Sequence record: PV340539 | From: Escherichia phage mEp234 | DNA length: 40,804 bases | Direction: 5' to 3' (one strand) | In this document: one piece after another, positions 1 through 40,804 of the stretch | Position numbering within the stretch: position 1 is the stretch's first letter | How the letters are laid out: each line of letters begins with the position of its first letter | The notes under the pieces: model-generated | What the model was told of the DNA's origin: nothing | Databases searched by the model: none | The model's input: only the letters and a program-made list of their open reading frames with translations | Translations under genes and position numbers: made by a program

Positions 1-177
1 TTCGTAATCGTGAAAGAGGAAGGTAGGTTGTTTATCTGTGTCTGTCATTGTCTAGCATTGTCCACTGTAGTTAATTAACTGTCTGTTATAACTCGAAAAA
101 CAACCATTTTTTCACCTGAGTATGTCTACTAACGTCAAATATAGTTGTTTACTGTGCGCTGTTGTCCATGTGATATT

Positions 178-224
178 GTGTACCAGATGTGTACCAAACC
201 ATTATTTCTGAGCGTACCAAATAT
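178..224 (+). repeat. Cluster of three GTACCA(A/G) direct repeats just upstream of int; putative integrase arm-type binding sites (attL-side arm)
   Basis: 'tgtgtaccag', 'tgtgtaccaaacc', 'gcgtaccaaata' within 50 bp; same motif recurs at 40727-40749. Confidence 0.4.
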
Positions 225-229
225 TATTT

Positions 230-1408
230 ATGGCTATAAGCGACACAAAACTGCGTACTATTTATGGTAAACCATATTCGGGCCCACAAGAAGTGGCTGA
301 TGCCGATGGCCTCAGCGTACGAATTTCACCGAAGGGGGTCATCCAGTTCCAGTACCGCTATCGCTGGCATGGCAAGCCTAATCGACTTGGGCTTGGTCGA
401 TACCCATCCCTGTCTTTGAAGGATGCCAGACAGATCACTGCTGACTTGCGAAAGCTCTATTTCTCAGGAACGGATCCACGCACTTATTTTGAAGAGAAGG
501 TGGAGAACTCCATGACGGTCGCCCAGTGTCTCGACTACTGGTTCGACAATTACGTCTCTACAACTCTCAGAGAAAAGACCCAGGCACTTTACCGATCAAC
601 GGTTATGAAGCGCATGCATGACGCCTTCCCTAATCGACCGGCATCTTCTATCACGGTTAAGCAATGGGTTGACCTGCTTACCGAAGAAGAAAAAGATAAT
701 CCACGCCGAGCAAGGCAGGTGCTAAGTCAACTAAGATCAGCAATTAGTTGGTGCATGCGGCGTCAGTTGATAGATAGTTGCGCAATTATGAGCATCCAGC
801 CAAGGGACTTCGGCTCCCGCGCTGAGGTAGGGGATCGGGTACTGTCGTATCACGAACTGGCTAAGATTTGGCTTGCTATTGAAAGAAGCCGTGCGTCTAC
901 GTCAAATAAGCTCCTTCATCAGATGCTTATGCTGTGGGGGGCGAGGCTCTCAGAGCTTAGGCTGGCAACAAAGACAGAATTTGACCTGCTGGACAACGTA
1001 TGGACCGTACCGAAAGAGCATAGCAAGATGGGTAATGTTATCCGCCGTCCAATCTTCGAACAAATTAAGCCTTTTCTCGAAAAGGCCATGACAACGTACA
1101 ATGATGTTCTTTTCCCTGGAGAAGACATAAACAAACCGATCAGCATCGCTGCAGCCAACCGATTCGTAAACAGAATAAGGGGAGGGATGGATCTAGGTTA
1201 CTGGCGAACACATGATTTCAGAAGAACGCTTGTTACACGTCTGTCCGAGATGAATGTCGAGCCTCATGTTACTGAGCGAATGCTCGGTCATGAACTTGGC
1301 GGGATAATGTCCGTATACAATAAACACGACTGGATAGAGGCTCAGCGCAAAGCGTATGAGCTTCACGCTGATAAATTGTTCTGGCACATCAGGAGCATTT
1401 CTGATTAA
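230..1408 (+). CDS. int: Tyrosine site-specific integrase, P4-like with N-terminal arm-binding (DUF4102-type) domain
   Basis: 392 aa; N-terminus '...GLSVRISPKGVIQFQYRYRWHGKPNRLGLGRYPSLSLKDAR', C-terminal 'HDFRRT...RMLGHE...Y' catalytic signature. Confidence 0.93.
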   Translation: MAISDTKLRTIYGKPYSGPQEVADADGLSVRISPKGVIQFQYRYRWHGKPNRLGLGRYPSLSLKDARQITADLRKLYFSGTDPRTYFEEKVENSMTVAQCLDYWFDNYVSTTLREKTQALYRSTVMKRMHDAFPNRPASSITVKQWVDLLTEEEKDNPRRARQVLSQLRSAISWCMRRQLIDSCAIMSIQPRDFGSRAEVGDRVLSYHELAKIWLAIERSRASTSNKLLHQMLMLWGARLSELRLATKTEFDLLDNVWTVPKEHSKMGNVIRRPIFEQIKPFLEKAMTTYNDVLFPGEDINKPISIAAANRFVNRIRGGMDLGYWRTHDFRRTLVTRLSEMNVEPHVTERMLGHELGGIMSVYNKHDWIEAQRKAYELHADKLFWHIRSISD

Positions 1409-1580
1409 CGCCACCGTTAAGAATCCACCCTTCAACAGCTTCACGAAGGTATGATTTGGGGTGGGTTCTGACTGGCTTCGGAAATCCGTGCCGTTTGGTA
1501 TAGTTCCAGATTGTCTGACGTGATGAAACACCGAGCTTGTTCATCACTTCTTTCTCAGGAATCAGGCTGGTATCGGTCAT
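1389..1580 (-). CDS. AlpA/excisionase-family small DNA-binding protein (putative Xis or regulator)
   Basis: 63 aa, HTH-like '...LGVSSRQTIWNYTKRHGFPKPV...'; convergent with int, 20-nt 3' overlap. Confidence 0.75.
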   Translation of the reverse strand: MTDTSLIPEKEVMNKLGVSSRQTIWNYTKRHGFPKPVRTHPKSYLREAVEGWILNGGVNQKCS

Positions 1581-1659
1581 CTTAATTCTCCAGGCAAAAA
1601 TAAACCGCCATATAGCGGCTCTATCAGATATGTACAGGCCTCATCGAGTGTGAGGCGGG

Positions 1660-2004
1660 TTAGTCCTTGCGTAGCTCACTGATTCTTCTGTAAGTCTCTG
1701 GTGCTTTGTTCCCGTACGTCTTCATTTCAGACTTCAACAGAGCAACGAGGGGATCCCATTCGTTGAGGATGCCTTTGAATGCCGGAACGCGCTTTGCAAC
1801 CTTGTCGAATGAATCTCTGATTTCTGGAATCTGCTCGACAAGTGCAACGCATCGTCTGAAATCGGCTGCGTCATGAGGAGCGCCGAAGTGATGACCATAG
1901 ATATTCTTTTTCAGGCCACATGCGATTGAGGCAAGAGTTGCGCTACTGATGCCGACATCGCCAGTCGATAGCCATTTCAAAACCTTCATAGCCAAATCTG
2001 ACAT
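1660..2004 (-). CDS. Hypothetical phage protein (distal end of the leftward early operon)
   Basis: 114-aa ORF with GGAG RBS upstream of ATG; no family recognised. Confidence 0.55.
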   Translation of the reverse strand: MSDLAMKVLKWLSTGDVGISSATLASIACGLKKNIYGHHFGAPHDAADFRRCVALVEQIPEIRDSFDKVAKRVPAFKGILNEWDPLVALLKSEMKTYGNKAPETYRRISELRKD

Positions 2005-2026
2005 TTCTTGTCTCCATAAAACAAAA

Positions 2027-2050
2027 CTCGCCGTAGCGAGTTCAGATAAA
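2027..2050 (-). terminator. Putative intrinsic terminator (hairpin 'aactcgc-tacg-gcgagtt' + U-run on minus strand) between IS and 114-aa gene
   Basis: Stem-loop followed by TTTTGTTTT on minus strand. Confidence 0.3.
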
Positions 2051-2218
2051 AGAAATCCCCGCGAGTGCGAGGATTGTTATGTAATATTGGGTTTAATCAT
2101 CTATATGTTTTGTACAGAGAGGGCAAGTATCGTTTCCACCGTACTCGTGACCTGCTCCCCGTTGATTAGTACACCCCGATGTTAGTAATGTCTTCATAAG
2201 CCACATGAGGACATCCCC

Positions 2219-2482
2219 ATGAAGAAGCGTTTTTCCGACGAACAGATCATCAGTATTCTCCGCGAAGCCGAAGCTGGGGTACCCGCCCGTGAACTCTGCC
2301 GCAAGCATGCCATTTCCGATGCCACGTTTTACACCTGGCGTAAGAAGTATGGCGGTATGGAGGTGCCTGAAGTTAAGCGCCTGAAGTCGCTTGAGGAAGA
2401 GAACACCAGACTCAAGAAGCTGCTTGCCGAAGCCATGCTGGATAAAGAGGCGCTTCAGGTGGCTCTTGGGCGAAAGTACTGA
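2219..2482 (+). CDS. IS3-family transposase OrfA (HTH DNA-binding part)
   Basis: 87 aa '[46 protein letters not shown]...' typical IS3/IS407 OrfA with leucine zipper. Confidence 0.9.
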
Positions 2483-2505
2483 CGACAGACCAGAAGCGGG
2501 AAGCC

Positions 2506-3339
2506 GTGATGTTGATGTGTGATGCGACCGGTCTGTCGCAACGTCGTGCCTGCAGGCTTACAGGTTTATCCCTGTCGACCTGCCGCTATGAGGCTCACCG
2601 TCCGGCTGCTGATGCGCATTTATCAGGGCGCATCACTGAGCTGGCACTGGAGCGCAGGCGTTTTGGCTACCGTCGTATTTGGCAGTTGCTGCGCCGTGAA
2701 GGGCTTCATGTTAATCATAAGCGCGTGTACCGGCTTTATCACCTCAGTGGCCTGGGCGTAAAACGCAGAAGACGTCGTAAAGGGCTGGCAACAGAACGTC
2801 TGCCGCTGCTCCGTCCGGCGGCGCCCAATCTGACCTGGTCGATGGATTTCGTCATGGACGCACTTTCCACCGGTCGCAGGATCAAGTGTCTTACCTGCGT
2901 CGATGATTTCACAAAGGAATGCCTGACGGTCACTGTTGCCTTTGGGATTTCAGGCGTTCAGGTCACGCGTATTCTGGACAGCATTGCACTGTTTCGAGGC
3001 TATCCGGCGACGATAAGAACTGACCAGGGGCCGGAGTTCACTTGCCGTGCACTGGATCAATGGGCCTTTGAGCATGGTGTTGAGTTGCGCTTAATCCAGC
3101 CGGGCAAGCCAACGCAGAACGGATTTATTGAGAGCTTTAACGGACGATTTCGCGATGAATGTTTGAATGAGCACTGGTTCAGCGATATCGTTCATGCCAG
3201 GAAAATTATTAATGACTGGCGGCAGGATTATAACGAATGCCGCCCGCACTCCACGCTGAATTATCAGACACCGTCTGAATTTGCAGCGGGCTGGAGAAAG
3301 GGTCATTCTGAGAATGAAGATTCCGACGTTACTAACTGA
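2506..3339 (+). CDS. IS3-family transposase OrfB (DDE catalytic domain); probably expressed as OrfAB fusion by -1 frameshift in 2446-2482
   Basis: 277 aa with '...[54 protein letters not shown]...'; frame -1 relative to orfA, open from 2446. Confidence 0.9.
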
Positions 3340-3368
3340 GTGTTGTATCTAATCGTGGGGGCAGGTCA

Positions 3369-3513
3369 CAACGGCGCTGTAGTTTGTCCATTCTTTCTTT
3401 TTTGTCTGGCGATCGTAATACTGAACGCCAGCACGGATGTTGAATCCGATATTTTCCCCGGCCTGAAACTCTCTTGCGGGCTTGTTTAGTCTTACAGTAA
3501 TCGAATGTGCCAT
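3369..3513 (-). pseudogene. 5' fragment (~48 codons) of a gene translationally coupled to erf, truncated by the IS element; weakly SSB/OB-fold-like
   Basis: ATG overlaps erf stop (TAATG); 'MAHSITVRLNKPAREFQAGENIGFNIRAGVQYYDRQTKKKEWTNYSAVV' then runs into the IS inverted repeat; no continuation beyond the IS. Confidence 0.45.
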
Positions 3514-4118
3514 TAAGCAGCCGCTCCTTCTAATTCGTCTCGTCTGATGTTGTAAACGTCCTGCGCTTTGTGCTGCTCCGGTGTTCCTTCGAGCATCTTC
3601 CACGCTTTGGCGAACGCCTGTTTAAGCTCTTCCACGGTGTTTTTTTGCATTGCTGCGTCAGTGAATGCTTTTAGAACCTGTTCAGGTGTAGGTGATGGTT
3701 TTGATTGCTTTGCTGCTGCGTTCTGCTGATGTTTATGTTCGTCGGTATCTGCATCTTTCGCATCATCAATGCCGAACAAACCATTAAGGCAATACTTGCG
3801 CGCATAAGAGCTTGTAGCTCCAGTAACTTGTGCAGAATCCATTCCTTTCTTGCTTTCTTCCTCTCGTGCAAGAGCAGTTGCCGTATGACTGTTTTCGCCA
3901 TCGGTAATAGTTGCCGTGGCTTTCACGTAATACCGATCACCAATCAACACAACTTCATCGCTGATTGATAAAAACAGGCCATTCAGTAACGGCTTAACGC
4001 CTTCAAGAATGTCTTCGCAGCTTCTGTATTTATATTTACCGAATGAGTTGTACTGATTCTTTGGCGCGTTCAGATTCTCCTGAATAGCTGCCAGTCTTGC
4101 GTAAAATTCTTTGCTCAT
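3513..4118 (-). CDS. erf: Erf-family ssDNA annealing recombinase (P22 Erf-like)
   Basis: 'MSKEFYARLAAIQENLNAPKNQYNSFGKYKYRSCEDILEGVKPLL...' recalled as matching P22 Erf; likely start is the internal ATG at 4118 (track ORF 3513..4148). Confidence 0.85.
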   Translation of the reverse strand: MSKEFYARLAAIQENLNAPKNQYNSFGKYKYRSCEDILEGVKPLLNGLFLSISDEVVLIGDRYYVKATATITDGENSHTATALAREEESKKGMDSAQVTGATSSYARKYCLNGLFGIDDAKDADTDEHKHQQNAAAKQSKPSPTPEQVLKAFTDAAMQKNTVEELKQAFAKAWKMLEGTPEQHKAQDVYNIRRDELEGAAA

Positions 4119-4128
4119 ATGATTGTTC

Positions 4129-4299
4129 TCAGAATGGACACGGCCCAAGGAAATAACGCTGATTTAATACTTCAGTCTTTGCCGCATTTAAAAATACGCG
4201 AACACCTTCACGATCTCCCTTCTGGCGATACATTAACGCCTGCTGCGTGTACATGCGTCTCTGTAACTTGCTCTCCTTCACTGTGGTTGCAAGTGACAT
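4129..4299 (-). CDS. Small ORF (56 aa) between kil-like and erf; possible Arf-like accessory gene. A 56-aa ORF in another frame (4208..4378) overlaps it, so only one is likely real
   Basis: Strong RBS GAAGGAGATATTCATG; 'MSLATTVKESKLQRRMYTQQALMYRQKGDREGVRVFLNAAKTEVLNQRYFLGPCPF'; below the ORF-track size cutoff. Confidence 0.3.
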   Translation of the reverse strand: MSLATTVKESKLQRRMYTQQALMYRQKGDREGVRVFLNAAKTEVLNQRYFLGPCPF

Positions 4300-4374
4300 G
4301 AATATCTCCTTCGTTACCGATTAATTCTTTCATCTGACGAATGAATTCTTCGTCTGACCAGTTATCTGTAAAAC

Positions 4375-4527
4375 TCATTTCCTGCGATACAACGGAAGGT
4401 TGATAGCTGATTTCATCGCTTTATTTGCTTCAAACCACATTTTGGAATCACCAATAAATCTGGCTATTACTGCTTTGTTTTGTGCAGCACGAAGCATCTG
4501 ATGATTTATGGCTATTTCATTGCGCAT
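4375..4527 (-). CDS. Kil-like small protein (50 aa), putative host cell-division inhibitor
   Basis: 'MRNEIAINHQMLRAAQNKAVIARFIGDSKMWFEANKAMKSAINLPLYRRK'; '...IA(R/T)FIGD..KM...' resembles lambdoid Kil; sits between cIII and erf as in P22/lambda. Confidence 0.4.
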   Translation of the reverse strand: MRNEIAINHQMLRAAQNKAVIARFIGDSKMWFEANKAMKSAINLPLYRRK

Positions 4528-4643
4528 AATAAGACCTCAACTCTTTTCCATCCGTCACGTAATTTACGGGTGATTCGTTCAAGTAAAGATTCATTTAGTT
4601 GGAAGGCACCCATGCGAGCGCCTCCCGCGATTGCGTAAATCAT
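4512..4643 (-). CDS. cIII: cIII-like FtsH inhibitor (43 aa)
   Basis: 'MIYAIAGGARMGAFQLNESLLERITRKLRDGWKRVEVLLCAMK'; 'YAIAG' and 'ESLLERITRKLRDGWKR' match the lambda CIII core as recalled. Confidence 0.75.
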   Translation of the reverse strand: MIYAIAGGARMGAFQLNESLLERITRKLRDGWKRVEVLLCAMK

Positions 4644-4667
4644 GGGTGGTTCCTTATGTTGGTTTTA

Positions 4668-5636
4668 TTAGTAGGTTATTTTTGTTGCGAATACTTCGCC
4701 TTTTACGATGGCTGTTATGATATTTTTAGCAACATCTTCTGATGCACCAACCTTGATAAGGTCAGCAAGTATTTTGTTATTTACTTCTTTCCGGTGAGCT
4801 TTATCCTTTGCTCTACGCTCTTCTTCGTCCTTGATTCTTTTTTCTTCTGCTATTCTGGCTTGCTCTTTTGCTTCAGCCTCGCGCCGGATTCGTTCTGCCT
4901 CCTCCTGTGCTTTTCGGCGTTCTGCTTCAATTGCCACCTGCTTTTCTCTTTCAGCTCGTTCTGCTGCCTCTTTTGCTTCGCGCTGTGCTCGTTGCTCGGC
5001 TTCAATGCGTTCACGCTCTGCACGTTCCGCTGCGGCCTTAGCTTCTGCTTCTCGCCTTGCTGCTGCTTCAATTTCGGCTTTTGCCTTTGCTTCGGCTTCA
5101 GCTCTGGCTTTCTCTTCAGCTTCTCTTTTTAAGCGTTCTTCATGCTCTCGCTTTTCCTGCTCCGCTTTGAGTCTTGCCTCTTCTCTTTGGCGGTCAAATT
5201 CGCGATCCATCAAAATCGCTATTTCATGGTCAGACTCAATTTGCTTTGCGAGAGCTTCAGCTGCTGCCTTAGCTTCTTCTTCGGCTTTAATCCGTGCCTG
5301 CTCCTCCTCATAATCAGTAAGAGGCTGACGCGCCTTGGCTTTCAGCTCATCAAGTCGATCACGCACTGTCTTGCGGTTGGCATCAATTAGCTTTGGAATT
5401 TCCTTCAGTTCAGCAACAAGGTCTTTTCCAAGACCATCGAGATATGTTTTCGTCTGCGCAACTTTATACGCCAGAGAAGCGATCTCCTTTCTGCCCTTTG
5501 CCGTTGTGATATCAGGCACAAAGGACATAACTTCACGTTCAACCTTTTGGAGAATTTCTTCAATCTGGTCGGCAGACTGAAATACAGTCATTGCATTTGC
5601 TTTTTCAATAACAACTAAATCTGTTACTTCACTCAT
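4668..5636 (-). CDS. Early-operon protein with long E/A/K/R-rich coiled-coil central region; function unknown
   Basis: RBS GGAGGATATATG; 322 aa from MSEVTDLVV; central ~200 aa of '(A/E)EAKA...RREAEA' repeats; spurious low-complexity plus-strand ORFs overlap. Confidence 0.7.
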   Translation of the reverse strand: MSEVTDLVVIEKANAMTVFQSADQIEEILQKVEREVMSFVPDITTAKGRKEIASLAYKVAQTKTYLDGLGKDLVAELKEIPKLIDANRKTVRDRLDELKAKARQPLTDYEEEQARIKAEEEAKAAAEALAKQIESDHEIAILMDREFDRQREEARLKAEQEKREHEERLKREAEEKARAEAEAKAKAEIEAAARREAEAKAAAERAERERIEAEQRAQREAKEAAERAEREKQVAIEAERRKAQEEAERIRREAEAKEQARIAEEKRIKDEEERRAKDKAHRKEVNNKILADLIKVGASEDVAKNIITAIVKGEVFATKITY

Positions 5637-5794
5637 ATATCCTCCGTCAAAAAAATTGCCCTCACACTGGAGGGCAAAGAAGATTTCCAATAATCAGAAC
5701 AAGTCGGCTCCTGTTTAGTTACGAGCGACATTGCTCCGTGTATTCACTCGTTGGAATGAATACACAGTGCAGTGTTTATTCTGTTATTTATGCC

Positions 5795-5821
5795 AAAAAT
5801 AAAGGCCGCCATCAGGCAGCC
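5795..5821 (-). terminator. Putative intrinsic terminator at 3' end of the 83-aa gene (minus strand)
   Basis: Hairpin 'ggctgcc-tgat-ggcggcc' followed by UUUAUUUUU on minus strand. Confidence 0.35.
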
Positions 5822-6063
5822 TTGTTGTAAATGTTGCAGGTATCAAGTAAGTAATTAGATGGAGCGCCATAAATTATGAATTCATCGTTTGTCGGGTCCA
5901 TCTCCATCTCTTGGCCTATTGCCATTCTTGCGTCAGTGTCATCAGCGGCGAAGCATAAAACAGCCCACGCACCCATTGTTTTAAAAAGAACTGCAATTGG
6001 CTGTGGTTTTACTGAATTTGCGTTAGCGCGAAAATCACAAATCGCACTTTCATGAAATTCCAT
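5812..6063 (-). CDS. Hypothetical small protein (83 aa) downstream of N
   Basis: ORF in the position of lambdoid ral/sieB-type accessory genes; no family recognised. Confidence 0.45.
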   Translation of the reverse strand: MEFHESAICDFRANANSVKPQPIAVLFKTMGAWAVLCFAADDTDARMAIGQEMEMDPTNDEFIIYGAPSNYLLDTCNIYNKAA

Positions 6064-6121
6064 ATATCACCTCAAATAAGTGGTTTGCTGCCTAATTTTA
6101 TTTTCTGGCGACCAACACAAG

Positions 6122-6505
6122 TCACCTTGCTGTCAGTTGTTTTGATTTCCTGTAGCCTGCCGCGTAAAGAGCTACATTTGGAAGACATACACCAGTTTCT
6201 GGTTGCCTATGCCCAAACTCATTCGCGTACACAATGGCCGCTCTCTCCAGATTGCGTCTGTATTCTTTCTGTTGCCAGATCACGTCCTGTGCCATGAACT
6301 TAATTGGCTTAGCGTCTTCTATGCGCTCAGGCGTTTCGTGAGTACCTTTAGCCTGAATCTGCGCTCTGCTTAGAGTAGGGCGGTGTAATACTTCTGAACT
6401 TATTGCTTCTTCGCGGGCCAGTACGCCGTTAGCTAATGCCTTTGCCTTTAAACGCTCACGACGACGAGAACGTGAATTGCCTTTGAACTGAGTTCTGCGT
6501 GTCAT
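6122..6505 (-). CDS. N: N-type transcription antiterminator, P22 gene-24-like
   Basis: Arg-rich N-terminus 'MTRRTQFKGNSRSRRRERLKAKA'; C-terminus '...LPNVALYAAGYRKSKQLTAR' recalled as matching P22 gp24; first gene after pL/nutL. Confidence 0.8.
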   Translation of the reverse strand: MTRRTQFKGNSRSRRRERLKAKALANGVLAREEAISSEVLHRPTLSRAQIQAKGTHETPERIEDAKPIKFMAQDVIWQQKEYRRNLERAAIVYANEFGHRQPETGVCLPNVALYAAGYRKSKQLTAR

Positions 6506-6670
6506 ATAGACCTCCTGATGAACTTTGGTGGTGTGGTAGGTGGGAGACCCATTTCGACCTGTTTCGGCCTACTTCAATTCGGCAATAGTCCCGCAGGCCT
6601 CGCCGCTTTACGTGCGACATATTCCCGTCCATGAACCCTTCACCACACCCCAAAGTTCACTTTGGTTATT

Positions 6671-6685
6671 GCGCTTTGTCAGCGC
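6671..6685 (-). promoter_or_regulatory. nutL boxB hairpin, P22 type (GCGCUGACAAAGCGC on transcript)
   Basis: Forward 'gcgctttgtcagcgc'; perfect 5-bp stem with GACAA-containing loop in the N leader. Confidence 0.6.
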
Positions 6686-6753
6686 CGTAGATTCATCTCT
6701 GAATCGTTGTATATTCACCGCCCTGGTGAGTAGTGCGTCCTGCTGATGTGTTT

Positions 6754-6817
6754 AGTATCACCGCCAGTGGTATTTATGTCAACACCGCCAGAGATAATTT
6801 ATCACCGCAGATGGTTA
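6754..6817 (-). promoter_or_regulatory. pL promoter with operators oL1-oL2-oL3, lambda type
   Basis: oL1 'TATCACCGCCAGTGGTA' (6756-6772), oL2 'CAACACCGCCAGAGATA', oL3 'TATCACCGCAGATGGTTA'; -35 TTGACA / -10 GATACT on minus strand. Confidence 0.9.
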
Positions 6818-6965
6818 TCTGTATGTTTTTTATATAGATTTATTTTTTTGCAGGGGTGTGTGGCTTGGGAGGTGATCGAGAGATCTGAATTGCGATGTTT
6901 AGTGAGTTGTATCTATTAATTTTCAAATAAATACAATTGGTTATGTGTTTTGGGGCGAACGTGAG

Positions 6966-6993
6966 GCAAAGAAAACCCGGCGCGGTGGCCGGG
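6966..6993 (-). terminator. t-imm-like intrinsic terminator ending the cI-side leftward transcript
   Basis: Hairpin 'cccggccaccgcgccggg' + UUUUCUUUG on minus strand, directly after the acidic-protein stop; lambda-like flank. Confidence 0.7.
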
Positions 6994-7000
6994 TTGGAGA

Positions 7001-7426
7001 TTATTTTCTAGATGATGTTGGGGACCAAGGTAACGTTATAGTATCTAACACTGTGTTTTTGAACATATTTTCAAAAACTGTTTTTGTACATACATATACA
7101 TAATTTTCAAAAAACCAAGCATTTTCATTATAAAAATCCTCAGTTACTTCTTCATCGAGGTCACACTCAAATGTTAGTGTCAAGGTAGCCTCTGCCTTGA
7201 ACAATACATCCTCACCATCATCAAAATCTTTTTTATCGCGAGGGAAACCAGTTATCGATGGCTTAACTTCAATAAAGAGCCAATTTCCATCTTCATCTTT
7301 TTGAGGAACAACGTGATGCTCAGAAAATTTTAAGCTATATTTTCCGCCTTCAGAATTATCACTGTCGTCGATAAAAAGGGAAGAACCCTCGAGATCAAAT
7401 CCCTTAAAGCGAATTTTATCAAGCAT
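7001..7426 (-). CDS. Strongly acidic 141-aa protein of unknown function, third gene of the rex-slot cassette
   Basis: ATG overlaps hicB-like stop (TGATG); D/E- and aromatic-rich ('DDSDNSEGG', 'DKKDFDDGED', 'ECDLDEEVTEDFYNENAWFFENY'); track ORF 7001..7462 starts at a TTG, the ATG at 7426 is preferred. Confidence 0.6.
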   Translation of the reverse strand: MLDKIRFKGFDLEGSSLFIDDSDNSEGGKYSLKFSEHHVVPQKDEDGNWLFIEVKPSITGFPRDKKDFDDGEDVLFKAEATLTLTFECDLDEEVTEDFYNENAWFFENYVYVCTKTVFENMFKNTVLDTITLPWSPTSSRK

Positions 7427-7899
7427 CAATGTGGCACTCCGTTGTCTACTGAAACTTCCCAATAGGTCTCTTCTGTACGTCTACGGGATGAGAAGAAAGT
7501 AACTTCTCTAACATCCCTCGGTTTTTCAAAGTGGTAGTGAACCTCTTTTTTCCCATTAACTGACTCACTGACAGCCTGTTTTACATAATCGTTTAAAGTC
7601 ATATTCTTAGCTTTAGCAGCTAAATATGCTTTTTTATGCAGGGATTCACCTATCCGGATGTTAAACGAACCACTCATTGTCTTATCTGGAGATTTTCCTA
7701 TCTCTTCACAAGTGGAGAGGTAATCGTCCACGGCCTCCTCAAAGGCTGCACGGAGTTCTGCAACCGTTGCACCCTCATAAGTGACGAGATCATTTATACA
7801 TTCGAGTTTTCCATGCATCACCCCATCTTCAAATGAAATGCTGGAGCTACCATAGTAACCTTTGTATTTCATCAAGTTATTCATGATCATCAATCTCAT
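7426..7899 (-). CDS. HicB-like antitoxin-family protein with ~45-aa C-terminal extension (start ambiguous: 7899/7890/7884/7872)
   Basis: '...MKYKGYYGSSSISFEDGVMHGKLECINDLVTYEGATVAELRAAFEEAVDDYLSTCEEIGKSPDKTMSGSFNIRIGESLHKKAYLAAKAKNMTLNDYVKQAV' matches the HicB fold/RHH pattern; overlaps hicA-like 3' end. Confidence 0.7.
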   Translation of the reverse strand: MRLMIMNNLMKYKGYYGSSSISFEDGVMHGKLECINDLVTYEGATVAELRAAFEEAVDDYLSTCEEIGKSPDKTMSGSFNIRIGESLHKKAYLAAKAKNMTLNDYVKQAVSESVNGKKEVHYHFEKPRDVREVTFFSSRRRTEETYWEVSVDNGVPH

Positions 7900-8131
7900 C
7901 TAACAGCTGTTTAACTTCTTCCAAGACGTACCTTTTGAGGGTGTTTTCAGGATGAGGCTCATGAAAAATGACCAATCTATCAACACGTTGGTTGTAAAAT
8001 TTACGGCCAGAACCTCGTTTAGCATTCAAAAGCTTGAAGCCATACTGGTTCATGAGAGTAACGAACTCATCCCAAGTAAAATTTTTGGGTAAGCCGTCTA
8101 ACTTTGACTTTAGCTTTTCCTTTCTTCCCAC
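7877..8131 (-). CDS. HicA-like (YcfA-fold) toxin-family protein, GTG start
   Basis: 84 aa; '...GFKLLNAKRGSGRKFYNQRVDRLVIFHEPHPENTLKRYVLEEVKQLL' resembles the HicA motif but has GSGR where GS(N/H)H is expected; toxin-first order as in hicAB. Confidence 0.6.
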   Translation of the reverse strand: MGRKEKLKSKLDGLPKNFTWDEFVTLMNQYGFKLLNAKRGSGRKFYNQRVDRLVIFHEPHPENTLKRYVLEEVKQLLDEIDDHE

Positions 8132-8157
8132 GAAGGATACATCCTCTGTTAAAGGTA

Positions 8158-8180
8158 GTGCAACTGAAATCTAGTTGCAA
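8158..8180. promoter_or_regulatory. Imperfect palindrome GTGCAACT-n7-AGTTGCAA upstream of hicA-like start; candidate operator/promoter of the cassette
   Basis: Inverted repeat 7/8 match, ~30 bp upstream of the GTG start at 8131. Confidence 0.3.
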
Positions 8181-8291
8181 GCTATGCTATCTATAGACAA
8201 AATGTTTCATTGTTATATCAGAAGATACCCGATCTGTTTCACCTTCAACTACTATAATTTGTTATAAGCTATCAACCGGTGGAACTGCGAA

Positions 8292-8390
8292 TTAGCCGCT
8301 GGGTGTTGCGTATCCATCGATGATAAACCATGCCATAAACCCCATAGCTACGATGAACACCAAGATCGGAAACACTATACCAATTCTCAT
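8292..8390 (-). CDS. Small hydrophobic ORF (32 aa, single predicted TM helix) between cI and hicA-like
   Basis: RBS AGGGA-n7-ATG; 'MRIGIVFPILVFIVAMGFMAWFIIDGYATPSG'; below ORF-track cutoff. Confidence 0.3.
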   Translation of the reverse strand: MRIGIVFPILVFIVAMGFMAWFIIDGYATPSG

Positions 8391-8494
8391 GATTTTATCC
8401 CTGTCTACCCATGCTTCCTGGGCACCAGCGGCTCGTTACTCGGCATCACCCTTAATCCGCCGCCCCATGTGTTTGTTGTGATCCGTTGCTGGCC

Positions 8495-9211
<717 letters not shown>

Positions 9212-9218
9212 TTAAATC

Positions 9219-9284
9219 TATCACCGCAAGGGATAAATATCTAACACCGTGCGTGTTGACTATTTTACCTCTAGCGGTGATAAT
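9219..9284. promoter_or_regulatory. oR3-oR2-oR1 with divergent pRM and pR, lambda type
   Basis: oR3 'TATCACCGCAAGGGATA', oR2 'TAACACCGTGCGTGTTG', oR1 'TACCTCTAGCGGTGATA' (one base differs from my recollection of lambda oR1); pR -35 TTGACT / -10 GATAAT. Confidence 0.9.
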
Positions 9285-9299
9285 GGTTGCATGTACTAA

Positions 9300-9509
<210 letters not shown>

Positions 9510-9516
9510 GTAACAC

Positions 9517-9562
9517 CGCTCTTTTCACAATGGACATTCGTCCTACGTCGCTGACAAAGCGA
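9517..9562 (+). promoter_or_regulatory. nutR: boxA-like 'CGCTCTTTT' and boxB hairpin 'TCGCTGACAAAGCGA'
   Basis: boxA consensus-like element 22 nt upstream of a 5-bp stem / GACAA-loop hairpin, right after cro. Confidence 0.6.
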
Positions 9563-9647
9563 GTCCCAATATATCTGACCAACTAAGGCCATATGCGTTT
9601 CCACGCATACCTTTCAACTAACTATTCACTATTGGAAATCTTAAGAA

Positions 9648-9944
9648 ATGGAAAGAACAAGTTACAGCAAACTATCACAGCGTGACGTTGATCGCGCAGA
9701 AACAGATTTACTCATCAACCTGTCAACGCTTACCCAGCGCGGTCTGGCAAAGATGATTGGCTGTCATGAATCGAAGATAAGCAGAACGGACTGGAGATTT
9801 ATTGCTTCGGTCTTGTGTGCTTTTGGAATGGCATCAGACATCAGTCCGATTAGCAGGGCTTTTAAGTATGCGCTTGATGAAATCACAAAGAAAAAATCCC
9901 CGGCCGCCACCGAGGATTTTAAGCAAATTGATATGCAATTCTGA
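9648..9944 (+). CDS. cII: CII-family transcriptional activator
   Basis: 98 aa; HTH '...GLAKMIGCHESKISRTDW...' and C-terminus '...KKKSPAATEDFKQIDMQF' resemble lambda CII ('...KKRPAATERSEQIQMEF'). Confidence 0.7.
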   Translation: MERTSYSKLSQRDVDRAETDLLINLSTLTQRGLAKMIGCHESKISRTDWRFIASVLCAFGMASDISPISRAFKYALDEITKKKSPAATEDFKQIDMQF

Positions 9945-9976
9945 GGGAATTACTGGATCAATCCACAGGAGTAATT

Positions 9977-10141
9977 ATGACAAAACGTCGTAAGAAATAC
10001 CAGGAAAAAGAAGAGATTCGACACCCTGATTCACCTGAGGGATTAGTGGTAGCCGCAGCAAATAACAGGGCGTTCGCAGAGCGCCTTGTTGGTGTTTACA
10101 GACTAGCCAAAGCAGGAGTGAAGCATGGGCGTCGTTAAGTT
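9977..10141 (+). CDS. Small basic ORF (54 aa) between cII and the replication initiator
   Basis: RBS AGGAG-n7-ATG; 'MTKRRKKYQEKEEIRHPDSPEGLVVAAANNRAFAERLVGVYRLAKAGVKHGRR'; overlaps initiator start by 17 nt. Confidence 0.35.
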
Positions 10142-11015
10142 AGCTGATTACAGGCATAACCCTGTACAACATCAGGAGGCATCCAGTATGGGGTATGTCT
10201 CTATACACCGCCAGTTTATGGACAGCAGGCTCTATAAGGACTCTCAGGCAGTACATCTTTGGCTTCACTTAATCCTCAAGGCTAATCACGAATCTACTGT
10301 CGTCAATACGGATATCGGTCCGATAACTGTTGATCGCGGTCAGATGATAACTGGACGCCCGTCGCTGGTCAGAGAAACATTCATCCCCGACAACAAAGTT
10401 CGGAGCTTATTACGGACTTTTGAGTCGAAAGGGATGCTTAATATTTGCTCGATGGGGAAGAAATTTAGCCTGTTTACAATCGTTAAATATGACGATTTTC
10501 AGGCAAAAAATTGTCCAACGGTTGTCCAACGGTTGTCCAACGCAAACACCAGTAATGGCGCGGATCTCAGCGGAGATTGTCCAACGGTTGTCCAACGGTT
10601 GTCCATAAACAATAATATAAATAATATCTCTAATACTGACGTATTAGAGAGTGCCACAGCAGACAAAAAGTCTGACAAGAAAAAACCTTCCGTTAGCTGT
10701 CAGGATGTTGTCGATGCTTACCACGAAATCCTTCCTGAAGCGCCAAGAATCCGCGCACTGAATGACAAGCGTAAAAACCAGATCCGAACGTTCTGGCGCA
10801 AAGCCGGAGTGATAACCCGTCAGCTTGACGGGCATGGGTTCACGATGCAGGACTGGAGAAATTATTTGAGCTACGTAGGCGAAAATTGCCGATGGATGTT
10901 CGAAGAGCGCCCAAACCATCAACGCGGAACCGTCTGGCACAAAAAGGGATTTGATTTCCTGCTTAACGATAATACCTACCTGAAAGTTCGTGAGGGTGAA
11001 CACGATGACCGATAA
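10125..11015 (+). CDS. Replication initiator (O-like replisome organiser) with internal ori iterons
   Basis: 296 aa; good RBS; iterons and AT-rich tract inside the gene as in lambda O; followed by helicase gene. Confidence 0.75.
   Translation: MGVVKLADYRHNPVQHQEASSMGYVSIHRQFMDSRLYKDSQAVHLWLHLILKANHESTVVNTDIGPITVDRGQMITGRPSLVRETFIPDNKVRSLLRTFESKGMLNICSMGKKFSLFTIVKYDDFQAKNCPTVVQRLSNANTSNGADLSGDCPTVVQRLSINNNINNISNTDVLESATADKKSDKKKPSVSCQDVVDAYHEILPEAPRIRALNDKRKNQIRTFWRKAGVITRQLDGHGFTMQDWRNYLSYVGENCRWMFEERPNHQRGTVWHKKGFDFLLNDNTYLKVREGEHDDR
10511..10606 (+). repeat. Origin iterons: TTGTCCAACGG x3, 33-bp spacer, x2.7, followed by AT-rich tract (10607-10640)
   Basis: Perfect 11-bp tandem repeats read directly in sequence, inside the initiator gene. 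Confidence 0.85.
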
Positions 11016-12441
11016 TTTTTATGCGCCGCCCCATAGTATCGAGGCAGAGCAGGCGGTGATTGGTGGATTGCTTCTGGATGATGACAGCAGTGAGCGCGTC
11101 CAGAAAGTTCTGGCGATACTGAAGCCTGATTCATTTTACAGCCGACCACACAAAATCCTTTTCGAAGAAATAACCAGAATGCACCGGGAGCAAAAGCCAG
11201 TAGATGGGCTGACGCTTTTCGATGAACTGGAGCGCAAATCGTTAACGGCGTCTGTTGGCGGTTTTGCTTATATCGCTGAGATCGCAAAGAACACGCCAAG
11301 CGCAGCAAACATCGTTGCCTATGCAATGCAGGTTCGTGAAACCGCAATGGAACGCTACGCCATCAACCGCATGACTGAAGCGACGGAATTGCTCTATTCC
11401 CGCAACGGAATGACTGCAACGCAGAAGTACGAAGCTATTCAGTCGATTTTCACGCAACTGACAGACCATGCAAAAACCGGATCGCGTCGCGGCCTTCGCT
11501 CATTTGGTGAGGTCATGGAAGACTGGGTTAGCGACCTTGAGAAGCGATTTGACCCGTCAGGCGAACAACGAGGAATGAGCACAGGGATCCCATCGTTGGA
11601 CAGGATGCTGTCACCGAAAGGTCTGGTAAAAGGCTCTCTGTTTGTCATTGGCGCTCGCCCTAAGATGGGGAAAACGACGCTATACAGCCAGATGGCAATC
11701 AACTGCGCAGTGCATGAGAAAAAGCCCGCTCTGATGTTCAGCCTTGAAATGCCAGGTGACCAGATACTGGAAAAACTGGTGGGACAGAAGTCAGGTGTTA
11801 ACCCGAATATTTTTTACCTTCCGGCGACAAATGACGCTGATGACGGCTATCAGGGTGATTACGATGGTGACTTCAACAGGGCGATCGAGACAGCCAATCG
11901 CTTGAGTGAAATCGACCTGCTTTACATCGACGACACGCCGGGATTATCTCTGGCTCAAATCGTCAGCGAAAGCCGTCGAATCAAACGAGAAAAAGGATGC
12001 GTTGGCATGATTCTGGTCGATTACCTGACGCTAATGACCGCTGAAAAGGCCGATCGCAACGACCTTGCATACGGCATGATCACCAAAGGACTGAAGAACC
12101 TTGCCAAAGAGCTTGATTGCGTTGTTGTGCTTCTGACACAGCTTAACCGCGCATTGGAAAGCCGAACCAATAAACGCCCATTACCATGTGACTCGCGCGA
12201 TACAGGGCAGATTGAACAGGATTGCGATTATTGGGTGGGGATCCATCGGGAAGGTGCTTTTGATGACAGTGTTCCACCTGGTGAAACCGAACTAATCCTT
12301 CGTCTCAACCGTCATGGCAATACCGGCACGGTGTATTGCATTCAGGCAAATGGCGCTATTTATGACACAGACCAACAGTCTGCTGAAATGCGCCGCCGTG
12401 AACGCGAGGAACCGCAATCCAAGAAGAAAGGAGGATTCTGA
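11005..12441 (+). CDS. Replicative DNA helicase, DnaB family (P22 gp12-like)
   Basis: Walker A 'GARPKMGKT', N-terminal DnaB-like 'SIEAEQAVIGGLLLD'; ATG at 11005 overlaps initiator stop. Confidence 0.9.
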   Translation: MTDNFYAPPHSIEAEQAVIGGLLLDDDSSERVQKVLAILKPDSFYSRPHKILFEEITRMHREQKPVDGLTLFDELERKSLTASVGGFAYIAEIAKNTPSAANIVAYAMQVRETAMERYAINRMTEATELLYSRNGMTATQKYEAIQSIFTQLTDHAKTGSRRGLRSFGEVMEDWVSDLEKRFDPSGEQRGMSTGIPSLDRMLSPKGLVKGSLFVIGARPKMGKTTLYSQMAINCAVHEKKPALMFSLEMPGDQILEKLVGQKSGVNPNIFYLPATNDADDGYQGDYDGDFNRAIETANRLSEIDLLYIDDTPGLSLAQIVSESRRIKREKGCVGMILVDYLTLMTAEKADRNDLAYGMITKGLKNLAKELDCVVVLLTQLNRALESRTNKRPLPCDSRDTGQIEQDCDYWVGIHREGAFDDSVPPGETELILRLNRHGNTGTVYCIQANGAIYDTDQQSAEMRRREREEPQSKKKGGF

Positions 12442-12521
12442 TGACCATCTACATCACTGAGCTAATAACAGGCCTGCTGGTAATCGCAGGCCTTTTTATT
12501 TGGGGGAGAGGGAAGTCATGA
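12441..12521 (+). CDS. Small hydrophobic ORF (26 aa) translationally coupled between helicase and ninB
   Basis: RBS AGGAGG; TGATG overlap with helicase stop, ATGA overlap with ninB start; '[26 protein letters not shown]'. Confidence 0.35.
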   Translation: MTIYITELITGLLVIAGLFIWGRGKS

Positions 12522-12958
12522 AAAAACTAACCTTTGAAATTCGATCTCCGGCACATCAGCAAAACGCTATTCACGCGGTACAGCAAATTCTTCCAGACCC
12601 AACCAAACCAATCGTAGTAACCATTCAGGAACGCAACCGCAGCTTAGACCAAAACAGGAAGCTATGGGCCTGCTTAGGTGACGTCTCTCGTCAGGTTGAA
12701 TGGCATGGTCGCTGGCTGGATGCAGAAAGCTGGAAGTGTGTTTTTACAGCAGCATTAAAGCAGCAGGACGTTGTTCCTAACCTTGCCGGGAATGGCTTTG
12801 TGGTAATAGGCCAGTCAACCAGCAGGATGCGTGTAAGCGAATTTGCGGAGTTATTAGAGCTTATACAGGCATTCGGTACAGAGCGTGGCGTTAAGTGGTC
12901 AGACGAAGCGCGACTGGCTCTGGAGTGGAAAGCGAGATGGGGAGACAAGGCTGCATGA
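12518..12958 (+). CDS. ninB: NinB recombination protein, lambda type
   Basis: '[56 protein letters not shown]...' near-identical to lambda NinB as recalled. Confidence 0.93.
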
Positions 12959-13131
12959 GACGACAGCGACGAAGTATCACCGACATCATCTGTGAAAACT
13001 GCAAATACCTTCCAACGAAACGCTCCAGAAATAAACGCAAGCCAATCCCAAAAGAATCTGACGTAAAAACCTTCAACTACACGGCTCACCTGTGGGATAT
13101 CCGGTGGCTAAGACATCGTGCGAGGAAATGA
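12955..13131 (+). CDS. ninD: NinD, lambda type
   Basis: 58 aa '[58 protein letters not shown]'; ATGA-coupled to ninB. Confidence 0.85.
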
Positions 13132-13496
13132 CAATGGATTATTCACAGTTAAGTGATTTTGAAATTAACAAGCGAGTGGCAATTTGCTGTGGATTTGCTC
13201 CCGAAGATTGCGAAATCGCAAAGTTGGGAACATCAATCGTTGGTGTTGAGTGGGATGACGAAACTGGTTATGCAATAAAAACGGTTGATTACTGTAAAAG
13301 ACCATCAGACGCATGGCCGATTATCACTGAAAACAACATCAGCATAATTTTAGACAATCCCTCAATGCCGTGCGCTACAGACAACGCAAGGGACTTGTTT
13401 GATGATGCCGGACCGAATGTTGGTGTCGCATATGACAATCCACTCCGTGCCGCCATGATTGTCTTTCTCATGATTCAGGACGCCAATAATGCTTAG
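13128..13496 (+). CDS. Nin-region protein of unknown function (NinX/DUF-type)
   Basis: 122 aa from '[23 protein letters not shown]...'; ATGA-coupled to ninD. Confidence 0.6.
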
Positions 13497-13665
13497 CCCA
13501 TCCCAATCCCTTCAATACCAGAAAGAAAGCGTCGAGCGGGCATTAACGTGCGCTAACTGCGGTCAGAAGTTGCATGTGCTGGAAGTTCACGTGTGTGAGC
13601 ACTGCTGCGCAGAACTGATGAGCGATCCGAATAGCTCAATGTACGAGGAAGAAGACGATGGCTAA
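13489..13665 (+). CDS. ninF: NinF, lambda type
   Basis: 58 aa '[58 protein letters not shown]'; below ORF-track cutoff. Confidence 0.8.
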
Positions 13666-14269
13666 ACCAGCGCGAAGACGATGTAAAAACGATGAATGTC
13701 GGGAATGGTTTCACCCTGCATTCGCCAATCAGTGGTGGTGCTCTCCAGAGTGTGGAACCAAGATAGCACTCGAACGACGAAGTAAAGAACGCGAAAAAGC
13801 GGAAAAAGCAGCAGAGAAGAAACGACGACGAGAGGAGCAGAAACAGAAAGATAAACTTAAGATTCGAAAACTCGCCTTAAAGCCCCGCAGTTACTGGATT
13901 AAACAAGCCCAACAAGCCGTAAACGCCTTCATCAGAGAAAGAGACCGCGACTTACCATGTATCTCGTGCGGAACGCTCACGTCTGCTCAGTGGGATGCCG
14001 GACATTACCGGACAACTGCTGCGGCACCTCAACTCCGATTTGATGAACGCAATATTCACAAGCAATGCGTGGTGTGCAACCAGCACAAAAGCGGAAATCT
14101 CGTTCCGTATCGCGTCGAACTGATTAATCGCATCGGGCAGGAAGCAGTAGACGAAATCGAATCAAACCATAACCGCCATCGCTGGACTGTCGAAGAGTGC
14201 AGGGCCATCAAGGCGGAGTATCAGCAGAAACTCAAAGACCTGCGAAATAGCAGAAGTGAGGCCGCATGA
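13658..14269 (+). CDS. ninG: NinG (Rap) recombination endonuclease, lambda type
   Basis: 203 aa '[41 protein letters not shown]...'. Confidence 0.92.
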
Positions 14270-14472
14270 CGTTCTCAGTAAAAACCATTCCAGACATGCT
14301 CGTTGAAGCATACGGAAACCAGACAGAAGTAGCACGCAGACTGAAATGTAGTCGCGGTACGGTCAGAAAATACGTTGATGATAAAGACGGGAAAATGCAC
14401 GCCATCGTCAACGACGTTCTCATGGTTCATCGCGGATGGAGTGAAAGAGATGCGCTATTACGAAAAAATTGA
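14266..14472 (+). CDS. ninH: NinH, lambda type
   Basis: 68 aa '[39 protein letters not shown]...'. Confidence 0.85.
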
Positions 14473-15115
14473 TGGCAGCAAATACCGAAATATTTGGGTA
14501 GTTGGCGATCTGCACGGATGCTACACGAACCTGATGAAAAAACTGGAGACGATAGGATTCGACACCAAAAAAGACCTGCTTATCTCGGTTGGCGATTTGG
14601 TCGATCGCGGTACAGAGAACGTCGAATGCCTGGAATTAATCACATTCCCCTGGTTCAGAGCTGTACGTGGAAACCATGAGCAAATGATGATTGATGGCTT
14701 ATCAGAGCGCGGAAACGTCAATCACTGGATGCTTAATGGCGGTGGCTGGTTCTTTAATCTCGATTACGACAAAGAAATTCTGGCTAAAGCTCTTGCCCAT
14801 AAAGCAGATGAACTTCCGTTAATCATCGAACTGGTGAGCAAAGATAAAAAATATGTCATCTGCCACGCCGATTATCCTTGTGACGAATACGAGTTTGGAA
14901 AGCCAGTTGATCATCAGCAGGTAATCTGGAACCGCGAACGAATCAGCAACTCACAAAACGGGATCGTGAAAGAAATCAAAGGCGCGGACACGTTCATCTT
15001 TGGTCATACGCCAGCAGTGAAACCACTCAAGTTTGCCAACCAAATGTATATCGATACCGGCGCAGTGTTCTGCGGAAACCTAACATTGATTCAGGTACAG
15101 GGAGAAGGCGCATGA
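14450..15115 (+). CDS. ninI: Ser/Thr protein phosphatase (lambda NinI / PPase)
   Basis: 221 aa from '[24 protein letters not shown]...GDLVDRG...GNHE' metallophosphatase motifs. Confidence 0.93.
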
Positions 15116-15735
15116 GACTCGAAAGCGTAGCTAAATTTCATTCGCCAAAAAGCCCGATGATGAGCGACTCACCACGGGCCACGGCTTCTGACTCTCTTTC
15201 CGGTACTGATGTGATGGCTGCTATGGGGATGGCGCAATCACAAGCCGGATTCGGTATGGCTGCATTCTTCGGTAAGCACGAACTCAGCCAGAACGACAAA
15301 CAAAAGGCTATCAACTATCTGATGCAATTTGCACACAAGGTATCGGGGAAATACCGTGGTGTGGCAAAGCTTGAAGGAAATACTAAGGCAAAGGTACTGC
15401 AAGTGCTCGCAACATTCGCTTATGCGGATTATTGCCGTAGTGCCGCGACGCCGGGGGCAAGATGCAGAGATTGCCATGGTACAGGCCGCGCGGTTGATAT
15501 AGCAAAAACAGAGCAGTGGGGGAGAGTTGTTGAGAAAGAGTGCGGAAGATGCAAAGGTGTCGGCTATTCAAGGATGCCAGCAAGCGCCGCATATCGCGCT
15601 GTAACGATGCTAATCCCAAACCTTACTCAACCCACCTGGTCACGCACTGTTAAGCCGCTGTATGACGCTCTGGTGGTGCAATGCCACAAGGAAGAGTCAA
15701 TCGCAGACAATATCTTGAATGCGGTCACACGTTAG
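15112..15735 (+). CDS. Q: Q late-gene antiterminator, lambda type
   Basis: 207 aa '[29 protein letters not shown]...[12 protein letters not shown]...CGRCKGVGY' as in lambda Q. Confidence 0.93.
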
Positions 15736-15777
15736 CAGCATGATTGCCACGGATGGCAACATATTAACGGCATGATA

Positions 15778-15806
15778 TTGACTTTTTGAATAAAGTTGGG
15801 TAAATT
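15778..15806 (+). promoter_or_regulatory. pR' late promoter (-35 TTGACT, -10 TAAATT) with overlapping qut region
   Basis: 'ttgactttttgaataaagttgggtaaatttgacatcaacgatgg' closely resembles lambda pR'. Confidence 0.8.
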
Positions 15807-15843
15807 TGACATCAACGATGGATAAATTCACTCGTTAAATAAA

Positions 15844-15874
15844 GCCCTGAGTTAATATCTCGGGGTTTTTTGCG
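15844..15874 (+). terminator. tR' intrinsic terminator very close to pR' (short 6S-like transcript)
   Basis: Hairpin 'gccctgag-ttaatat-ctcgggg' (one G.U) + TTTTTTG, ~40-60 nt after the predicted start. Confidence 0.6.
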
Positions 15875-16169
15875 TTTTAAGCACGGCCTTTCTGAAAGCA
15901 CATCAAACCAAATACCAGACAGACAAAAATAATCAACTTATCCGCTGTGGCTACGGTGCGGTGTGCTTTGCATAAAAGAAAACCAGCGCAATGGCTGGCT
16001 TCGTGAAAGCGGGTGGCATGAGGTTGCCCTAACAACCTCCTGCCGTTTTGCCCGTGCATATCGGTCACGAACAAATCTGATTACTAAACACAGTAGCCTG
16101 GATTTGTTCTATCAGTAATCGACCTTATTCCTAATTAAATAGAGCAAATCCCCTTATTGGGGGTAAGAC

Positions 16170-16493
16170 ATGAAGATGCCAGAAAAAAATGACCTGTTAG
16201 CCGCCATTCTCGCGGCAAAGGAACAAGGCATCGGGGCAATCCTTGCGTTTGCAATGGCGTACCTTCGCGGCAGATATAATGGCGGTGCGTTTACAAAAAC
16301 AGTAATCGACGCAACGATGTGCGCCATTATCGCCTGGTTCATTCGTGACCTTCTCGGCTTCGCCGGACTAAGTAGCAATCTCGCTTATATAACGAGCGTG
16401 TTTATCGGCTACATCGGTACTGACTCGATTGGTTCGCTTATCAAACGCTTCGCTGCTAAAAAAGCCGGAGTAGAAGATGGTGGGAATCAATAA
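16170..16493 (+). CDS. S: Holin S (class I, dual-start MKM), lambda type
   Basis: 107 aa '[62 protein letters not shown]...'. Confidence 0.95.
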
Positions 16494-16953
16494 TCAACGT
16501 AAGGCGTTCCTCGATATGCTGGCATGGTCAGAAGGAACGGATAACGGACGGCAGAAAACCAGAAATCATGGTTATGACGTCATTGTAGGCGGAGAGCTAT
16601 TTACTGATTACTCCGATCACCCTCGCAAGCTTGTCACGCTAAACCCCAAACTCAAATCAACAGCAGCCGGACGTTATCAGCTTCTTTCACGCTGGTGGGA
16701 TGCTTACCGTAAGCAGCTTGGCCTGAAAGACTTCTCCCCCAAAAGCCAGGACGCAGTGGCATTGCAGCAGATTAAAGAACGTGGCGCTTTACCGATGATT
16801 GATCGCGGTGATATCCGTCAGGCAATCGACCGTTGCAGCAATATCTGGGCTTCACTGCCGGGGGCTGGTTATGGTCAGTTCGAGCATAAGGCTGATAACC
16901 TGATTGCAAAATTCAAAGAAGCTGGCGGAATGGTCAGAGAGATTGAGGTATGA
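16477..16953 (+). CDS. R: Endolysin R (lytic transglycosylase), lambda type
   Basis: 158 aa '...[48 protein letters not shown]...'. Confidence 0.95.
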
Positions 16954-17387
16954 GCAGAGTAACCGCGATTATCTCCGCTCTGGTTATCTGCATCATCGTC
17001 TGCCTGTCATGGGCGGTTAATCATTACCGTGATAACGCCATTACCTACAAAGAGCAGCGCGATAAGGCCACATCCACAATCGCTGACATGCAGAAGCGTC
17101 AACATGATGTAGCAGAACTCGACGCCAGATACACAAAGGAGCTTGCTGATGCTAACGCGACTATCGAAAGTCTCCGTGCTGATGTTTCTGCTGGGCGTAA
17201 GCGCCTGCAAGTCGCCGCCACCTGTGCAAAGTCAACGACCGGAGCCAGCAGCATGGGCGATGGAGAAAGCCCAGGACTTACAGCAGATGCTGAACTCAAT
17301 TATTACCGTCTCCGAAGTGGAATCGACAAGATAACCGCGCAGGTTAACTACCTGCAGGAATACATCAGGACGCAATGCCTGAAATAA
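16950..17387 (+). CDS. Rz: Rz i-spanin
   Basis: 145 aa, N-terminal TM '[34 protein letters not shown]' as in lambda Rz, divergent C-terminal half. Confidence 0.9.
17143..17334 (+). CDS. Rz1: Rz1 o-spanin lipoprotein embedded in +1 frame of Rz
   Basis: Lipobox 'LLGVSAC' and Pro-rich mature region; fully nested in Rz. Confidence 0.8.
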
Positions 17388-17419
17388 TTTTTTTGCAAAT
17401 CACAAAGTCAATTTAATGA

Positions 17420-17442
17420 GCCTCGCGATGCGGGGCTTTTTT
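17420..17442 (+). terminator. Intrinsic terminator after lysis cassette
   Basis: Hairpin 'gcctcgc-gat-gcggggc' + TTTTTT. Confidence 0.5.
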
Positions 17443-17593
17443 ACATCTGCAGTAAACCGCGCATTCTCGTGCGCATATCAACCAAGAGCTTTTCGGGATA
17501 TGAGACAGAGACAGGACGGTGGCTTACATCGTGCCGCTCTTGGGCTGTCCATGTCTGCGAGAACTGGCTCATATCACCAAAAAGGTAAATACG

Positions 17594-18322
17594 ATGTCCA
17601 ATATCATCCCGATTGATTTCGAAGGCCATCCCATGCGTTTTTCTGACGATGGCTGGTTTGACGCGACTGCGGCAGCTGACAAGTTCAACAAGGAGCCGGC
17701 TCAGTGGCTTAGGCTTCCTGAGACTGTCCGTTACATCGAGGCGTTAAAGAGTAGATATGGGAATATCACATATGTAAAAACCAGCCGCGCTCGCAAAGAC
17801 CGTGGCGGCGGAACATGGCTTCACCCAAAACTGGCGGTCAGATTTGCTCGATGGCTTTCTGTAGATTTTGAGATCTGGTGTGATGAGCAAATTGACGCAA
17901 TCATTCAGGGTTCCGTTCATCATATCGACGATGAAAGAATAAAGGCTATTTTCCTTCTGGATAAATCTCAGCCATGGGAAAAGAGGTTTAGCGATCCGTT
18001 TTATTCTGCGATGTTCAAAATGTCAGGGCTGCCCCGCCATCGACCAGGTCGTCGCCCAGCACTATTTGGGATGATCAGTGCCAAGTGGGTATATGGCCCG
18101 GTATTACCACCAGAAGTATATGCAGAGGTTAAAAGACGGCTGGCTGCGGGAGACAAAATCCATCAGCACCTTAAACCTGACGCGCTGACATTGGTTGAGC
18201 GACAGATCATTGCCGTTACCAGCATTGCCAATGGGTGCTCTGATTATCGTGATTTCGAAGCGCGTTGCATGTCGGCATTCCAGGTGAAAGGGCAGATGAA
18301 ATTGCTCTATGCGGCGGCCTGA
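17594..18322 (+). CDS. KilA-N domain protein with P63C-like C-terminal domain (antirepressor-like)
   Basis: 242 aa from 'MSNIIPIDFEGHPMRFSDDGWFDATAAADKFNKEPAQWLRL...'; track ORF begins earlier at 17519. Confidence 0.6.
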   Translation: MSNIIPIDFEGHPMRFSDDGWFDATAAADKFNKEPAQWLRLPETVRYIEALKSRYGNITYVKTSRARKDRGGGTWLHPKLAVRFARWLSVDFEIWCDEQIDAIIQGSVHHIDDERIKAIFLLDKSQPWEKRFSDPFYSAMFKMSGLPRHRPGRRPALFGMISAKWVYGPVLPPEVYAEVKRRLAAGDKIHQHLKPDALTLVERQIIAVTSIANGCSDYRDFEARCMSAFQVKGQMKLLYAAA

Positions 18323-18324
18323 TC

Positions 18325-18582
18325 ATGAGCACCCGAATAATAGAATGCGCCTCCAGAGCGGGGCGCGACTTCTCAGAGTTCATGAAAGGCGAGAAGGGCA
18401 TGATGGAAGCATTGGCCTCGGTGGATGAGTTTGGCGAGCAGCTGCGCCTCAACGGCTGTGTCAATCATCACTTTGTTAGCTACATGATGCGGAACTCGAT
18501 CATGCAGGCATTCATGGACATGGCAAAAGCCGAGAGGAAAGAAGAGCGCCGGCGTAAGCGAGCGGAAGCAAAAGCGAAGTAG
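18325..18582 (+). CDS. Hypothetical small protein (85 aa) with Lys/Arg-rich tail
   Basis: Start 3 nt after KilA-N stop; 'MSTRIIECASRAGRDFSEFMKGEKG...KAERKEERRRKRAEAKAK'. Confidence 0.5.
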   Translation: MSTRIIECASRAGRDFSEFMKGEKGMMEALASVDEFGEQLRLNGCVNHHFVSYMMRNSIMQAFMDMAKAERKEERRRKRAEAKAK

Positions 18583-18973
18583 CCATTACAAAGCCCAACT
18601 ACTGGTGGGCTTGATAATGAAACCGGAATTTATTCTGGGCAACCAGTTACGGCAGTACAGCGAAACAACCCAAGCCAGTAAGTGGGGAAATAACACTGGC
18701 AGCCACTGAAAGATGAACCTCCTGCCTTATGGCAAAAAAGATTCTTTGTGGTGGCGGACTGATGGAAAGACATCGGTTATTGCAGAGACCATTCAATGAG
18801 TGGTCTCGACAATAGCTTATACCCTACACGGGATAACTTAACTGATATCCCTTTTAACGGATAAACGGAGCCAACAATGGCAGAGATTATTCTCATGACT
18901 GAAGAACAGAAATTCCAGTTAGAGATTTACAAACTGGTCATGAACCAGAACGCCGCCGTGCATGGAGACTGGC

Positions 18974-19315
18974 ATGAACAAAGAGCCCCGCGTATATGGC
19001 AGCCGATGGGATAAGGCCCGTCTGCGTTTTCTCCAGCAGCACCCACTGTGTGTGATGTGCGAGCAGCAGGGGCGCATAACACCAGCAACGGTGGTCGACC
19101 ATATCGTGCCCCACAAACTGAAAGATGCGCTTAAGTCAGGTAACCCTCTGGCCATATCGAAAGCACAGCTCCTGTTCTGGAGTAAAGAGAACTGGCAGCC
19201 ACTGTGCAAAGCGCATCATGACTCAACGAAACAGAGAATGGAGAAGAGCGGCGCGGTAATCGGTTGTGATGCCAACGGCTACCCGCTCGATCCTGCGTCT
19301 CACTGGAGCACGTAA
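18974..19315 (+). CDS. HNH endonuclease (packaging-associated, upstream of terminase)
   Basis: '...RWDKARLRFLQQHPLCVMCEQQGRITPATVVDHIVPHK...WQPLCKAHHDSTK' HNH motif; alternative start 18962. Confidence 0.85.
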   Translation: MNKEPRVYGSRWDKARLRFLQQHPLCVMCEQQGRITPATVVDHIVPHKLKDALKSGNPLAISKAQLLFWSKENWQPLCKAHHDSTKQRMEKSGAVIGCDANGYPLDPASHWST

Positions 19316-19518
19316 TGAAAGACCTCATCATTGAATACCGAGACGGTAAGTTTGTTCAGCTGGCGATTGATGGCGTGGAGATGAAGCGCGTAACGTCTAT
19401 CCAGTTCTCCCACACCTTAGGCGAGGACGTACCGACATTGACCGTGTCAGGACATGTGTGGTCCGAGTATGGGAAAGGCGATCACAAACTCGAACAGGTA
19501 GACAAACATTCGGCATAG
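19315..19518 (+). CDS. Hypothetical small protein (67 aa)
   Basis: ORF coupled to HNH stop (TAATG). Confidence 0.45.
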   Translation: MKDLIIEYRDGKFVQLAIDGVEMKRVTSIQFSHTLGEDVPTLTVSGHVWSEYGKGDHKLEQVDKHSA

Positions 19519-19705
19519 CGCGGCGGCGGCAAGTAGATTATCTATCATGTGAAATCATTTCAAATGCAACGATATCAAATGAGAATGAATCGCATTCAGG
19601 GCAGGGGGGGGGGGATCAAATCTTCAAAACCTTTGCCCCAAATGACCGCCGCCAAAGTTTGAATTTAACGCTAACCCGATTTTTTTAGTTTTAAGGTGTT
19701 GACAT
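19519..19705. other. Candidate cos/packaging-recognition region between HNH and terS; contains G11 homopolymer (19604-19614) and GC-rich inverted repeats
   Basis: Position (HNH-cos-terS in HK97-like phages); 'gcgcggcggcggcaag' ... 'gaccgccgccaaag'; no ORFs. Confidence 0.3.
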
Positions 19706-20191
19706 ATGGCAGATAAACGAATCCGTTCCGACAGTTCGGCGGCAGCGGTTCAGGCCATGAAAAATGCAGCTGTGGACACCATCGATCCGCCGTCCCATGC
19801 AGGTTTGGAGAAAAAAGCCGAACCATTCTGGCATGACAATATCAGATCGAAAGCTCTGGACAGCTGGACGCCTGCCGACCTTCTAGCCGCCGTAGAACTT
19901 GCTAATAATCAGCTCTATATCACCGTTTTACGCAAGGATTTACGCAAAGAAGAGCGCATACGCGGGGAGGAGCGAGACGAAGGCCTTATAAAAGACCTCC
20001 GCAAGCAAATTGTTGAGCTACAACGAACTATCCTGGCTCAGCGCCGCGACCTCCAGATCCACTCCCACGCAACCAACGGCGAAAGTCGCGACCAGAAGAA
20101 ACGTAATCAGAACGATCGTGATGCACGGAATACCAAAAACGAGCATCAGGACCAGGACGATAACCTGATCGCCTTTCCCAAGCACGGATAA
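19706..20191 (+). CDS. Terminase small subunit
   Basis: 161 aa, directly upstream of terminase large subunit. Confidence 0.75.
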   Translation: MADKRIRSDSSAAAVQAMKNAAVDTIDPPSHAGLEKKAEPFWHDNIRSKALDSWTPADLLAAVELANNQLYITVLRKDLRKEERIRGEERDEGLIKDLRKQIVELQRTILAQRRDLQIHSHATNGESRDQKKRNQNDRDARNTKNEHQDQDDNLIAFPKHG

Positions 20192-20197
20192 AAGACT

Positions 20198-21712
20198 ATG
20201 ACGCGAGGTGAGCGTGTAATAGCGTTCATTGAGCGCTTTTGCATCGTGCCAGAAGGCAAGCTTATCGGCCAACCTATGCGGTTGGACCCCTTTCAGAAAG
20301 ATTTCATCCTGGCGGTTTACGACAATCCAGCCGGAACGGATATGGCGATCCTCTCCATCGCCCGAAAAAATGGTAAGACTGGCCTGATTGCCGGAATTCT
20401 GCTGGCTCACCTGGTGGGGCCTGAAGCGGTGCAGAACACGCAGATTGTCAGCGGTGCACTCAGCCGGGAACAGGCGGCCATCGTTTTTAACCTCGCGGTG
20501 AAGATGGTTAACCTGAACCCCAAGCTGCAGGAGATTGTGCACATTACGCCCAGCGGCAAAAAGCTGATCGGCCTGCCGTGTAACGTCGAATACAAGGCTT
20601 TATCCGCAGAAGGTAAGACGACGCACGGCCTTTCCCCCATTCTGGCCATTCTCGATGAAACAGGGCAGGTTAGGGGCCCGCAGGATGATTTTATCGATGC
20701 AATAACTACGGCGCAGGGGGCTCATGAAAACCCGCTGCTAATCGTTATCAGTACGCAGGCAGCAAACGATGCTGACCTGCTTAGCATCTGGATTGATGAT
20801 GCGGTCAAATCGAAAGATCCGCACATCGTGTGCCACGTTTATGAAGCGCCAAAAGACGCTGATATCAGTAAACGCGAGTCCTGGCTGGCTGCGAACCCGG
20901 CACTGGGAACATTCAGGTCAGAAAAAGACATGGCGCGCCAGGCTGAGAAAGCTGGCCGAATGCCAAGCTTCGAAAACACCTTCCGAAACCTCAACCTCAA
21001 TCAGCGCGTGTCTACCGTATCGCCGTTTATCTCCCGCAGCGTGTGGGAGCTTTGCGGAGAGATGCCGATTAACACCCCGAGGAAGTGGTACGCGGGGCTG
21101 GATCTGTCAGCCAGGAACGACTTAACGGCGCTGGTTATCGCTGGTGAAGCAGATGATGGTGTCTGGGATGTTTTCCCCTTCTTCTGGACACCGCAAAAGA
21201 CTCTTGAAGAGCGAACCAAAACGGACCGAGCACCCTATGACGTTTGGGTGAGGGAGGGGCTGCTGCGCACCACGCCAGGAGCTTCGGTGGATTACTCATT
21301 CGTCGTTGCGGATATCGCTGAAATTATCGGTGATTTCGACCTTACCTCGATGGCTTTTGACCGCTGGCGCATTGACCAGTTCAGGAAGGATGCCGATGCC
21401 ATTGGGCTGAGCCTCCCGCTGGTCGAGTTCGGCCAGGGCTTTAAGGATATGGGGCCAGCTGTAGACACGCTGGAGTCTCTGATGCTTAACGGGCGCGTGA
21501 GGCATGGCATGCACCCCGTATTAACGATGTGTGCTGTGAATGCGGTGGTGGTGAAAGATGCTGCTGGCAACCGCAAGCTCGATAAATCCAAAGCAACGGG
21601 CCGTATTGATGGCATGGTCGCAATGACAATGTCCGTTGGTGCTGCTAATGGGGAAGTTACCGAACAGGGTGGTGACTTCGACGACTTCATTTTCCGACCG
21701 CTGAGCATGTGA
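20198..21712 (+). CDS. Terminase large subunit (ATPase + nuclease)
   Basis: 504 aa, Walker A 'ARKNGKTG'. Confidence 0.9.
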   Translation: MTRGERVIAFIERFCIVPEGKLIGQPMRLDPFQKDFILAVYDNPAGTDMAILSIARKNGKTGLIAGILLAHLVGPEAVQNTQIVSGALSREQAAIVFNLAVKMVNLNPKLQEIVHITPSGKKLIGLPCNVEYKALSAEGKTTHGLSPILAILDETGQVRGPQDDFIDAITTAQGAHENPLLIVISTQAANDADLLSIWIDDAVKSKDPHIVCHVYEAPKDADISKRESWLAANPALGTFRSEKDMARQAEKAGRMPSFENTFRNLNLNQRVSTVSPFISRSVWELCGEMPINTPRKWYAGLDLSARNDLTALVIAGEADDGVWDVFPFFWTPQKTLEERTKTDRAPYDVWVREGLLRTTPGASVDYSFVVADIAEIIGDFDLTSMAFDRWRIDQFRKDADAIGLSLPLVEFGQGFKDMGPAVDTLESLMLNGRVRHGMHPVLTMCAVNAVVVKDAAGNRKLDKSKATGRIDGMVAMTMSVGAANGEVTEQGGDFDDFIFRPLSM

Positions 21713-22986
21713 TGGAAGAACCTAAATACACGATTGACCTGCGAACCAATAACGGCTGGTGGGCAAGGCTGCAGTCCTGGTTTGTCGGCGGGCGTTTAGT
21801 CACCCCAAATCAGGGCTCACAGACGGGGCCTGTTTCGGCCCACGGACACCTGGGCGATTCATCCATTAACGATGAACGGATACTGCAAATTTCGACTGTG
21901 TGGCGCTGCGTGAGCCTGATTTCAACGCTCACGGCATGCTTACCGCTTGATGTCTTCGAAACAGACCAGAATGACAACCGTAAAAAAGTGGATTTGAGCA
22001 ATCCACTGGCGCGACTGCTGCGCTACTCACCGAATCAGTACATGACCGCCCAAGAATTCAGGGAGGCCATGACGATGCAGCTCTGTTTCTACGGTAACGC
22101 ATATGCACTTGTGGACCGCAACAGCGCAGGTGACGTGATCAGCCTTCTCCCGCTTCAGTCTGCCAATATGGATGTGAAGCTCGTCGGAAAAAAAGTGGTT
22201 TATCGCTATCAACGCGACAGCGAATACGCCGACTTTTCGCAGAAAGAGATTTTTCACCTTAAAGGCTTCGGATTCACCGGGCTTGTAGGCCTGTCACCCA
22301 TTGCTTTTGCCTGTAAATCGGCAGGTGTGGCAGTTGCGATGGAGGACCAGCAGCGAGATTTCTTTGCCAACGGCGCCAAGTCTCCGCAAATCCTCTCAAC
22401 TGGCGAAAAAGTGCTAACTGAACAGCAGCGCTCCCAGGTCGAAGAGAACTTCAAAGAGATCGCCGGCGGCCCGGTAAAAAAACGCCTCTGGATTCTGGAA
22501 GCGGGTTTTTCTACATCGGCAATTGGCGTAACTCCGCAGGATGCCGAAATGATGGCGTCCCGAAAATTTCAGGTAAGTGAACTGGCGCGATTCTTTGGCG
22601 TACCGCCTCACCTTGTCGGCGACGTCGAGAAATCAACGAGCTGGGGATCGGGCATCGAGCAGCAGAATCTCGGCTTCCTGCAGTACACCCTGCAGCCCTA
22701 TATCTCCAGGTGGGAAAACAGCATTCAGCGGTGGCTTATTCCTGCTAAGGATGTTGGCCGCATTCATGCTGAGCACAACCTCGACGGCCTGCTGAGGGGC
22801 GATTCGGCATCCCGCGCTGCCTTTATGAAGGCAATGGGAGAGGCAGGGCTACGCACCATCAACGAGATGCGACGAACGGACAACCTCCCGCCATTGCCGG
22901 GTGGCGATGTGGCAATGCGCCAGTCGCAATACGTGCCGATCACCGATTTAGGAACCAACAAAGAGCCCCGTAATAACGGGGCTTAA
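21712..22986 (+). CDS. Portal protein (HK97-type head module)
   Basis: ~424 aa, follows terL with TGATG overlap (track GTG start 21709). Confidence 0.8.
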   Translation: MEEPKYTIDLRTNNGWWARLQSWFVGGRLVTPNQGSQTGPVSAHGHLGDSSINDERILQISTVWRCVSLISTLTACLPLDVFETDQNDNRKKVDLSNPLARLLRYSPNQYMTAQEFREAMTMQLCFYGNAYALVDRNSAGDVISLLPLQSANMDVKLVGKKVVYRYQRDSEYADFSQKEIFHLKGFGFTGLVGLSPIAFACKSAGVAVAMEDQQRDFFANGAKSPQILSTGEKVLTEQQRSQVEENFKEIAGGPVKKRLWILEAGFSTSAIGVTPQDAEMMASRKFQVSELARFFGVPPHLVGDVEKSTSWGSGIEQQNLGFLQYTLQPYISRWENSIQRWLIPAKDVGRIHAEHNLDGLLRGDSASRAAFMKAMGEAGLRTINEMRRTDNLPPLPGGDVAMRQSQYVPITDLGTNKEPRNNGA

Positions 22987-23003
22987 TTTTTATGGGGGCC
23001 GTA

Positions 23004-23681
23004 ATGCCTGAAATCGTAAAAACGCTGTCCTTCGACGAGACAGAAATCAAATTCACCGGTGACGGTAAACAGGGGATTTTTGAAGGCTACGCCTCTGTTT
23101 TTAATAACACCGATTCCGATGGCGACATCATTCTGCCCGGGGCGTTTAAAAACGCGCTGGCGAACCAGACCCGAAAAGTGGCGATGTTTTTTAACCACAG
23201 GACGTGGGAACTGCCGGTTGGCAAATGGGACAGCCTGGCTGAGGACGAAAAAGGCCTGTATGTGCGCGGTCAACTTACCCCAGGACACAGCGGCGCCGCT
23301 GACCTAAAAGCGGCAATGCAGCACGGTACGGTTGAAGGTATGTCGGTTGGCTTTTCCGTTGCGAAAGACGATTACACCATCATTCCAACAGGCCGCATTT
23401 TTAAGAATATCCAGGCTCTGCGCGAAATCAGCGTCTGCACTTTCCCCGCCAACGAACAGGCTGGCATCGCAGCCATGAAAAGTGTCGATGGCATTGAAAC
23501 GATTCGTGATGTGGAGAACTGGCTGAGGGATTCAGTCGGCCTCACCAAATCACAGGCAGTTGGGCTAATTGCCCGGTTTAAGTCAGCGATTCGGAGCGAG
23601 TCCGAGGGCGACGGAAACGAAGCACAAATAAACGCTCTGCTTCAGAGCATCAAATCTTTCCCTTCTAACTTAGGTAAATAA
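23004..23681 (+). CDS. Prohead maturation protease (HK97 family)
   Basis: ~225 aa between portal and major capsid; track start 22992. Confidence 0.8.
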   Translation: MPEIVKTLSFDETEIKFTGDGKQGIFEGYASVFNNTDSDGDIILPGAFKNALANQTRKVAMFFNHRTWELPVGKWDSLAEDEKGLYVRGQLTPGHSGAADLKAAMQHGTVEGMSVGFSVAKDDYTIIPTGRIFKNIQALREISVCTFPANEQAGIAAMKSVDGIETIRDVENWLRDSVGLTKSQAVGLIARFKSAIRSESEGDGNEAQINALLQSIKSFPSNLGK

Positions 23682-23683
23682 TT

Positions 23684-24838
23684 ATGTCTGAACTCGCTCT
23701 CATTCAAAAAGCTATCGAAGAATCCCAGCAGAAAATGACCCAGCTTTTCGATGCGCAGAAAGCAGAAATCGAAAGCACAGGCCAGGTTTCCAAACAGTTG
23801 CAGTCCGACCTGATGAAAGTACAGGAAGAGCTGACCAAATCCGGCGCTCGCCTCTTCGATCTGGAACAGAAACTGGCATCCGGCGCTGAGAATCCTGGTG
23901 AGAAGAAATCCTTCTCTGAACGGGCTGCTGAAGAGCTTATTAAGTCATGGGACGGTAAACAGGGCACCTTTGGCGCTAAAACGTTTAACAAGTCACTAGG
24001 CAGTGACGCTGATTCGGCTGGCTCACTGATCCAGCCTATGCAGATCCCAGGCATCATCATGCCAGGCCTGCGCCGTCTTACCATTCGTGATCTGCTGGCT
24101 CAGGGCCGCACTTCCAGTAACGCTCTGGAATATGTGCGTGAAGAGGTGTTTACCAATAACGCCGACGTGGTGGCAGAGAAAGCACTGAAGCCAGAATCGG
24201 ATATCACCTTCAGCAAACAAACCGCGAACGTGAAGACCATCGCGCACTGGGTGCAGGCATCACGTCAGGTGATGGATGATGCGCCAATGCTTCAGTCCTA
24301 CATTAACAACCGCCTCATGTACGGCCTGGCACTGAAGGAAGAGGGCCAGCTGCTGAACGGCGACGGTACCGGGGATAACCTGGAAGGGCTGAACAAAGTG
24401 GCAACCGCCTATGACACCTCGCTGAATGCCACCGGCGACACCCGCGCTGACATTATCGCTCACGCTATTTATCAGGTGACCGAGTCTGAGTTCAGCGCTT
24501 CCGGTATCGTCCTGAACCCGCGCGACTGGCACAACATCGCGTTGCTGAAAGACAATGAAGGCCGCTATATCTTCGGTGGTCCTCAGGCATTCACCAGTAA
24601 CATCATGTGGGGCTTGCCAGTGGTTCCGACTAAGGCGCAGGCCGCCGGCACCTTTACCGTAGGCGGTTTCGATATGGCCTCACAGGTCTGGGATCGCATG
24701 GATGCCACCGTGGAAGTTAGCCGTGAAGACCGCGATAACTTCGTGAAAAACATGCTGACCATCCTGTGCGAAGAGCGTCTGGCGCTGGCGCATTATCGCC
24801 CGACAGCAATCATCAAGGGCACCTTCTCTGCTGACTAA
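23684..24838 (+). CDS. Major capsid protein (HK97 fold) with N-terminal delta/scaffold-like domain
   Basis: 384 aa, coiled-coil N-terminal ~100 aa then capsid domain. Confidence 0.85.
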   Translation: MSELALIQKAIEESQQKMTQLFDAQKAEIESTGQVSKQLQSDLMKVQEELTKSGARLFDLEQKLASGAENPGEKKSFSERAAEELIKSWDGKQGTFGAKTFNKSLGSDADSAGSLIQPMQIPGIIMPGLRRLTIRDLLAQGRTSSNALEYVREEVFTNNADVVAEKALKPESDITFSKQTANVKTIAHWVQASRQVMDDAPMLQSYINNRLMYGLALKEEGQLLNGDGTGDNLEGLNKVATAYDTSLNATGDTRADIIAHAIYQVTESEFSASGIVLNPRDWHNIALLKDNEGRYIFGGPQAFTSNIMWGLPVVPTKAQAAGTFTVGGFDMASQVWDRMDATVEVSREDRDNFVKNMLTILCEERLALAHYRPTAIIKGTFSAD

Positions 24839-24847
24839 TGATGGAGG

Positions 24848-24869
24848 GGGCGGGGAAACCCGCCCTTTT
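24848..24869 (+). terminator. Intrinsic terminator after major capsid gene
   Basis: Hairpin 'gggcggg-gaaa-cccgccc' + TTTT. Confidence 0.6.
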
Positions 24870-24874
24870 AACGT

Positions 24875-25201
24875 ATGGCGATAGATGTTCTGGATGTAAT
24901 TCCCCTCAGTCTGTTTAAGCAGCAGATTGAGTTTGAGGAAGACGACAGGGACGAGCTGATCACGCTGTACGCCCAGGCCGCTTTTGACTACTGCATGCGC
25001 TGGTGCGATGAACCAGCATGGAAGGTTGCGGCTGATATTCCTGCCGCCGTTAAGGGCGCCGTTCTGCTTGTCTTTGCTGACATGTTTGAACACCGGACGG
25101 CACAAAGTGAAGTGCAGCTTTATGAGAATGCAGCCGCCGAACGCATGATGTTCATTCATCGCAACTGGCGCGGTAAAGCCGAATCAGAGGAGGGCTCCTG
25201 A
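24875..25201 (+). CDS. Head-tail connector (gp6-like)
   Basis: 108 aa, position and size. Confidence 0.65.
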   Translation: MAIDVLDVIPLSLFKQQIEFEEDDRDELITLYAQAAFDYCMRWCDEPAWKVAADIPAAVKGAVLLVFADMFEHRTAQSEVQLYENAAAERMMFIHRNWRGKAESEEGS

Positions 25202-25539
25202 TGGAACCGGGACGATTCAGGCACCGGGTAAAAATTCTCACCTTCACAACCTCGCGTGATCCATCTGGCCAGCCGGTTGAATCGTGGAGGGGTGGCAGGC
25301 CGATTTCTGCCGAGGTGAAGGGGATCAGCGGCAGAGAGCAGATGTCAGGCGGCGTGGAGACGGCGCAGGCAACTATTCGCGTCTGGATGCGCTTCAGGGC
25401 TGACCTGAACGCCTCTTCTCGTCTGGAAGTGCTAAGCGGGCCGTATAAAGGCCAGGTGCTAAATATCATCGGTCCTCCGGTAGCAAATTCGACCGGCACT
25501 CGCCTGGAAATTCTTTGCAAAACGGGAGCTGAAAAATGA
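25201..25539 (+). CDS. Head closure/head-tail adaptor protein
   Basis: 112 aa, position and size. Confidence 0.65.
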   Translation: MEPGRFRHRVKILTFTTSRDPSGQPVESWRGGRPISAEVKGISGREQMSGGVETAQATIRVWMRFRADLNASSRLEVLSGPYKGQVLNIIGPPVANSTGTRLEILCKTGAEK

Positions 25540-25985
25540 TAGAAACGAGCCTCGATTTTTCCGGCCTGAATGACATAGCAAAGGATCTGGAGGCGCTTAG
25601 CCGCGCTGAAAACAATAAGGTTCTTCGTGATGCCACGCGCGCCGGCGCGGAAGTGCTTAAGGAAGAAGTGATCGCACGTGCACCGGTACGCACCGGAAAA
25701 CTGAAAAAAAACGTGGTGGTGGTTACCCAAAAAAGCCGCCGCCGCGGGGAGATTTCTTCCGGCGTCCATATTCGTGGCGTTAACCCGCGCACCGGCAACA
25801 GCGATAACACGATGAAGGCGAATAACCCGAGAAACGCCTTTTACTGGCGATTCGTTGAGCTGGGCACCGCGAACATGCCTGCACATCCGTTTGTGCGACC
25901 CGCTTACGATACGCGCGAGGAAGAGGCCGCCAGCGTCGCCATTGCCAGGATGAATCATGCTATTGATGAGGTATTGAGCAAGTGA
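25536..25985 (+). CDS. HK97 gp10-like neck/tail-completion protein
   Basis: 149 aa, position and size. Confidence 0.6.
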   Translation: MIETSLDFSGLNDIAKDLEALSRAENNKVLRDATRAGAEVLKEEVIARAPVRTGKLKKNVVVVTQKSRRRGEISSGVHIRGVNPRTGNSDNTMKANNPRNAFYWRFVELGTANMPAHPFVRPAYDTREEEAASVAIARMNHAIDEVLSK

Positions 25986-26329
25986 ATGAAGATAATATCT
26001 ACGCCTTGCTTTCTCCCCTGGCAGAGGGGCGGGTATACCCCTATGTTGCGCCATTAGGTAGTGACGGGAAACCGTCTGTCTCTCCACCCTGGATTATCTT
26101 TTCCATCGTCGATGATGTTTCCGCTGACGTACTGTGTGGCCAGGCAGAGAGCAGGGTTTCCGTTCAGGTCGATGTGTATGCCACAACGATCACTGAATCA
26201 CGATCCCTGAGAGATTTGGCGCTCGCTTCGCTTAAGCAGTTAAACCCTACAGAGGTGGTAAAAATCCCCGGGTACGAGCCAGATTATCGGCTCTACCGTG
26301 CCACCCTGGATTTTAAAGTTACCCCCTGA
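25982..26329 (+). CDS. Tail terminator protein (gpU-like)
   Basis: 115 aa immediately upstream of major tail gene. Confidence 0.6.
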   Translation: MNEDNIYALLSPLAEGRVYPYVAPLGSDGKPSVSPPWIIFSIVDDVSADVLCGQAESRVSVQVDVYATTITESRSLRDLALASLKQLNPTEVVKIPGYEPDYRLYRATLDFKVTP

Positions 26330-26348
26330 CGATTAATTCACCCAACGA

Positions 26349-26375
26349 ACCCGCCTGATGGCGGGTTTTCTTTTT
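26349..26375 (+). terminator. Intrinsic terminator between head-completion and tail genes
   Basis: Hairpin 'acccgcc-tgat-ggcgggt' + TTTCTTTTT. Confidence 0.6.
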
Positions 26376-26388
26376 CCAGGAGACAGCT

Positions 26389-27093
26389 ATGTCTGCACTT
26401 TATGAAAAATCGCAGCTGACGAAGATCCTTATTTCCTCCCTGCCAGCCACCAAAGAAACGATGGATTCCGCCACCTTTCTCGATCTGAGTTGCACCATCA
26501 AAGAAATTCAGTTCACTGGTGGCCAGAAGCAGGATATCGACGTAACAACACTTTGCTCTACCGAGCAGGAGAACATCAACGGCCTGCCTTCTCCGTCAGA
26601 AATCTCTCTGTCCGGCAACTTCTACAATAATCCAGCGCAGGACGCCTTGCGTGATGCGTATGACAACGACACCACTTACGGCTTCCAGATCATCTTCCCG
26701 TCAGGTAATGGTTTTAAGTTCCTGGCCGAAGTTCGCCAGCATACCTGGTCATCTGGTACCAATGGTGTTGTGGCAGCTACATTCTCACTGCGCCTTAAAG
26801 GCAAGCCTGTCCCGATTGACTCTGTACTTAAACTGACCACTGATCTTCCTTCCTCACTGTCTGTAGCGGTGGGGGCTGCGATCAGCATGGCTGTAGTAGC
26901 TGCCGGTGGTAAGCCTCCGTATGCCTACACCTGGAAGAAGGCAGGTAGCACCGTCAGCGGGCAGACATCCGATACCTTTAATAAAGCCACCGCAGTTTCA
27001 GGTGATGCAGGTGATTACACCTGTGTGGTTACGGATTCTTCTTCTCCGGTCAAAACGGTTACCTCAGCTGCCTGCACCCTTACTATCAGTTAA
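26389..27093 (+). CDS. Major tail (tube) protein with C-terminal Ig-like domain
   Basis: 234 aa; C-terminal '...GGKPPYAYTWKKAGSTVSGQTSDTFNKATAVSGDAGDYTCVVTDSSSP' Ig-like. Confidence 0.8.
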   Translation: MSALYEKSQLTKILISSLPATKETMDSATFLDLSCTIKEIQFTGGQKQDIDVTTLCSTEQENINGLPSPSEISLSGNFYNNPAQDALRDAYDNDTTYGFQIIFPSGNGFKFLAEVRQHTWSSGTNGVVAATFSLRLKGKPVPIDSVLKLTTDLPSSLSVAVGAAISMAVVAAGGKPPYAYTWKKAGSTVSGQTSDTFNKATAVSGDAGDYTCVVTDSSSPVKTVTSAACTLTIS

Positions 27094-27127
27094 TGGAGAT
27101 GCCGGGTTGTCCCGGCATGGATAAGCG

Positions 27128-27514
27128 ATGTCGCAAACTTTAAAACAATTAGCCATGGCGAAAATGGCTGGCTTTCGCCATAAGACGGTCGTTGTCCCTG
27201 AGTGGGAAGGTGTCAAAGTGGTTCTCCGTGAGCCGTCAGGTGAAGCCTGGCTGCGCTGGCAGGAGGTGGTGAAAGGGGGGGCCGACGATGAAAATGTGTC
27301 GGTATCGGAAAAGGCGCACCGTAATCTTTGCGCTGACGTGGTGCTCTTCATTGACGTTCTGTGTGACACCGATAAGCAACCGGTATTCAGCGTAGACGAA
27401 GAAGAGCAGGTGCGTGAAATTTACGGGCCAGTGCACTCACGTCTGCTCAAACAGGCGCTTGACCTGATCAACAATGCGGACGAAGCGCGGGAAAAGTCTC
27501 AACCCCCGGCGTAA
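27128..27514 (+). CDS. Tail assembly chaperone (gpG-like)
   Basis: 128 aa, upstream of tape measure; -1 frame ORF follows. Confidence 0.75.
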   Translation: MSQTLKQLAMAKMAGFRHKTVVVPEWEGVKVVLREPSGEAWLRWQEVVKGGADDENVSVSEKAHRNLCADVVLFIDVLCDTDKQPVFSVDEEEQVREIYGPVHSRLLKQALDLINNADEAREKSQPPA

Positions 27515-27522
27515 AGTTTCTG

Positions 27523-27801
27523 ATGTCGCTTGCGCTCCGGATGGGGCGCACGCTCTCAGAGCTTCGGCAGAATATGACGGCAAGCGAGCTTCTGATGTGG
27601 ATTGAGTACGACAGGCAAAGCCCGGTTGGCGATATTCGCGGTGATATCCATGCAGCGCAGATTGTCTCTGCCATCTACGGCTCGCAGGGGGCAAAAGTAC
27701 CGCTGGACGATGCGATCCTGCGCTGGGGTGGTGATGAGCAATCAGAACCGAAGGACCCGTTTGCAGGGCTTGAGGCGGCACTTACAGCTGCGACACAATA
27801 A
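27523..27801 (+). CDS. Tail assembly chaperone frameshift extension (gpT-like; expressed as G-T fusion by -1 frameshift)
   Basis: -1 frame relative to G-like ORF, open from 27463; slippery-like 'GGGAAAAG' at 27489-27496. Confidence 0.65.
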   Translation: MSLALRMGRTLSELRQNMTASELLMWIEYDRQSPVGDIRGDIHAAQIVSAIYGSQGAKVPLDDAILRWGGDEQSEPKDPFAGLEAALTAATQ

Positions 27802-27858
27802 TTGCTTCACATGCCTTCAATGTAGCGATACGCTCTTTCCTTAAGTAAAGGAGGCGTT

Positions 27859-28047
27859 ATGGAACCACTGGTAGTAGTGTTTGGAATATTCGGCTGGCTG
27901 ATAAATCTAATTGTGATTTTTTATTTATTACGGTTTAGCACAAGGGCAAATGAACAAGTTGAAGCCCTTAAAGAGATAAATAAAAAGCAAGATGCGCAAA
28001 TAGATTTATTAATACAAGTCGCTCACCAAAGAAAAGACAGTTTATAA
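27859..28047 (+). CDS. Small single-pass membrane protein (62 aa), moron between G/GT and tape measure; paralog of 33212..33436
   Basis: RBS AAGGAGG; N-terminal TM helix; 'FYLLRFSTRANEQVEALKEINKK' aligns with 'FFINRASVRANRQVELLESIDQK'. Confidence 0.7.
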   Translation: MEPLVVVFGIFGWLINLIVIFYLLRFSTRANEQVEALKEINKKQDAQIDLLIQVAHQRKDSL

Positions 28048-28054
28048 CTCACGA

Positions 28055-28077
28055 CCCGCTATCAAGCGGGTTTTTTT
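28055..28077 (+). terminator. Hairpin + U7 element after the first membrane-protein moron
   Basis: 'cccgct-atca-agcggg' + TTTTTTT, immediately before ATGGG. Confidence 0.6.
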
Positions 28078-31000
28078 ATGGGTGAAAATATGGCTACGTT
28101 GCGCGAACTGATCATCAAAATATCTGCAAACTCTCAGTCATTCCAGTCTGAAATTTCTCGTGCTTCAAGAATGGGGAATGACTATTACCGGGTAATGCAG
28201 ACTGGAGGACGCCAATCGGCCGCAGCTTCGCGTGAAACTCAGCGTGCCTTGGCTGAGGTAACTAGTCAAATAAACACCGCGAAGGCCTCAGCACTGGGAA
28301 TGGCTGGTGCATTTGCTGGAGCATTTGCGACTGGTCATCTTATATCGCTGGCCGATGAATGGAGCTCTATTAATGCCAGGCTAAAGCAGGCTTCCCAGTC
28401 GTCAGATGATTTCACGGAGTCCCAGCGGGCGCTGATGGATATTAGCCAGCGAACCGGAACCGCCTTCTCTGATAATGCGAGTCTTTTTGCGCGTTCAGCC
28501 GCTTCTATGCGTGAATATGGCTACAGTTCAGAAGAGGTTCTGAAGGTAACCGAGGCTATATCAACAGGGCTTAAGCTGTCAGGCGCAAGCGCGTCTGAAG
28601 CGAGTTCGGTAATCACGCAGTTCAGCCAGGCTCTGGCGCAGGGTGTTCTTCGAGGCGAGGAATTTAACTCCGTCAACGAAAACGGTGATCGAGTTATCCG
28701 TGCTCTTGCCGCAGGGATGGGTGTAGCTCGTAAAGATCTGAAGGCAATGGCCGATCAGGGGATGCTAACCGCAGATAAAGTTGTCCCGGCCCTGATAAGT
28801 CAACTTGGCACTATGCGTGGTGAATTTGAGGCAATGCCGCAGACCGTTTCTGCTGCCACGACGAAAGTCGAAAATGCTTTCATGGCATGGGTAGGTGGCG
28901 CTAATGAAGCCACTGGTGCGACAAGTACTCTTGTTGCCGTATTGAATACGGTTTCTGACAATATAGACACTGTGGCTACGGCTGCCGGAGCTTTGGCTGC
29001 GATAGGTGGAGCTCGCTATCTTGGAGGGATGTTTGGCGATCTTGGGAACCAGACGGCGCAATTAATAGATGCCAGAAAGAACGAAATTGCGCTCGCAGCT
29101 GCAAGGGCTGAATCTGCTACCCAATCACAACGCAAGGCCGCCGCCGATGCTATTGCTGCTGAGCGAGCTTACCAGCTTGCTCAGTCAGAACTTGTGCTGG
29201 CAAAGAATACTAATGCTGAGGCTACTGCCACTCAAAATGCCATATCCAAGCGCCGGGCAATGATTACAGCAAATGCGGCACTGGTACAGTCAAACAGAGC
29301 CGTTGCAGCCTCTCAGCAGGCACTTAACTCTGCAACATCAGTGCTGGGGCTTGTAAAAACTGGCGCTACGGGTCTTTTGTCGTTAGTTGGTGGTTTGCCA
29401 GGAATTTTAATGTTGGGTGCTGGGGCGTGGTACACGATGTATCAACGCCAAGAACAAGCCAGGGAATCTGCAATCAAATATGCGGACACAATAGAGCAGG
29501 TACGAGATAATCTGAAATCAATGTCTCAGACGCAGATATCCGCCAACCTTGGACAGGCGAATATTTCACTGGATGCTCAGAATAGTGCGATTGAACAGCA
29601 GAAGCAGAAAGTTGCTGAATTATCCAATCAACTTTATAACGCAAAATTAGCAGCCAATTCTGCTTCAGAGGGGACATGGCTGTATAACGATGCGGTTGAG
29701 AAAGCCGCAGACTTTGCTTCAGAACTTGCGGTTGAAGAAGGCCGACTTGAGCAAATGCTCAATAAAAGAAAGCAAACACAACAGTTAATAAACGACATAA
29801 CTGATCAGGCTATAAATAAAACAGTAGAAATGGCTGGCGCCGTAAGTTCTCTTACAGAGATGTATGACCGGCTGAACAAGGTTTCCAGACAGTCTACAGC
29901 AGTGTCCCCACCAAAATATGCAGGACCTGTACTTCCTGCGCTTGATAATAAGCAACAACAAGCTATTGAGAAAGCACAGCGACAGCTTGAGTTATCTGGC
30001 CTTCAGGGTTTGGATAAGGCTCGAAAGCAGGCAGAATTCGATGCATCTGATCTGAACCTTCCAGCTGGTTGGCGTGAGAAATATGTCAGCATGGAAGTTG
30101 AGTCTGCCAGGCAATTACAAGCAATTCGTAACTCAAGCCGCCATAAGGGTGGAAAATCCGAGGCGGAAAAAACAGCTGATACCTATGACAAGCTGATCAA
30201 GCAGCAAAAAGAGCAGATCGCTCTGCAAGGGCAGAATACCGAGCTGGCAAAGGTTAAATATCAGGTAAGCCAGGGTGAGCTTTCTACGCTAAGTCAGGCC
30301 CAGAAAGCCGAAGTTATGCGTAATGCTGCTCTCATCGATCAGGTTAAATTGCGTGAGCAACTGCGAAATTACGAAGCCAACCTTGCTGACAGTAACGCCA
30401 GCGCCCGCGCAGCCAATGAAGCGCAACTGCTGGGATACGGGCAGGGAACCAGGTTCCGTGAAAGACTTCAGGAGCAGTTCAATCTGCGTAAGGAGTTTGA
30501 GCAGAAGAATACCGATCTTCTCCGCCAGCGTCAGGCTGGTGAAATCGACGAGACGTTCTATCAGCAGGGGCTGGCACTTAATAAGCGCTACCTCGAAGAG
30601 CGCCTGCGCGACCAGGAGGGATATTACGCAGCTTCTGATGCGCAGCGTGACGACTGGATGACGGGACTGTCTGAGGGTTATGCGAACTGGGTGGACGAAG
30701 CGACAGATTACTCCTCCATGGCCGCTGACGGCATGAAGCAGGCCATGGGTGGCGCGGTCACCACGATCACCGACATGCTCAATGGCAACGTTGACAGCTG
30801 GAAGGACTGGGGCGTGAGCGTACTGAAGATCATCCAGAACGTTCTGGTGAACATGGCTGTTGCTAACGGCGTCAGTTCAATTGGTTCTCTCTTCAGCTTT
30901 GGCGCATCTTCCGCCGCTGCCGCCAGTAGCGGTACTGCAATTCAGAACGCTGGCGCGAACTTCACCTTTAACGCGAAGGGTAATGTTTACGACTCTCCGT

Positions 31001-31356
31001 CCCTGAGCGCATACAGCAATGGCGTGTTTCAGACCCCTCAGCTTTTTGCTTTTGCCAAAGGAGCGGGTGTGTTTGCAGAGGCTGGACCTGAAGCCATTAT
31101 GCCGCTTACCCGTGCTGCTGATGGTTCGCTTGGCGTTCGGGCTGTTGGCACTGGTGGTGGTCAGGCTGTATCTTCGGCTCCACAGGTTTACATCACCATC
31201 GATGGCAACGGAAATACTTCCACGCAGACTTCACCCGGCCTTGAGCAATTTGGTGCTGATGTCGGTAAATATATTGATCAGCGATATAAGCAGAACATCA
31301 TGCGAGATATTCGCCCTGGCGGTGACATCTGGAACGCAATGAAAGGAACCCGATAA
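28078..31356 (+). CDS. Tail tape measure protein
   Basis: 1092 aa, alpha-helical/Ala-Gln-rich, between chaperone and M/L/K/I/J. Confidence 0.9.
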   Translation: MGENMATLRELIIKISANSQSFQSEISRASRMGNDYYRVMQTGGRQSAAASRETQRALAEVTSQINTAKASALGMAGAFAGAFATGHLISLADEWSSINARLKQASQSSDDFTESQRALMDISQRTGTAFSDNASLFARSAASMREYGYSSEEVLKVTEAISTGLKLSGASASEASSVITQFSQALAQGVLRGEEFNSVNENGDRVIRALAAGMGVARKDLKAMADQGMLTADKVVPALISQLGTMRGEFEAMPQTVSAATTKVENAFMAWVGGANEATGATSTLVAVLNTVSDNIDTVATAAGALAAIGGARYLGGMFGDLGNQTAQLIDARKNEIALAAARAESATQSQRKAAADAIAAERAYQLAQSELVLAKNTNAEATATQNAISKRRAMITANAALVQSNRAVAASQQALNSATSVLGLVKTGATGLLSLVGGLPGILMLGAGAWYTMYQRQEQARESAIKYADTIEQVRDNLKSMSQTQISANLGQANISLDAQNSAIEQQKQKVAELSNQLYNAKLAANSASEGTWLYNDAVEKAADFASELAVEEGRLEQMLNKRKQTQQLINDITDQAINKTVEMAGAVSSLTEMYDRLNKVSRQSTAVSPPKYAGPVLPALDNKQQQAIEKAQRQLELSGLQGLDKARKQAEFDASDLNLPAGWREKYVSMEVESARQLQAIRNSSRHKGGKSEAEKTADTYDKLIKQQKEQIALQGQNTELAKVKYQVSQGELSTLSQAQKAEVMRNAALIDQVKLREQLRNYEANLADSNASARAANEAQLLGYGQGTRFRERLQEQFNLRKEFEQKNTDLLRQRQAGEIDETFYQQGLALNKRYLEERLRDQEGYYAASDAQRDDWMTGLSEGYANWVDEATDYSSMAADGMKQAMGGAVTTITDMLNGNVDSWKDWGVSVLKIIQNVLVNMAVANGVSSIGSLFSFGASSAAAASSGTAIQNAGANFTFNAKGNVYDSPSLSAYSNGVFQTPQLFAFAKGAGVFAEAGPEAIMPLTRAADGSLGVRAVGTGGGQAVSSAPQVYITIDGNGNTSTQTSPGLEQFGADVGKYIDQRYKQNIMRDIRPGGDIWNAMKGTR

Positions 31357-31358
31357 AA

Positions 31359-31697
31359 ATGGCTATCGAAACTTTCACCTGGTGCCCACGACTTAACGCT
31401 GAGGCAGATATAAATTTCCGCGTCAGGAAAGCACAGTTTGGTGATGGATATGAGCAGGTTTCAGGGGATGGATTGAACACCAGAACCCAGCAATGGACGC
31501 TCAACTTCACTGGCAACGAAACCTACATTTCTGCCATTAAATCTTTTCTCGACAGGCATGAAGGAACGAAAGCCTTTCAATGGAAGCCACCGCTCGAACC
31601 TTTGGGTTTGTATCGTTGCGAAACGTATAAACCCACCGGGCTTGGCGCGGGGAAATTCAACCTTGAAGCAACATTCATCCAGGCATTTAAACCATGA
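31359..31697 (+). CDS. M: Minor tail protein M-like
   Basis: 112 aa; '...FGDGYEQ...' as in lambda gpM; position after tape measure. Confidence 0.75.
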   Translation: MAIETFTWCPRLNAEADINFRVRKAQFGDGYEQVSGDGLNTRTQQWTLNFTGNETYISAIKSFLDRHEGTKAFQWKPPLEPLGLYRCETYKPTGLGAGKFNLEATFIQAFKP

Positions 31698-32452
31698 GCT
31701 TAAACGCAGATTATCAGAAGCTGGAATCCGGAAACGATGTTCGTCTGATTGAGGTGGACGGTTCTTCCTTTGGGCTAACGGACGTTCTCCGCTTTCACAA
31801 TTACAGCATTCCCCACACAGAAGCGGAAATCATCGCCGCTGGTGGGGATGAGTCCAAGCTTCCGGCGAAACCAATCTGGTGGCAGGGAAATGAATACGCC
31901 GCCTGGCCGTATCAGCTGGAAGGTCTGGAGAAATCAACCAGTGGGAGCAATGCAACGCCATCACTGACGGTTGCGAACATCGAAAGCTCCATTTCTGCTC
32001 TGTGTCTTGCGTATGACGATCTGCTGCAGGCTAAAGTCACTATTCACGACACAAAAGAGAAATATCTCGATGCCAGGAATTTCGCAGACGGTAACCCTTC
32101 TGCAGACCAGACTCAGGAAAAGCTGCAGGTCTGGTATATCGACGGGAAAACGGGCGAGCTTGCCGGTGAAACCGTTGAATTTGTTCTGTCCAGCCCGATG
32201 GACCTGCAGGGGCAAATGATCCCGACGCGACAGCTTCATTCCCTGTGTACCTGGTGCATCCGGAATAAATATCGCACCGGCGACGGCTGCGACTATGCCG
32301 GCACCCGCTATTTCGACAAAAACAACAACCCGGTAAGCGATCCGTCGCTGGATGAATGCAACGGCACGCTGACGGCCTGCAAACTCCGATTCGGCGAAAA
32401 TAACGAACTCTCGTTTGGTGGCTTCCCGGGCACGTCTTTGATCAGGAGTTGA
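31694..32452 (+). CDS. L: Minor tail protein L-like
   Basis: 252 aa, Cys-rich C-terminus 'CTWCIRNKYRTGDGCDYAG...CNGTLTACKLRFGENNELSFGGFPG'. Confidence 0.85.
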   Translation: MSLNADYQKLESGNDVRLIEVDGSSFGLTDVLRFHNYSIPHTEAEIIAAGGDESKLPAKPIWWQGNEYAAWPYQLEGLEKSTSGSNATPSLTVANIESSISALCLAYDDLLQAKVTIHDTKEKYLDARNFADGNPSADQTQEKLQVWYIDGKTGELAGETVEFVLSSPMDLQGQMIPTRQLHSLCTWCIRNKYRTGDGCDYAGTRYFDKNNNPVSDPSLDECNGTLTACKLRFGENNELSFGGFPGTSLIRS

Positions 32453-32453
32453 T

Positions 32454-33164
32454 ATGCGTCAGAAAACCGTCGATGAGATTATGGCGCATGCTGCAGCTGA
32501 ATATCCTCGCGAGTGTTGCGGCGTGGTGGCGCAGAAAAGCCGTGTTGAACGTTATTTCCCGTGCCGGAATCTTGCCGCGGCGCCGGAGGACAATTTTGTC
32601 CTTTGCCCGGAAGATTACGCAGCTGCTGAGGACTGGGGTACGGTGATCGCCATCGTTCACAGTCACCCTGACGCCACAACGCAACCGAGCGAACTGGATA
32701 AAGCGCAATGCGACGCAACGCTTTTACCCTGGCACATCGTGAGCTGGCCTGAGGGGGATTTGCGCACCATCCAGCCGCGTGGGGAACTGCCGCTGCTGGA
32801 GCGTCCGTTTGTGCTTGGCCACTTCGACTGCTGGGGTCTGGTAATGAGCTATTTCCGGCAAACGCATGGTATCGAGCTCCACGATTACCGGGTTGATTAT
32901 CCCTGGTGGGAAAACGACTATCCGGACAACTTCTATCAGGATTGCTGGTATGAGTGCGGATTCCGTGAATTCGACGGACCACCGAAACCCGGCGATATGG
33001 TGATCATGCAGGTCCAGGCTGATAAGTGGAACCACGCTGGAATTCTGCTGGAGGGCAATATGCTGCTGCACCACCTGTACGGACATCTGAGCCAGCGCGT
33101 GCCGTATGGTGGCTACTGGCAGGAAAGGACGATGAAGATTCTTAGACATCAGAATTTTATTTAA
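32454..33164 (+). CDS. K: Tail assembly protein K-like (JAB/MPN + NlpC/P60 domains)
   Basis: 236 aa; JAMM motif 'HSHPD', Cys/His NlpC-like region. Confidence 0.85.
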   Translation: MRQKTVDEIMAHAAAEYPRECCGVVAQKSRVERYFPCRNLAAAPEDNFVLCPEDYAAAEDWGTVIAIVHSHPDATTQPSELDKAQCDATLLPWHIVSWPEGDLRTIQPRGELPLLERPFVLGHFDCWGLVMSYFRQTHGIELHDYRVDYPWWENDYPDNFYQDCWYECGFREFDGPPKPGDMVIMQVQADKWNHAGILLEGNMLLHHLYGHLSQRVPYGGYWQERTMKILRHQNFI

Positions 33165-33211
33165 CAAACTGTCACTGATACTATCGTGTAGTACACAGCA
33201 AGGAGAACGAT

Positions 33212-33436
33212 ATGTATACAGTTGGGTTTGGTTGGATCTTCGTCGGTATTTTTATTGGGTTAATTCTCTGGTTTTTCATCAACCGCGCCAGCGTCAGAGC
33301 GAACAGGCAGGTTGAATTACTTGAGTCTATCGACCAGAAATTATCAAAAATAGTAGATCCAAACTTCGAGGCAAATAACAAAGACCAGTCGAAAGAAAAC
33401 TACCTTGAAGAAGCAAGGAAAAAAGCTGGGCTTTGA
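33212..33436 (+). CDS. Small single-pass membrane protein (74 aa), moron between K and I; paralog of 27859..28047
   Basis: RBS AAGGAGA; N-terminal TM helix; shared RAN(E/R)QVE motif. Confidence 0.7.
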   Translation: MYTVGFGWIFVGIFIGLILWFFINRASVRANRQVELLESIDQKLSKIVDPNFEANNKDQSKENYLEEARKKAGL

Positions 33437-33452
33437 GAGCGTAAATTAACAA

Positions 33453-33474
33453 ACCACCTACGGGTGGTTTTTTT
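33453..33474 (+). terminator. Hairpin + U7 element after the second membrane-protein moron
   Basis: 'accacc-tacg-ggtggt' + TTTTTTT before ATGGGGG. Confidence 0.6.
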
Positions 33475-33485
33475 ATGGGGGCAGC

Positions 33486-34094
33486 ATGCAAGAGGTAATG
33501 ACAAGAATTGAGCTAAGTGGCGTGCTAGCTAAGACATATGGAAGGGTTCATCACCGTCTGGTTCGCACTACTGCTGAAGCCATTAATGCACTCGCGAAAA
33601 CCATCAATGGATTCGAGAAATTCTTAAACACAAGCAAAGCCCGAGGGCTGACGTATGCCGTTTATAGAGATAAAAAGAATATTGGCGTTGATGATCTCGG
33701 CTTTCCCGTCACCGGCGAAGTGATCCGGATTGTCCCTGTAGTAATAGGGAGTAAAAAGGCTGGTCTTTTGCAGACGATCTTGGGGGCCGTGCTTATTACT
33801 GCTGCTGTGTTGACTGGAGCCGGCGGTATTGGCGCTGCTTTCGCTGCTGGTGGATTGACGGGGTTTGCTGCTGCCACTGGTGCCTCGTTGGTCCTCGGTG
33901 GGGTTATTCAGCTGCTTTCACCGCAGCCATCAGGCATAGCCAGTAAACAAAGCGCAGATAACCGTGCATCGTATGCGTTTGGCGGGGTAACCAACACTGC
34001 AGCGCAAGGCTACCCGGTGCCTCTGCTTTATGGTAAGCGTCGAATCGGCGGAGCGATTATTTCTGCCGGAATTTATGTCGAAGATCAGCAGTAG
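33486..34094 (+). CDS. I: Tail assembly protein I-like
   Basis: 202 aa with Gly/Ala-rich hydrophobic C-terminal half typical of lambda gpI. Confidence 0.8.
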   Translation: MQEVMTRIELSGVLAKTYGRVHHRLVRTTAEAINALAKTINGFEKFLNTSKARGLTYAVYRDKKNIGVDDLGFPVTGEVIRIVPVVIGSKKAGLLQTILGAVLITAAVLTGAGGIGAAFAAGGLTGFAAATGASLVLGGVIQLLSPQPSGIASKQSADNRASYAFGGVTNTAAQGYPVPLLYGKRRIGGAIISAGIYVEDQQ

Positions 34095-34113
34095 ATAACT
34101 AACCTTTTTTCTG

Positions 34114-34135
34114 GCCACCTTCGGGTGGCTTTTTT
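34114..34135 (+). terminator. Hairpin + U6 element upstream of J-like gene (third copy of the element)
   Basis: 'gccacc-ttcg-ggtggc' + TTTTTT before ATGGGCG. Confidence 0.5.
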
Positions 34136-34146
34136 ATGGGCGCAAT

Positions 34147-37100
34147 ATGGCTACAGATAAAGTGTTAAAAGGCCGCAAGGGCGGCAGCTCAAGTTCCCGA
34201 ACCCCTACCGAACAGCCTGATGATCTGCAATCTGTAGCGAAGGCAAAGATCCTCGTTGCGCTTGGGGAAGGGGAGTTTGCTGGACAGCTCACCGGGAAGG
34301 ATATCTACCTGGACGGAACAGCGCTGGAGAATGCTGACGGCTCCCAAAACTTCAGCGGGGTAACGTGGGAGTTTCGCGCGGGAACGCAGGCGCAAAAATA
34401 TATTCAGGGTATTCCCGGTACCGAAAACGAGATCAGCGTAGGAACTGAGGTATCAAGTGCCACAGCCTGGACGCGCACGTTTACCAATACGCAGCTTTCA
34501 GCAGTTCGCCTGCGTCTTAAATGGCCCTCGCTTTTCAAACAGGAAGACGACGGCGATCTGGTGGGTTACTCGGTCAATTATGCGATTGACCTGCAGACGG
34601 ACGGCGGCACATGGCAGACGGTACTCAATACCAGCGTGACCGGCAAAACGACGTCTGGTTATGAGCGCAGCCACCGTATCGATTTACCGCAGGCTGGCAG
34701 CACATGGACAATACGTCTGCGTAAGATTACCTCTGACGCCAACAGCGCGAAGATCGGCGACACGATGATGCTGCAGAGCTTCACCGAGGTGATTGATGCC
34801 AAACTGCGCTACCCGAACACCGCGCTGCTCTACGTCGAATTCGACTCAAGCCAGTTCAACGGCTCTATTCCTCAAATTTCATGCGAACCGCGCGGCCGCG
34901 TTATCCGCGTTCCAGATACCTACGACCCTGAAACCCGCACTTATAGCGGTACATGGACCGGTGCGTTTAAGTGGGCATGGACGGATAACCCTGCGTGGAT
35001 TTTTTACGACCTGGTTGTTTCTGACCGGTTTGGCCTCGGGCACCGTTTGACCGCTGCGAATATTGATAAATGGACTCTTTATCAGGTTGCTCAGTATTGT
35101 GATCAGATGGTACCAGACGGCAAAGGGGGCAACGGTACAGAACCACGCTATACCTGCAACGTGTACATTCAGGACCGGAACGACGCCTACACAGTCCTGC
35201 GTGATTTTGCCGCTATCTTCCGTGGCATGACCTACTGGGGCGGGGATCAGATTGTGGCCCTGGCTGACATGCCGCGCGATGTTGATTACAGCTATACGCG
35301 CGCTAACGTTGTTGGCGGTCGCTTCACCTATTCGAGCAGCACCACGAAAAGCCGCTACACCACAGCGCTGGTTTCATGGTCAGATCCGGGTAACGCTTAT
35401 GCCGACGCAATGGAGCCGGTATTTGAGCAGGCGCTGGTGGCGCGATACGGCTTCAATCAGCTGGAAATGACAGCCATCGGCTGCACCAGGCAGTCAGAGG
35501 CGAACCGAAAGGGGCGCTGGGGTATTCTCACCAACAACAAGGATCGCGTTGTTTCGTTTGATGTCGGGCTGGACGGAAACATTCCGCAGCCGGGCTACAT
35601 CATCGCCGTGGCAGACGAGCTGCTTTCCGGAAAGGTTATGGGCGGCCGCATCAGCGCCGTTAACGGTCGCGTTATCAAACTTGACCGCGTAGCTGATGCA
35701 GCACCAGGTGATCGCCTTATTCTCAACCTGCCTTCCGGAGCGTCGCAGAGCAGGACCATTCAGGCCGTGAACGGGGAATCAGTCACAGTCACCACGGCAT
35801 ACAGTGAGACGCCACAGGCCGAAGCTGTTTGGGTTGTTGAATCTGACGAGCTTTACGCGCAGCAGTATCGTGTTGTCAGCGTCTCCGACAACGGTGATGG
35901 CACTTTCTCAATCACCGGCGCATGGCACGACCCGGATAAATATGCCCGCATCGATACCGGAGCCATCATTGACCAGCGGCCGGTGAGCGTGATCCCGCCT
36001 GGTAACCAGTCGCCGCCTGCGAACATCGTGATCAGCTCGTTTTCCGTGGTGCAGCAAAATATCAGCGTCGAAACGATGCGCGTGAGCTGGGACCAGGCGC
36101 AGAACGCTATCGCCTATGAAGCGCAATGGCGCCGCAACGACGGGAACTGGGTTAACGTGCCGCGCACCTCCACCACGTCATTCGACGTCCCGGGGATTTA
36201 TGCCGGGCGCTACCTGGTGCGGGTGCGCGCAATCAATGCCGCAGAAATTTCATCCGGATGGGGCTATTCAGAAGAGAAAACGCTGACGGGTAAAGTGGGC
36301 AATCCACCGAAGCCGGTTGGCTTCATCGCTTCTGAAAATGTGGTTTTCGGCATCGAGCTGAACTGGGGATTCCCGGCGAATACCGACGACACGCTGAAGA
36401 CGGAAATTCAGTACAGCCTGACCGGAACCGAGGACGATGCGATGCTGCTGGCCGATGTGCCTTATCCGCAGCGCAAATATCAGCAGATGGGCCTCAAGGC
36501 TGGGCAGATTTTCTGGTACCGCGCTCAGCTGGTGGACCGCAGCGGCAACGAATCAGGGTACACAGAATGGGTGCGAGGACAGGCCAGCATCGATGTTTCC
36601 GACATCACAGATGTGATCCTGGAGGACATGAAAGGCTCCGATACGTTCAAAGACCTGATCGAGAACGCTGTGGACAGCAATGAAAAAATTGCTGGCATGG
36701 CTGACGAAATCAAAAACCATGCCGACGAACTCGAGCAGCAGGCGAAAGACATCCAGGAAAACGCTGACGGGCTGGCCCAGGCCGAAGTGAAGATCGACGA
36801 GATTTCTGTGTCGATGGATGGCATGACGGGAGGCGTGAAGAACTCGGCAATCGCGATTATCCAGAATGGGCTGGCGCAGGTTGTCAGTCGTCGTTCCCAG
36901 ACCGCGACAAACGCAGGGAACAGCGCCAGCATTGACCGTATCGACACGACCATAGCCGACACCAGCTCGGCGGTTGCTCGCGCGCTGGTGACGCTGGATG
37001 CTTCAGCTGGTGGGAATATCTCCAACTCTACCGATCTCACTGAAACTCTGGCCGATTTCACGCAGGCATCGGCGACAAAAATTAACACCCTGAATGTTAA

Positions 37101-37602
37101 ATCTGGCGAAAACAGTGCCGCGATAAATGTCAACGCACAGGCTATCGCAGATGTAAACGGTAACCTAAGTGCGATGTACAACATCAAGGTTGGTGTCTCC
37201 AGCAATGGACAGTATTACGCCGCGGGGATGGGTATCGGCGTGGAGAATACGCCATCCGGCATGCAGTCGCAGGTTATCTTCCTGGCTGATCGCTTCGCCG
37301 TCACCACGGCGGCCGGAAATAGCGTGGCTTTGCCGTTCGTGATCCAGAACGGGCAGACATTCATCCGGGCCAGTTTCATCCAGGACGGCACTATCAGCAA
37401 CGCAAAGATTGGTAATTTTATCCAGTCGAACAATTATGTTGCTGGTTCTGCTGGCTGGAAGCTTGATAAAGGGGGGACGTTTGAGAACTACGGTTCGACT
37501 GCTGGTGAGGGAGCCATGAAACTGACAAATCAGACGATCAGCGTCAAAGATGGCAGTAATGTTCTTAGGGTGCAGGTTGGCCGATTAACGGGAGTATTCT
37601 GA
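34147..37602 (+). CDS. J: Central tail fibre / host specificity protein J-like
   Basis: 1151 aa; conserved J-like N-terminal two-thirds with fibronectin-type region; divergent C-terminus. Confidence 0.9.
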   Translation: MATDKVLKGRKGGSSSSRTPTEQPDDLQSVAKAKILVALGEGEFAGQLTGKDIYLDGTALENADGSQNFSGVTWEFRAGTQAQKYIQGIPGTENEISVGTEVSSATAWTRTFTNTQLSAVRLRLKWPSLFKQEDDGDLVGYSVNYAIDLQTDGGTWQTVLNTSVTGKTTSGYERSHRIDLPQAGSTWTIRLRKITSDANSAKIGDTMMLQSFTEVIDAKLRYPNTALLYVEFDSSQFNGSIPQISCEPRGRVIRVPDTYDPETRTYSGTWTGAFKWAWTDNPAWIFYDLVVSDRFGLGHRLTAANIDKWTLYQVAQYCDQMVPDGKGGNGTEPRYTCNVYIQDRNDAYTVLRDFAAIFRGMTYWGGDQIVALADMPRDVDYSYTRANVVGGRFTYSSSTTKSRYTTALVSWSDPGNAYADAMEPVFEQALVARYGFNQLEMTAIGCTRQSEANRKGRWGILTNNKDRVVSFDVGLDGNIPQPGYIIAVADELLSGKVMGGRISAVNGRVIKLDRVADAAPGDRLILNLPSGASQSRTIQAVNGESVTVTTAYSETPQAEAVWVVESDELYAQQYRVVSVSDNGDGTFSITGAWHDPDKYARIDTGAIIDQRPVSVIPPGNQSPPANIVISSFSVVQQNISVETMRVSWDQAQNAIAYEAQWRRNDGNWVNVPRTSTTSFDVPGIYAGRYLVRVRAINAAEISSGWGYSEEKTLTGKVGNPPKPVGFIASENVVFGIELNWGFPANTDDTLKTEIQYSLTGTEDDAMLLADVPYPQRKYQQMGLKAGQIFWYRAQLVDRSGNESGYTEWVRGQASIDVSDITDVILEDMKGSDTFKDLIENAVDSNEKIAGMADEIKNHADELEQQAKDIQENADGLAQAEVKIDEISVSMDGMTGGVKNSAIAIIQNGLAQVVSRRSQTATNAGNSASIDRIDTTIADTSSAVARALVTLDASAGGNISNSTDLTETLADFTQASATKINTLNVKSGENSAAINVNAQAIADVNGNLSAMYNIKVGVSSNGQYYAAGMGIGVENTPSGMQSQVIFLADRFAVTTAAGNSVALPFVIQNGQTFIRASFIQDGTISNAKIGNFIQSNNYVAGSAGWKLDKGGTFENYGSTAGEGAMKLTNQTISVKDGSNVLRVQVGRLTGVF

Positions 37603-37603
37603 A

Positions 37604-37906
37604 ATGGCTTATGGAATACAGACCTGGGATGCTTCAGGAAAACCCAACAACTATGGCATCAAACCCGTTTCCGTCGTTGGGCGAATACAGCTGGCTGCCG
37701 GGCAAACCTCCGGCAGCTGGTCTTTTACGGTGCCCTCAGGAATGAAAGTTGGTTTTGTTCTTTCACTTGATGAAGGAGGTAACAGCGTAGGGCGGCGCAT
37801 TGTCGCGTCAGGGAGCACAATAACCGTAAGCGCTGCATCTTCTGTAGGTCTGGGTAATTATCCGGCCTCAAAGTGTGAAGTGGTCGTTTTCATGGAGAAA
37901 GCATAA
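37604..37906 (+). CDS. Hypothetical protein (100 aa) downstream of J
   Basis: ORF tightly coupled to J stop. Confidence 0.5.
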   Translation: MAYGIQTWDASGKPNNYGIKPVSVVGRIQLAAGQTSGSWSFTVPSGMKVGFVLSLDEGGNSVGRRIVASGSTITVSAASSVGLGNYPASKCEVVVFMEKA

Positions 37907-38544
37907 TGGCCGAATTTGGCGCGATGATATTAATGGACAACGGGAACCCATTTGTAACGCCCCAGTCAACGCCTTTTTGTCTTTACGGCAAGTACACTTT
38001 CAACTCCTCTGCTAATGGCAGTTCGCAGCAGGTTGCTCAGAATATTGCATTAAATGCTGACTACCCTGTGATGGTATTTATCAGGACCACAAATACCGCC
38101 CAGCCCACGCCAGTAATATCTTACCGGAACGGCGGAAATATATATGTCGCGGGGGTTAATCCCTATAACCAGAGCTTCACGTTAACCGCATATATTTTTG
38201 CCATATTTCCCCAGACGTTACCGAAATGGGGGATGGCCATCTGGGATTCGAGCGGGAAGCTGGTACTCACTAATGAGTCCCGCGTGCTGTCAGACTTGCA
38301 GACAATCGGAACGCCTGGAGCAAACGGCGGGATTAACATTGACCAGACGCTTGATGGTTCATGGGCAGTGGCTCCATCAAGGCTGGGGCAAGTGAACAGA
38401 AACGACGCTTACTCATCTTGTAGGTATTCAGGCACAAGTACAAGAATAAACGCCGGTACAGCCGCAAATACACCTGGCGGTGCTGGAGGGGTGATAAATA
38501 ATGGAATTATCCTGACAGCAATTAAAACAGACGCCTATGATTGA
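37906..38544 (+). CDS. Hypothetical protein (212 aa) downstream of J; shares a short 'WD(A/S)SGK' segment with the preceding ORF
   Basis: ATGA-coupled to the 100-aa ORF. Confidence 0.5.
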   Translation: MAEFGAMILMDNGNPFVTPQSTPFCLYGKYTFNSSANGSSQQVAQNIALNADYPVMVFIRTTNTAQPTPVISYRNGGNIYVAGVNPYNQSFTLTAYIFAIFPQTLPKWGMAIWDSSGKLVLTNESRVLSDLQTIGTPGANGGINIDQTLDGSWAVAPSRLGQVNRNDAYSSCRYSGTSTRINAGTAANTPGGAGGVINNGIILTAIKTDAYD

Positions 38545-38651
38545 TTGTTTTGAGCGATCAATAACAAATAATTTATCTATCTAATCAATTATATCCATCG
38601 ATTATGTATTGGTATCTTCGAAGCTACTGAATACCTCTGGATACTATCAAA

Positions 38652-38885
38652 ATGAAAAGGCTAATTATCTGCATAGCGGGCGCTTTAATGCTGTCTGGTT
38701 GCGCTGGTGTACTTGAGAAACAGAAACCGATTTGCAGCGGCACGGCATATATGGGTGGCCATGAGAATACCGTTATGATTTACGCCGTTCGAAAGCAAAA
38801 CAACCAGACGCAATACCGGGCCGGATATCCCTTTAACTGGCGCTGGGTAAGTGCGAACACATTCACAAGCACGACATGTAAATAA
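38652..38885 (+). CDS. Small lipoprotein (77 aa), Cor-like superinfection-exclusion candidate
   Basis: Signal peptide + lipobox 'LSGCAG'; AT-rich upstream region and downstream hairpin/U-run; typical position for lambdoid cor genes. Confidence 0.55.
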   Translation: MKRLIICIAGALMLSGCAGVLEKQKPICSGTAYMGGHENTVMIYAVRKQNNQTQYRAGYPFNWRWVSANTFTSTTCK

Positions 38886-38905
38886 CTCATGATTTTCAAT
38901 GCAAA

Positions 38906-38927
38906 CCTCGCCTCGGCGGGGTTTTTT
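38906..38927 (+). terminator. Putative intrinsic terminator after lipoprotein gene
   Basis: GC hairpin 'cctcgcctcggcgggg' + TTTTTT. Confidence 0.45.
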
Positions 38928-38943
38928 ATTGCCTGGAGAAAAT

Positions 38944-40212
38944 ATGCTTTATAACACTGGAACCATCGCCATTAACGGAAACAGCGCCACCGGCACGGGC
39001 ACGAACTGGACGGCAACCGCCAGCCAGGTTCGCGCTGGCCAGACGATTATCGTGATGTCTAACCCGGTGCAGCTGTTCCAGATTTCATCCGTGAACAGCG
39101 CCACGTCAATGACGGTTACGCCAGCTGCATCACCGGCGCTGAGCGGCCAGAAGTACGGCATTCTGGTATCAGACAATATCTCGGTTGATGGGCTGGCGCT
39201 GGCCATGTCGCAGCTTATCAAGGAGTATGACGAGAATATTGGTGCGTGGGAGACGTTCGCCACAACCTCAGCCAACCAGAACATTACCGTTACGATCAAT
39301 GGCACCAGTTTATCAATCCCGGCTCTTGGGAAATTACTGCAGAAGGGGAGCAACGGAGCTTTGCCGGTTAATCAAGGTGGTACCGGCGCAACGAATGCCG
39401 CAGACGCTCGCACAAACCTTGGTCTGGGAAGTGCGGCGACAAAAAACACAGGAGCGTCCTTCGGCGATGTAATGACAGTGGGGGCTTTTGGGCTGGGAAG
39501 CGTTGCGGACGGGTACTACTACGGTGCGCCAACGGGGTTTTACGGCAGCCCTCCGGATAACCCAAGCAGTGGCATTGGGGTAGCAACAATAAAGAGCGTT
39601 GTGGGTGGATATTCAACAGATTTATCCATGACCCTTGCATCCACAGCCCGCCTTTTTCTGAGAAATATCGGACCTGGTGGCGGCGGTCTATGGGCAGAAT
39701 TTTACAGCAACAGAAATACTACAACAGCTGCAGACGGAACCCTGAAAGTGGCATCCCCCATTGTTAAAATACTTCACGATGGTCGGCATGAAAACAATGA
39801 TGAATCTTATGGCTGCACAGTTACCAGGCTCGGGGTTGGTGAATATCTCATTGAAGGATGTACGGGGCTCAATTCTGATGCAGCCTGGGGTGGTATCGAT
39901 GGCGGCTTTGACATCCCCAAAGATCGAAACAGGCAACCACTGATATGGCTGGACTATGAGATCAACGCTGACGGTTCGGTGCTGGTAAAAACCTATCATC
40001 GTACCCATCCTGACGCTCCAGTTTTTGCACGTAACGAGCGGGACGGATACGCCAGTGGTGACCCGATTGATATTCCTGCCGACCAGTTCGTGTCAGTACG
40101 TGTAGAGATGCCACGCGACAGTATCTGGCACCAGAAACAGAAGGAGATGCGGGAAGTGATGGAGGACGCTGAGCGTGGGCGCCAGCAAAATCAGCAGAAT
40201 ACCCAGTCGTAA
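38944..40212 (+). CDS. Side tail fibre protein
   Basis: ~422 aa from 'MLYNTGTIAINGNSATGTGTNWTA...'; 'LPVNQGGTGATNAADARTNLGLGSAA' fibre motif; track ORF begins at 38899. Confidence 0.8.
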   Translation: MLYNTGTIAINGNSATGTGTNWTATASQVRAGQTIIVMSNPVQLFQISSVNSATSMTVTPAASPALSGQKYGILVSDNISVDGLALAMSQLIKEYDENIGAWETFATTSANQNITVTINGTSLSIPALGKLLQKGSNGALPVNQGGTGATNAADARTNLGLGSAATKNTGASFGDVMTVGAFGLGSVADGYYYGAPTGFYGSPPDNPSSGIGVATIKSVVGGYSTDLSMTLASTARLFLRNIGPGGGGLWAEFYSNRNTTTAADGTLKVASPIVKILHDGRHENNDESYGCTVTRLGVGEYLIEGCTGLNSDAAWGGIDGGFDIPKDRNRQPLIWLDYEINADGSVLVKTYHRTHPDAPVFARNERDGYASGDPIDIPADQFVSVRVEMPRDSIWHQKQKEMREVMEDAERGRQQNQQNTQS

Positions 40213-40726
40213 AAATTATAACTGCCGCAACCATGCCGTATGCAAGAGCATGATTGCGGCCGACTAGCGAACGTTCGATAGTGCGAGTATTGAATGATTT
40301 CAAGCCGTTACCGATTTTACTATGTTTTCAGTAGAACGCTTAGACAAAACTGAGGCGCACAAAGCTTTGCACTGGATTGCAAGACTTTGTTCTATTCGAT
40401 AGTTTAAGGTCGCTCACTCTACCTTTTCATCAAGCCAGTCCGCCCACCACAGCATCATTTCTCTGCGCTTAATGTAGCGGATGCCTCACTATCACATAGT
40501 GATGGTTCATTACTGCTTTGTAGAATGGATAGAGAACTGAGGATAAAAAGATATCCCAAAACCCCAAAATCTCATCTTTAGGATTTGCAGAAAGGGAGGC
40601 GTGAACAGATACCTGCGCATGAAGACGGAACTAGTCCAGATGTGATATTTGTGGTGATCACATACATCATCAACGATGCTCGTTATGGTGAGTTTGATGA
40701 CTACCCGCTGAAGTGAAAATAGTGTT

Positions 40727-40749
40727 GTGTACCAAATTGCGTACCAAAC
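40727..40749 (+). repeat. Two GTACCAAA direct repeats near the right end; putative integrase arm-type sites (attR-side arm)
   Basis: 'tgtgtaccaaatt' + 'gcgtaccaaacta', same orientation as the 178-224 cluster. Confidence 0.4.
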
Positions 40750-40804
40750 TAAAATCACAAATCATGAAACCCTTGTTCATGGCGGTTCTCAGGGGTATTG
40801 CGCG

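Follow-up and report, generated by a model that had tools for sequence, protein, structure and literature searches.

The stretch of DNA analyzed here, 40,804 nucleotides long and called the window below, combines modules resembling those of several lambdoid phages, which raises the question of whether it is a new mosaic or a phage that is already known. All 39,578 bases of the phage mEp234 record (NC_019715, JQ182732) are matched in the window with no mismatches and no gaps, in three 100.000% identical blocks of 21,099, 16,336, and 2,145 bases that make up the whole record. The window is collinear with mEp234 and lies, genome-wide, above the 95% nucleotide identity that we applied as the threshold for membership in this species; gene order and att core are also the same (JQ182732.1/NC_019715.1; EF120460.1). 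Relative to the record, the window is in prophage order, has 2 host bases at its left end, and contains a single extra block, of 1,222 bp at 2148-3369, which falls between record positions 23242 and 23243 and consists of an insertion sequence (IS) and one C. Very probably, the window therefore represents the known temperate lambdoid phage mEp234 (Hendrixvirinae, Wanchaivirus) as a prophage, taken from the sbcB attachment site of a lysogen chromosome, with one IS1222/ISSen4-like IS. Its features are collected in Table 1.

Table 1. Features of the window, with coordinates, strand, and basis of assignment
Feature	Coordinates	Strand	Basis or remark
attL: 2 host bases TT (sbcB 3' end) and 13-bp att core CGTAATCGTGAAA	1-15	+	Core annotated in NC_019715 at 21098-21110
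Tyrosine integrase with P4-like arm domain	230-1408	+	Pfam Arm-DNA-bind_3 and Phage_integrase
AlpA/HTH_17-type excisionase candidate, converging on int	1389-1580	-	Weak Pfam Phage_AlpA and HTH_17; named so in record annotation
Lambda-type segment whose end holds the final 18 ea8.5 codons (2093-2147, 3' remnant)	2002-2147		96.6% to lambda 29283-29431
IS3-family IS (ISSen4/IS1222-like), 1,221 bp, no target-site duplication	2148-3368	+	Absent from mEp234 record
IS parts: orfA; frameshift element; orfB	2219-2482; 2449-2566; 2506-3339	+	
gp40 homologue (SSB-1b), 5' remnant, 48 of 129 codons	3369-3513	-	tblastn, 97.9% to first 48 codons of HK97 gp40
erf, gp30, kil, cIII (recombination/early-left)	3513-4643	-	Comparison with HK97, HK022, lambda, and P22
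Accessory genes gp33 (322 aa) and gp34 (83 aa), function unassigned	4668-6063	-	PHROGs of unknown function only
N (6122-6505); nutL boxB (6671-6685); PL and OL1-3 (6756-6816)	6122-6816	-	Pfam N_peptide
Rex-slot cassette: gp36 (7001-7426), hicB (7426-7884), hicA (7877-8131)	7001-8131	-	Pfam HicA_toxin, HicB
Immunity core: cI (8495-9208, -), OR3-OR1 (9219-9282), cro (9309-9509, +), nutR boxA (9517-9524) and boxB (9548-9562)	8495-9562		
cII, gp42, O initiator with internal iterons, P DnaB-type helicase	9648-12441	+	PHROG "replication initiation O-like"
nin region (ninA, B, E, X, F, G, H, I), Q, PR'/qut	12441-15806	+	PR'/qut annotated in record
S, R, Rz, KilA-N protein, HNH endonuclease, gp61, cos end	16170-19656	+	
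HK97-type head: terS, terL, portal, protease, major capsid, connectors	19706-26329	+	91-100% protein identity to HK97
Non-contractile HK97/HK022-type tail, morons (gp15, gp20, gp21, gp22, cor), side tail fiber	26389-40212	+	
attR core, first two bases (CG), window end	40803-40804	+	Aligns to record 21098-21099

The rotation of the window relative to the phage record places its start at the att core, preceded by the 2 sbcB bases (TT in the window, CG in the record). An alignment of positions 1 to 400 that begins at base 1 was obtained with 582 E. coli genomes, in which the matched region is annotated as sbcB. The adjacent integrase has the architecture of arm-domain integrases, with an N-terminal Arm-DNA-bind_3/DUF4102 domain (PF13356, 8e-18), a weakly matched SAM-like domain (Phage_int_SAM_3, PF14659), and a tyrosine recombinase catalytic domain (Phage_integrase, PF00589, 1e-16). 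The first-pass annotation called it P4-type, and this holds for the arm domain; the sequence, however, is as far from P4 Int (26% identity, E 2e-13) as from lambda Int (24%, E 5e-11), and the per-gene protein and blastn comparison gave it no match in lambda, P22, HK97, or HK022. It would carry out recombination between the 13-bp core and the sbcB 3' end. Here and below, gene identities were shown directly and functions are taken from near-identical characterized homologues.

The annotation and the per-gene table give the lambdoid order of int-xis, recombination, N, cI-cro-cII, O-P, nin, Q, lysis, head, and tail. The window had been read as a lambdoid mosaic with sharp junctions, and every module then listed is present. 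The blastn segment map against reference phages agrees with this reading and confirms the junctions proposed at t-imm and cI and at cro and cII; they include the end of rexB/t-imm (~6991-6995), the 3' end of cI (8444-8499), and a point just after cro (9523). The reference labels need some revision, since most of the modules attributed to lambda and P22 are HK97 or HK022 versions.

This is apparent in the early-left region. The Erf recombinase (3513-4118), correctly recognized from the start, is identical to that of HK97 and 74.6% identical to that of P22; gp30 is identical to its HK022 counterpart, Kil is 96% identical to that of HK97, and cIII is 69-72% identical to those of lambda and P22. 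The accessory genes gp33 and gp34 have no Pfam or PADLOC match and are absent from lambda, P22, HK97, and HK022. The assignment of N and nut to a P22 type stands for both boxB hairpins. The nutL boxB (GCGCTGACAAAGCGC) is identical to that of P22 and, when folded, gives the P22-type hairpin of a GACAA loop on a 5-bp stem; the nutR boxB keeps this P22 loop in a hairpin that folds with a changed outer pair. The assignment fails for N itself, which is 100% identical to HK97 N. BLASTP aligns it with P22 gp24 only over the C-terminal 33 residues (residues 98-127, 67% identity); homology does not extend over the whole length, the N-terminal two thirds are unrelated by BLAST, and the arginine-rich region weakly matches lambda N instead (E 0.012). 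The nutL and nutR sites are HK97's, and the likeness to P22 is confined to the boxB hairpins and the N C terminus. We expect that this HK97-type N antiterminates at nut sites with P22-like boxB.

In the immunity core, the cI protein is 99.2% identical to that of lambda and 100% to that of HK97, and the Cro protein is 98.5% and 100% identical, respectively. OL1-3, OR2, and OR3 are exactly those of lambda, and OR1 has one G-to-A change in common with HK97. By sequence, CI, Cro, and the operators are therefore of lambda specificity, which defines the lambda immunity group in which mEp234 has been placed by its phenotype (PMC3442831), and CI and Cro would act on the lambda-type OL and OR. The rex slot holds a predicted HicAB type II toxin-antitoxin pair: the products match HicA_toxin (1e-7) and HicB (1e-18) in Pfam, and hicA lies immediately upstream of hicB on the minus strand and overlaps it by 8 nt, the gene arrangement of such systems. 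No Pfam match was found for gp36. The hicAB-gp36 cassette is identical in HK106, mEp506, and EF120460.1, the mEp234 immunity region. It is not new, being in GenBank under the latter accession since its deposition in 2007; the immunity region was published in the same year (Degnan et al., as cited in PMC8585504).

The replication module was described as an iteron initiator with a DnaB helicase, which our comparison supports. Within the O gene (10125-11015), the 11-bp repeat TTGTCCAACGG occurs in two clusters at 10499-10616, and the O product is 67% identical to that of HK022, with a near-identical C-terminal part; P (11005-12441) and the DnaB-like helicase of HK022 have 99.2% identity. O may bind these iterons inside its own gene, with the phage DnaB-type helicase as its partner. 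Upstream, cII is 93% identical to those of HK97 and HK022. The immunity, nin, Q, and lysis genes had been assigned to lambda, and a part of this is upheld: likeness to lambda is 95-100% for cI, cro, five of the six operators, ninB/E/G/H/I, Q, S, and R. The identities to lambda are 98.6% for NinB, 94.6% for NinE, 88.7% for NinF, 98.0% for NinG, 100% for NinH, 97.3% for NinI, 99.0% for Q, 97.2% for S, and 96.8% for R. However, these genes are equally or more similar to those of HK97 and HK022, Rz is 95% identical to that of HK97 and only 58% to that of lambda, ninX is P22-type (42.6% to P22), and the per-gene comparison found neither ninC nor ninD in the nin region. The HNH endonuclease is 99% identical to HK97 gp74, and the end/start of the HK97 genome maps to 19656|19657.

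The head module was read as having the HNH/terminase/portal/protease/capsid order of HK97-like phages, and it does. Its HNH, terS, terL, portal, protease, and capsid proteins are 98-100% identical to those of HK97, one 14.4-kb blastn block is 98.1% identical, and the order is that of HK97 gp74 and gp1-gp7, with an HK97-fold capsid and no separate scaffold gene, as in Hendrixvirinae. The head would thus be built with an HNH-assisted terminase and a protease. The tail, by contrast, was taken for lambda-like and is of HK97/HK022 type. The proteins from the major tail protein to I are 97-100% identical to those of HK97, and the J C terminus, gp21, gp22, and Cor are 100% identical to those of HK022, whereas H, M, L, K, I, and J have only 30-35% identity to lambda, and the tail tube and chaperone genes have no detectable lambda match in the per-gene comparison.

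Other known phages share parts of the window. With HK97 it has 98% DNA identity in the head and most of the tail and 93-100% protein identity in N/nut, cI, cro, cII, and Erf; Q, KilA-N, HNH, and the lysis genes are common to both as well. HK97 differs in its lambda-type int/xis, the rex-slot genes gp48 and gp49, another O/P pair, and roi/RusA where the window has ninG/ninI, and its gp40 is intact and accompanied by abc2. HK022 resembles the window in the P helicase, the O and J C termini, gp21, gp22, Cor, and the stretch from erf to kil (98%); it differs in having Nun rather than N, its own immunity, and another tail shaft, and its IS is IS903, not one of the IS3 family. HK106 (NC_019768) and mEp506 (PV340542) have the same lambda-type immunity region and 98-99% identity to the window over most early and late regions, but their integrases differ; at the site of the IS in the window, HK106 has an intact gp40, abc2, and ~2.5 kb of further early-left genes, and it lacks the ea8.5 remnant beyond a common terminator-like stretch. 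Only ~6 kb of the window aligns with lambda in DNA, and lambda has Red/Gam, rexAB, its own N and boxB, its own O/P pair, and a different head. P22 is close in ninE, F, G, and Q (94-98%), but its immunity, head, tail, and abc genes are missing from the window.

Could the window nevertheless be a mosaic not described before, in which P4, P22, lambda, and HK97 modules are combined in a new way? The arrangement is rare in nature, since none of 5,426 complete E. coli genomes has more than 68% of positions 3370-25000 in one place. Yet it is exactly that of the mEp234 deposit, at 100% identity, where it is annotated module by module (NC_019715), in addition to the immunity region published in 2007. 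Collinearity with a single described phage, named by the first-pass annotation as the outcome that would refute its mosaic proposal, is what we obtained, apart from one IS. The module combination is therefore not new, and we consider an undescribed mosaic extremely improbable.

Apart from the 2 host bases and one C, the IS is the only part of the window that is not in the deposit. Its identity is clear: orfA and orfB encode the HTH_Tnp_1 and DDE rve/rve_3 domains (Pfam), the programmed -1 frameshift element matches Rfam IS1222_FSE with 156.6 bits, and the TG...CA ends lie in terminal inverted repeats (TGACCTGC.../...GCAGGTCA), all features of the IS407 group of the IS3 family. It is 100% identical to ISSen4-family copies present ~20 times per genome in E. 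coli C and likewise in WG5 and C122. Independent copies served to define the ends of the canonical 1,221-bp element and the 4-bp duplication that it usually makes; 3 of 7 have such duplications. The copy in the window is flanked by CTCG and CAAC, with no target-site duplication at any length; the missing duplication bears on the history of this copy and not on the identity of the element.

Its position is peculiar. It occupies precisely a joint specific to mEp234, with the 3' remnant of ea8.5 on one side and, on the other, a truncated gp40, a member of PHROG 44 (single-strand DNA binding protein) for which we use the name SSB-1b (PMC12315714). Of 265 phage records with matches, mEp234 alone reads across the IS-less joint, and of 1,430 matching E. 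coli records none does; all other matches end exactly there. With or without the IS, the joint was not found in any other collection searched, and the IS-bearing form has no independent witness. In HK97, HK022, and HK106, abc2 lies just beyond gp40, and the next gp40 base is the C found at 3369, which the mEp234 deposit lacks. The arrangement suggests an IS-associated deletion in which abc2 was lost as well.

In another account, unrelated to how the joint arose, the IS entered mEp234 recently by simple transposition, e.g., on an ISSen4-rich host like E. coli C. This fits the perfect identity to the copies in E. coli C, WG5, and C122 and the absence of the IS from the deposited phage. However, a 4-bp duplication, absent here, is expected after simple transposition of an IS407-group element, the IS would have hit the mEp234-specific joint to the base (a chance of ~1 in 40,000 per site), and the insert includes one extra nucleotide that restores the ancestral gp40 sequence; we find this account unlikely. 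Somewhat more doubtful still is an assembly or editing artifact, with the IS misplaced in the assembly of the window or removed or collapsed in the 2012 deposit. The window and the deposit are otherwise identical to the base, and they differ by an exact block of IS plus one nucleotide with no biological scar. On the other hand, misassembly is not expected to hit upon a mosaic joint that is unique and to leave the IS ends intact, and removal from the deposit, although possible, is an event on which the record is silent, containing neither the IS nor any note about one.

Most likely, the IS inserted and then underwent an IS-associated deletion, or two IS copies recombined. Several points run against a history in which the IS came first: the deposit lacks the IS, the IS-bearing form is seen nowhere else in the collections searched, passing from the IS-bearing to the IS-less form needs the loss of the IS and 1 nt without microhomology, which is not standard for the IS3 family, and the agreement of the extra C with gp40 could be due to chance (1 in 4).

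The mosaic pattern is ordinary, documented lambdoid mosaicism and was already described; the novelty is limited to a 1.2-kb IS exactly on one mosaic joint. In this phage, a lambda-type Q at qut would turn on the lysis genes S, R, and Rz and the genes for the HK97-type head and the HK97/HK022 tail. The deletion or recombination at the IS would have removed the DNA between the ea8.5 and gp40 remnants, abc2 included, and the IS-bearing form may be older than the IS-less sequence that was deposited.

Both halves of the window have the same best match among 50,697 phage records searched with megablast, the mEp234 reference genome (JQ182732.1 / NC_019715.1; 39,578 bp; classified in Hendrixvirinae, Wanchaivirus), at 100% identity. 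Locally aligned, the two sequences match in three blocks free of mismatches and gaps (see the table). Hence, the window is the complete mEp234 genome, rotated to start at the annotated 13-bp attachment core, plus 1,222 additional bases. The window opens with TT in place of the CG of the phage, 582 complete Escherichia coli genomes align with window 1-400 from base 1, with sbcB annotated under the match, and the window stops two bases into the second copy of the core. Such ends, and the sbcB match, are what would be seen in a prophage taken from the chromosome of a lysogen with the phage integrated at sbcB. No tRNA genes were found in the window.

Positions of the features discussed, in the window and in the records compared
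Feature	Window	Counterpart, sequence or identity
Alignment block	19706-40804	mEp234 record 1-21099
Alignment block	3-2147	mEp234 record 21098-23242
Alignment block	3370-19705	mEp234 record 23243-39578
Attachment core, 13 bp		mEp234 record 21098-21110
Overlap of int and xis 3' ends	1389-1408
Left flank of the IS	2002-2147	lambda 29283-29428
35-nt stretch	2045-2080	HK106 locus ~1043-1078; AAAAGAAATCCCCGCGAGTGCGAGGATTGTTAT
Additional bases (IS plus one C)	2148-3369	missing from the deposit
IS1222 frameshift element	2449-2566	Rfam, 156.6 bits
Right flank of the IS (minus)	3369-3513	HK97 gp40 homologue
C just after the IS	3369	missing from the deposit
gp33 and gp34 (minus)	4668-6063
N/nut module	6061-6991	99.0% identical to HK97 DNA
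nutL boxB	6671-6685	GCGCTGACAAAGCGC
Lambda-similar DNA, OL/PL to rexB end	6715-6995	lambda
gp36 (minus)	7001-7426
Lambda-similar DNA, cI to just beyond cro	8499-9523	lambda
OR1	9266-9282	TACCTCTAGCGGTGATA
nutR boxA	9517-9524	CGCTCTTT
nutR boxB	9548-9562	TCGCTGACAAAGCGA
Repeat clusters in O	10499-10616	11-bp repeat TTGTCCAACGG
HK97/HK022-like segment	15101-19656	96.9% identical to HK97 and HK022

The first-pass annotation had described the window as a lambdoid mosaic. We translated all 61 annotated genes of mEp234, compared them by tblastn with lambda, P22, HK97, and HK022, and mapped the segments matched by blastn. Relative to lambda, P22, and HK97 the window is genuinely mosaic, and the modules listed are present, with some corrections. 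However, apart from the IS the whole window is collinear with a single phage that has been deposited, annotated, and classified, the very result that the first-pass annotation had named as refuting, and the mosaic reading is therefore supported in part: the combination is a known property of mEp234. The annotation notes of NC_019715 give the same module relationships gene by gene. The description is an accurate but ordinary account of a known, textbook lambdoid phage, and the mosaic itself is of little consequence.

Several of the assignments held as proposed. Erf is 100% identical to its HK97 counterpart and 74.6% to that of P22. The iteron initiator is O, with two clusters of an 11-bp repeat; its C-terminal part and P, the DnaB-type helicase (99.2%), are those of HK022. 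The HNH, terS, terL, portal, protease, and capsid genes are 98-100% identical to those of HK97, and one 14.4-kb block is 98.1% identical to HK97 at the DNA level (blastn). Others needed amendment. The lambda character of the nin, Q, and lysis genes applies to NinB, NinE, NinG, NinH, NinI, Q, S, and R (95-100%, tblastn), but ninC and ninD are missing, there is a ninX of the P22 type, and Rz is 58% identical to lambda vs 95-97% to HK97/HK022. The tail, called lambda-like, combines an HK97 shaft with an HK022 tip: H, M, L, K, I, and J are just 30-35% identical to lambda, and the C terminus of J, gp21, gp22, and Cor are 100% identical to HK022. The integrase has the P4-like Pfam architecture (Arm-DNA-bind_3 and Phage_integrase), but its identity is 26% to P4 Int vs 24% to lambda Int. 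The int gene (plus strand) and an AlpA-type xis candidate (minus strand) converge, their 3' ends overlapping by 20 nt, whereas int and xis are co-oriented in lambda, HK97, and HK022. Between cIII and N lie gp33 (322 aa) and gp34 (83 aa), which lambda, P22, HK97, and HK022 lack. Neither has a Pfam match, and both are assigned solely to PHROGs of unknown function; a role as moron genes or as defence cargo is possible. PADLOC gave no match for gp33, gp34, gp36, HicA/B, gp21, gp22, Cor, or gp27, and a marginal one for the KilA-N protein.

The N/nut region had been called P22-type. Its nutL boxB is exactly that of P22, nutR boxB has the same GACAA loop, and each folds into a 5-bp stem with a 5-nt loop. 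N and HK97 N are 100% identical; in BLASTP, the alignment of N with P22 gp24 is confined to the last 33 residues (67%), and its arginine-rich region matches lambda N weakly. Therefore, the label is right for boxB and for the C terminus of N, but the module overall is that of HK97. Between PL and nutL boxB (6686-6760, minus strand) a canonical boxA (CGCTCTT) cannot be seen, and HK97 has the same sequence there; a nutR boxA is present.

The immunity junctions proposed at the same time are real, lambda similarity at the DNA level being confined there to two stretches. According to PMC3442831, mEp234 and lambda belong to one immunity group; a 2007 publication cited in PMC8585504 had already analysed the mEp234 immunity region. 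cI is 99.2% identical to lambda and cro 98.5%, both being 100% identical to HK97. OL1-3, OR3, and OR2 are those of lambda; OR1 differs by a single G to A change, which HK97 carries identically. Between the two stretches, in the rex slot, lies a 1.5-kb cassette of hicA, hicB (Pfam HicA_toxin and HicB), and a 141-aa ORF, found in none of lambda, P22, HK97, and HK022. HK106 and mEp506 carry an identical cassette, and EF120460.1, the mEp234 immunity region in GenBank, already contains it. The 141-aa product, gp36, had no family match; its gene directly follows hicB, bears the annotation 'HicC' in PV340542, and always accompanies hicAB in mEp234, HK106, and mEp506.

The small new point concerns the additional bases, which consist of an IS3-family element of 1,221 bp and one C. 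Its orfA has an HTH_Tnp_1 domain and orfB rve/rve_3 domains (Pfam), and the IS1222 ribosomal frameshift element is the sole Rfam match in the window. Copies 100% identical to it, annotated as 'IS3-like element ISSen4 family', occur in 412 E. coli genomes, and E. coli C, WG5, and C122 each carry ~20 ISSen4-family copies; K-12 MG1655 is not known to carry any. The length and the ends, TGACCTGC...GCAGGTCA, come from aligning the ends of seven independent copies, three of which have a 4-bp target duplication (CAGG, CTTT, and CATG). The copy in the window is flanked by CTCG and CAAC, which makes a target duplication impossible at any length.

The left flank of the element ends in the last 18 codons of ea8.5, and the right one comprises the first 48 of the 129 codons of the HK97 gp40 homologue (PHROG 44), named SSB-1b in a 2025 survey (PMC12315714). 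This stub is found in both the window and the deposit. In HK97, HK022, and HK106, abc2 lies immediately beyond gp40; it is absent from the window. What the deposit lacks is exactly the IS and one base; the ends share no microhomology, and the record does not mention the difference. The missing C is the next gp40 base in HK97, HK022, and HK106. A 200-bp probe from the deposit, with the IS-less joint in its middle, had matches in 1,430 E. coli and 265 phage records, and in every one except mEp234 the match covered either 1-100 or 101-200, none spanning the joint. Thus, the IS stands, to the base, on a joint found nowhere else, with a truncated gene on either side and no duplication. The phage/IS junction was absent from every complete E. 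coli genome searched, and in none of them does a single site hold more than 68% of window 3370-25000. Exact junction strings of either form of the joint were not found in IMG/VR, JGI metagenomes, or GTDB species representatives, nor the junction-specific truncated ORF, with both possible starts, in the gene index; our literature search found no relevant resequencing paper on the mEp collection.

HK106 was considered as the undeleted parent and rejected: only its right flank (gp40-erf) is collinear, the left one being missing except for a 35-nt terminator-like stretch, and the size of the deletion can therefore not be read from it. That stretch is kept in the window, lambda, and HK106 with both sides diverging, and looks like a terminator-type hairpin serving as a recombination boundary. 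Nor is gp28 of the deposit an in-frame gp40-Ea8.5 fusion, its 16 C-terminal codons being read from ea8.5 DNA in another frame.

The position of the IS at the truncation point of the early-left region suggests that an IS-associated deletion explains both the missing anti-RecBCD gene and the SSB-1b stub. In the simplest reading, the DNA between ea8.5 and gp40, including abc2, would have been lost in one of two ways: the IS inserted first and then caused an adjacent deletion, or two IS copies recombined. We see about an even chance that the IS-bearing sequence is the authentic, earlier mEp234 and that this IS1222/ISSen4-like element made the joint by deleting abc2 and two thirds of the SSB-1b gene. 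It seems improbable that a phage without the IS received it late by simple insertion: the element would then have landed on the unique joint by coincidence, produced no duplication, and brought in a base that happened to restore the gp40 sequence. Differences in curation or assembly between the window and the deposit might also account for the discrepancy.

A deletion that included abc2 would account for the listing of mEp234 as prototype of the 'anti-RecBCD minus, SSB plus, SAP plus' recombination module (PMC12315714, Table 1). The GenBank reference may not represent mEp234 as kept in lysogens. If this history is true, that genome is short of 1,222 bp, and the mEp234-type Rec module of the survey would have arisen recently by deletion and contain a broken SSB.

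Follow-up and report, generated by a model that had tools for sequence, protein, structure and literature searches.

Five direct repeats in the attachment-site arms of the mEp234 prophage at sbcB are probable arm-type sites of its integrase

The stretch of DNA analysed here (40,804 nucleotides, hereafter the window) was found to be 100% identical over its whole length to the lambdoid phage mEp234, permuted at the attachment core and with the insertion of a single IS element as the only difference. This ISSen4-like insertion lies between positions 23242 and 23243 of mEp234, inside the HK97 gp40-like gene mEp234_028, and no obvious target-site duplication was seen around it. In E. coli C and in the strain WG5, copies identical to that of the window are present 20 times. 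The annotation of mEp234, transferred by coordinates, places a HicB/HicA toxin–antitoxin pair at 7426–8131 (minus strand), between the PL region and the cI repressor gene.

The left end of the window carries the attachment core, the 5′ end of a reading frame of the host gene sbcB, three of the repeats that are the subject of this study, the integrase gene int, and a small gene that converges on int and overlaps it at the 3′ end. The two other repeats and the first bases of the second core copy lie at the right end (Table 1). Just before the first of these right-hand repeats, a remnant of an S24-peptidase/UmuD-like gene (approximately 40430–40717, plus strand) ends in DDYPLK and a stop codon. 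This remnant corresponds to an annotated pseudogene in a related lysogen, and the intact UmuD-like gene of HK140 ends at the same place, beside a feature labelled "putative attP".

Table 1. Features of the window that bear on the attachment site and its neighbourhood
Feature	Position	Strand	Details
Hybrid sbcB, 5′ end	1–48	−	start codon 48–46; from translations and the RefSeq CDS of a 99.7%-identical lysogen
attL core (O)	3–15	+	CGTAATCGTGAAA; 13-bp identity of attP, attB, attL and attR; sole exact match in the window
Candidate int promoter	148–177	+	−35 TTTACT (148–153), 18-nt spacer, TG-extended −10 GATATT (172–177); weak, 8/12
Arm-type site P′1 (predicted)	177–187	+	TGTGTACCAGA
Arm-type site P′2 (predicted)	188–198	+	TGTGTACCAAA; 11 bp after P′1
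Arm-type site P′3 (predicted)	211–221	+	AGCGTACCAAA; 23 bp after P′2; ends 8 nt before the int ATG
int (tyrosine integrase, 392 aa)	230–1408	+	100% identical to mEp234 Int (tblastn)
AlpA/HTH_17-like protein, 63 aa, presumed excisionase (RDF)	1389–1580	−	convergent with int, overlaps the int 3′ end
IS3-family, ISSen4-like insertion	2148–3369		1222 bp; absent from free phage mEp234
IS orfA	2219–2482		
IS orfB	2506–3339		with rve domains
Arm-type site P1 (predicted)	40726–40736	+	TGTGTACCAAA; GTAC 74 bp left of core start
Arm-type site P2 (predicted)	40738–40748	+	TGCGTACCAAA; 12 bp after P1; GTAC 62 bp left of core start
attR core, first two bases (CG)	40803–40804	+	from attR of a related lysogen; 40804 aligns to mEp234 21099

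The attachment site of the free phage was reconstructed by joining positions 40405–40804 of the window to positions 5–400. The joined sequence was 100% identical over 796 bp to free mEp234 (JQ182732.1, 20700–21495), and the match spans the mEp234 feature "prophage attachment site (type 2851)" at 21098–21110. As the reconstruction is identical to the free phage, both clusters of repeats flank one and the same core.

An earlier publication gives the core sequence CGTAATCGTGAAA, under the name "type 2851", as attP for both phage 2851 and phage Sf101 (PMC4159516), and the record of phage 1717 carries an annotated 13-bp duplication. A comparison of the junctions showed GGTTTCGTAATCGTGAAACAAAAAGG at attB (the empty K-12 site), GGTTTCGTAATCGTGAAAGAGGAAGG at attL and TATTGCGCGTAATCGTGAAACAAAAAGG at attR of lysogens, with CGTAATCGTGAAA as the common core. 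Bases 1–2 of the window (TT) are host sbcB sequence. The right end of the window reads ...GCGCG, its final two bases opening the attR core; the remaining 11 of the 13 nucleotides, TAATCGTGAAA, fall past the right edge, where the sequence is expected to continue as TAATCGTGAAACAAAAAGG. In the initial annotation, the core sites seemed to lie outside the window. This is excluded for attL by the exact core copy at its left end, and it is correct for most of the attR core. The same annotation had seen no long direct repeat between the two ends of the window, and indeed there is none, because the window was cut inside the right-hand core and retains two nucleotides of that copy. The attB core itself lies within an imperfect dyad, GTTTC-GTAATCGT-GAAAC, so that strand exchange would be placed inside GTAATCGT.

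The prophage is integrated at the 5′ end of the coding sequence of sbcB, the gene for exodeoxyribonuclease I. Positions 1–1500 of the window matched 584 E. coli records at 95–99.7% identity, adjoining sbcB, and this integrase type adjoins sbcB in 583 of 5426 complete E. coli genomes (roughly 11%). In the lysogen that is 99.7% identical over this region, sbcB lies on the opposite strand with its annotated start at window position 48, followed by tsuB, tsuA and plaP. The last 600 bases of the window matched a lysogen (96.7% identical) with dacD, sbmC and yeeA beyond them. A tRNA or tmRNA gene just upstream had been considered the likely target in the initial annotation, which had also proposed a search of the flanks for a direct repeat and for such a gene. 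When this search was carried out on lysogens and K-12, the direct repeat was found as the 13-bp core, and ARAGORN detected no tRNA or tmRNA gene in the window, within 3 kb on either side of the element in lysogens, or at the empty K-12 site. A target of this kind is thus excluded.

Integration leaves a hybrid sbcB reading frame. Codons 1–11 (about 11–12) are supplied by the phage, MTDTDKQPTFLFHDYE replacing the native MMNDGKQQSTFLFHDYE with the frame kept, and the native sbcB promoter is also replaced by the prophage. In the RefSeq annotation of lysogens, sbcB is intact and 474 aa long. The 13-bp core encodes the residues F-H-D-Y of SbcB, which we take to adjoin the catalytic Asp15/Glu17 of exonuclease I; such a position beside catalytic residues would explain the conservation of the target from E. 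coli to Salmonella. The attP of the Salmonella phage SEN34 was seen by eye to carry its own in-frame version, GTG...TFLFHDYE.

The deduced Int protein contains the Pfam domains Arm-DNA-bind_3 (residues 4–85, 8e-18) and Phage_integrase (1e-16). Among the PDB entries, it matched the N-terminal domain of a CP4-like Int (3jtz, 1.8e-11) and full-length lambda Int (5j0n/1z1b, 2.5e-7, i.e., about 1e-7). Its identity across the type-2851 phages is 98.7–100%, the value for HK544 being 98.7%. The small protein encoded opposite to int gave weak Pfam matches below the gathering threshold; its homologues in mEp234, HK544 and Sf101 are annotated as AlpA family or excisionase-like. A gene for this presumed RDF accompanies the integrase gene in every match of the phage collection.

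Three copies of a repeat at the left end of the window and two at the right, all in one orientation, had been noticed from the letters of the sequence, and this count was confirmed, the third left-hand copy being a one-mismatch variant, GTACCAGA (180–187). The 8-mer GTACCAAA has four exact copies in the 40.8 kb (at 191, 214, 40729 and 40741), all on the plus strand, against an expected 0.91, and at least four copies were reached in 1 of 100 shuffled sequences. A window-wide search with one mismatch allowed found 22 sites against 26 expected, i.e., no enrichment. The 11-mer WGYGTACCARA is common to all five copies and has five exact matches on the plus strand and none elsewhere in the window; its expected count is 0.12 and five copies were reached in 0 of 100 shuffles, figures that are generous because the consensus was derived from the same sites after they had been seen.

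All five repeats fall within the two arms of the attachment site. The motif is unlike the core sequence and is present on both sides of it. Counted from the core start of the reconstructed attP, the GTAC at the centre of the motif has the positions −74 and −62 (P arm) and +177, +188 and +211 (P′ arm), and over the 478 bp of the reconstructed attP-to-int region GTAC occurs at the five repeats only. The attP sequences of the type-2851 phages vary little, and the sole change inside a site is found in Sf101, where the degenerate Y position of P2 has T in place of C. A full-text literature search for the 8-mer GTACCAAA returned about 1,095 matches, all of them unrelated.

Diverged integrase lineages were collected by tblastn with Int as the query and 50,697 phage records as the database, which yielded relatives with 49–61% identity. 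For each of them, the position of GTAC was counted from the start of int. In the window these positions are −301/−289 in the P arm and −50/−39/−16 in the P′ arm. The corresponding values are −302/−290 and −50/−39/−15 in SEN34 (Salmonella; Int 60%; same sbcB core), −296/−284 and −52/−41/−17 in Lys12581Vzw (an ArgO145-type Stx2a phage; Int 56%; tRNA-Arg-CCT core), −295/−283 and −51/−40/−16 in yong2 (Hafnia; Int 54%), and −280/−268 and −38/−27/−7 in ENT39118 (Cronobacter; Int 49%). In P18-100 (Klebsiella; Int 61%) the P′ sites are found at −50/−39/−15, and the P arm is cut, as the record starts at −290. The offsets of about −300/−288 and −50/−39/−16 are thus kept in four of the six relatives, with the counterparts of P′1 at −50 to −52, of P′2 at −39 to −41 and of P′3 at −15 to −17 in SEN34, P18-100, Lys12581Vzw and yong2. 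Kp4871-1 (Int 56%) can be added by its equal spacings of 12, 11 and 23 bp, and in ENT39118 the order of the sites is kept about 10–20 bp nearer to int.

The 330-bp upstream regions of these relatives are otherwise near random with respect to the window (identity 0.62–0.65 vs 0.60–0.62 for shuffled sequences). The element that they share is GTAC, which is extended to GTACCAAA in the lineage of the window and mostly to GTACA in the relatives. The N-terminal part of Int (approximately 100 residues) is 58–62% identical to that of the three relatives aligned. We read the conserved layout as a phylogenetic footprint, which marks the repeats as putative functional protein-binding sites of the recombination module and is the main evidence for their function. 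In the ArgO145-type Stx2a phages, vB_EcoS-733R5 and yong2, whose Int proteins are about 55% identical to that of the window, the core is about 24 bp long and corresponds to the 3′ end of tRNA-Arg-CCT. Given this core in the sister lineages and the sbcB core in SEN34, the clade has switched between a tRNA and a protein-coding target while the layout of the arm sites was kept.

The type-2851 phages (the Stx2c phage 2851, Sf101, HK544, HK140 and mEp234) represent the same system, as the core, the sbcB target and Int all match. Their records and PMC4159516 annotate the 13-bp core only, apart from the 147-bp "putative attP" in the record of HK140. The five arm repeats are unmarked in the type-2851 GenBank records inspected and in PMC4159516.

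A more distant comparison was made with phage P4. Its integrase aligned with Int of the window over 76% of the query at 25.8% identity (tblastn against X05947, E 9e-7), with 31% in the N-terminal region. In the P4 attP record, the 20-bp core occupies positions 156–175 and the int ATG is at 327. The repeat GGGGGCA, which presumably represents the P4 Int site, occurs there as a pair 12 bp apart at −75/−63 from the core start, as two direct copies at +134/+146, and as one inverted copy over the int start, the P′ copies overlapping the annotated −10 element. Pierson and Kahn reportedly described the P4 att repeats as Int sites in 1987. P4 and mEp234 are alike in the domain order of Int, in the position of int next to the core and read away from it, and in the P-arm pair (−75/−63 vs −74/−62). 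They differ in the motif (GGGGGCA vs GTACCAAA), in the third P′ copy, which is inverted in P4 and direct in mEp234, in the distance of the P′ sites from the core (+134 to +174 in P4 vs +177 to +211), and in the core itself, which is 20 bp long within a tRNA-Leu gene in P4 and 13 bp long within a protein-coding gene in mEp234. With the P-arm pair at the same distance in the two phages, the geometry of the P arm is thus a conserved property of the P4 family, and its motif is not. P4-like integrases typically use the 3′ end of a tRNA or tmRNA gene as the target, although this does not strictly define the family. As regards mEp234, the relationship and domain order of Int and the orientation of int agree with this subfamily, and the target, the sbcB coding sequence, does not. 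The initial annotation was therefore right about the direction of int, which points away from attL as it does in P4-like elements, with the core at 3–15 and int at 230–1408 on the plus strand.

Two other systems resemble mEp234 in part. The arms of lambda also contain two P-arm and three P′-arm sites, and its heterobivalent Int is detectably homologous (E 2.5e-7). Meanwhile, the motif and the spacings of the lambda arm sites differ from those of mEp234, and transcription of lambda int runs towards att, under the control of pI/pL and sib rather than of arm sites over its promoter. In the prophage KplE1 (CPS-53) and in HK620, which use IntS–TorI at argW, the P′ sites are located in attL and int is directed away from it, as in mEp234 (PMC2951348). 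KplE1 belongs to another integrase lineage, has P′ sites containing TAAA, and uses a tRNA target; its sites were mapped experimentally, whereas those of mEp234 are predicted.

The region between the core and int was also searched for regulatory signals. A standard promoter scan of positions 1–400 (at least 9/12) found no promoter, and no terminator was found there either. A relaxed scan written for this purpose gave the putative promoter listed in Table 1, which would start transcription within P′1. The string CATG-Y-GATAYTG directly 5′ of P′1 (168–179) is common to the window, SEN34 and P18-100, which fits GATATT as the −10 element of int in these lineages. Bending factors such as IHF are expected in a lambda-type intasome. 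A search of attP with the IHF consensus WATCAANNNNTTR gave no convincing site, the single one-mismatch match overlapping P′2. The part of the P′ arm between the core and P′1 contains a second recurring element, TTGTTT/AAACAAC, with the copies GGTTGTTTATC, GAAAAACAACC and AGTTGTTTACT (26–36, 95–111 and 137–150) forming inverted repeats; similar TTGTTTAT strings were seen by eye about 30 bp 5′ of P′1 in P18-100 and yong2. These elements could be sites for the RDF or for a host factor.

P′1–P′3 span −53 to −9 before the int ATG. As these sites take up the last 53 bp ahead of the start codon, their occupancy by Int probably also represses int. Repression of this kind is known from P4, where Int represses its own promoter (PMC7286903), and from KplE1, where the P′ arm sites of IntS overlap PintS and mediate negative autoregulation (PMC2951348).

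Taken together, the five repeats are very probably the arm-type sites P1, P2 and P′1–P′3 of the type-2851 integrase of mEp234, a phage inserted through the 13-bp core CGTAATCGTGAAA in sbcB. The initial annotation had already proposed arm-type sites, and this proposal gains support from the Arm-DNA-bind_3 domain of Int, from the occurrence of the motif in both arms of attP and from the retention of its positions in lineages with 49–61% identical integrases. The only serious competitor for the role of the binding protein is the AlpA-like RDF encoded at 1389–1580. The sites of RDFs typically form direct repeats at intervals of about one helical turn (PMC7498355), which the spacings of 11–12 bp would fit. 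The covariation of motif and protein also fits the RDF as well as it fits Int, since every phage match of this integrase lineage also carries the RDF gene. No phage with the same RDF and a different Int was found in the phage collection, and as the two genes are always inherited together, mosaicism cannot show which of the two proteins is the binder. The sites of lambda Xis are known from the P arm only, which counts against the RDF of mEp234. Against it also stand the weak Pfam matches of the small protein, the geometry shared with the P4 repeats, whose pair lies at −75/−63 from the P4 core, and the distribution of the motif over both arms (two and three sites), whereas all five TorI sites of KplE1 are in attL (PMC3509656). 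We therefore consider it quite improbable that the repeats serve the RDF instead of Int.

A purely regulatory role, in which the repeats would be promoter or operator elements of int or sites of a host regulator and would take no part in recombination, is highly improbable. The location of P′1–P′3 is where a promoter, an operator and a ribosome-binding site are expected, and the weak candidate promoter ends at 177. Such a role would leave P1 and P2 unexplained, as these lie in the prophage 40 kb from int, beside attR, and in attP across the core from int at a distance that is conserved from this clade to P4; nor would it need sites on both arms. That the repeats are due to chance, or are neutral remains of a local duplication, is effectively refuted by the comparative data. 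The 8-mer taken alone and its one-mismatch variants would agree with chance, as the shuffling results given above show. The five exact 11-mers and their confinement to the att arms would not, and neither would the conservation of the positions in six other integrase lineages within nearly random upstream DNA.

Recombination inside CGTAATCGTGAAA at the 5′ coding end of sbcB has integrated mEp234 and placed the P arm with P1 and P2 in attR and the P′ arm with P′1–P′3 in attL, directly 5′ of int. If the repeats are Int arm sites, the following course of events can be proposed. Integrases of the lambda type are heterobivalent, i.e., they bind the core and the arms separately. In mEp234, the C-terminal domains of Int would bind and cut the core and its N-terminal Arm-DNA-bind_3 domain would bind the GTAC-centred arm sites, bridging the arms to the core in an intasome for the attP × attB integration. 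Int together with the AlpA-like RDF would provide the same bridging for the excisive attL × attR reaction, and Int bound to P′1–P′3 would probably also repress int.

This reading could be extended further. The arm sites would then be dual-purpose: a complex of Int (and the RDF) bound to the P′ arm in attL would both repress int and control the phage-supplied promoter region of the hybrid sbcB, a gene that starts at position 48 and runs opposite to int. In addition, an invariant GTAC with a lineage-specific 3′ flank and a P-arm pair at about −75/−63, from P4 to the Stx phages, could provide a predictive rule for the arm sites of this integrase family. We regard this extension as rather unlikely. 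If it were true, the level of exonuclease I would depend on the state of the prophage in those complete E. coli genomes, roughly 11%, that carry this integrase at sbcB.

For mEp234, the type of integrase, the core of 13 bp and the target sbcB were, like the phage itself, already known and annotated, and the arm repeats are an unsurprising addition to them, a routine refinement of a known system that involves no new mechanism. With this type of integrase, sbcB is the integration site of Stx2c, Stx1a and Stx2a phages, of the serotype-converting phage Sf101 and of many lambdoid prophages that are non-toxigenic. Their full functional attP would consist of the core and the five predicted arm sites, about 300 bp in all as compared with the annotated 13 bp. 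Knowledge of the full attP would help to define exact prophage ends, to design attP/attB excision assays and integration vectors, and to predict cross-reacting pairs of integrases and att sites.

Follow-up and report, generated by a model that had tools for sequence, protein, structure and literature searches.

ISSen4 at a truncated SSB-like gene of Escherichia phage mEp234 and a probable IS-anchored deletion in its early-left region

Overview

The window analyzed here is the whole 40,804-nucleotide stretch of sequence record PV340539 from Escherichia phage mEp234. In this window, a complete copy of the insertion sequence (IS) ISSen4 lies between the remains of two genes: the 5' part of an SSB-like gene of the HK97 gp40 type, coupled to erf, and the 3' end of an Ea8.5-family gene. 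It is very likely that ISSen4 made or anchored a deletion of about 3 kb at this site and that the published mEp234 genome is an IS-free derivative, where we infer the order of the events and the molecular routes. The window and the published genome would then form a natural before/after pair, in which an IS carves a deletion of about 3 kb and is subsequently lost, together with 1 bp, by an excision that does not depend on the duplication, and this more specific reading is regarded as reasonably probable.

The ISSen4 element and its flanks

The following features of the element are found in the window:

2148..3368, plus strand: complete ISSen4, IS3 family, 1221 bp, with 100% full-length identity to RefSeq-annotated copies
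2219..3339, plus strand: transposase OrfAB, from the ORFs and their frames, Pfam, and a joined CDS over the same span in E. coli C
2219-2482, plus strand: orfA, 87 aa, HTH_Tnp_1 (PF01527)
about 2506-3339, plus strand: orfB, 277 aa, rve/DDE (PF00665, PF13683), in the -1 frame relative to orfA

The left end of the IS is located at 2148 (TGACCTGC...) and the right end at 3368 (...GCAGGTCA). The terminal inverted repeats, TGACCTGCTCCC and GGGGGCAGGTCA, are imperfect and form 5'-TG...CA-3'. In RefSeq, the 100%-identical copies are labeled 'IS3-like element ISSen4 family transposase, programmed frameshift', and orfA and orfB of the window are predicted to be fused in the same manner, by a programmed -1 frameshift. 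OrfAB is intact, and the element is oriented antisense to pL transcription. The size, which lies within the 1.2-1.55 kb typical of the family, the TG...CA repeats, the frames of orfA and orfB and the near-identity to reference copies identify the element as ISSen4 of the IS3 family; ISSen4 elsewhere has the same 1221 bp, the same repeats and an orfA and orfB joined by a -1 frameshift. Twenty copies of 100%-identical ISSen4 are present in E. coli C and its derivatives. In the GenBank annotation of PV340554.1, the transposase is compared with that of IS407.

Comparison copies of ISSen4 were retrieved with the left 31 nt of the element from one-genome-per-species assemblies, resulting in 19 full copies with both flanks, all of which have ends identical to those of the IS in the window. 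A first-pass annotation, made from the sequence alone, had described an IS3-family element ending at 2148 and 3368 without a target-site duplication. The family and the coordinates are correct, as shown by the 100% identity and the 19 copies with the same ends. The tetramers beside the IS, ctcg (2144-2147) and caac (3369-3372), are indeed unlike each other, while a perfect 4-bp duplication is present at 6 of the 19 other copies; one further copy has a match of three of the four bases, and the remaining 12 have none. The same annotation had named a 3-4 bp repeat, appearing after refinement of the IS ends, as a finding that would speak against its reading. A direct repeat of 3, 4 or 5 bp was looked for at the IS ends in the window and was absent at every shift of the ends by a base. 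A hidden duplication is therefore ruled out, since the ends are fixed by the 19 copies. Since a simple insertion of an IS3-family element would show a short direct repeat of 3-5 bp, the absent duplication marks the window copy as rearranged and is no argument against its assignment to ISSen4. Judged by the 12 copies without a duplication, rearranged ISSen4 copies are common elsewhere. The 4-bp targets of the other copies have no obvious consensus that would steer the IS to this site.

The truncated SSB-like gene

On the right side of the IS, three features on the minus strand are relevant:

3513..4118, minus strand: erf, intact, 201 aa, the next gene upstream in the pL operon; PF04404 ERF with E=2e-44; matches mEp234 gp29
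3369..3513, minus strand: 5' fragment of an SSB-like gene of the HK97 gp40 type, 48 codons plus 1 nt, translationally coupled to erf
3349-3513, minus strand: the present ORF, 54 aa, consisting of the 48 gp40 codons plus 1 nt and then 6 IS-encoded codons, with its stop at 3349-3351

The product of erf contains the ERF domain and is predicted to be an Erf single-strand annealing protein. The stop codon of erf (3515-3513) and the ATG of the SSB-like gene (3513-3511) overlap as TAATG on the minus strand. The earlier description of an ORF that overlaps the erf stop and runs for about 48 codons until the IS agrees with the 48 codons plus 1 nt found here, and the end of the truncated ORF lies within the right inverted repeat of the IS. 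In HK97 gp40 and HK544 gp31, the first 48 codons are 98-100% identical to the window fragment, and these genes have the same place and the same translational coupling downstream of erf. In Enterobacterales prophages, the gp40-type family comprises over 100 protein clusters; its full-length members have 124-134 aa, and the intact gene usually has about 127 codons. In an alignment of the family, a conserved domain of ~105 aa is followed by a Q/P-rich linker and a C-terminal D-(I/P)PF tip, as in bacterial SSB. The window fragment corresponds to residues 1-48 of the about 105 in the domain, and the linker and tip are absent. Compared with HK97 gp40, the window keeps 38% of the gene; over half of the OB domain is gone, and so are the linker and the C-terminal IPF tip.

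The first-pass annotation had called this gene ssb-like, a label that holds for the full-length family in terms of structure. The AlphaFold2 model of a full-length relative (P0041) has a mean pLDDT of 82.7, and in a Foldseek search of this model against the PDB, the best 25 matches were all SSBs, followed by PriB, with E=7e-5 and weaker and TM values of 0.4-0.55. A match to SSB proteins by sequence, which had been proposed as a check, did not materialize: searches with HK97 gp40 in Pfam (including SSB PF00436) and PDB gave no match. The SSB assignment is therefore based on fold prediction and on the motif at the C-terminus, by which the full-length gp40 family is SSB-like, with ssDNA binding as a predicted property. 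In a survey from 2025, HK97 gp40 was likewise called from its predicted structure, as 'SSB-1b' (Genome Res 2025, PMC12315714).

The Ea8.5 remnant and the missing segment

On the other side of the IS, two features are present:

2093..2147, minus strand: 3' remnant of an Ea8.5-family gene, consisting of one base of the preceding codon, the last 17 codons (EYGGNDTCPLCTKHIDD) and the stop codon, from translation and alignment to intact genes
1660..2004, minus strand: 114-aa ORF with unassigned function, the first intact gene downstream of the deletion (mEp234 gp27), from the ORF list; kept beside xis/int in relatives

Intact Ea8.5-family genes, to which the remnant aligns, encode 93 aa and are located at 7104-7385 in two relatives (L009 and L010); an intact relative matches PF20735 with E=1e-48 in Pfam. 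It had been claimed that no frame on the far side of the IS continues the short ORF. This is accurate, since the far side is the C-terminus of an Ea8.5-family protein in its own frame. Between the ea8.5 remnant and the 114-aa ORF, the sequence contains two hairpins that resemble terminators, at 2075-2054 and 2043-2024. Downstream in the window, the 114-aa ORF, xis and int are still present.

Both breakpoints can be placed by homology. In the right flank, homology to gp40, observed in HK97, HK544 and about 900 E. coli genomes, reaches 3369 and ends at the IS; base 3368 also matches gp40, yet it is the terminal A of the IS. In the left flank, homology to intact Ea8.5-family genes reaches 2147 and ends at the IS. 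Here, the three bases that follow CTCG in ea8.5, TGA, also match, yet they are the IS tip. Two relatives, L008 (from E. coli DETEC-P61, with the same integrase and the sbcB site) and L063, have the int-xis-114aa and erf-gp40 modules in common with the window; in place of its 88 bp and the IS, they have 3.4 and 2.8 kb, respectively. The stretch in L008 contains the rest of gp40, abc2 (anti-RecBCD), DUF2737, ead/Ea22, DUF550 and other ea genes, and in L063, it contains the rest of gp40, abc2, DUF2737, an ead/Ea22 gene and unnamed ORFs. L009 and L010 have the usual gene order, namely the annealing protein, the gene at the SSB position, abc2, DUF2737, ea genes, Ea8.5, the 114-aa ORF and xis (or a TorI homologue); in L010, the integrase is next after the xis position.

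Both breakpoints coincide with the two IS ends, and as the intact relatives have 2.7-3.4 kb between these points, about 3 kb is missing from the window. The loss comprised the SSB gene's 3' two-thirds and probably, judged by synteny, also abc2, DUF2737 and several ea genes. This content and the size of the loss are estimates from mosaic relatives, among which none was found with both the Ea8.5 gene and this erf/gp40 module. The first-pass annotation had proposed that the rest of the short gene and further early-left genes were removed, and the relatives do hold the remainder of gp40, abc2, DUF2737 and ea genes at this place. Alignment of the flanks to intact relatives, as it had suggested, delimits a deleted segment of 2.7-3.4 kb with its edges at the IS ends. 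Intact relatives were reached through a neighboring 322-aa protein, which occurs in hundreds of unrelated prophages.

Relation to the published mEp234 genome

The window and the published mEp234 genome (NC_019715 / JQ182732) have 0 mismatches over all 39,578 bp, which align in three blocks (blastn). The window is mEp234 in prophage order: it is permuted, and both termini are located at the annotated attP (an sbcB-type site). The sole difference between the two is 1222 bp, ISSen4 plus one C, which in the window stand between what are positions 23242 and 23243 of mEp234. This position is exactly the gp40'/'ea8.5 joint. The joint reads ...CCACCGTACTCG/AACGGCGCTG... in mEp234 (with the slash at the joint) and ...CCACCGTACTCG-ISSen4-C-AACGGCGCTG... 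in the window. In mEp234 it is unambiguous, as the right-hand base differs from ea8.5 and the left-hand base differs from gp40. One single base is of particular relevance:

3369, no strand: single C, missing from published mEp234 and equal to the intact gp40 base at this position; the last gp40 base kept (alignments, blastn)

The extra C restores the intact gp40 sequence, and the joint in mEp234, located exactly at the IS site, is one base shorter than that of the window. The same gp40'-'ea8.5 truncation is present in both genomes. The truncated ORF stops in the IS in the window version (54 aa), whereas mEp234 gp28 (64 aa) has the same 48 gp40 codons and continues into the ea8.5 remnant, which is read out of frame. 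Related phages with an ORF that is naturally this short had been named as evidence that would count against a truncation; mEp234 gp28 is short, is from the same lineage and belongs to a family of 124-134 aa. Because of the 0 mismatches over 39.6 kb and the joint exactly at the IS site, the truncation of gp28 is best read as the IS-free scar of the same event in the same lineage and not as a naturally short homologue, and it does not speak against the first-pass reading.

Occurrence of the junctions in other genomes

The IS junctions and the IS-free scar were searched for in multiple collections. None was found in 5,426 complete E. coli genomes, and among the INPHARED phages, only mEp234 itself matched. 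In IMG/VR, the first pattern gave three hits, all by chance, and the second gave one, to a variant of intact gp40. Neither a junction nor the scar was present in GTDB representative genomes or in JGI metagenomes. The 54-aa and 84-aa IS-fusion ORFs had no exact match in a collection of 15 billion proteins, and in an exact-product look-up, the mEp234 gp28 product was on record only from the phage entry. These results suggest that the event is private to this lineage, with no independent replicate in the collections searched. PhiR12_5 was considered as a clue to the direction of the event; its ISSen4 is located at a prophage edge in E. coli C, at a different site, and is uninformative.

Proposed history and alternative explanations

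The data can be accommodated in three steps. In the first step, ISSen4 would have entered the SSB-like gene downstream of erf at the target CAAC, and the right copy of the duplication would have survived at 3369-3372. The collections searched yielded no ancestor whose gp40 is intact apart from the IS (CAAC...CAAC), and we infer this step. In the second step, a deletion would have extended from the left end of the IS to 17 codons before the stop of the Ea8.5-family gene, removing about 3 kb. This deletion would also have taken the left copy of the duplication, and therefore the flanks would not match. It could have occurred as an adjacent deletion by a single IS, through one-ended strand transfer or through template switching at the three bases, TGA, that the IS tip shares with ea8.5, or by homologous recombination of two ISSen4 copies in the same orientation. 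In the third step, near-precise excision of 1222 bp (the IS plus 1 C) in the lineage of published mEp234 would have left the gp28 fusion ORF as a scar.

Both the deletion and the excision have precedents. It has been described that copy-out-paste-in ISs, including the IS3 family, undergo a transposase-dependent excision that is stimulated by IEE, and that the size of such deletions is within a few bp of the IS length, while larger deletions anchored at an IS end also occur (10.1101/2023.06.07.543989). IS-end-anchored deletions and near-precise excision, as proposed here, are observed for IS629, ISApl1 and IS30. For the loss of ISApl1, the spread of a few bp covers the IS length plus 1 bp of the window (10.1101/2023.06.07.543989). 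The reported excision joints commonly have a microhomology of 2-4 bp; in contrast, the ends of the 1222-bp loss have no microhomology (0 bp). The insertion of an IS followed by an adjacent deletion, as proposed in the first-pass annotation, is supported by the breakpoints at the IS ends, by the position of the IS exactly on the joint seen in mEp234 and by the additional base of gp40.

The order of events could also be reversed, with an IS-independent illegitimate recombination that made the gp40'-'ea8.5 deletion and ISSen4 landing at the joint later. Published mEp234 is IS-free and otherwise identical, so that either form could be the parent, and with zero SNPs between them, the two forms cannot be rooted. 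A source of the element is also at hand, as E. coli C and derivatives with their 20 copies of the 100%-identical IS serve as hosts for lambdoid phages, and the window sequence would result if the IS inserted canonically, duplicating CTCG, and TCG was then lost. This order, however, demands insertion at one phosphodiester bond of about 39,600, a chance of about 1 in 40,000 for a random insertion, at a site to which no obvious consensus among the 4-bp targets of other copies would direct the IS. Moreover, the insertion would have to be non-canonical (no duplication, +1 bp), or a second deletion, of 3 bp, would have to follow it, and the extra base would have to agree with intact gp40 by a coincidence of 1 in 4. 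Since the reverse order needs three coincidences and the proposed order needs only known IS behavior, the IS-bearing form is taken as the probable intermediate, and a later landing at the joint is considered improbable. An artefact, in which the IS derives from assembly or contamination or in which the short ORF naturally has this length, is more improbable still and hardly credible: at least one unrelated phage record (PQ520124.1) is plainly contaminated with ISSen4, and mEp234 gp28 is short too (64 aa), but at both junctions the sequence passes cleanly into unique phage DNA, with a genuine base of gp40 in addition, the family has 124-134 aa in over 100 clusters, and the tail of gp28 is ea8.5 read out of frame.

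For the second step of the proposed history, it is possible, although rather doubtful, that two copies in the same orientation, one in gp40 (at CAAC) and one in ea8.5 (at CTCG), recombined and thereby deleted ~3 kb together with one copy. Such a recombinant would have exactly the flanks observed, CTCG at the left end and CAAC at the right end, many ISSen4 copies elsewhere are without a duplication, as frequent recombination between copies would give, and hosts with up to 20 copies exist. On the other hand, the IS would have had to insert twice, independently, within 3 kb of the same 40-kb prophage, and no intermediate with two ISs was found in the collections searched. The TGA identity between the IS tip and the next three bases of ea8.5 would then be a 1-in-64 coincidence, whereas it is predicted by microhomology or template switching of a single IS. 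This identity is a weak hint, on which the adjacent deletion by a single IS is tentatively rated above recombination between two copies. The two routes predict different ancestral junctions: with a single IS, an ancestor with ISSen4 in intact gp40 would carry the junction AAATACAAC-TGACCTGC, while with two copies, the second copy in ea8.5 would give the junction GCAGGTCA-CTCGTGATAAT, and the gp40 site would show the right end of the IS.

Consequences for the recombination module

In the window, Erf lacks its cognate SSB and Abc2, and the phage is still viable. mEp234 is a working, plaque-forming phage that is used for building lysogens (PMC7986917), and therefore the lost genes are dispensable in the laboratory. 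The first-pass annotation had concluded that the recombination module is partly decayed. This applies to the accessory recombination genes, with an SSB stump and abc2 gone, and does not apply to erf, which is intact in a viable phage.

In Table 1 of the 2025 survey, mEp234 is the prototype of the Rec-module type 'SSB +, SAP +, anti-RecBCD -' (PMC12315714). The 'SSB' of mEp234 is a 48-codon stump, presumably non-functional, and the absence of abc2 is probably due to a recent deletion; on this evidence, the choice of mEp234 as the class prototype should be reconsidered. The window also provides a sequence-level case in which an IS can create a mosaic joint in a temperate phage and then erase its own traces there. 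If this is general, some novel joints and 'Rec-module types' of lambdoid phages would be scars of transient IS visits and not of illegitimate recombination between phages, and the mEp234 type, 'SSB + annealing protein, no anti-RecBCD' (PMC12315714), is a candidate for such a scar. The kind of event, an IS insertion with an adjacent deletion in the early-left region of a prophage, is well known and needs no new mechanism, and its value is modest and mostly curatorial. It would account for the odd 64-aa gp28 fusion ORF and for the absent anti-RecBCD gene in the mEp234 reference genome.

ISSen4 and its flanking bases

ISSen4, the IS3-family element at window 2148-3368, begins with TGA, and in intact ea8.5 genes the three bases directly after CTCG are identical to these (window 2144-2150 compared with 7155-7161 of L010, a relative in which ea8.5 is intact). 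The left deletion joint carries a 3-bp microhomology (TGA), for which the random chance is 1/64. The bases flanking the element, G at 2147 and C at 3369, lengthen its terminal inverted repeat by one pair, giving arms at 2147-2159 and 3357-3369. In the published, IS-free mEp234, the base that was probably lost along with the IS is this flanking C at window 3369.

Among 19 full-length ISSen4 copies in different genomes (loci L012-L057, from other species), a target duplication is absent in 12, and a perfect 4-bp duplication is present in six. Secondary rearrangements seem to involve ISSen4 often. The element has also been found in other phage records. In PQ520124.1, a 3-kb record named 'Enterococcus phage IME_EF3', it is present with 99.7% identity, probably as a contamination, and the record of PhiR12_5 from E. 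coli C (PV340554.1) starts inside an ISSen4 copy, beside a truncated integrase.

Insertions in gp40-type SSB genes

In other E. coli, gp40-type SSB genes are broken in their 5' part by ISs other than ISSen4. In protein P0013, gp40 residues 1-47 are joined to the tail EPPRESWRLNFLRKR, which is presumably an IS629/IS1203-type end; back-translation of P0013 places this junction 5 nt away from that of ISSen4. In a second case (locus L058 from CP057031.1, at 8143-11431 of the locus), a 3.3-kb block lies within gp40 codons about 5-7; it codes for an IS3-family transposase as well as for a protein of the IstB type (IS21). This part of the gene, at 3369-3513 in the window, may be a hot spot for ISs.

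The window as a prophage and the mEp234 recombination module

The window is the att-to-att prophage form of mEp234 (window 1-2 and 40803-40804): its start lies 2 nt ahead of mEp234 position 21098 and its end at 21099, within the annotated attP core, an sbcB-type site. Its source is probably a lysogen rather than virion DNA. The window also contains a conserved ORF:

1660-2004, minus strand, conserved 114-aa ORF that adjoins xis/int in many lambdoid prophages

No Pfam family was found for this ORF.

mEp234 has been listed as the prototype of the recombination-module class 'SSB + SAP, no anti-RecBCD' (PMC12315714, Table 1). The SSB gene of mEp234 is only a 64-aa fusion remnant, resulting from the gp40'-'ea8.5 deletion.

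Follow-up and report, generated by a model that had tools for sequence, protein, structure and literature searches.

A probable HicAB-type toxin-antitoxin-chaperone module in the rex slot of Escherichia phage mEp234

Which genes take the place of rexA and rexB in the lambda-type immunity region of Escherichia phage mEp234, and what could they do for the lysogen that carries them? The window considered here, i.e., the whole analysed stretch of 40,804 nucleotides (sequence record PV340539), had been predicted from its letters to carry a cassette other than rexAB at 6995-8494, between lambda-like flanks. Comparison with lambda (NC_001416) by BLASTN yields two matches that flank this cassette (Table 1), with boundaries that agree almost exactly with those predicted. 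Taking into account that the homology to lambda ends at 6995 and resumes at 8499, lambda positions 35827-37230, which comprise rexB, rexA and the cI-rexA spacer, have been replaced by window positions 6996-8498 (about 1.5 kb), and the same comparison, inspected for RexA/RexB homology, found no DNA similarity to this lambda interval. The Timm-type hairpin sits within the left lambda match, at the place where GenBank EF120460 annotates Timm, and closes the transcription unit formed by cI and the cassette. The terminator scan detected no terminator-like site on the minus strand from 8494 to 7001, and transcripts starting at pRM and pRE can read from cI into the cassette.

Table 1. Features of the rex slot of mEp234 and its flanks, in window coordinates
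Feature	Position	Strand	Details
Right lambda match (cI to cro)	8499-9468		Lambda 37231-38200; 98% identity; BLASTN
cI, lambda-type repressor, upstream gene	8495-9208	minus	ORF of 237 aa; 98% DNA identity to lambda cI
yoaK-like small membrane protein ORF	8292-8390	minus	32 aa; NCBIfam NF033821 YoaK, E 4.9e-15, 54.9 bits (cut-off 32)
Promoter/operator-like element	8152..8180	minus	-35 TTGCAA (8180-8175), 17-nt spacer, -10 TACCTT (8157-8152)
hicA, HicA-family toxin	7877-8131	minus	84 aa; GTG start; AGAGGAT Shine-Dalgarno
hicB, HicB antitoxin	7426-7884	minus	152 aa; N-terminal HicB domain, ribbon-helix-helix (RHH) domain, C-terminal tail
HicB C-terminal tail, candidate chaperone-addiction (ChAD) element	~7429-7548	minus	~residues 113-152
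Gene 3 ('hicC')	7001-7426	minus	141 aa; pI 4.36; ATG and hicB stop codon overlap by one nucleotide (TGATG)
Timm-type intrinsic terminator	6974..6995	minus	8 stem pairs, 6 G-C, then T-run; terminator scan
Left lambda match (pL/oL to Timm)	6715-6995		Lambda 35550-35826; 90% identity; BLASTN
pL	6782..6754		Promoter scan

Four co-oriented minus-strand ORFs lie within the slot, namely a yoaK-like gene, hicA, hicB and a third gene, referred to here as gene 3 or 'hicC'. Overlapping start and stop codons had been ascribed to all of them, which is correct for hicA and hicB (8 nt) and for hicB and gene 3 (1 nt), whereas the small transmembrane ORF overlaps nothing and lies about 100 nt from cI. This ORF, counted as a member of the cassette in the original prediction, belongs to the YoaK family and is a neighbour of the cassette that falls outside the conserved three-gene unit. 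Only some related loci (L022, L023, L031, L035, L050, L006, L019 and L020) have a homologue of it upstream of hicA, and the participation of this ORF in the operon is ruled out by its absence from most related loci, by the 160-nt gap that separates it from hicA, and by the conserved promoter/operator-like element that lies in between.

In this element, an inverted repeat that is unique in the window (TGCAACT-N7-AGTTGCA, 8179-8159) overlaps the promoter-like hexamers. Each of the 15 diverse loci compared has TTGCAACT...AGTTGC unchanged, and further upstream these loci show no alignment. A consensus promoter scan of the cassette returned no sigma-70 site, and since the element itself scores below the threshold of that scan, its promoter function is deduced only from its conservation across loci. 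It may correspond to an autoregulated promoter, P_hic, with an operator for the RHH domain of HicB.

The presence of a HicA-like and HicB-like pair, suggested from the outset, is confirmed by Pfam, where both proteins exceed the family thresholds. HicA matches PF07927 over residues 20-73 (1.2e-7, 32.1 bits, cut-off 27) and PHROG 8887, 'toxin' (2.7e-34); its orthologues are 63-90% identical, and the start position of the gene is kept as GTG or ATG across loci. The protein contains the motif G40-S41-G42-R43-K44-F45, which reads GSRRKF or GSRRRF in its relatives, together with two invariant histidines, H57 and H60. In canonical HicA proteins (H24 in B. pseudomallei, and HicA of E. coli), the catalytic histidine comes directly after G-S, in what we take to be the equivalent position. 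Because GSGRKF stands where those toxins have a G-S-H motif, the RNase activity of HicA is only assumed here. Reading the change from His to Gly as a sign of decay was considered and discarded: the motif G-S-x-R-K/R-F is shared by the whole subfamily, a two-gene system included, and therefore represents a lineage trait.

HicB matches PF05534 with 66.9 bits (1.4e-18, cut-off 21) and shows a weak Arc-like/RHH match in PHROG. In its AlphaFold2 (AF2) model, residues 5-110 are folded, with a beta-sheet and a helix at 5-62 followed by helices at 80-92 and 97-110, and the best fold matches in the PDB are structures of B. pseudomallei HicB (6G26, 6G1N and 6G1C). Searches of PDB sequences with the HicA and HicB profiles gave chance matches only (coiled coils, Cas9, RPN12) and retrieved no solved HicA.

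Beyond this fold, HicB has a C-terminal tail. The PHROG 9151 HicB profile stops at residue 119 of the 152, and residues 118-152 have a pLDDT below 50 in the AF2 model, i.e., they are predicted to be disordered. It is rich in aromatic residues (6 of 40) and in basic ones (10 of 40, counting K/R/H), and its last residues, ...GVPH, do not form a ClpX degron of the Ala-Ala or Val-Ala kind. The tail is kept only among three-gene loci: every HicB of 148-158 aa has a relative of gene 3 after it, and the HicB of the two-gene locus L016, of 132 aa, comes without tail and without third gene. HicB thus has the variable extension, here predicted to be unstructured and missing from two-component homologues, by which the antitoxins of toxin-antitoxin-chaperone (TAC) modules are recognised.

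TACs are an established class (Bordes 2016, PMC5105189; Sala 2013, PMC3581621), in which the genes follow the order toxin, antitoxin and chaperone, the last two overlap, and the HicB antitoxins are of the RHH type (Sala 2013, PMC3581621). TACs of the HicAB kind were validated in 2016 (PMC5105189). The one from Methylomonas methanica MC09 (Mmet-TAC, HicA-HicB-SecB^TA, PMC5105189) resembles the cassette of mEp234 in its gene order, in a HicB whose ChAD begins at about residue 119, and in its downstream chaperone; its ChAD, residues 119-159 of Mmet-HicB, has been validated experimentally (PMC5105189), and its chaperone addiction has been demonstrated in the same way (Bordes et al. 2016, PMC5105189). 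However, Mmet-TAC is chromosomal in a methanotroph and not located in the immunity region of a prophage, any role against phages was outside that study, and its chaperone is known as a SecB homologue by sequence, whereas gene 3 of mEp234 can be recognised only by its fold.

Gene 3 had been described as matching no family, and at the level of sequence searches of Pfam, NCBIfam, PADLOC and PDB sequences indeed returned no match, either with the single sequence or with profiles of 10 and 54 sequences. None of 54 family members matches Pfam SecB (PF02556) at E<=1, profile searches against PDB sequences found no SecB, and an hhalign comparison of E. coli SecB with the 54-member profile gave an insignificant probability of 0.2%. 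The structure of gene 3, predicted from a 10-sequence alignment, tells otherwise: the top Foldseek matches are SecB or Rv1957, and the best one is the TAC chaperone of M. tuberculosis bound to its ChAD peptide (5MTW). Gene 3 is, according to this model, an acidic SecB-fold protein whose nearest fold is that M. tuberculosis chaperone, an assignment that relies on predicted structure because the sequence searches revealed no homology to SecB. The fold suggests that gene 3 acts as a TAC chaperone, and the cassette would therefore be a TAC module; the trio also displays the TAC-type arrangement, co-oriented and with an antitoxin/chaperone overlap of few nucleotides.

How widespread and how coherent this unit is can be judged from its relatives. 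In the 31 viral contigs of IMG/VR that were gathered using a 4-sequence alignment of gene 3 as query, hicA and hicB lie directly upstream of the gene 3 relative without exception (31/31). The synteny of the trio is kept in Klebsiella, Pantoea and Enterobacter as well as in these contigs, with gene 3 proteins that are 26-100% identical, so the genes are real and not chance ORFs. Across genera, all three proteins are full-length and have invariant residues. As for the proposal that the trio should be sought in the rex slot of other prophages, it comes immediately after CI-like S24 repressors that represent several different immunities, with N downstream of it.

A comparison of 26 unique trios gives mean pairwise identities of 0.64 (HicB core), 0.31 (tail) and 0.37 (chaperone). 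Within the unit, divergence is fastest in the tail and the chaperone, and that of the one correlates with that of the other (Spearman correlation of 0.66, partial r of 0.55 given the core, in statistics that ignore phylogeny). These data bear on the proposal that gene 3 is SecB-like but is not the chaperone of the HicB tail, working instead directly on HicA, either as a second antitoxin or as an acidic mimic of nucleic acid, or as a stand-alone binder of phage proteins, with the tail having some other role. SecB itself is acidic. Moreover, the best structural match of gene 3 is specifically a TAC chaperone in complex with a ChAD peptide, gene 3 is present where the HicB tail is present, tail and gene 3 diverge together beyond what the core accounts for, and the 1-nt overlap of hicB and gene 3 matches the coupling of antitoxin and chaperone in TACs. 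Such a role for gene 3 is thus improbable.

Even less credence can be given to a decaying or inert passenger, i.e., a catalytically dead HicA and ORFs that hitch-hike with the immunity region. It would explain the lack of a His directly after G-S, the Pfam score of HicA barely above the cut-off, and the finding of the exact cassette in just 6 of 5426 complete E. coli genomes. Nevertheless, related trios are common (more than 1000 collection blocks contain the Enterobacter HicB), the active-site motif belongs to the entire subfamily, the promoter/operator element is strictly conserved, and the maintenance of full-length proteins with invariant residues at gene 3 identities down to 26% makes decay very hard to accept.

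With a probability of roughly 0.7, the cassette is a TAC module of the HicAB type that occupies the slot between cI and N and serves the prophage as an anti-phage exclusion system. By analogy with characterised TACs, the lysogen would transcribe the operon both from a dedicated promoter that HicB autoregulates and through pRM read-through. The chaperone 'HicC', which is probably tetrameric, would bind the tail of HicB, keeping the antitoxin soluble or stable and able to neutralise HicA. During infection by another phage, some abundant protein of the invader whose aromatic pattern is similar (e.g., a capsid or tail subunit) may compete for the chaperone; HicB would then misfold or be degraded, HicA would be freed and would cleave RNA, and the arrest of translation would abort the infection. 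In this way, the cassette would functionally stand in for RexAB as an exclusion system expressed by the lysogen, which is, again by analogy, its most plausible function.

Several known systems give content to this analogy. HigBAC, from E. coli NT1F31 (10.1101/2024.02.24.581848), is a TAC of a lambdoid prophage that follows immediately after cI, in the rexAB slot; its HigC binds aromatic residues of the ChAD, and gpV, the major tail protein of lambda, draws HigC away by competition, which leads to abortive infection (Mets et al. 2024, 10.1101/2024.02.24.581848). Unlike the cassette of mEp234, it is built on HigB, a toxin with a RelE fold, and HigA, an HTH antitoxin, and its ChAD has about 100 residues and four aromatic motifs, in comparison with about 40 residues in the HicB tail. 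CmdTAC, or PD-T4-9 (Vassallo 2022, PMC9519451; PMC11618068), is likewise a TAC borne by prophages or islands that has a SecB-like chaperone and protects E. coli by blocking translation, a form of abortive infection, although its toxin is an mRNA ADP-ribosyltransferase, its locus is another one and its targets are T-even phages. The M. tuberculosis TAC HigBA1-Rv1957 (5MTW) differs in its toxin family, shows 13% sequence identity, and has in HigA1 a ChAD with a terminal Val-Ala ClpXP degron, in contrast to the Pro-His end of the mEp234 HicB tail. Lambda RexAB shares with the cassette the slot, the transcription unit (cI to Timm) and abortive infection expressed in the lysogen; nevertheless, there is no homology, RexB being a membrane effector and RexA a sensor, and the resemblance is purely positional and functional.

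The anti-phage function itself is proposed by analogy, and a genuine HicAB-chaperone toxin-antitoxin system could serve other ends, such as addiction to and stabilisation of the prophage or the response of the host to stress. Toxin-antitoxin modules classically stabilise mobile elements, the TAC of M. tuberculosis has been described as stress-responsive (PMC3581621), and none of the four proteins of the slot matches PADLOC-DB v2 at E<=1. [quoted passage not shown] Against these points, the slot between cI and N that the trio prefers is also home to the defence systems RexAB, BstA and the HigBAC TAC (PMC8585504), each of the three TACs examined for phage defence (MqsRAC, CmdTAC and HigBAC) does provide it, and the fast divergence of tail and chaperone fits a sensor engaged in an arms race better than a housekeeping stabiliser. 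Stabilisation or stress response is therefore a rather unlikely main function, and phage exclusion remains the preferred one.

The immunity regions to which this locus belongs were reportedly first sequenced by Degnan et al. in 2007. GenBank EF120460, the record of the mEp234 immunity region from that year, annotates hicA, hicB, Timm and a hypothetical gene, and PV340542 (mEp506, 2025) annotates an identical gene 3 as 'HicC chaperone'; the sequence of the cassette is 100% identical to that of phages mEp234, HK106 and mEp506. These two records carry the locus with annotation, the TAC class is known, and HigBAC is a TAC acting as anti-phage sensor in the same slot. The cassette is thus mostly already explained by earlier work, with its sequence in GenBank since 2007, and no new category of biology is opened. 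In the searchable literature, no paper characterising the cassette was found, nor any report of toxicity, of chaperone dependence or of a phage phenotype.

What could be new is offered tentatively. The 'HicC' clade of gene 3 might consist of SecB-fold chaperones that are divergent in sequence and serve, evolving rapidly, as sensors of phage proteins; the slot between cI and N might be a general dock for interchangeable TAC sensors; and this might be the first anti-phage TAC armed with HicA, possibly with a non-canonical active site (GSGRKF, H57/H60). Relatives of gene 3 are coupled to HicAB in every locus examined, mostly in lambdoid prophages of Enterobacterales, and since SecB profiles cannot see this clade, surveys starting from the SecB sequence could have missed it.

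If the mechanism is true, mEp234, HK106 and mEp506 would provide a natural and tractable lambda-immunity background in which a HicA-armed TAC replaces RexAB. Two exclusion strategies could then be compared directly within the same transcription unit, and the phage protein sensed by the HicC chaperone could be searched for. More generally, SecB-like TAC chaperones can escape sequence profiles and, given that related trios are common in prophages of Enterobacter, Klebsiella and E. coli, TAC systems and prophage-defence genes may be undercounted.

The rex slot of mEp234 is flanked by lambda-like sequences. BLASTN against lambda aligned window 8499-9468 with lambda 37231-38200 (98% identity) and window 6715-6995 with lambda 35550-35826 (90% identity). 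Thus, lambda 35827-37230, comprising rexA, rexB and the adjoining spacer, has been replaced by window 6996-8498, and these boundaries, together with the ORFs found between them, bear out almost to the base the original prediction that a different cassette fills the rexAB slot. The 51 bp located directly 3' of cI (8444-8494) are 98-100% identical in HK97, HK225, Lambdavirus PDP110P1 and about 52 E. coli genomes without the cassette, and look like a conserved recombination boundary beside a variable slot. The N antiterminator (6122-6505, minus strand) is of the HK97 type, not of the lambda type, despite the lambda-like pL/oL and cI/cro; therefore, a mosaic joint lies between oL and N.

With respect to JQ182732 (mEp234), the window is 100% identical except for a 1222-bp IS3-family insertion at 2148-3369, placed between JQ182732 positions 23242 and 23243 and disrupting the HK97 gp40-like gene mEp234_028. 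The order of the window is that of the mEp234 prophage and, since the attP core is at window 3 (mEp234 21098) and the cos junction at 19705/19706, it is apparently not the genome in virion order but a copy that is integrated or permuted at attP.

Features of the replaced rex slot and its surroundings in the window
Feature	Position	Strand	Remarks
IS3-family transposase ORF	2506-3339	+	NF033516, 3.5e-71; within the 1222-bp insertion
pL	6782..6754
Timm-type hairpin	6995..6974		end of replaced segment
Gene 3	7001-7426	-	141 aa; acidic, pI 4.36
hicB	7426-7884	-	152 aa; PF05534
hicA	7877-8131	-	GTG start; PF07927
Promoter/operator-like element	8180-8152		palindrome 8179-8159; unique in window
32-aa membrane ORF (YoaK-family)	8292-8390	-	NF033821, 4.9e-15
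Lambda-type cI	8495-9208	-	ORF call

Four minus-strand ORFs occupy the segment, as had been described, and the overlapping starts and stops attributed to all of them exist between hicA and hicB (8 nt) and between hicB and gene 3 (1 nt, TGATG), whereas the YoaK-family ORF is separate, 160 nt upstream of hicA. The third protein is acidic (pI 4.36), and the 1-nt overlap couples its gene to hicB. The YoaK-family gene between cI and hicA also accompanies the cassette in the Rac-like prophage of E. coli AR_0118 and in the Pantoea locus L006, where it comes after a DUF333 gene, and is absent from most loci.

The hicA-like and hicB-like calls both stand above the Pfam cut-offs (PF07927, 32.1 bits vs 27; PF05534, 66.9 bits vs 21). 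In canonical HicA toxins, the residue directly after G-S is the catalytic His (G-S-H). HicA residues 40-45 (window 7994-8011) are GSGRKF, the subfamily motif being G-S-G/R-R-K-F, and H57, P59, H60 and P61 are invariant in the subfamily (H57-H60, window 7952-7963). This motif also occurs in the HicA of a two-gene relative and is therefore a subfamily trait; the subfamily may have a non-canonical active site.

The AlphaFold model of HicB is folded at residues 5-110 (a beta-sheet and a helix, then two RHH-type helices), its best PDB fold matches being B. pseudomallei HicB structures, and pLDDT falls below 50 at residues 118-152. The PHROG HicB profile (119 positions) covers residues 1-119. The tail, KEVHYHFEKPRDVREVTFFSSRRRTEETYWEVSVDNGVPH, contains 6 aromatic residues and 10 K/R/H among 40. 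Tails of different trios have several anchors in common: K-x-E-h-H-h-H-h-[E/D], a cluster of aromatics, a Trp some 10 residues before the C-terminus and, as the last residue, a His. In the two-gene HicAB locus L016, HicB has 132 aa and no tail, and there is no third gene. Antitoxins of toxin-antitoxin-chaperone (TAC) systems bear variable C-terminal chaperone-addiction (ChAD) extensions; in Methylomonas methanica, whose HicAB TAC has been validated, the ChAD covers HicB residues 119-159 (Bordes et al., PMC5105189). The mEp234 tail, predicted to be disordered, is ChAD-like. Moreover, every TAC HicB is RHH-type and the antitoxin gene overlaps the chaperone gene by a few nt (Sala et al., PMC3581621); both features are present here. 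The mEp234 tail ends in Pro-His, whereas Mtb HigA1 and CmdA carry ClpXP degrons.

The original prediction could not place gene 3 in any family, and searches of Pfam, NCBIfam and PADLOC likewise gave no match, the sole one being a function-unknown PHROG. Only 12 relatives were obtained by word-indexed search of 5.8 billion proteins, whereas a HMMER profile search run exhaustively over 1.84 billion representatives yielded about 60, nearly all of 130-155 aa. Pfam SecB matched 0 of 54 family members, and the family profiles found no PDB sequence. The AlphaFold2 model (pLDDT 79, pTM 0.73) shows four long strands, antiparallel to one another, and then a long helix, and its top 18 Foldseek matches in the PDB are M. 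tuberculosis Rv1957 or SecB of E. coli or H. influenzae (best match, E 1.2e-5, TM 0.65-0.70). Rv1957 is the TAC chaperone of M. tuberculosis, whose structure was determined in complex with its ChAD peptide (5MTW). Gene 3 is thus predicted to have a SecB fold, an assignment at fold level only, because the Foldseek matches were positive while hhalign found no significant similarity between the family profile and E. coli SecB.

The order HicA (81-93 aa), HicB (148-158 aa) and gene 3 relative is kept in all trio loci compared, from Klebsiella (L003-L005), Pantoea (L006), Enterobacterales contigs (L008-L010), Enterobacter (L011 and L012, chaperone only 26% identical), E. coli (L013 and L014) and a metagenome contig (L021). 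In IMG/VR, hicA and hicB homologues lie directly upstream, on the same strand, in 31/31 loci with a gene 3 relative (26-100% identity). Over 26 unique trios, the HicB core has a mean pairwise identity of 0.64, compared with 0.31 in the tail and 0.37 in the chaperone. The divergence of the tail is correlated with that of the chaperone (Spearman 0.66; partial r 0.55 with the core controlled for), in statistics uncorrected for phylogeny. These sequence comparisons indicate that hicA, hicB and gene 3 form one unit, a reading to which the co-divergence lends supportive weight only.

Most trios come immediately after a CI-like S24 repressor, of several different immunities, and upstream of N, an interval recognised as a hotspot for phage-defence genes (Owen et al., PMC8585504) and also marked as such by Degnan et al. 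2007, as cited in PMC8585504. Unrelated HTH repressors are the neighbours of the identical cassette in E. coli AR_0118. Diverged trios are also common in other settings: that of L013/L014 (2760-3896) belongs to the nin region in lambdoid prophages of E. coli, where it is flanked by hok/gef and precedes DUF968-RusA-Q (192 collection blocks), and that of L011/L012 (2759-3881) follows CI-like repressors in prophages of Enterobacter (>1000 collection blocks).

Upstream of hicA, an invariant TTGCAACT-N7-AGTTGC(A) element is present in 15/15 diverse loci, TAnnnT comes after it at the distance that a -10 hexamer should have, and the sequence further upstream is unalignable. Because a consensus promoter scan makes no call at 8180-8152, it is from conservation that we infer an autonomous promoter, with a HicB operator overlapping it. 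Taking into account that a terminator scan found none between cI and the cassette, pRM read-through, as for rexAB in lambda, is also likely.

Phages mEp234, HK106 and mEp506 carry the cassette with 100% identity, and it is present in 6/5426 complete E. coli genomes. Where rex would be, GenBank EF120460 (2007) already has hicA, hicB, a gene labelled hypothetical and Timm, and PV340542 (mEp506) names gene 3 'HicC chaperone', which is still hypothetical in RefSeq. Our literature search found no paper characterising the cassette. It is therefore a member, uncharacterised by experiment, of the known class of TAC systems, here armed with HicAB and placed in the rex slot, the modest twist being a chaperone recognisable only by structure.

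PADLOC models match none of the cassette proteins, and the literature search returned no reports of HicA toxicity, HicB chaperone dependence or phage exclusion by this cassette. The defence step proposed for it is modelled on characterised systems. In HigBAC, a TAC in the rex slot of a lambdoid prophage of E. coli NT1F31, the HigC chaperone binds aromatic residues of the ChAD and lambda gpV outcompetes it (Mets et al., 10.1101/2024.02.24.581848); CmdTAC and MqsRAC also protect against phage, and a P. putida prophage HicAB gives no phage defence (PMC12894663). In sum, a HicAB-type TAC is the best-supported reading of the cassette, in which the SecB-fold protein would hold the disordered HicB tail, keeping HicB competent to neutralise HicA, and a competing client that captured the chaperone would free the toxin.

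Follow-up and report, generated by a model that had tools for sequence, protein, structure and literature searches.

The DNA analysed here (hereafter the window) comprises 40,804 nucleotides of Escherichia phage mEp234 (record PV340539) and carries three genes, hicA, hicB, and hicC, between the prophage repressor gene cI and the pL promoter (Table 1). In EF120460.1, the features pRM, cI, hicA, hicB, "hypothetical protein mEp23403" (hicC), and Timm were annotated on one strand, followed by oL/pL and N, and the flank of the hicABC region matched the lambda rexB region. Given that hicABC lies between cI and Timm in this record, the module occupies the slot that is held by rexA-rexB in lambda.

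The hicC open reading frame (ORF) starts with an ATG at 7426 and ends with a stop codon at 7001-7003 (141 codons), and its product begins with MLDKIRFKGF and ends with LPWSPTSSRK. The stop codon of hicB and the ATG of hicC have one base in common (GTG CCA CAT TGATG CTT GAT), and the Timm hairpin begins 6 nt past the hicC stop, where it closes the cI-hicA-hicB-hicC transcription unit. As expected for the third gene of a tricistronic operon, hicC follows hicA and hicB on the same strand (minus for all three), with overlapping junctions and a terminator after the last gene. An initial annotation of this DNA had placed the ORF at exactly these coordinates with no strand given (the strand is minus), had read its ATG as overlapping a hicB-like stop, and had recognized a hicB-like/HicA-like pair upstream; all of this was upheld, the junction as a one-base TGATG overlap on the minus strand and the pair by matches to PF05534 and PF07927. 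The composition that it had described as dominated by Asp/Glu and aromatics was likewise confirmed, with 30 Asp and Glu (21%), 15 Lys and Arg, and 21 Phe, Trp, or Tyr residues, a computed pI of 4.36, and a net charge of -15 at pH 7. With full-length homologues, conserved motifs, and a conserved junction, hicC is a real gene.

Table 1. Coordinates of the hicABC module and flanking features in the window
Feature	Position	Strand	Description
N antiterminator gene	6505..6122	minus	N_peptide PF25694 match
pL promoter	6754..6782	minus	Downstream boundary of the slot; TTGACA-17-GATACT; pL/oL annotated in EF120460.1
Intrinsic terminator Timm	6974..6995	minus	8-bp GC-rich stem, then T run; annotated Timm in EF120460.1
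hicC	7001..7426	minus	141-aa acidic protein with predicted SecB fold; proposed SecB^TA-type chaperone
hicB	7426..7884	minus	152-aa antitoxin; PF05534, E 1.5e-18, 66.9 bits (cut-off 21)
HicB tail, candidate ChAD (residues 113-152)	7429..7548	minus	KEVHYHFEKPRDVREVTFFSSRRRTEETYWEVSVDNGVPH
hicA	7877..8131	minus	84-aa toxin; PF07927, 32.1 bits (cut-off 27); 3' end overlaps the hicB start
cI prophage repressor	8495..9208	minus	HTH_3 and Peptidase_S24; annotated cI in EF120460.1, pRM upstream

The 363-bp gap between cI and hicA (window 8132-8494) contained no convincing ORF, and a promoter scan of its minus strand returned no consensus promoter. Expression of hicABC may depend on read-through from pRM only, or on a promoter of its own that is regulated by HicB.

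The first two genes of the module have the make-up of a type II HicAB system, in which adjacent genes encode a HicA domain (PF07927) and a HicB domain (PF05534). The hicA gene was also assigned to phrog_8887 ('toxin') and is annotated as hicA in EF120460.1. In E. coli HicA (sequence checked against 6hpb), H23 within the G-S-H motif is presumably the catalytic histidine. This histidine is missing from the window HicA, which reads GSGRKF, and its relatives read GS[K/R]RKF. The first histidine of the window protein is H57, which was nearly invariant in an alignment with the related loci, and H60-P61 was invariant in the same alignment. Given that the GSH histidine is missing, the toxin activity of HicA is putative and textbook HicA RNase activity should not be assumed; this HicA clade may rely on other catalytic residues or act in another way.

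The hicB gene was annotated with identical coordinates in EF120460.1, and its start at 7884 (MNNLMKYKG) agrees with that record and with homologues. The protein consists of an N-terminal HicB domain, a ribbon-helix-helix (RHH) domain, and a C-terminal tail. In the AlphaFold2 (AF2) model, residues 1-110 formed a folded core, no secondary structure was predicted past residue 110, and pLDDT fell below 50 for residues 122-152. The tail comprises ~40 residues with 6 aromatics and three aromatic patches, and it runs past the 119-position PHROG HicB profile, whose end is the HYHF box. Tails of 33-52 residues with an average of 5 aromatics were present in all aligned HicBs of at least 146 aa (41/41), and these 41 proteins share a conserved H-x-H box in which H118 is invariant and H116 nearly invariant. 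Across three-gene loci, the tails keep a K-E-x-H-x-H-F box, and these closer homologues also share a terminal His and a Trp located ~25 residues past the box. HicBs of 124 and 132 aa ended directly after the RHH domain, and both came from two-gene loci, where a third gene was missing. The tail was thus found in every three-gene locus examined and in neither of the two-gene loci (0/2), a comparison of about 10 three-gene loci with only 2 two-gene loci. A disordered, aromatic C-terminal extension that two-gene homologues lack is the hallmark of a chaperone-addiction (ChAD) element, and both the sequence and the model of HicB have it; by analogy with the antitoxin tails of known toxin-antitoxin-chaperone (TAC) systems, residues 113-152 are a candidate ChAD.

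Two short HicBs were considered as tail-less exceptions and rejected. One of 114 aa (P0082, with a core that is 96% identical) had been taken as a natural tail-less and chaperone-less variant; it is an IS-truncated hicB at the end of an Enterobacter kobei contig (2501-2901), in which the IS element cuts exactly at the core/tail junction and the last 85 nt match a transposase-bearing repeat that 1,827 E. coli genomes contain. If it follows the logic of TACs, this truncated HicB might be a chaperone-independent antitoxin. The other (P0138, 119 aa) comes from an otherwise normal three-gene locus whose hicB is frameshifted.

Full-length homologues of HicC were found at 57-99% identity. A word-indexed search returned 12 relatives, all of them enterobacterial "hypothetical proteins," and when 1.84 billion cluster representatives were searched exhaustively with a profile, 60 clusters were obtained at E ≤ 1e-3, mostly of 130-155 aa. 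The relatives are acidic (median pI 4.48) and share motifs that include N-x-W-F-F-x-N-Y and L-P-W. In PHROGs, HicC belongs to phrog_19522 ("unknown function"); it had no match in Pfam or NCBIfam, and HicA, HicB, and HicC of the window were all without a match in PADLOC (2023). These four libraries (Pfam, NCBIfam, PADLOC, and PHROGs) and almost all sequence records leave the family unannotated. Parts of the HicC profile were also matched by 4-15 short stretches in each of several giant proteins (P0023, 3615 aa; P0047, P0051, P0061, and P0071), in several cases on the N-terminal strands, which may be an artefact of composition or may point to repeats of a beta-hairpin motif.

The fold of HicC was predicted by using AF2 (pLDDT 79, pTM 0.73), and it is based on one model from a shallow 10-sequence alignment, with pLDDT ranging from 45 to 79 among the five models. 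The model has four long antiparallel strands (residues 5-19, 28-44, 47-62, and 76-88) and, after them, one long helix (103-122), which is the arrangement that defines the SecB fold (a four-stranded antiparallel sheet, then a long helix). When the model was compared with the PDB using Foldseek, the best 18 matches were all SecB entries. The best match was 5mtw (E 1e-5, TM 0.65-0.70), the Mycobacterium tuberculosis SecB-like chaperone Rv1957 with a bound ChAD peptide of the antitoxin HigA1, and E. coli SecB (1qyn) gave a TM of 0.64. A comparison with predicted viral structures gave four matches at E ≤ 0.001, of which two, the best one among them, were annotated as SecB. Structure prediction followed by Foldseek, which the initial annotation had suggested for this protein, thus led to a predicted SecB fold with 5mtw as the closest structure.

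Sequence comparisons gave no corresponding link. The Pfam SecB profile (PF02556) matched neither the window HicC nor any of 51 HicC family members at E ≤ 1 (only scattered chance Pfam matches were obtained), and it matched none of four further third-gene products, three of which are HicC family members, at E ≤ 10. The HicC family profile retrieved nothing from PDB sequences at E ≤ 10 (hmmsearch), and profile searches of PDB sequences with the 10- and 51-sequence HicC alignments returned nothing meaningful. Comparison of the HicC family with E. coli SecB, Rv1957, and the Rv1957 family (21 sequences) using hhalign gave probabilities of 0.2-0.35%, the Rv1957-family alignment giving 0.35%, and comparison with the third gene of a Pseudomonas aeruginosa prophage (see below) was not significant; the non-significant partial alignments were placed on equivalent strand-4/helix regions. 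Rv1957 matched PF02556 below threshold (17.9 bits; cut-off 26), its relatives scored likewise at ~18 bits, and Rv1957 was not found by phmmer with E. coli SecB as the query. Given that sequence methods gave no link, HicC is described on the basis of its predicted model as SecB-fold, or "SecB-like," and not as a SecB family member, since membership of that family by sequence is not demonstrated. Only structure comparison links HicC to SecB, so it is understandable that the family was not placed when the ORF was first described.

Positions 6900-8250 of the window matched the lambdoid coliphages mEp234 and HK106 with 100% identity and mEp506 with 99.1% identity. The exact module was found in only 3 phages among 50,697 records and in 6 of 5,426 complete E. 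coli genomes. Loci with overlapping hicA-hicB-hicC genes, in most cases within prophages, also occurred in Enterobacterales, in Vibrio, and on a wastewater contig. Among the Enterobacterales, six genomes (Pantoea, Kosakonia, Kluyvera, Yersinia, and Erwinia) carried the three genes, with the relatives confirmed by tblastn; in four of the six, a cI-like repressor and an N-like gene flanked the module. In E. coli, another version was located among the nin-region genes of lambdoid prophages, adjacent to hok/gef, rusA, and Q, and the Vibrio version was located in an integrase/AlpA/VapE island that is PICI-like. The third genes of the E. coli nin-region, Vibrio, and wastewater loci matched the HicC profile HMM with E values of 1e-17 to 1e-42. 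In every related locus examined, the hicB stop overlapped the start of the third gene (TAATG, TGATG, or a 4- to 8-nt overlap), and no hicC without hicAB was found among the loci sampled. The initial proposal that this ORF encodes a third component of a TA-like pair is borne out by this translational coupling and by the conservation of the three genes together.

The nin-region module (2260-3396) is paralogous, with a HicB of 158 aa and a HicC of 144 aa between hok/gef and DUF968/rusA/Q, and the 158-aa HicB was present on 137 contigs. Given this paralogue, hicABC occupies more than one moron slot. A P. aeruginosa prophage carries a cI-like repressor, HicA, HicB (146 aa), and then a 149-aa third gene (2438-2887), whose product falls outside the HicC family (8 bits) and had no Pfam match. 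It contains an LYPYLR motif, which can be compared with LFPYAR in SecB and LYPYIR in Rv1957, and from these motifs the gene may be a sequence bridge from canonical SecB to HicC-like chaperones.

The kind of system proposed here is already known, in that TACs, HicAB-type TACs, and a prophage TAC in a cI-adjacent slot have been described. TAC systems combine a SecB-like third gene with a disordered C-terminal ChAD on the antitoxin, which is bound by the chaperone via aromatics (PMC5105189; 10.1101/2024.02.24.581848). M. tuberculosis HigBA1-Rv1957 and three further TACs have been validated, one of them of the HicAB type with a HicB ChAD at residues 119-159 (PMC5105189). E. coli HigBAC sits "downstream of the cI repressor" in a lambdoid prophage, in the slot of lambda RexAB, and its chaperone HigC recognizes the lambda tail protein gpV via aromatic motifs, in competition with the ChAD (10.1101/2024.02.24.581848). 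In CmdTAC, newly made T4 capsid protein captures the chaperone CmdC, which leads to ClpP-dependent loss of the antitoxin (PMC11618068).

The hicABC module resembles each of these systems in part. M. tuberculosis HigB1-HigA1-Rv1957 (PDB 5MTW) belongs to the HigBA toxin-antitoxin family, whereas the present system is HicAB. Structure-based identity between Rv1957 (181 aa) and HicC (141 aa) is 13-14%, with no significant sequence or profile similarity, and Rv1957 has a sub-threshold Pfam SecB match whereas HicC has none. Methylomonas methanica Mmet-HicAB-SecB^TA (Bordes et al. 2016, PMC5105189) has the same gene order, hicA-hicB-chaperone. In its HicB, a ~40-aa, Trp-containing ChAD at 119-159 comes after an RHH domain, to be compared with the tail at 113-152 of the window HicB; the two HicBs look clearly divergent when judged by eye, and the Mmet chaperone corresponds to HicC in gene order. 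The HicAB-type TACs of that study are chromosomal and come from environmental bacteria, whereas hicABC is carried by a coliphage.

E. coli NT1F31 HigBAC (Mets et al. 2024) and CmdTAC (Vassallo et al. 2024) are prophage-borne, like hicABC, and HigBAC also has the cI-downstream slot in common with it. In both, the chaperone stabilizes the antitoxin by way of a disordered tail that bears aromatic motifs. The toxins differ (an RNase in HigB and an ADP-ribosyltransferase in CmdT, as against HicA), and the HigA ChAD is ~97 aa with four aromatic motifs ~30 residues apart, as against ~40 aa and three aromatic patches in HicB. Housekeeping SecB (E. coli, Haemophilus influenzae; PF02556) has no detectable sequence similarity to HicC and is encoded in a secB operon, whereas hicC lies in a toxin-antitoxin operon; no SecA-binding function is implied for HicC. 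Lambda RexAB has the cI-Timm position and the transcription unit in common with hicABC, and the proteins and the mechanism are unrelated. As with RexAB, expression of hicABC is expected in the lysogen, and its inferred effect would be the exclusion of other phages.

From the predicted fold, the operon, and the HicB tail taken together, HicC is very probably a SecB-fold chaperone and the third subunit of a hicA-hicB-hicC TAC module in the rexAB slot of mEp234. Binding of HicC to the tail, chaperone addiction, involvement of a protease, sensing of phages, and defence are proposed by analogy with HigBA1-Rv1957, Mmet-HicAB-SecB^TA, HigBAC, and CmdTAC. In this model, the HicA toxin would be neutralized by HicB, and the ~40-residue disordered aromatic tail (the ChAD element) would make HicB prone to aggregation and labile to proteases. 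HicC, which is probably tetrameric, would bind the tail and keep HicB functional, perhaps during HicB synthesis given the translational coupling, and in the lysogen the module would be silent. HicC could then be titrated, the most plausible titrant being a structural protein that is newly made in large amounts by a superinfecting phage; with HicC lost, HicB would be degraded and HicA freed, and both growth and phage production would be halted. This trigger logic, in which a phage structural protein competes for the chaperone, is a feature of HigBAC and CmdTAC that is borrowed here for hicABC. Because of the rexAB slot, the transcription with cI in the lysogen, and the TAC precedent, the role of hicABC is likely to be the exclusion of superinfecting phages. 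The modulator or trigger sensor that had been suggested for this ORF would fit SecB-like TAC chaperones, given that HigC senses gpV and CmdC the T4 capsid protein.

Three other readings of HicC were weighed against that of a ChAD-binding chaperone. A SecB-fold HicC could modulate the module by other means, either by binding HicA as a second antitoxin or by binding the HicB core and tuning the operator, with the tail serving, for example, as a degron. The close linkage to hicAB and the SecB fold would be as expected if this were so, but all characterized SecB-like proteins of TA operons act on a C-terminal extension of the antitoxin (PMC5105189; 10.1101/2024.02.24.581848; PMC11618068). Given also that no three-gene locus lacked the tail and that both tail and third gene are missing in 2/2 two-gene loci, modulation of this kind is considered unlikely.

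HicC could also be a general export or holdase chaperone, in effect a phage-encoded substitute for SecB, that came to lie beside hicAB by chance in a moron slot. In its favour are the ability of known SecB^TA chaperones to stand in for E. coli SecB (PMC5105189 supplement) and the existence of viral proteins annotated as SecB. A chance association is nevertheless hard to reconcile with a stop/start overlap and a three-gene layout that are kept across distant hosts and across the cI slot, the nin region, and a PICI-like island, or with the constant company of hicAB in the loci sampled, and this reading is very unlikely.

The acidity of HicC had led the initial annotation to nucleic-acid mimicry or nuclease immunity. 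A mimic, immunity, or anti-restriction protein of this kind would protect the phage or the cell, or would inhibit the HicA RNase as an RNA mimic, and the charge of -15, the many aromatics, and the adjoining gene for an RNase-type toxin would suit it. E. coli SecB (pI 4.26, charge -14.2) and Rv1957 (pI 4.49, charge -14.2) are as acidic as HicC (both sequences were checked against the PDB), so that the composition of HicC is the normal composition of a SecB-like chaperone and acidity does not discriminate between the two. With a predicted SecB fold, no DNA-mimic or immunity-protein fold among the PDB structural matches listed, an antitoxin function already supplied by HicB, and a third gene whose presence tracks the HicB tail and not HicA, this identity was rejected on the predicted fold and the equal acidity of SecB, and hardly any weight is left to it.

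With HicC read as a ChAD-binding chaperone, the assignment turns a "hypothetical protein," as hicC is labelled in RefSeq and most phage records, into a testable chaperone of a three-part TA module in the classic lambdoid immunity region. In the record of phage mEp506 (PV340542.1, GenBank, 2025), the depositors labelled the identical protein "HicC chaperone." A literature search found no paper on the HicC/HicABC system of mEp234, HK106, and mEp506, and no chaperone class is mentioned in Gerdes's survey of 14 HicA gene contexts. The HicC family (about 60 clusters at 50% identity) represents an annotation gap, as it was found only by structure and escapes Pfam SecB, NCBIfam, and PADLOC; surveys of TACs that use SecB sequence profiles probably undercount TAC defence systems. 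Because mEp234-type phages grow on E. coli K-12, HicABC would be an easy model for how a chaperone gates toxin release and how phage proteins are sensed.

A broader reading is put forward more tentatively, as somewhat less likely than not. HicC would be the phage sensor of a HicABC superinfection exclusion system that replaces RexAB in mEp234, HK106, and mEp506; its fold family would be so divergent that sequence-based TAC surveys and defence catalogues miss it, chaperone-gated prophage modules would be underestimated, and the chemistry of HicA might not be that of the textbook.

Two further observations were made elsewhere in the window. In the early-left operon, a 340-aa ORF (4668-5690), with a long Glu/Ala/Arg/Lys-rich central region that is predicted to be coiled-coil-like, lies on the minus strand between small ORFs adjoining the ERF recombinase gene (3513-4148) and genes downstream of N, and it had no Pfam match. 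The first 20 kb of the window were 100% identical to the mEp234 record compared except for about 1.5 kb that was uncovered, and an ORF on the plus strand at 2506-3339, within about 2300-3500, encodes an IS3-family transposase (rve, rve_3, and HTH_21). The uncovered 1.5 kb is likely an IS insertion near 2300-3500, in which case the window would represent an IS-carrying copy of the phage or prophage.

Follow-up and report, generated by a model that had tools for sequence, protein, structure and literature searches.

Results

Gene content of the interval between cI and Timm

The window analysed here is the complete stretch of 40,804 nucleotides from Escherichia phage mEp234 (PV340539), and all positions refer to it. 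Between the cI repressor gene and the Timm terminator lie three consecutive genes, hicA, hicB and hicC, all on the minus strand (Table 1). The gap between hicA and hicB is 4 nt, and hicB and hicC overlap in TGATG. The HicAB pair, the C-terminal tail of HicB and the SecB-like third gene together constitute a HicAB-type toxin-antitoxin-chaperone (TAC) architecture.

Parts of this were already known: the cassette is identical to genes on deposit for phages mEp234, HK106 and mEp506, and both HicAB-type TACs and loci of this type are known kinds. In EF120460 (2007) hicA and hicB are already named at this place, followed by a hypothetical gene and Timm. PV340542 (mEp506, 2025) lists a HicA toxin, a HicB antitoxin and a HicC chaperone, and these three proteins are identical to those of mEp234. 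RefSeq PGAP assigns the first two products to the HicA and HicB families and calls the third a 'hypothetical protein'. The SecB-like nature of the third gene appears to be on record solely as a GenBank product name, 'HicC chaperone' in PV340542. A literature search found no paper on the hicABC genes of mEp234 or mEp506, and none of the PADLOC models matched HicA, HicB or HicC.

Table 1. Features of the hicABC region of mEp234, with positions in the window
Feature	Position	Strand	Description
Timm intrinsic terminator	6974..6995	-	end of the cI-hicABC transcription unit; named Timm in EF120460
hicC	7001..7426	-	141 aa, predicted SecB-like chaperone; ATG overlaps the hicB stop
hicB	7426..7872	-	148-aa antitoxin; N-terminal HicB fold and ribbon-helix-helix DNA-binding domain
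HicB C-terminal tail, about residues 115-148	7429..7530	-	candidate chaperone-addiction (ChAD) element; FEKPRDVREVTFFSSRRRTEETYWEVSVDNGVPH
hicA	7877..8131	-	GTG start, 84 aa, HicA-family toxin; MGRKEKLKSKLDGLPKNFTWDEFVTLMNQYGFKLLNAKRGSGRKFYNQRVDRLVIFHEPHPENTLKRYVLEEVKQLLDEIDDHE
FHEPHP, HicA residues 56-61	7949..7966	-	H57, proposed relocated active-site His; P59-H60-P61, 'PHP' motif
GSGRKF, HicA residues 40-45	7997..8014	-	canonical G-S-H site; Gly42/Arg43 replace His
HicA N-terminal Lys-rich extension, residues 1-17	8081..8131	-	6 Lys and 1 Arg; helix; VGRKEKLKSKLDGLPKN
Palindrome TGCAACT-N7-AGTTGCA	8159..8179	.	perfect; 28-48 nt upstream of the hicA start
cI	8495..9208	-	repressor of lambda immunity; hicABC lies downstream

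hicA is a selected gene of the HicA family

The product of hicA reached 32.1 bits with the Pfam HicA_toxin model (PF07927; gathering score 27), its residues 20-73 covering profile positions 1-52 of 58, and it matched phrog_8887, labelled 'toxin', with an E value of 2.7e-34. Comparison with a Klebsiella copy gave a dN/dS of 0.063 at a dS of ~1, and strong purifying selection therefore acts on hicA. On the strength of these three results we consider hicA to be a real, selected HicA-family gene and no chance open reading frame. Its GTG start codon and the Shine-Dalgarno-like motif (AGAGGA/GGGGA) ~10 nt upstream are kept in the Klebsiella and Salmonella copies, and the identical 84-aa product was called by RefSeq PGAP and in three phage records.

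The Pfam score is only just above threshold. The NCBIfam models gave no match to HicA, and a single-sequence phmmer search of the PDB with HicA retrieved no HicA; a 111-sequence profile of diverse relatives was required to reach the PDB HicAs. The AF2 model, of moderate confidence (pLDDT 67.5), places an N-terminal helix (residues 3-12) ahead of a HicA core with helix 20-29, strands 32-35, 43-47 and 52-56, and helix 68-82.

The initial annotation had described this frame, from its letters, as a HicA-like protein with a GTG start and a Lys-rich N-terminal extension of ~17 aa, and it was right on all three points. The extension is predicted to be a helix common to the whole subfamily. The alignment with distant relatives begins at residue 1, 148 of 151 subfamily sequences have K6, and a block comprising P15, D17, F18, T19 and W20 is conserved. 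The extension also aligned with the N-terminus of a HicA of the Treponema denticola TDE0482 type (hhalign, 97% probability).

HicB carries a C-terminal tail and HicC is predicted to be SecB-like

The hicB product scored 66.9 bits against PF05534, matched phrog_9151 ('HicB-like antitoxin') with an E value of 5e-55, and also showed an Arc-like repressor match. We place its start 4 nt past the hicA stop, as in the mEp506 and RefSeq annotations; the in-frame ATG codons further upstream, up to 7899, are less likely starts. Beyond the core lies a tail of ~30-35 aa that is rich in aromatic residues (F, F, Y, W). This tail is found in the three-gene HicBs of mEp234, Klebsiella and Salmonella and is missing from two-gene relatives with 46-51% identity in the core. 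From its sequence it is a candidate ChAD extension.

HicC had no match by sequence to Pfam (SecB included), NCBIfam or the PDB. Its AF2 model (pLDDT 79.1, pTM 0.73) was compared with known structures by Foldseek. The best match was 5mtw, the M. tuberculosis Rv1957 chaperone with its ChAD peptide (E 2.4e-5, TM 0.67-0.74), followed by the E. coli and H. influenzae SecB proteins; 5mtw, 1qyn, 1ozb and 1fx3 all had a probability of 1.0, with TM scores of 0.55-0.74. Judged by the model, HicC is thus a protein of SecB-like fold. Neither the tail of the hicB-like gene nor the SecB-like third gene had been mentioned in the initial annotation.

The canonical HicA histidine is absent from mEp234 HicA

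In the HicA family the catalytic histidine stands in a G-S-H motif at the start of beta2. The structurally characterised canonical HicAs (PF07927) used for comparison were those of B. pseudomallei (4C26/6G26), Y. pestis (HicA3, 4P78), S. pneumoniae (5YRZ) and E. coli (6HPB). Compared with these, mEp234 HicA has Gly42 and Arg43 in place of the histidine, has a histidine, His57, on the neighbouring strand, and is longer by the 17-residue N-terminal helix (84 aa versus roughly 58-66 aa). In the profile alignment position 42 corresponded to H24 of B. pseudomallei HicA (BpHicA; motif 'GSAHHF', the crystal being that of the H24A mutant) and to H36 of S. pneumoniae HicA (SpHicA; 'GSHIKM'). The 'GSrrkF' of the profile also aligned to 'GSHRHY' of the TDE0482-type HicA (hhalign, 97%). 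Toxicity or RNase activity is reported to require BpHicA H24, YpHicA3 H28 and SpHicA H36 in the respective toxins (PMC11594946). The equivalence of the site to His23 of E. coli K-12 HicA was dropped as unreliable, the hhalign probability being 3.6%.

The only histidines of mEp234 HicA are H57, H60 and H83. With none in residues 1-56, no alignment register can yield the canonical G-S-H histidine. The statement in the initial annotation that GSGRKF has no histidine at the catalytic position was therefore upheld by the profile alignment, and its observation of a conserved FHEPHP further downstream was confirmed across the subfamily by the counts at positions 57, 59 and 60 given below. The PHP motif within this segment is common to mEp234 HicA and BpHicA.

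A large subfamily carries a histidine at either position 42 or position 57

A full HMMER scan (E<=1e-3) returned 820 representatives of clusters at 50% identity, nearly all of them 80-90 aa long and aligned from residue 1. In an index search, clusters at 90% identity numbered at least 7,678, and PF07927 was present in every one. Judged by sequence, these clusters have in common the motif GS[R/G/A]..F…HxPHP and a predicted helix at the N-terminus. Among 293 aligned sequences, position 42 was R in 203, G in 37, A in 16 and H in 16. Histidine occupied position 57 in 279 of the 293 and position 60 in 290, and proline occupied position 59 in 291.

When 150 diverse representatives were scored for both sites, H57 occurred without H42 in 134 and H42 without H57 in 14; two sequences had both histidines and none had neither. 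This near mutual exclusion was highly significant (Fisher's exact p = 7e-18). Where H42 was present, residue 57 was V, Y, A, C, P or T; BpHicA has Thr there.

The H42-type sequences resemble the H57-type (35.2% identity) about as closely as they resemble one another (35.9%). They fell into 8 clusters at 45% identity, and the nearest neighbour was an H57-type sequence for 13 of the 16. A neighbour-joining tree built with columns 42, 43 and 57 masked, which is noisy at 84 residues, required ~12 Fitch changes per character. As far as these comparisons resolve, the H42-type sequences are not a clade, and the switch is placed in at least ~8 separate lineages.

The pair 42-57 also ranked 5th of 3,240 pairs by MI-APC (z = 5.0), a value based on 16 H42-type sequences. 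The remaining top covarying pairs (23-73, 43-58, 20-43 and 32-52) were consistent with contacts of the HicA fold. In the model, pairing of strands 43-47 and 52-56 would imply the register i+j=99, which makes 42-57 the next cross-strand pair, with the two side chains on the same face.

Since H57 replaces H42 in a mutually exclusive pattern, relocation of the active site, not loss of activity, is indicated. In the H57 subfamily, as judged from the alignments, the active-site histidine has most likely moved to the paired strand and the protein most likely is still an RNase toxin. The initial annotation had proposed a divergent or catalytically altered HicA-fold protein instead of a classic RNase toxin. 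The alteration holds in that the canonical histidine is absent, but the exclusive replacement by H57 points to relocation. As an outcome that would refute it, it had named a standard HicA with the catalytic histidine conserved at another aligned position. The compensating His57 answers to this in spirit but not to the letter, since its place in the structure is a different one.

The H57-type motif occurs with and without a chaperone gene

In every locus compared (distant relatives, Klebsiella and Salmonella) hicB adjoins hicA. Three distant H57-type HicAs were encoded in hicAB operons of just two genes. The idea that the N-extended, H57-type subfamily is specific to chaperone systems was rejected because of these three, and the unusual motif and the chaperone must therefore be regarded as independent features.

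Literature searches found no published experiment on mEp234 HicA or on any H57-type HicA. The HicA survey of Gerdes, which defines 14 classes, mentions neither catalytic residues nor chaperones. Subfamily-wide replacement of G-S-H by H57, in an either/or manner, appears to be undescribed in the literature searched.

Regulation and genomic position of hicABC

The palindrome upstream of hicA is kept unchanged in the copies of Klebsiella and Salmonella while the flanking DNA diverges. It is the prime candidate HicB operator; as a rule, HicBs of the ribbon-helix-helix (RHH) type have operators that are palindromes (PMC10865869). A simple sigma-70 scan directly upstream of hicA revealed no strong promoter; a weak promoter overlapping the palindrome is a candidate from the sequence. 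In lambda, rexAB is expressed by read-through from pRM. By analogy, hicABC may also be expressed from pRM in the same way.

The position of hicABC between cI and Timm is that of rexA-rexB in lambda. Positions 3-19705 of the window showed 100% identity to phage mEp234. In the 1.4 kb around hicA, the immunity regions of mEp234 and HK106 matched at 100% and mEp506 at 99.1% identity. Elsewhere the same Timm-proximal sequence adjoins genes for RexB, NYN-domain or P63C-domain proteins. Because different genes abut the Timm sequence, we regard the interval as a variable cargo slot. Among 5,426 complete E. coli genomes, most of the cassette-spanning 1.4-kb query was present in only 6. The hicABC trio was also found in Klebsiella prophages, where it immediately follows the gene for an S24 repressor of different immunity, and in Salmonella in a non-prophage context.

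Discussion

Comparison with related systems

A HicAB-type TAC has been validated in Methylomonas methanica MC09 and was chaperone-dependent in E. coli (PMC5105189). That system (Metme_2813/2812 and SecB-TA) consists, as is predicted for the mEp234 cassette, of a HicA, a HicB with a C-terminal ChAD and a SecB-like chaperone, the likeness being drawn from its description. The mEp234 cassette differs in being phage-borne and in having a chaperone that is unseen by the Pfam SecB model. The M. methanica HicA was sought by means of the published primer: the search that included the ATG gave no match, and the search without it gave unrelated Bacteroidales sequences only.

The TDE0482-type HicA, which was retrieved via the published T. 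denticola primer, has the N-terminal helix extension, and its alignment with the subfamily profile extended over the entire protein (hhalign 97%, E 1.2e-10). With the canonical G-S-H histidine retained but neither H57 nor the PHP motif, it exemplifies the alternative state. Bordes et al. 2016 (PMC5105189) worked with the two-gene HicAB to which TDE0482 belongs. Since this type carries the canonical histidine, that system provides no evidence of toxicity for H57-type proteins.

HigBAC, from a lambdoid prophage of E. coli NT1F31, lies downstream of cI, and there the lambda tail protein gpV and the ChAD compete for the chaperone, with the result that the antitoxin disappears and infection is aborted by the toxin (Mets et al., bioRxiv 10.1101/2024.02.24.581848). 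It is a prophage TAC in the rexAB slot with a SecB-like chaperone and an aromatic-rich ChAD tail, and hicABC is predicted to have the same make-up. The toxins of HigBAC and CmdTAC are of the HigB/RelE fold or an ADP-ribosyltransferase, whereas that of hicABC is a HicA. M. tuberculosis Rv1957, the best structural match to the HicC model (5MTW), has only 12-14% sequence identity to HicC and is paired with the antitoxin HigA1 instead of a HicB. Lambda RexAB occupies the same position between cI and Timm and has no homology to hicABC. RexAB is expressed in the lysogen and brings about abortive exclusion of superinfecting phages; it consists of a sensor and a membrane channel and is not a toxin-antitoxin system.

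A model for hicABC

We propose, with a probability of roughly 0.6, that hicA encodes a functional H57-type RNase toxin and is the first gene of a chaperone-dependent hicABC defence cassette in the rexAB slot. mEp234 HicA would be an RNase toxin of the ~84-aa subfamily with an extra N-terminal helix, in which position 42, where beta2 starts, lacks the active-site histidine and H57 of the HxPHP motif, at the end of beta3, supplies it instead. In the hairpin of beta2 and beta3, H57 would face position 42 as its cross-strand partner, and the imidazole should therefore come to lie at nearly the same spot. The three genes would form a translationally coupled operon. HicB would neutralise HicA and would probably repress the operon through its ribbon-helix-helix domain at TGCAACT-N7-AGTTGCA. 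For HicB to be stable, HicC, as a tetramer, would have to hold the C-terminal tail of HicB. By analogy with HigBAC and CmdTAC, a protein of a superinfecting phage could then compete for HicC; HicB would be degraded, and the released HicA would cleave RNA and abort the infection. The position of hicABC downstream of cI, in a slot expressed in the lysogen, would suit this role. In this model we infer the RNase activity, catalysis by H57, chaperone dependence, the defence function and its trigger.

A wider proposal joins two statements, and we would not give it even odds. Its first part is that the essential histidine hopped at least ~8 times between position 42 (beta2) and position 57 (beta3), the double-His sequences being intermediates and H57 the commonest state. 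Its second part is that hicABC of mEp234, HK106 and mEp506 is an abortive-infection sensor that replaces Rex, its SecB-like chaperone, orphaned in sequence, detecting a protein of a superinfecting phage.

Alternative explanations

The system could be a working TAC that serves prophage addiction or stabilisation, or that is simply selfish, and has no part in abortive-infection defence. Classical toxin-antitoxin logic would accommodate this, as would the occurrence of the trio outside prophages in Salmonella and the rarity of the cassette among the complete E. coli genomes. [quoted passage not shown] We nevertheless consider such a role unlikely. The slot is the lysogen-expressed one of rexAB, in which the proven defence TAC HigBAC is found in another lambdoid prophage, and it carries other defence-like cargo elsewhere; furthermore, SecB-like TAC chaperones are demonstrated phage sensors (bioRxiv 10.1101/2024.02.24.581848).

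A second possibility concerns the chemistry. HicA might be an active toxin in which H57 is not catalytic, H60 or R43, K44 and K6 performing the reaction and H42 or H57 serving to stabilise the hairpin or bind RNA. This is harder to reconcile with the data. When the position-42 equivalents of the B. pseudomallei, Y. pestis and S. pneumoniae toxins are mutated, toxicity or RNase activity is abolished (PMC11594946), and there would be little reason for a purely structural residue to be a histidine in particular, at one or the other of two sites. We therefore think it rather improbable, even though H60 is the most conserved histidine, common to the canonical HicAs and to both types, and the strong covariation of R43 with E58 suggests structural coupling in the hairpin.

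The third possibility is that the protein is catalytically dead or a non-RNase HicA fold, that is, an RNA-binding or regulatory protein and not a toxin. The missing histidine at 42/43, and indeed anywhere in residues 1-56, is what would be expected of such a protein, and the NCBIfam HicA models miss it while its Pfam score barely passes. Loss of activity is disfavoured, however, because the altered motif marks a very large, selected subfamily adjoining HicB and because H57 compensates: the signature recurs in thousands of clusters, hicA itself is under strong purifying selection, and the nearly perfect mutual exclusion of H42 and H57 indicates a requirement for one histidine at this spot. HicB is always attached, and an addiction tail with a dedicated chaperone is sensible only if hicA is harmful. 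A dead HicA is accordingly very unlikely.

The last reading, an ordinary HicA whose canonical histidine was merely misaligned, draws on the shortness and divergence of HicAs and on the poor hhalign result with the K-12 protein, but has next to no probability, being refuted by the sequence itself: H57, H60 and H83 are the only histidines, no register puts any of them in the beta1-beta2 loop or in beta2, and no gap is needed to bring the G-S and F45 anchors into line with those of BpHicA, SpHicA and the TDE0482-type HicA.

Implications

With hicABC, the genes known to fill the rexAB slot of lambda come to include a HicA-type TAC, and its phages can be grown on E. coli K-12. The defence phenotype, its trigger and the chaperone-sensing model are therefore directly testable. 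SecB-like TAC chaperones can evade sequence-based detection; in the present case Pfam and PGAP yield only a 'hypothetical protein'.

All assignments of the HicA active site go back to the G-S-H histidine in a small number of model proteins. Should thousands of HicAs use a histidine on the neighbouring strand instead, then catalytically dead controls, motif-based calling and structural interpretation should target H57 in these proteins. The two-state pattern, together with the rare double-His sequences, would constitute a small and tractable natural case of the migration of an active-site residue.

Mobility of hicABC and the apparent boundary of its cargo slot

A diverged copy of the hicA-hicB-hicC trio was found in Salmonella enterica (loci L010/L011), with no obvious prophage around it. 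A type I secretion/ABC transporter operon flanks it on one side; on the other is a gene whose product exceeds 2,800 aa and carries LPD/MuF_C domains. Because this diverged trio sits outside any obvious prophage, hicABC is mobile independently of lambdoid phages.

In the window, approximately 100 nt at the Timm terminator end of the cassette are common to lambda (the 3' end of rexB), HK97 and SfI, and the same sequence also occurs in hundreds of E. coli prophages. Elsewhere, the gene adjoining it codes for RexB, for a protein with an NYN or a P63C domain, or for a hypothetical protein. From these sequence comparisons, the segment seems to mark the conserved edge of a slot whose cargo can be exchanged. 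The surroundings of the cassette are also mosaic, as illustrated by N: the immunity is that of lambda in cI, the operators and cro, whereas N is unlike its lambda counterpart and presumably resembles the N of Stx phages. Between cI and hicA lies a 32-aa ORF with no counterpart in the Klebsiella prophages, where the spacing from the repressor to hicA is 145 nt.

Features of the window and of related loci
Feature	Location	Strand	Remarks
N antiterminator, 127 aa	6122..6505	-	differs from lambda N
Timm-end shared sequence	6900..7010		~100 nt
hicC, putative SecB-like chaperone	7001..7426	-	
HicA residues 43 and 58	about 8003..8005 and 7958..7960	-	R43, E58
32-aa ORF, MRIGIVFPILVFIVAMGFMAWFIIDGYATPSG	8292..8390	-	RefSeq: 'YoaK family small membrane protein'
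hicA-hicB-hicC, diverged copy	L010/L011 5001..6098		Salmonella enterica; HicA identity 71%
Two-gene hicAB, T. denticola TDE0482-type	L015 872..1441		metagenome contig ODVE01000121.1; exact match to published primer

Residues beside the HicA histidine site

Among position pairs of the HicA subfamily, 43 and 58 rank second by strength of covariation, with R or V at 43 and E or K at 58. Judged from the residues present, a salt bridge between them could form beside the histidine site of the window HicA, and the pair may be a component of the active-site geometry. The HicA of the TDE0482-type locus shares the N-terminal helix with the window HicA; unlike it, however, it retains the canonical G-S-H histidine and lacks the PHP motif. 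As a natural comparator, this protein would be of use in swap experiments.

Detection of the putative SecB-like chaperone

The hicC product gave no matches in Pfam SecB, NCBIfam or a phmmer search of the PDB, and it is listed as 'unknown function' in PHROGs and as 'hypothetical protein' by PGAP. Its putative SecB-like identity is recognisable only from the predicted fold, not by sequence methods. Surveys of toxin-antitoxin-chaperone systems built on SecB HMMs would overlook this family.

Follow-up and report, generated by a model that had tools for sequence, protein, structure and literature searches.

What is encoded in the short interval between the repressor gene cI and the toxin gene hicA of Escherichia phage mEp234, and does it belong to the toxin cassette at its side? 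The question is considered here for sequence record PV340539, whose whole stretch of 40,804 nucleotides is referred to as the window; its positions 3-19705 are 100% identical to the mEp234 records JQ182732 and NC_019715, with the match crossing the ends of the linear records, and phages HK106 and mEp506 are close relatives of mEp234. In an earlier note, made from the letters of the DNA, a hydrophobic minus-strand open reading frame (ORF) of 32 amino acids was pointed out in this interval and was suspected to be a membrane-depolarizing effector or a type I-like toxin of the hicA cassette. The literature search on the mEp phages gave nothing relevant.

The ORF is present at exactly 8292..8390 (minus strand), between cI (8495..9208, minus strand) and hicA (7877..8131, minus strand). 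It starts with ATG, comprises 32 codons, ends with TAA, and encodes the peptide MRIGIVFPILVFIVAMGFMAWFIIDGYATPSG; the plausible ribosome-binding site claimed for it is recognized as a Shine-Dalgarno-like (SD) AGGGA (8398..8402, minus strand) with a 7-nt spacer to the ATG. The peptide has a GRAVY value of 1.54 and a mean Kyte-Doolittle hydropathy of 2.58 over residues 3-23, which agrees with the single helix proposed in the note. The hydrophobic segment is flanked by R2 on the N-terminal side and by D25 and the C-terminus after the helix, and these charges agree with a predicted N-in/C-out topology. Taken alone, the length of 32 codons is unremarkable, since 86 ORFs of at least 20 amino acids overlap positions 6000-11000 and other frames are often open; the significance of the ORF comes instead from the match to a family model, from the start, stop, and length fixed in 55 copies, and from purifying selection.

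With respect to family identity, the peptide is matched by the NCBIfam model NF033821 ("YoaK family small membrane protein") with 54.9 bits and E 4.9e-15 over residues 1-31 of 32, the curated cut-off of this model being 32 bits. PF28021:YoaK is among the precomputed matches for the identical protein, PGAP annotates the exact peptide in E. coli PE15 and AR_0118 as WP_024191667.1 under the same name as the NCBIfam model, and at NCBI the identical peptide stands under the YoaK family name on 269 contigs. The window peptide gave no match in the Pfam, PHROGs, and PADLOC libraries scanned. All elements of the YoaK pattern (MR-GI-FP...F..A..F..WF...GYA.PG, about 32 residues, one transmembrane (TM) helix) are present in it. 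When aligned with the chromosomal YoaK proteins of K-12, Enterobacter, Citrobacter, and Klebsiella it shares 15 of 15 invariant positions (M1, G4, I5, F7, P8, F12, I13, A15, F18, W21, F22, G26, Y27, A28, and P30), and 14 invariant columns are common to it and 18 other prophage variants. The protein is thus a member of a known, already annotated family, and its identity is ordinary. The description of the ORF as unannotated holds for the phage records of mEp234, HK106, and mEp506 and fails for RefSeq bacterial genomes, where it is carried as WP_024191667.1. As a separate observation, in the record of Klebsiella phage ST974-OXA48phi18.2 (MK448237; L004 3980-4099) the YoaK-like ORF is called from an upstream GTG as a 39-aa product and mislabeled as "CI transcriptional regulator," the real 131-aa repressor being named "putative repressor Cro"; this mis-annotation spreads as a cluster representative.

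Relatives of the gene were sought by tblastn in phages and plasmids, by pattern scans of IMG/VR and GTDB genomes, and by exact look-ups. In the IMG/VR scan 86 contigs were found to encode relatives; 53 of these were internal prophage copies, and 27 other contigs carried the chromosomal Klebsiella gene at contig ends. One of the internal copies, L053, was left out as chromosomal and dgcP-type with a 63-aa read-through, leaving 52 phage-type loci, which together with the window, the Klebsiella phage, and a K. variicola plasmid form a prophage-type set of 55. These copies represent 29 different DNA sequences and 26 different proteins, and all of them are exactly 32 codons long. Across the set the pooled pN is 0.101 and the pooled pS 0.614 (Nei-Gojobori), resulting in a pN/pS of 0.165, while pS reaches 0.96 in pairs with the window copy; the entropy at codon positions 1, 2, and 3 is 0.32, 0.21, and 1.14, respectively. 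The sequence before the ATG falls into at least 8 unrelated classes, and a purine-rich SD (among the variants AAGGG, AAAGGGA, AAGGAGG, GTGAGGA, and AGAGGA) is placed at equal distance in every class. The conservation of reading frame and ribosome-binding site in related prophages, which the note had named as a check, is therefore seen in 55 of 55 copies with respect to the 32 codons, and the SD is kept.

The openness of the frame was not used as evidence, because the same 99 nt can frequently be read in other frames too: of 29 sequences, 27 are open in the +2 frame and 23 in the antisense frame. Antisense ORFs over the yoaK-like gene range from none to 155 aa, and the variable third positions of the sense frame are the first positions of the in-register antisense frame. 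Conservation along a helix face gave a weak signal (moment 0.18, permutation p 0.02). The fixed start and stop, the entropy by codon position, and the pN/pS value show that the ORF is a real gene whose amino-acid sequence is under purifying selection; selection acts on the amino-acid sequence and not merely on the translation of the ORF.

The distribution of the family was estimated by scanning GTDB with a single genome for each species, and it was found only in Enterobacteriaceae; one match, in a 456-aa protein of a Spirochaetota MAG, was spurious. Two clades are distinguished. Clade 1 comprises the copies in the dgcP-yoaK-(yoaJ)-yeaQ locus, which occurs in Escherichia, Enterobacter, Citrobacter, Lelliottia, and Klebsiella. 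Clade 2, characterized in most members by A6, V11, A17, and T29, is 73-80% identical to the window peptide and is encoded on the chromosomes of Kosakonia, Scandinavium, Pluralibacter, Phytobacter, and others, where at least 3 non-prophage contexts were seen. The prophage copies are closest to clade 2, which is their likely source, and the window allele is unusual within it by M16, G17, and D25. The chromosomal clade 2 copies (L090-L126) lie outside the dgcP locus, often after a conserved 77-aa ORF or a 586-aa membrane protein.

K-12 YoaK (b4676) and the window peptide are both 32 aa long with a single predicted TM helix and are 59% identical; they differ in location, the K-12 gene standing in the chromosomal dgcP-yoaK-yoaJ locus beside yeaQ and the window copy behind a prophage repressor. 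The dgcP-yoaK-(yoaJ)-yeaQ context, which is implied by the "equivalog" label of NF033821 and whose dgcP part is seen in K-12, Enterobacter, Citrobacter, and Lelliottia, is not found at the window copy, which follows cI. Because its context is that of cI and a phage and not that of dgcP, the window gene, although it belongs to the YoaK family, is classed as a paralogue or xenologue of chromosomal yoaK and not as its orthologue. The K-12 protein is predicted to be N-in/C-out, was experimentally assigned a "dual" topology (Table S1, PMC10470546), and was described as a weak, tag-dependent RseP substrate after plasmid expression in three tagged forms (PMC10470546); elsewhere it is listed as an uncharacterized small protein that is detectably expressed (bioRxiv 10.1101/511675). 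Within the family, production as a membrane-associated protein has been demonstrated for K-12 YoaK only. In the literature searched nothing was found on a function or a partner for any YoaK protein.

The next part of the question is how the gene is expressed. The minus-strand order of the region is PRM, cI, the yoaK-like ORF, hicA, hicB, a 141-aa ORF, a terminator-like hairpin, PL, and N. The lambda-like PRM (9215..9243, minus strand) was transferred from the HK106 annotation; cI, which encodes a repressor of lambda immunity type and S24 family, is the first gene of the lysogenic operon; the intrinsic-terminator-like hairpin with its T run (6974..6995, minus strand) lies just upstream of PL (6782..6754, minus strand), whose position agrees with the HK106 annotation. 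The yoaK-like gene follows cI on the same strand after a gap of 104 nt in which no terminator-like site was found, and the first terminator-like hairpin comes only after the 141-aa ORF (6995..6974); the placement in a lysogen-expressed stretch, here that between cI and PL, is supported. An Rfam scan of 6900-9300 at E up to 1 gave no match, and shuffled sequences folded as well as the RNA of the cI-ORF region (z -0.45). The region between cI and N has been characterized as a mosaic hotspot that is expressed in lysogens and shares the promoter of the repressor (PMC8585504); in the window the yoaK-like gene and its cargo occupy the lambda rexAB slot. We infer that in lysogens a transcript from PRM covers the gene together with cI, and the hairpin at 6974..6995 is predicted to close the transcription unit of cI, yoaK, and the three genes behind it.

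This association with a repressor is a common property of the prophage copies. A repressor ORF is located directly upstream and on the same strand in 39 of the 52 viral loci and is absent from this position in the other 13. In 23 loci it is an HTH repressor of about 130 aa ending in ..YMGRRIKGD.E, with a gap to yoaK of 17 nt (45 nt in the E. coli module); in 14 loci it is an S24/LexA-type repressor of 229-254 aa with a gap of 12 nt where native; and in 2 loci other cI-like repressors of two types are found with gaps of about 160-170 nt. Altogether the yoaK-like gene starts 12-17 nt past the repressor stop in more than 25 loci and 45 nt past it in AR_0118, and a repressor precedes the exact window allele in 10 of 10 non-redundant NCBI contexts. 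In the loci where the adjacent repressor is absent (L006 3244-3482, plus strand; L020 3648-3982, plus strand) two overlapping, unannotated short ORFs with TM-like segments were observed directly upstream of yoaK.

The gap of the window itself preserves the history of this association. It includes the fossil 3' end (..PQTYRKHG*) of an S24/LexA-type repressor gene at 8405..8431 (minus strand), recognized by the motif CCGCAGACGTACAGGAAGCATGGGTAG with 5 mismatches at -41, and this fossil (8431..8405) includes the native SD junction of the S24-type repressor to yoaK; in L018, L049, and L058-L062 the same end is intact as an in-frame repressor end with its stop 12 nt before yoaK. Upstream of it, at 8436..8468 (minus strand), the last 10 codons and stop (MGRRIKGDAE*) of the HTH repressor of about 130 aa are found as ATGGGGCGGCGGATTAAGGGTGATGCCGAGTAA, with one synonymous difference (8468..8436) from the 3' end of the intact AR_0118 repressor in the same module; this end motif lies at -78 in the window and, in its native form, at -50 in more than 25 loci. 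Fossil tails in the gap between cI and the ORF therefore indicate serial replacement, each event leaving the tail of the previous gene: the immunity gene before yoaK was replaced at least 2 times, from the S24 type to the HTH type and then to lambda cI. The same fossils occur downstream of yoaK in L017, L027, L049, L057, and L059-L062, that of the Klebsiella type at +357, which would be expected if "repressor plus yoaK" had been swapped in as a unit. Phage HK97 shares only 8444-8520 with the window, and no YoaK-like ORF was found in it.

On the downstream side the picture is one of exchange. At least 15 unrelated cargo modules follow the yoaK-like gene in the 52 viral loci, at a distance to the next gene that ranges from 55 to about 600 nt. 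They include ParA-like ATPases; an ImmA-like protein followed by a 169-aa ORF read as putative PIN/DUF4411-like; an NYN-like protein; two ORFs of 300 and 336 aa read as putative S49-like peptidases (no PADLOC match for the one that was scanned); BRO-N proteins; and two further toxin-antitoxin sets with a third ORF of about 23% identity to the chaperone of the window (see below), for which a SecB-like fold may be suggested from this similarity. In L038 and L050 the first ORF downstream of yoaK encodes BstA (PADLOC PDLC02356, E 1.5e-123). BstA is a prophage abortive-infection protein known from positions behind repressors, and in published BstA loci a YoaK-like gene between repressor and bstA may have been overlooked. 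In Klebsiella-type loci (L004 + L020 4205-4324, plus strand) an unannotated hydrophobic ORF of 39 aa (MSDLVIPILITLLIIGLVGIVLRLDKIFFKRRSGRDDFE) was also seen about 100 nt downstream of yoaK.

The cargo of the window is the cassette to which the earlier note had assigned the ORF. Its first gene is hicA, encoding a toxin of 84 aa (PF07927 with 32.1 bits; PHROG 8887 "toxin"; PGAP), and it is followed by the antitoxin gene hicB (7426..7899, minus strand; PF05534 with 66.9 bits; PHROG 9151), whose product has 148-157 aa depending on the start and is covered by PF05534 at residues 60-109 only, with a C-terminal extension beyond. The third gene (7001..7426, minus strand) encodes a 141-aa protein of PHROG 19522 ("unknown") with no match in NCBIfam, Pfam, or, by phmmer, the PDB. 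Its AF2 model from a 10-sequence alignment (pLDDT 78.9, pTM 0.72) gave as the best Foldseek match Rv1957 (5mtw; E 1.4e-5, TM 0.67-0.73), which is the SecB-like chaperone of the HigBA1 toxin-antitoxin-chaperone system of M. tuberculosis, and as the next matches the SecB proteins of E. coli and H. influenzae. According to this model the 141-aa protein has a predicted SecB-like fold, and hicA, hicB, and this ORF read as a complete tripartite toxin-antitoxin-chaperone (TAC) cassette. A "chaperone addiction" architecture has been described for TAC systems, HicAB ones included (PMC5105189, PMC6377645), and the C-terminal extension of HicB is consistent with it and may serve as such an addiction segment. 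The ORF of 153 aa that follows the yoaK-like gene on the K. variicola plasmid was compared with the window chaperone as a possible homologue and gave no match. A perfect 7-nt inverted repeat, TGCAACT-N7-AGTTGCA, was also noticed at window positions 8159-8179, about 30-50 nt before the GTG start of hicA, overlapping a weak promoter-like TTGCAA-17 nt-TACCTT on the minus strand; it could be a candidate HicB operator with an internal promoter, by analogy with the rexB promoter of lambda.

Since the TAC is complete as it stands and the cargo varies while the link to the repressor persists, the yoaK-like gene is placed outside the cassette, contrary to the membership proposed for it: HicAB-TAC follows it in L010 and L011 only, 2 of the 52 phage-type viral loci. 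The exact window allele has been seen only together with HicAB-TAC, in Rac-like prophages behind a 130-aa repressor (10 of 10 non-redundant contexts), and the loci carrying it are 99-100% identical in DNA; this co-occurrence is consistent with a recent spread of one near-identical DNA module, an allele-specific link being conceivable as well. Rac-like prophages of E. coli likewise carry the immunity-region module of the window, placed there between repressor and kilR. Overall, the yoaK-like gene is linked to repressors and independent of cargo. No description of this linkage at the head of the cI-N slot was found in the literature searched, and it can be considered a modest lead for an orphan family.

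As for function, the explanation that we favor, and regard as rather probable, is that the gene encodes a translated, non-toxic single-pass inner-membrane protein of the YoaK family which is co-expressed with cI, is independent of the cassette, and binds a host partner. The product would be a 32-residue protein with R2 on the N-terminal side, a helix over about residues 3-24, and the conserved G-Y-A-x-P-G tail, and its gene a prophage-borne paralogue of chromosomal yoaK that behaves as a partner of the prophage repressor gene on the promoter-distal side. In mEp234 lysogens it would be transcribed with cI from PRM and translated from its own SD, heading the mosaic cI-N cargo slot and working apart from the TAC cassette there. 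The phage copy is most likely non-toxic, judging from the native detection and plasmid expression of K-12 YoaK. The mechanism is a conjecture drawn from other bacterial small membrane proteins: the peptide may bind by non-toxic helix-helix contact to a host inner-membrane protein, probably the same one as for chromosomal YoaK, and this binding would change the envelope physiology or the phage susceptibility of the lysogen.

A more specific alternative is that the peptide is a dedicated superinfection-exclusion protein, residing in the inner membrane of the lysogen and blocking DNA entry or another membrane step of the incoming phage. Its position beside the repressor, where it leads a slot with exclusion and abortive-infection genes (lambda rexAB, BstA, TAC), speaks in its favor, as does its wide occurrence in prophages, where 53 internal IMG/VR copies were counted and the Klebsiella allele is present on at least 1000 contigs. 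However, it has no similarity to known exclusion proteins and belongs to no PADLOC or PHROG family, and its close homologues are stable non-prophage chromosomal genes in many Enterobacteriaceae, which favors a housekeeping membrane role. As a dedicated function, exclusion is therefore judged unlikely; given the neighborhood, it is plausible as a special case of the host-partner explanation. A somewhat broader proposal, on which we would venture only a speculative opinion a little above this level, is that the repressor-linked YoaK clade is a conserved component of the Enterobacteriaceae prophage immunity module, for example a membrane-level exclusion or lysogen-protection factor that moves with the repressor.

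It can also be supposed that the peptide has no function, its translation preventing Rho-dependent polarity or coupling the cargo to cI, or that the DNA serves as a recombination joint. The position of the ORF does coincide exactly with a mosaic junction that has fossil gene ends on its flanks, and the cargo behind it is freely exchanged; but a pN/pS of this size is purifying selection with synonymous sites near saturation, 15 residues stay unchanged also in chromosomal homologues from unrelated surroundings, and translational coupling does not fit a spacing to the next gene that varies so much. Because of the pN/pS value and this variable distance, a translated spacer or recombination joint is considered highly improbable.

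The toxin or depolarizing effector of the earlier note, functionally part of the hicA cassette, is the most improbable reading, since a potent toxin beside a continuously expressed repressor would itself be made continuously in lysogens: the peptide is small and hydrophobic, a toxin gene is adjacent, and the exact allele accompanies HicAB in all contexts sampled, but most family copies are in loci without HicAB, the cassette already has its three parts, the start shortly after the repressor stop implies constitutive lysogen expression, the host homologue is natively expressed, PADLOC and Rfam give no family, and simple scans, which an unconventional sRNA could escape, found no promoter-like site opposite the ORF.

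These results have several consequences. With regard to annotation, the records of mEp234, HK106, and mEp506 as well as PHROGs miss a real and conserved gene that is common in Enterobacteriaceae prophages. YoaK is an orphan among the small membrane proteins of E. coli, and the prophage clade offers a genetic handle on it: always placed for co-expression with the repressor and before an exchangeable slot of anti-phage cargo, it would allow lysogens with and without the ORF to be used as a simple phenotype system. The view of the neighboring cassette is corrected too, as a three-part TAC of HicA, HicB, and the predicted SecB-like protein needs no fourth membrane component. If the immunity-module proposal were true, it would provide the first phenotype and an experimental handle for the orphan YoaK family, its chromosomal copies included.

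Compared with known systems, the gene occupies the same position downstream of the repressor, with a presumably shared promoter, as lambda rexA and rexB and as BstA of phage BTP1. These have no sequence relation to YoaK and are themselves exchangeable cargo, whereas the YoaK-like gene is a conserved element between repressor and cargo and precedes BstA itself in L038 and L050.

The type I toxins Hok, Ibs, ShoB, and TisB are likewise small, hydrophobic, single-helix peptides of the inner membrane. They are controlled by antisense or small RNAs, have structured leaders, and are silent in growing cells. Unlike them, the yoaK-like ORF shows no promoter-like site on the opposite strand, no Rfam match, and no significant RNA structure, and it is placed for constitutive co-expression with the repressor.

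A further likeness is to the regulatory small membrane proteins of the class of MgrB, AcrZ, CydX, and KdpF. Each of these proteins has an identified partner, in which they differ from the YoaK proteins; YoaK is alike in size, in its single TM helix, and in the invariant residues of this helix, and the native expression of these proteins is non-toxic, as is that of K-12 YoaK.
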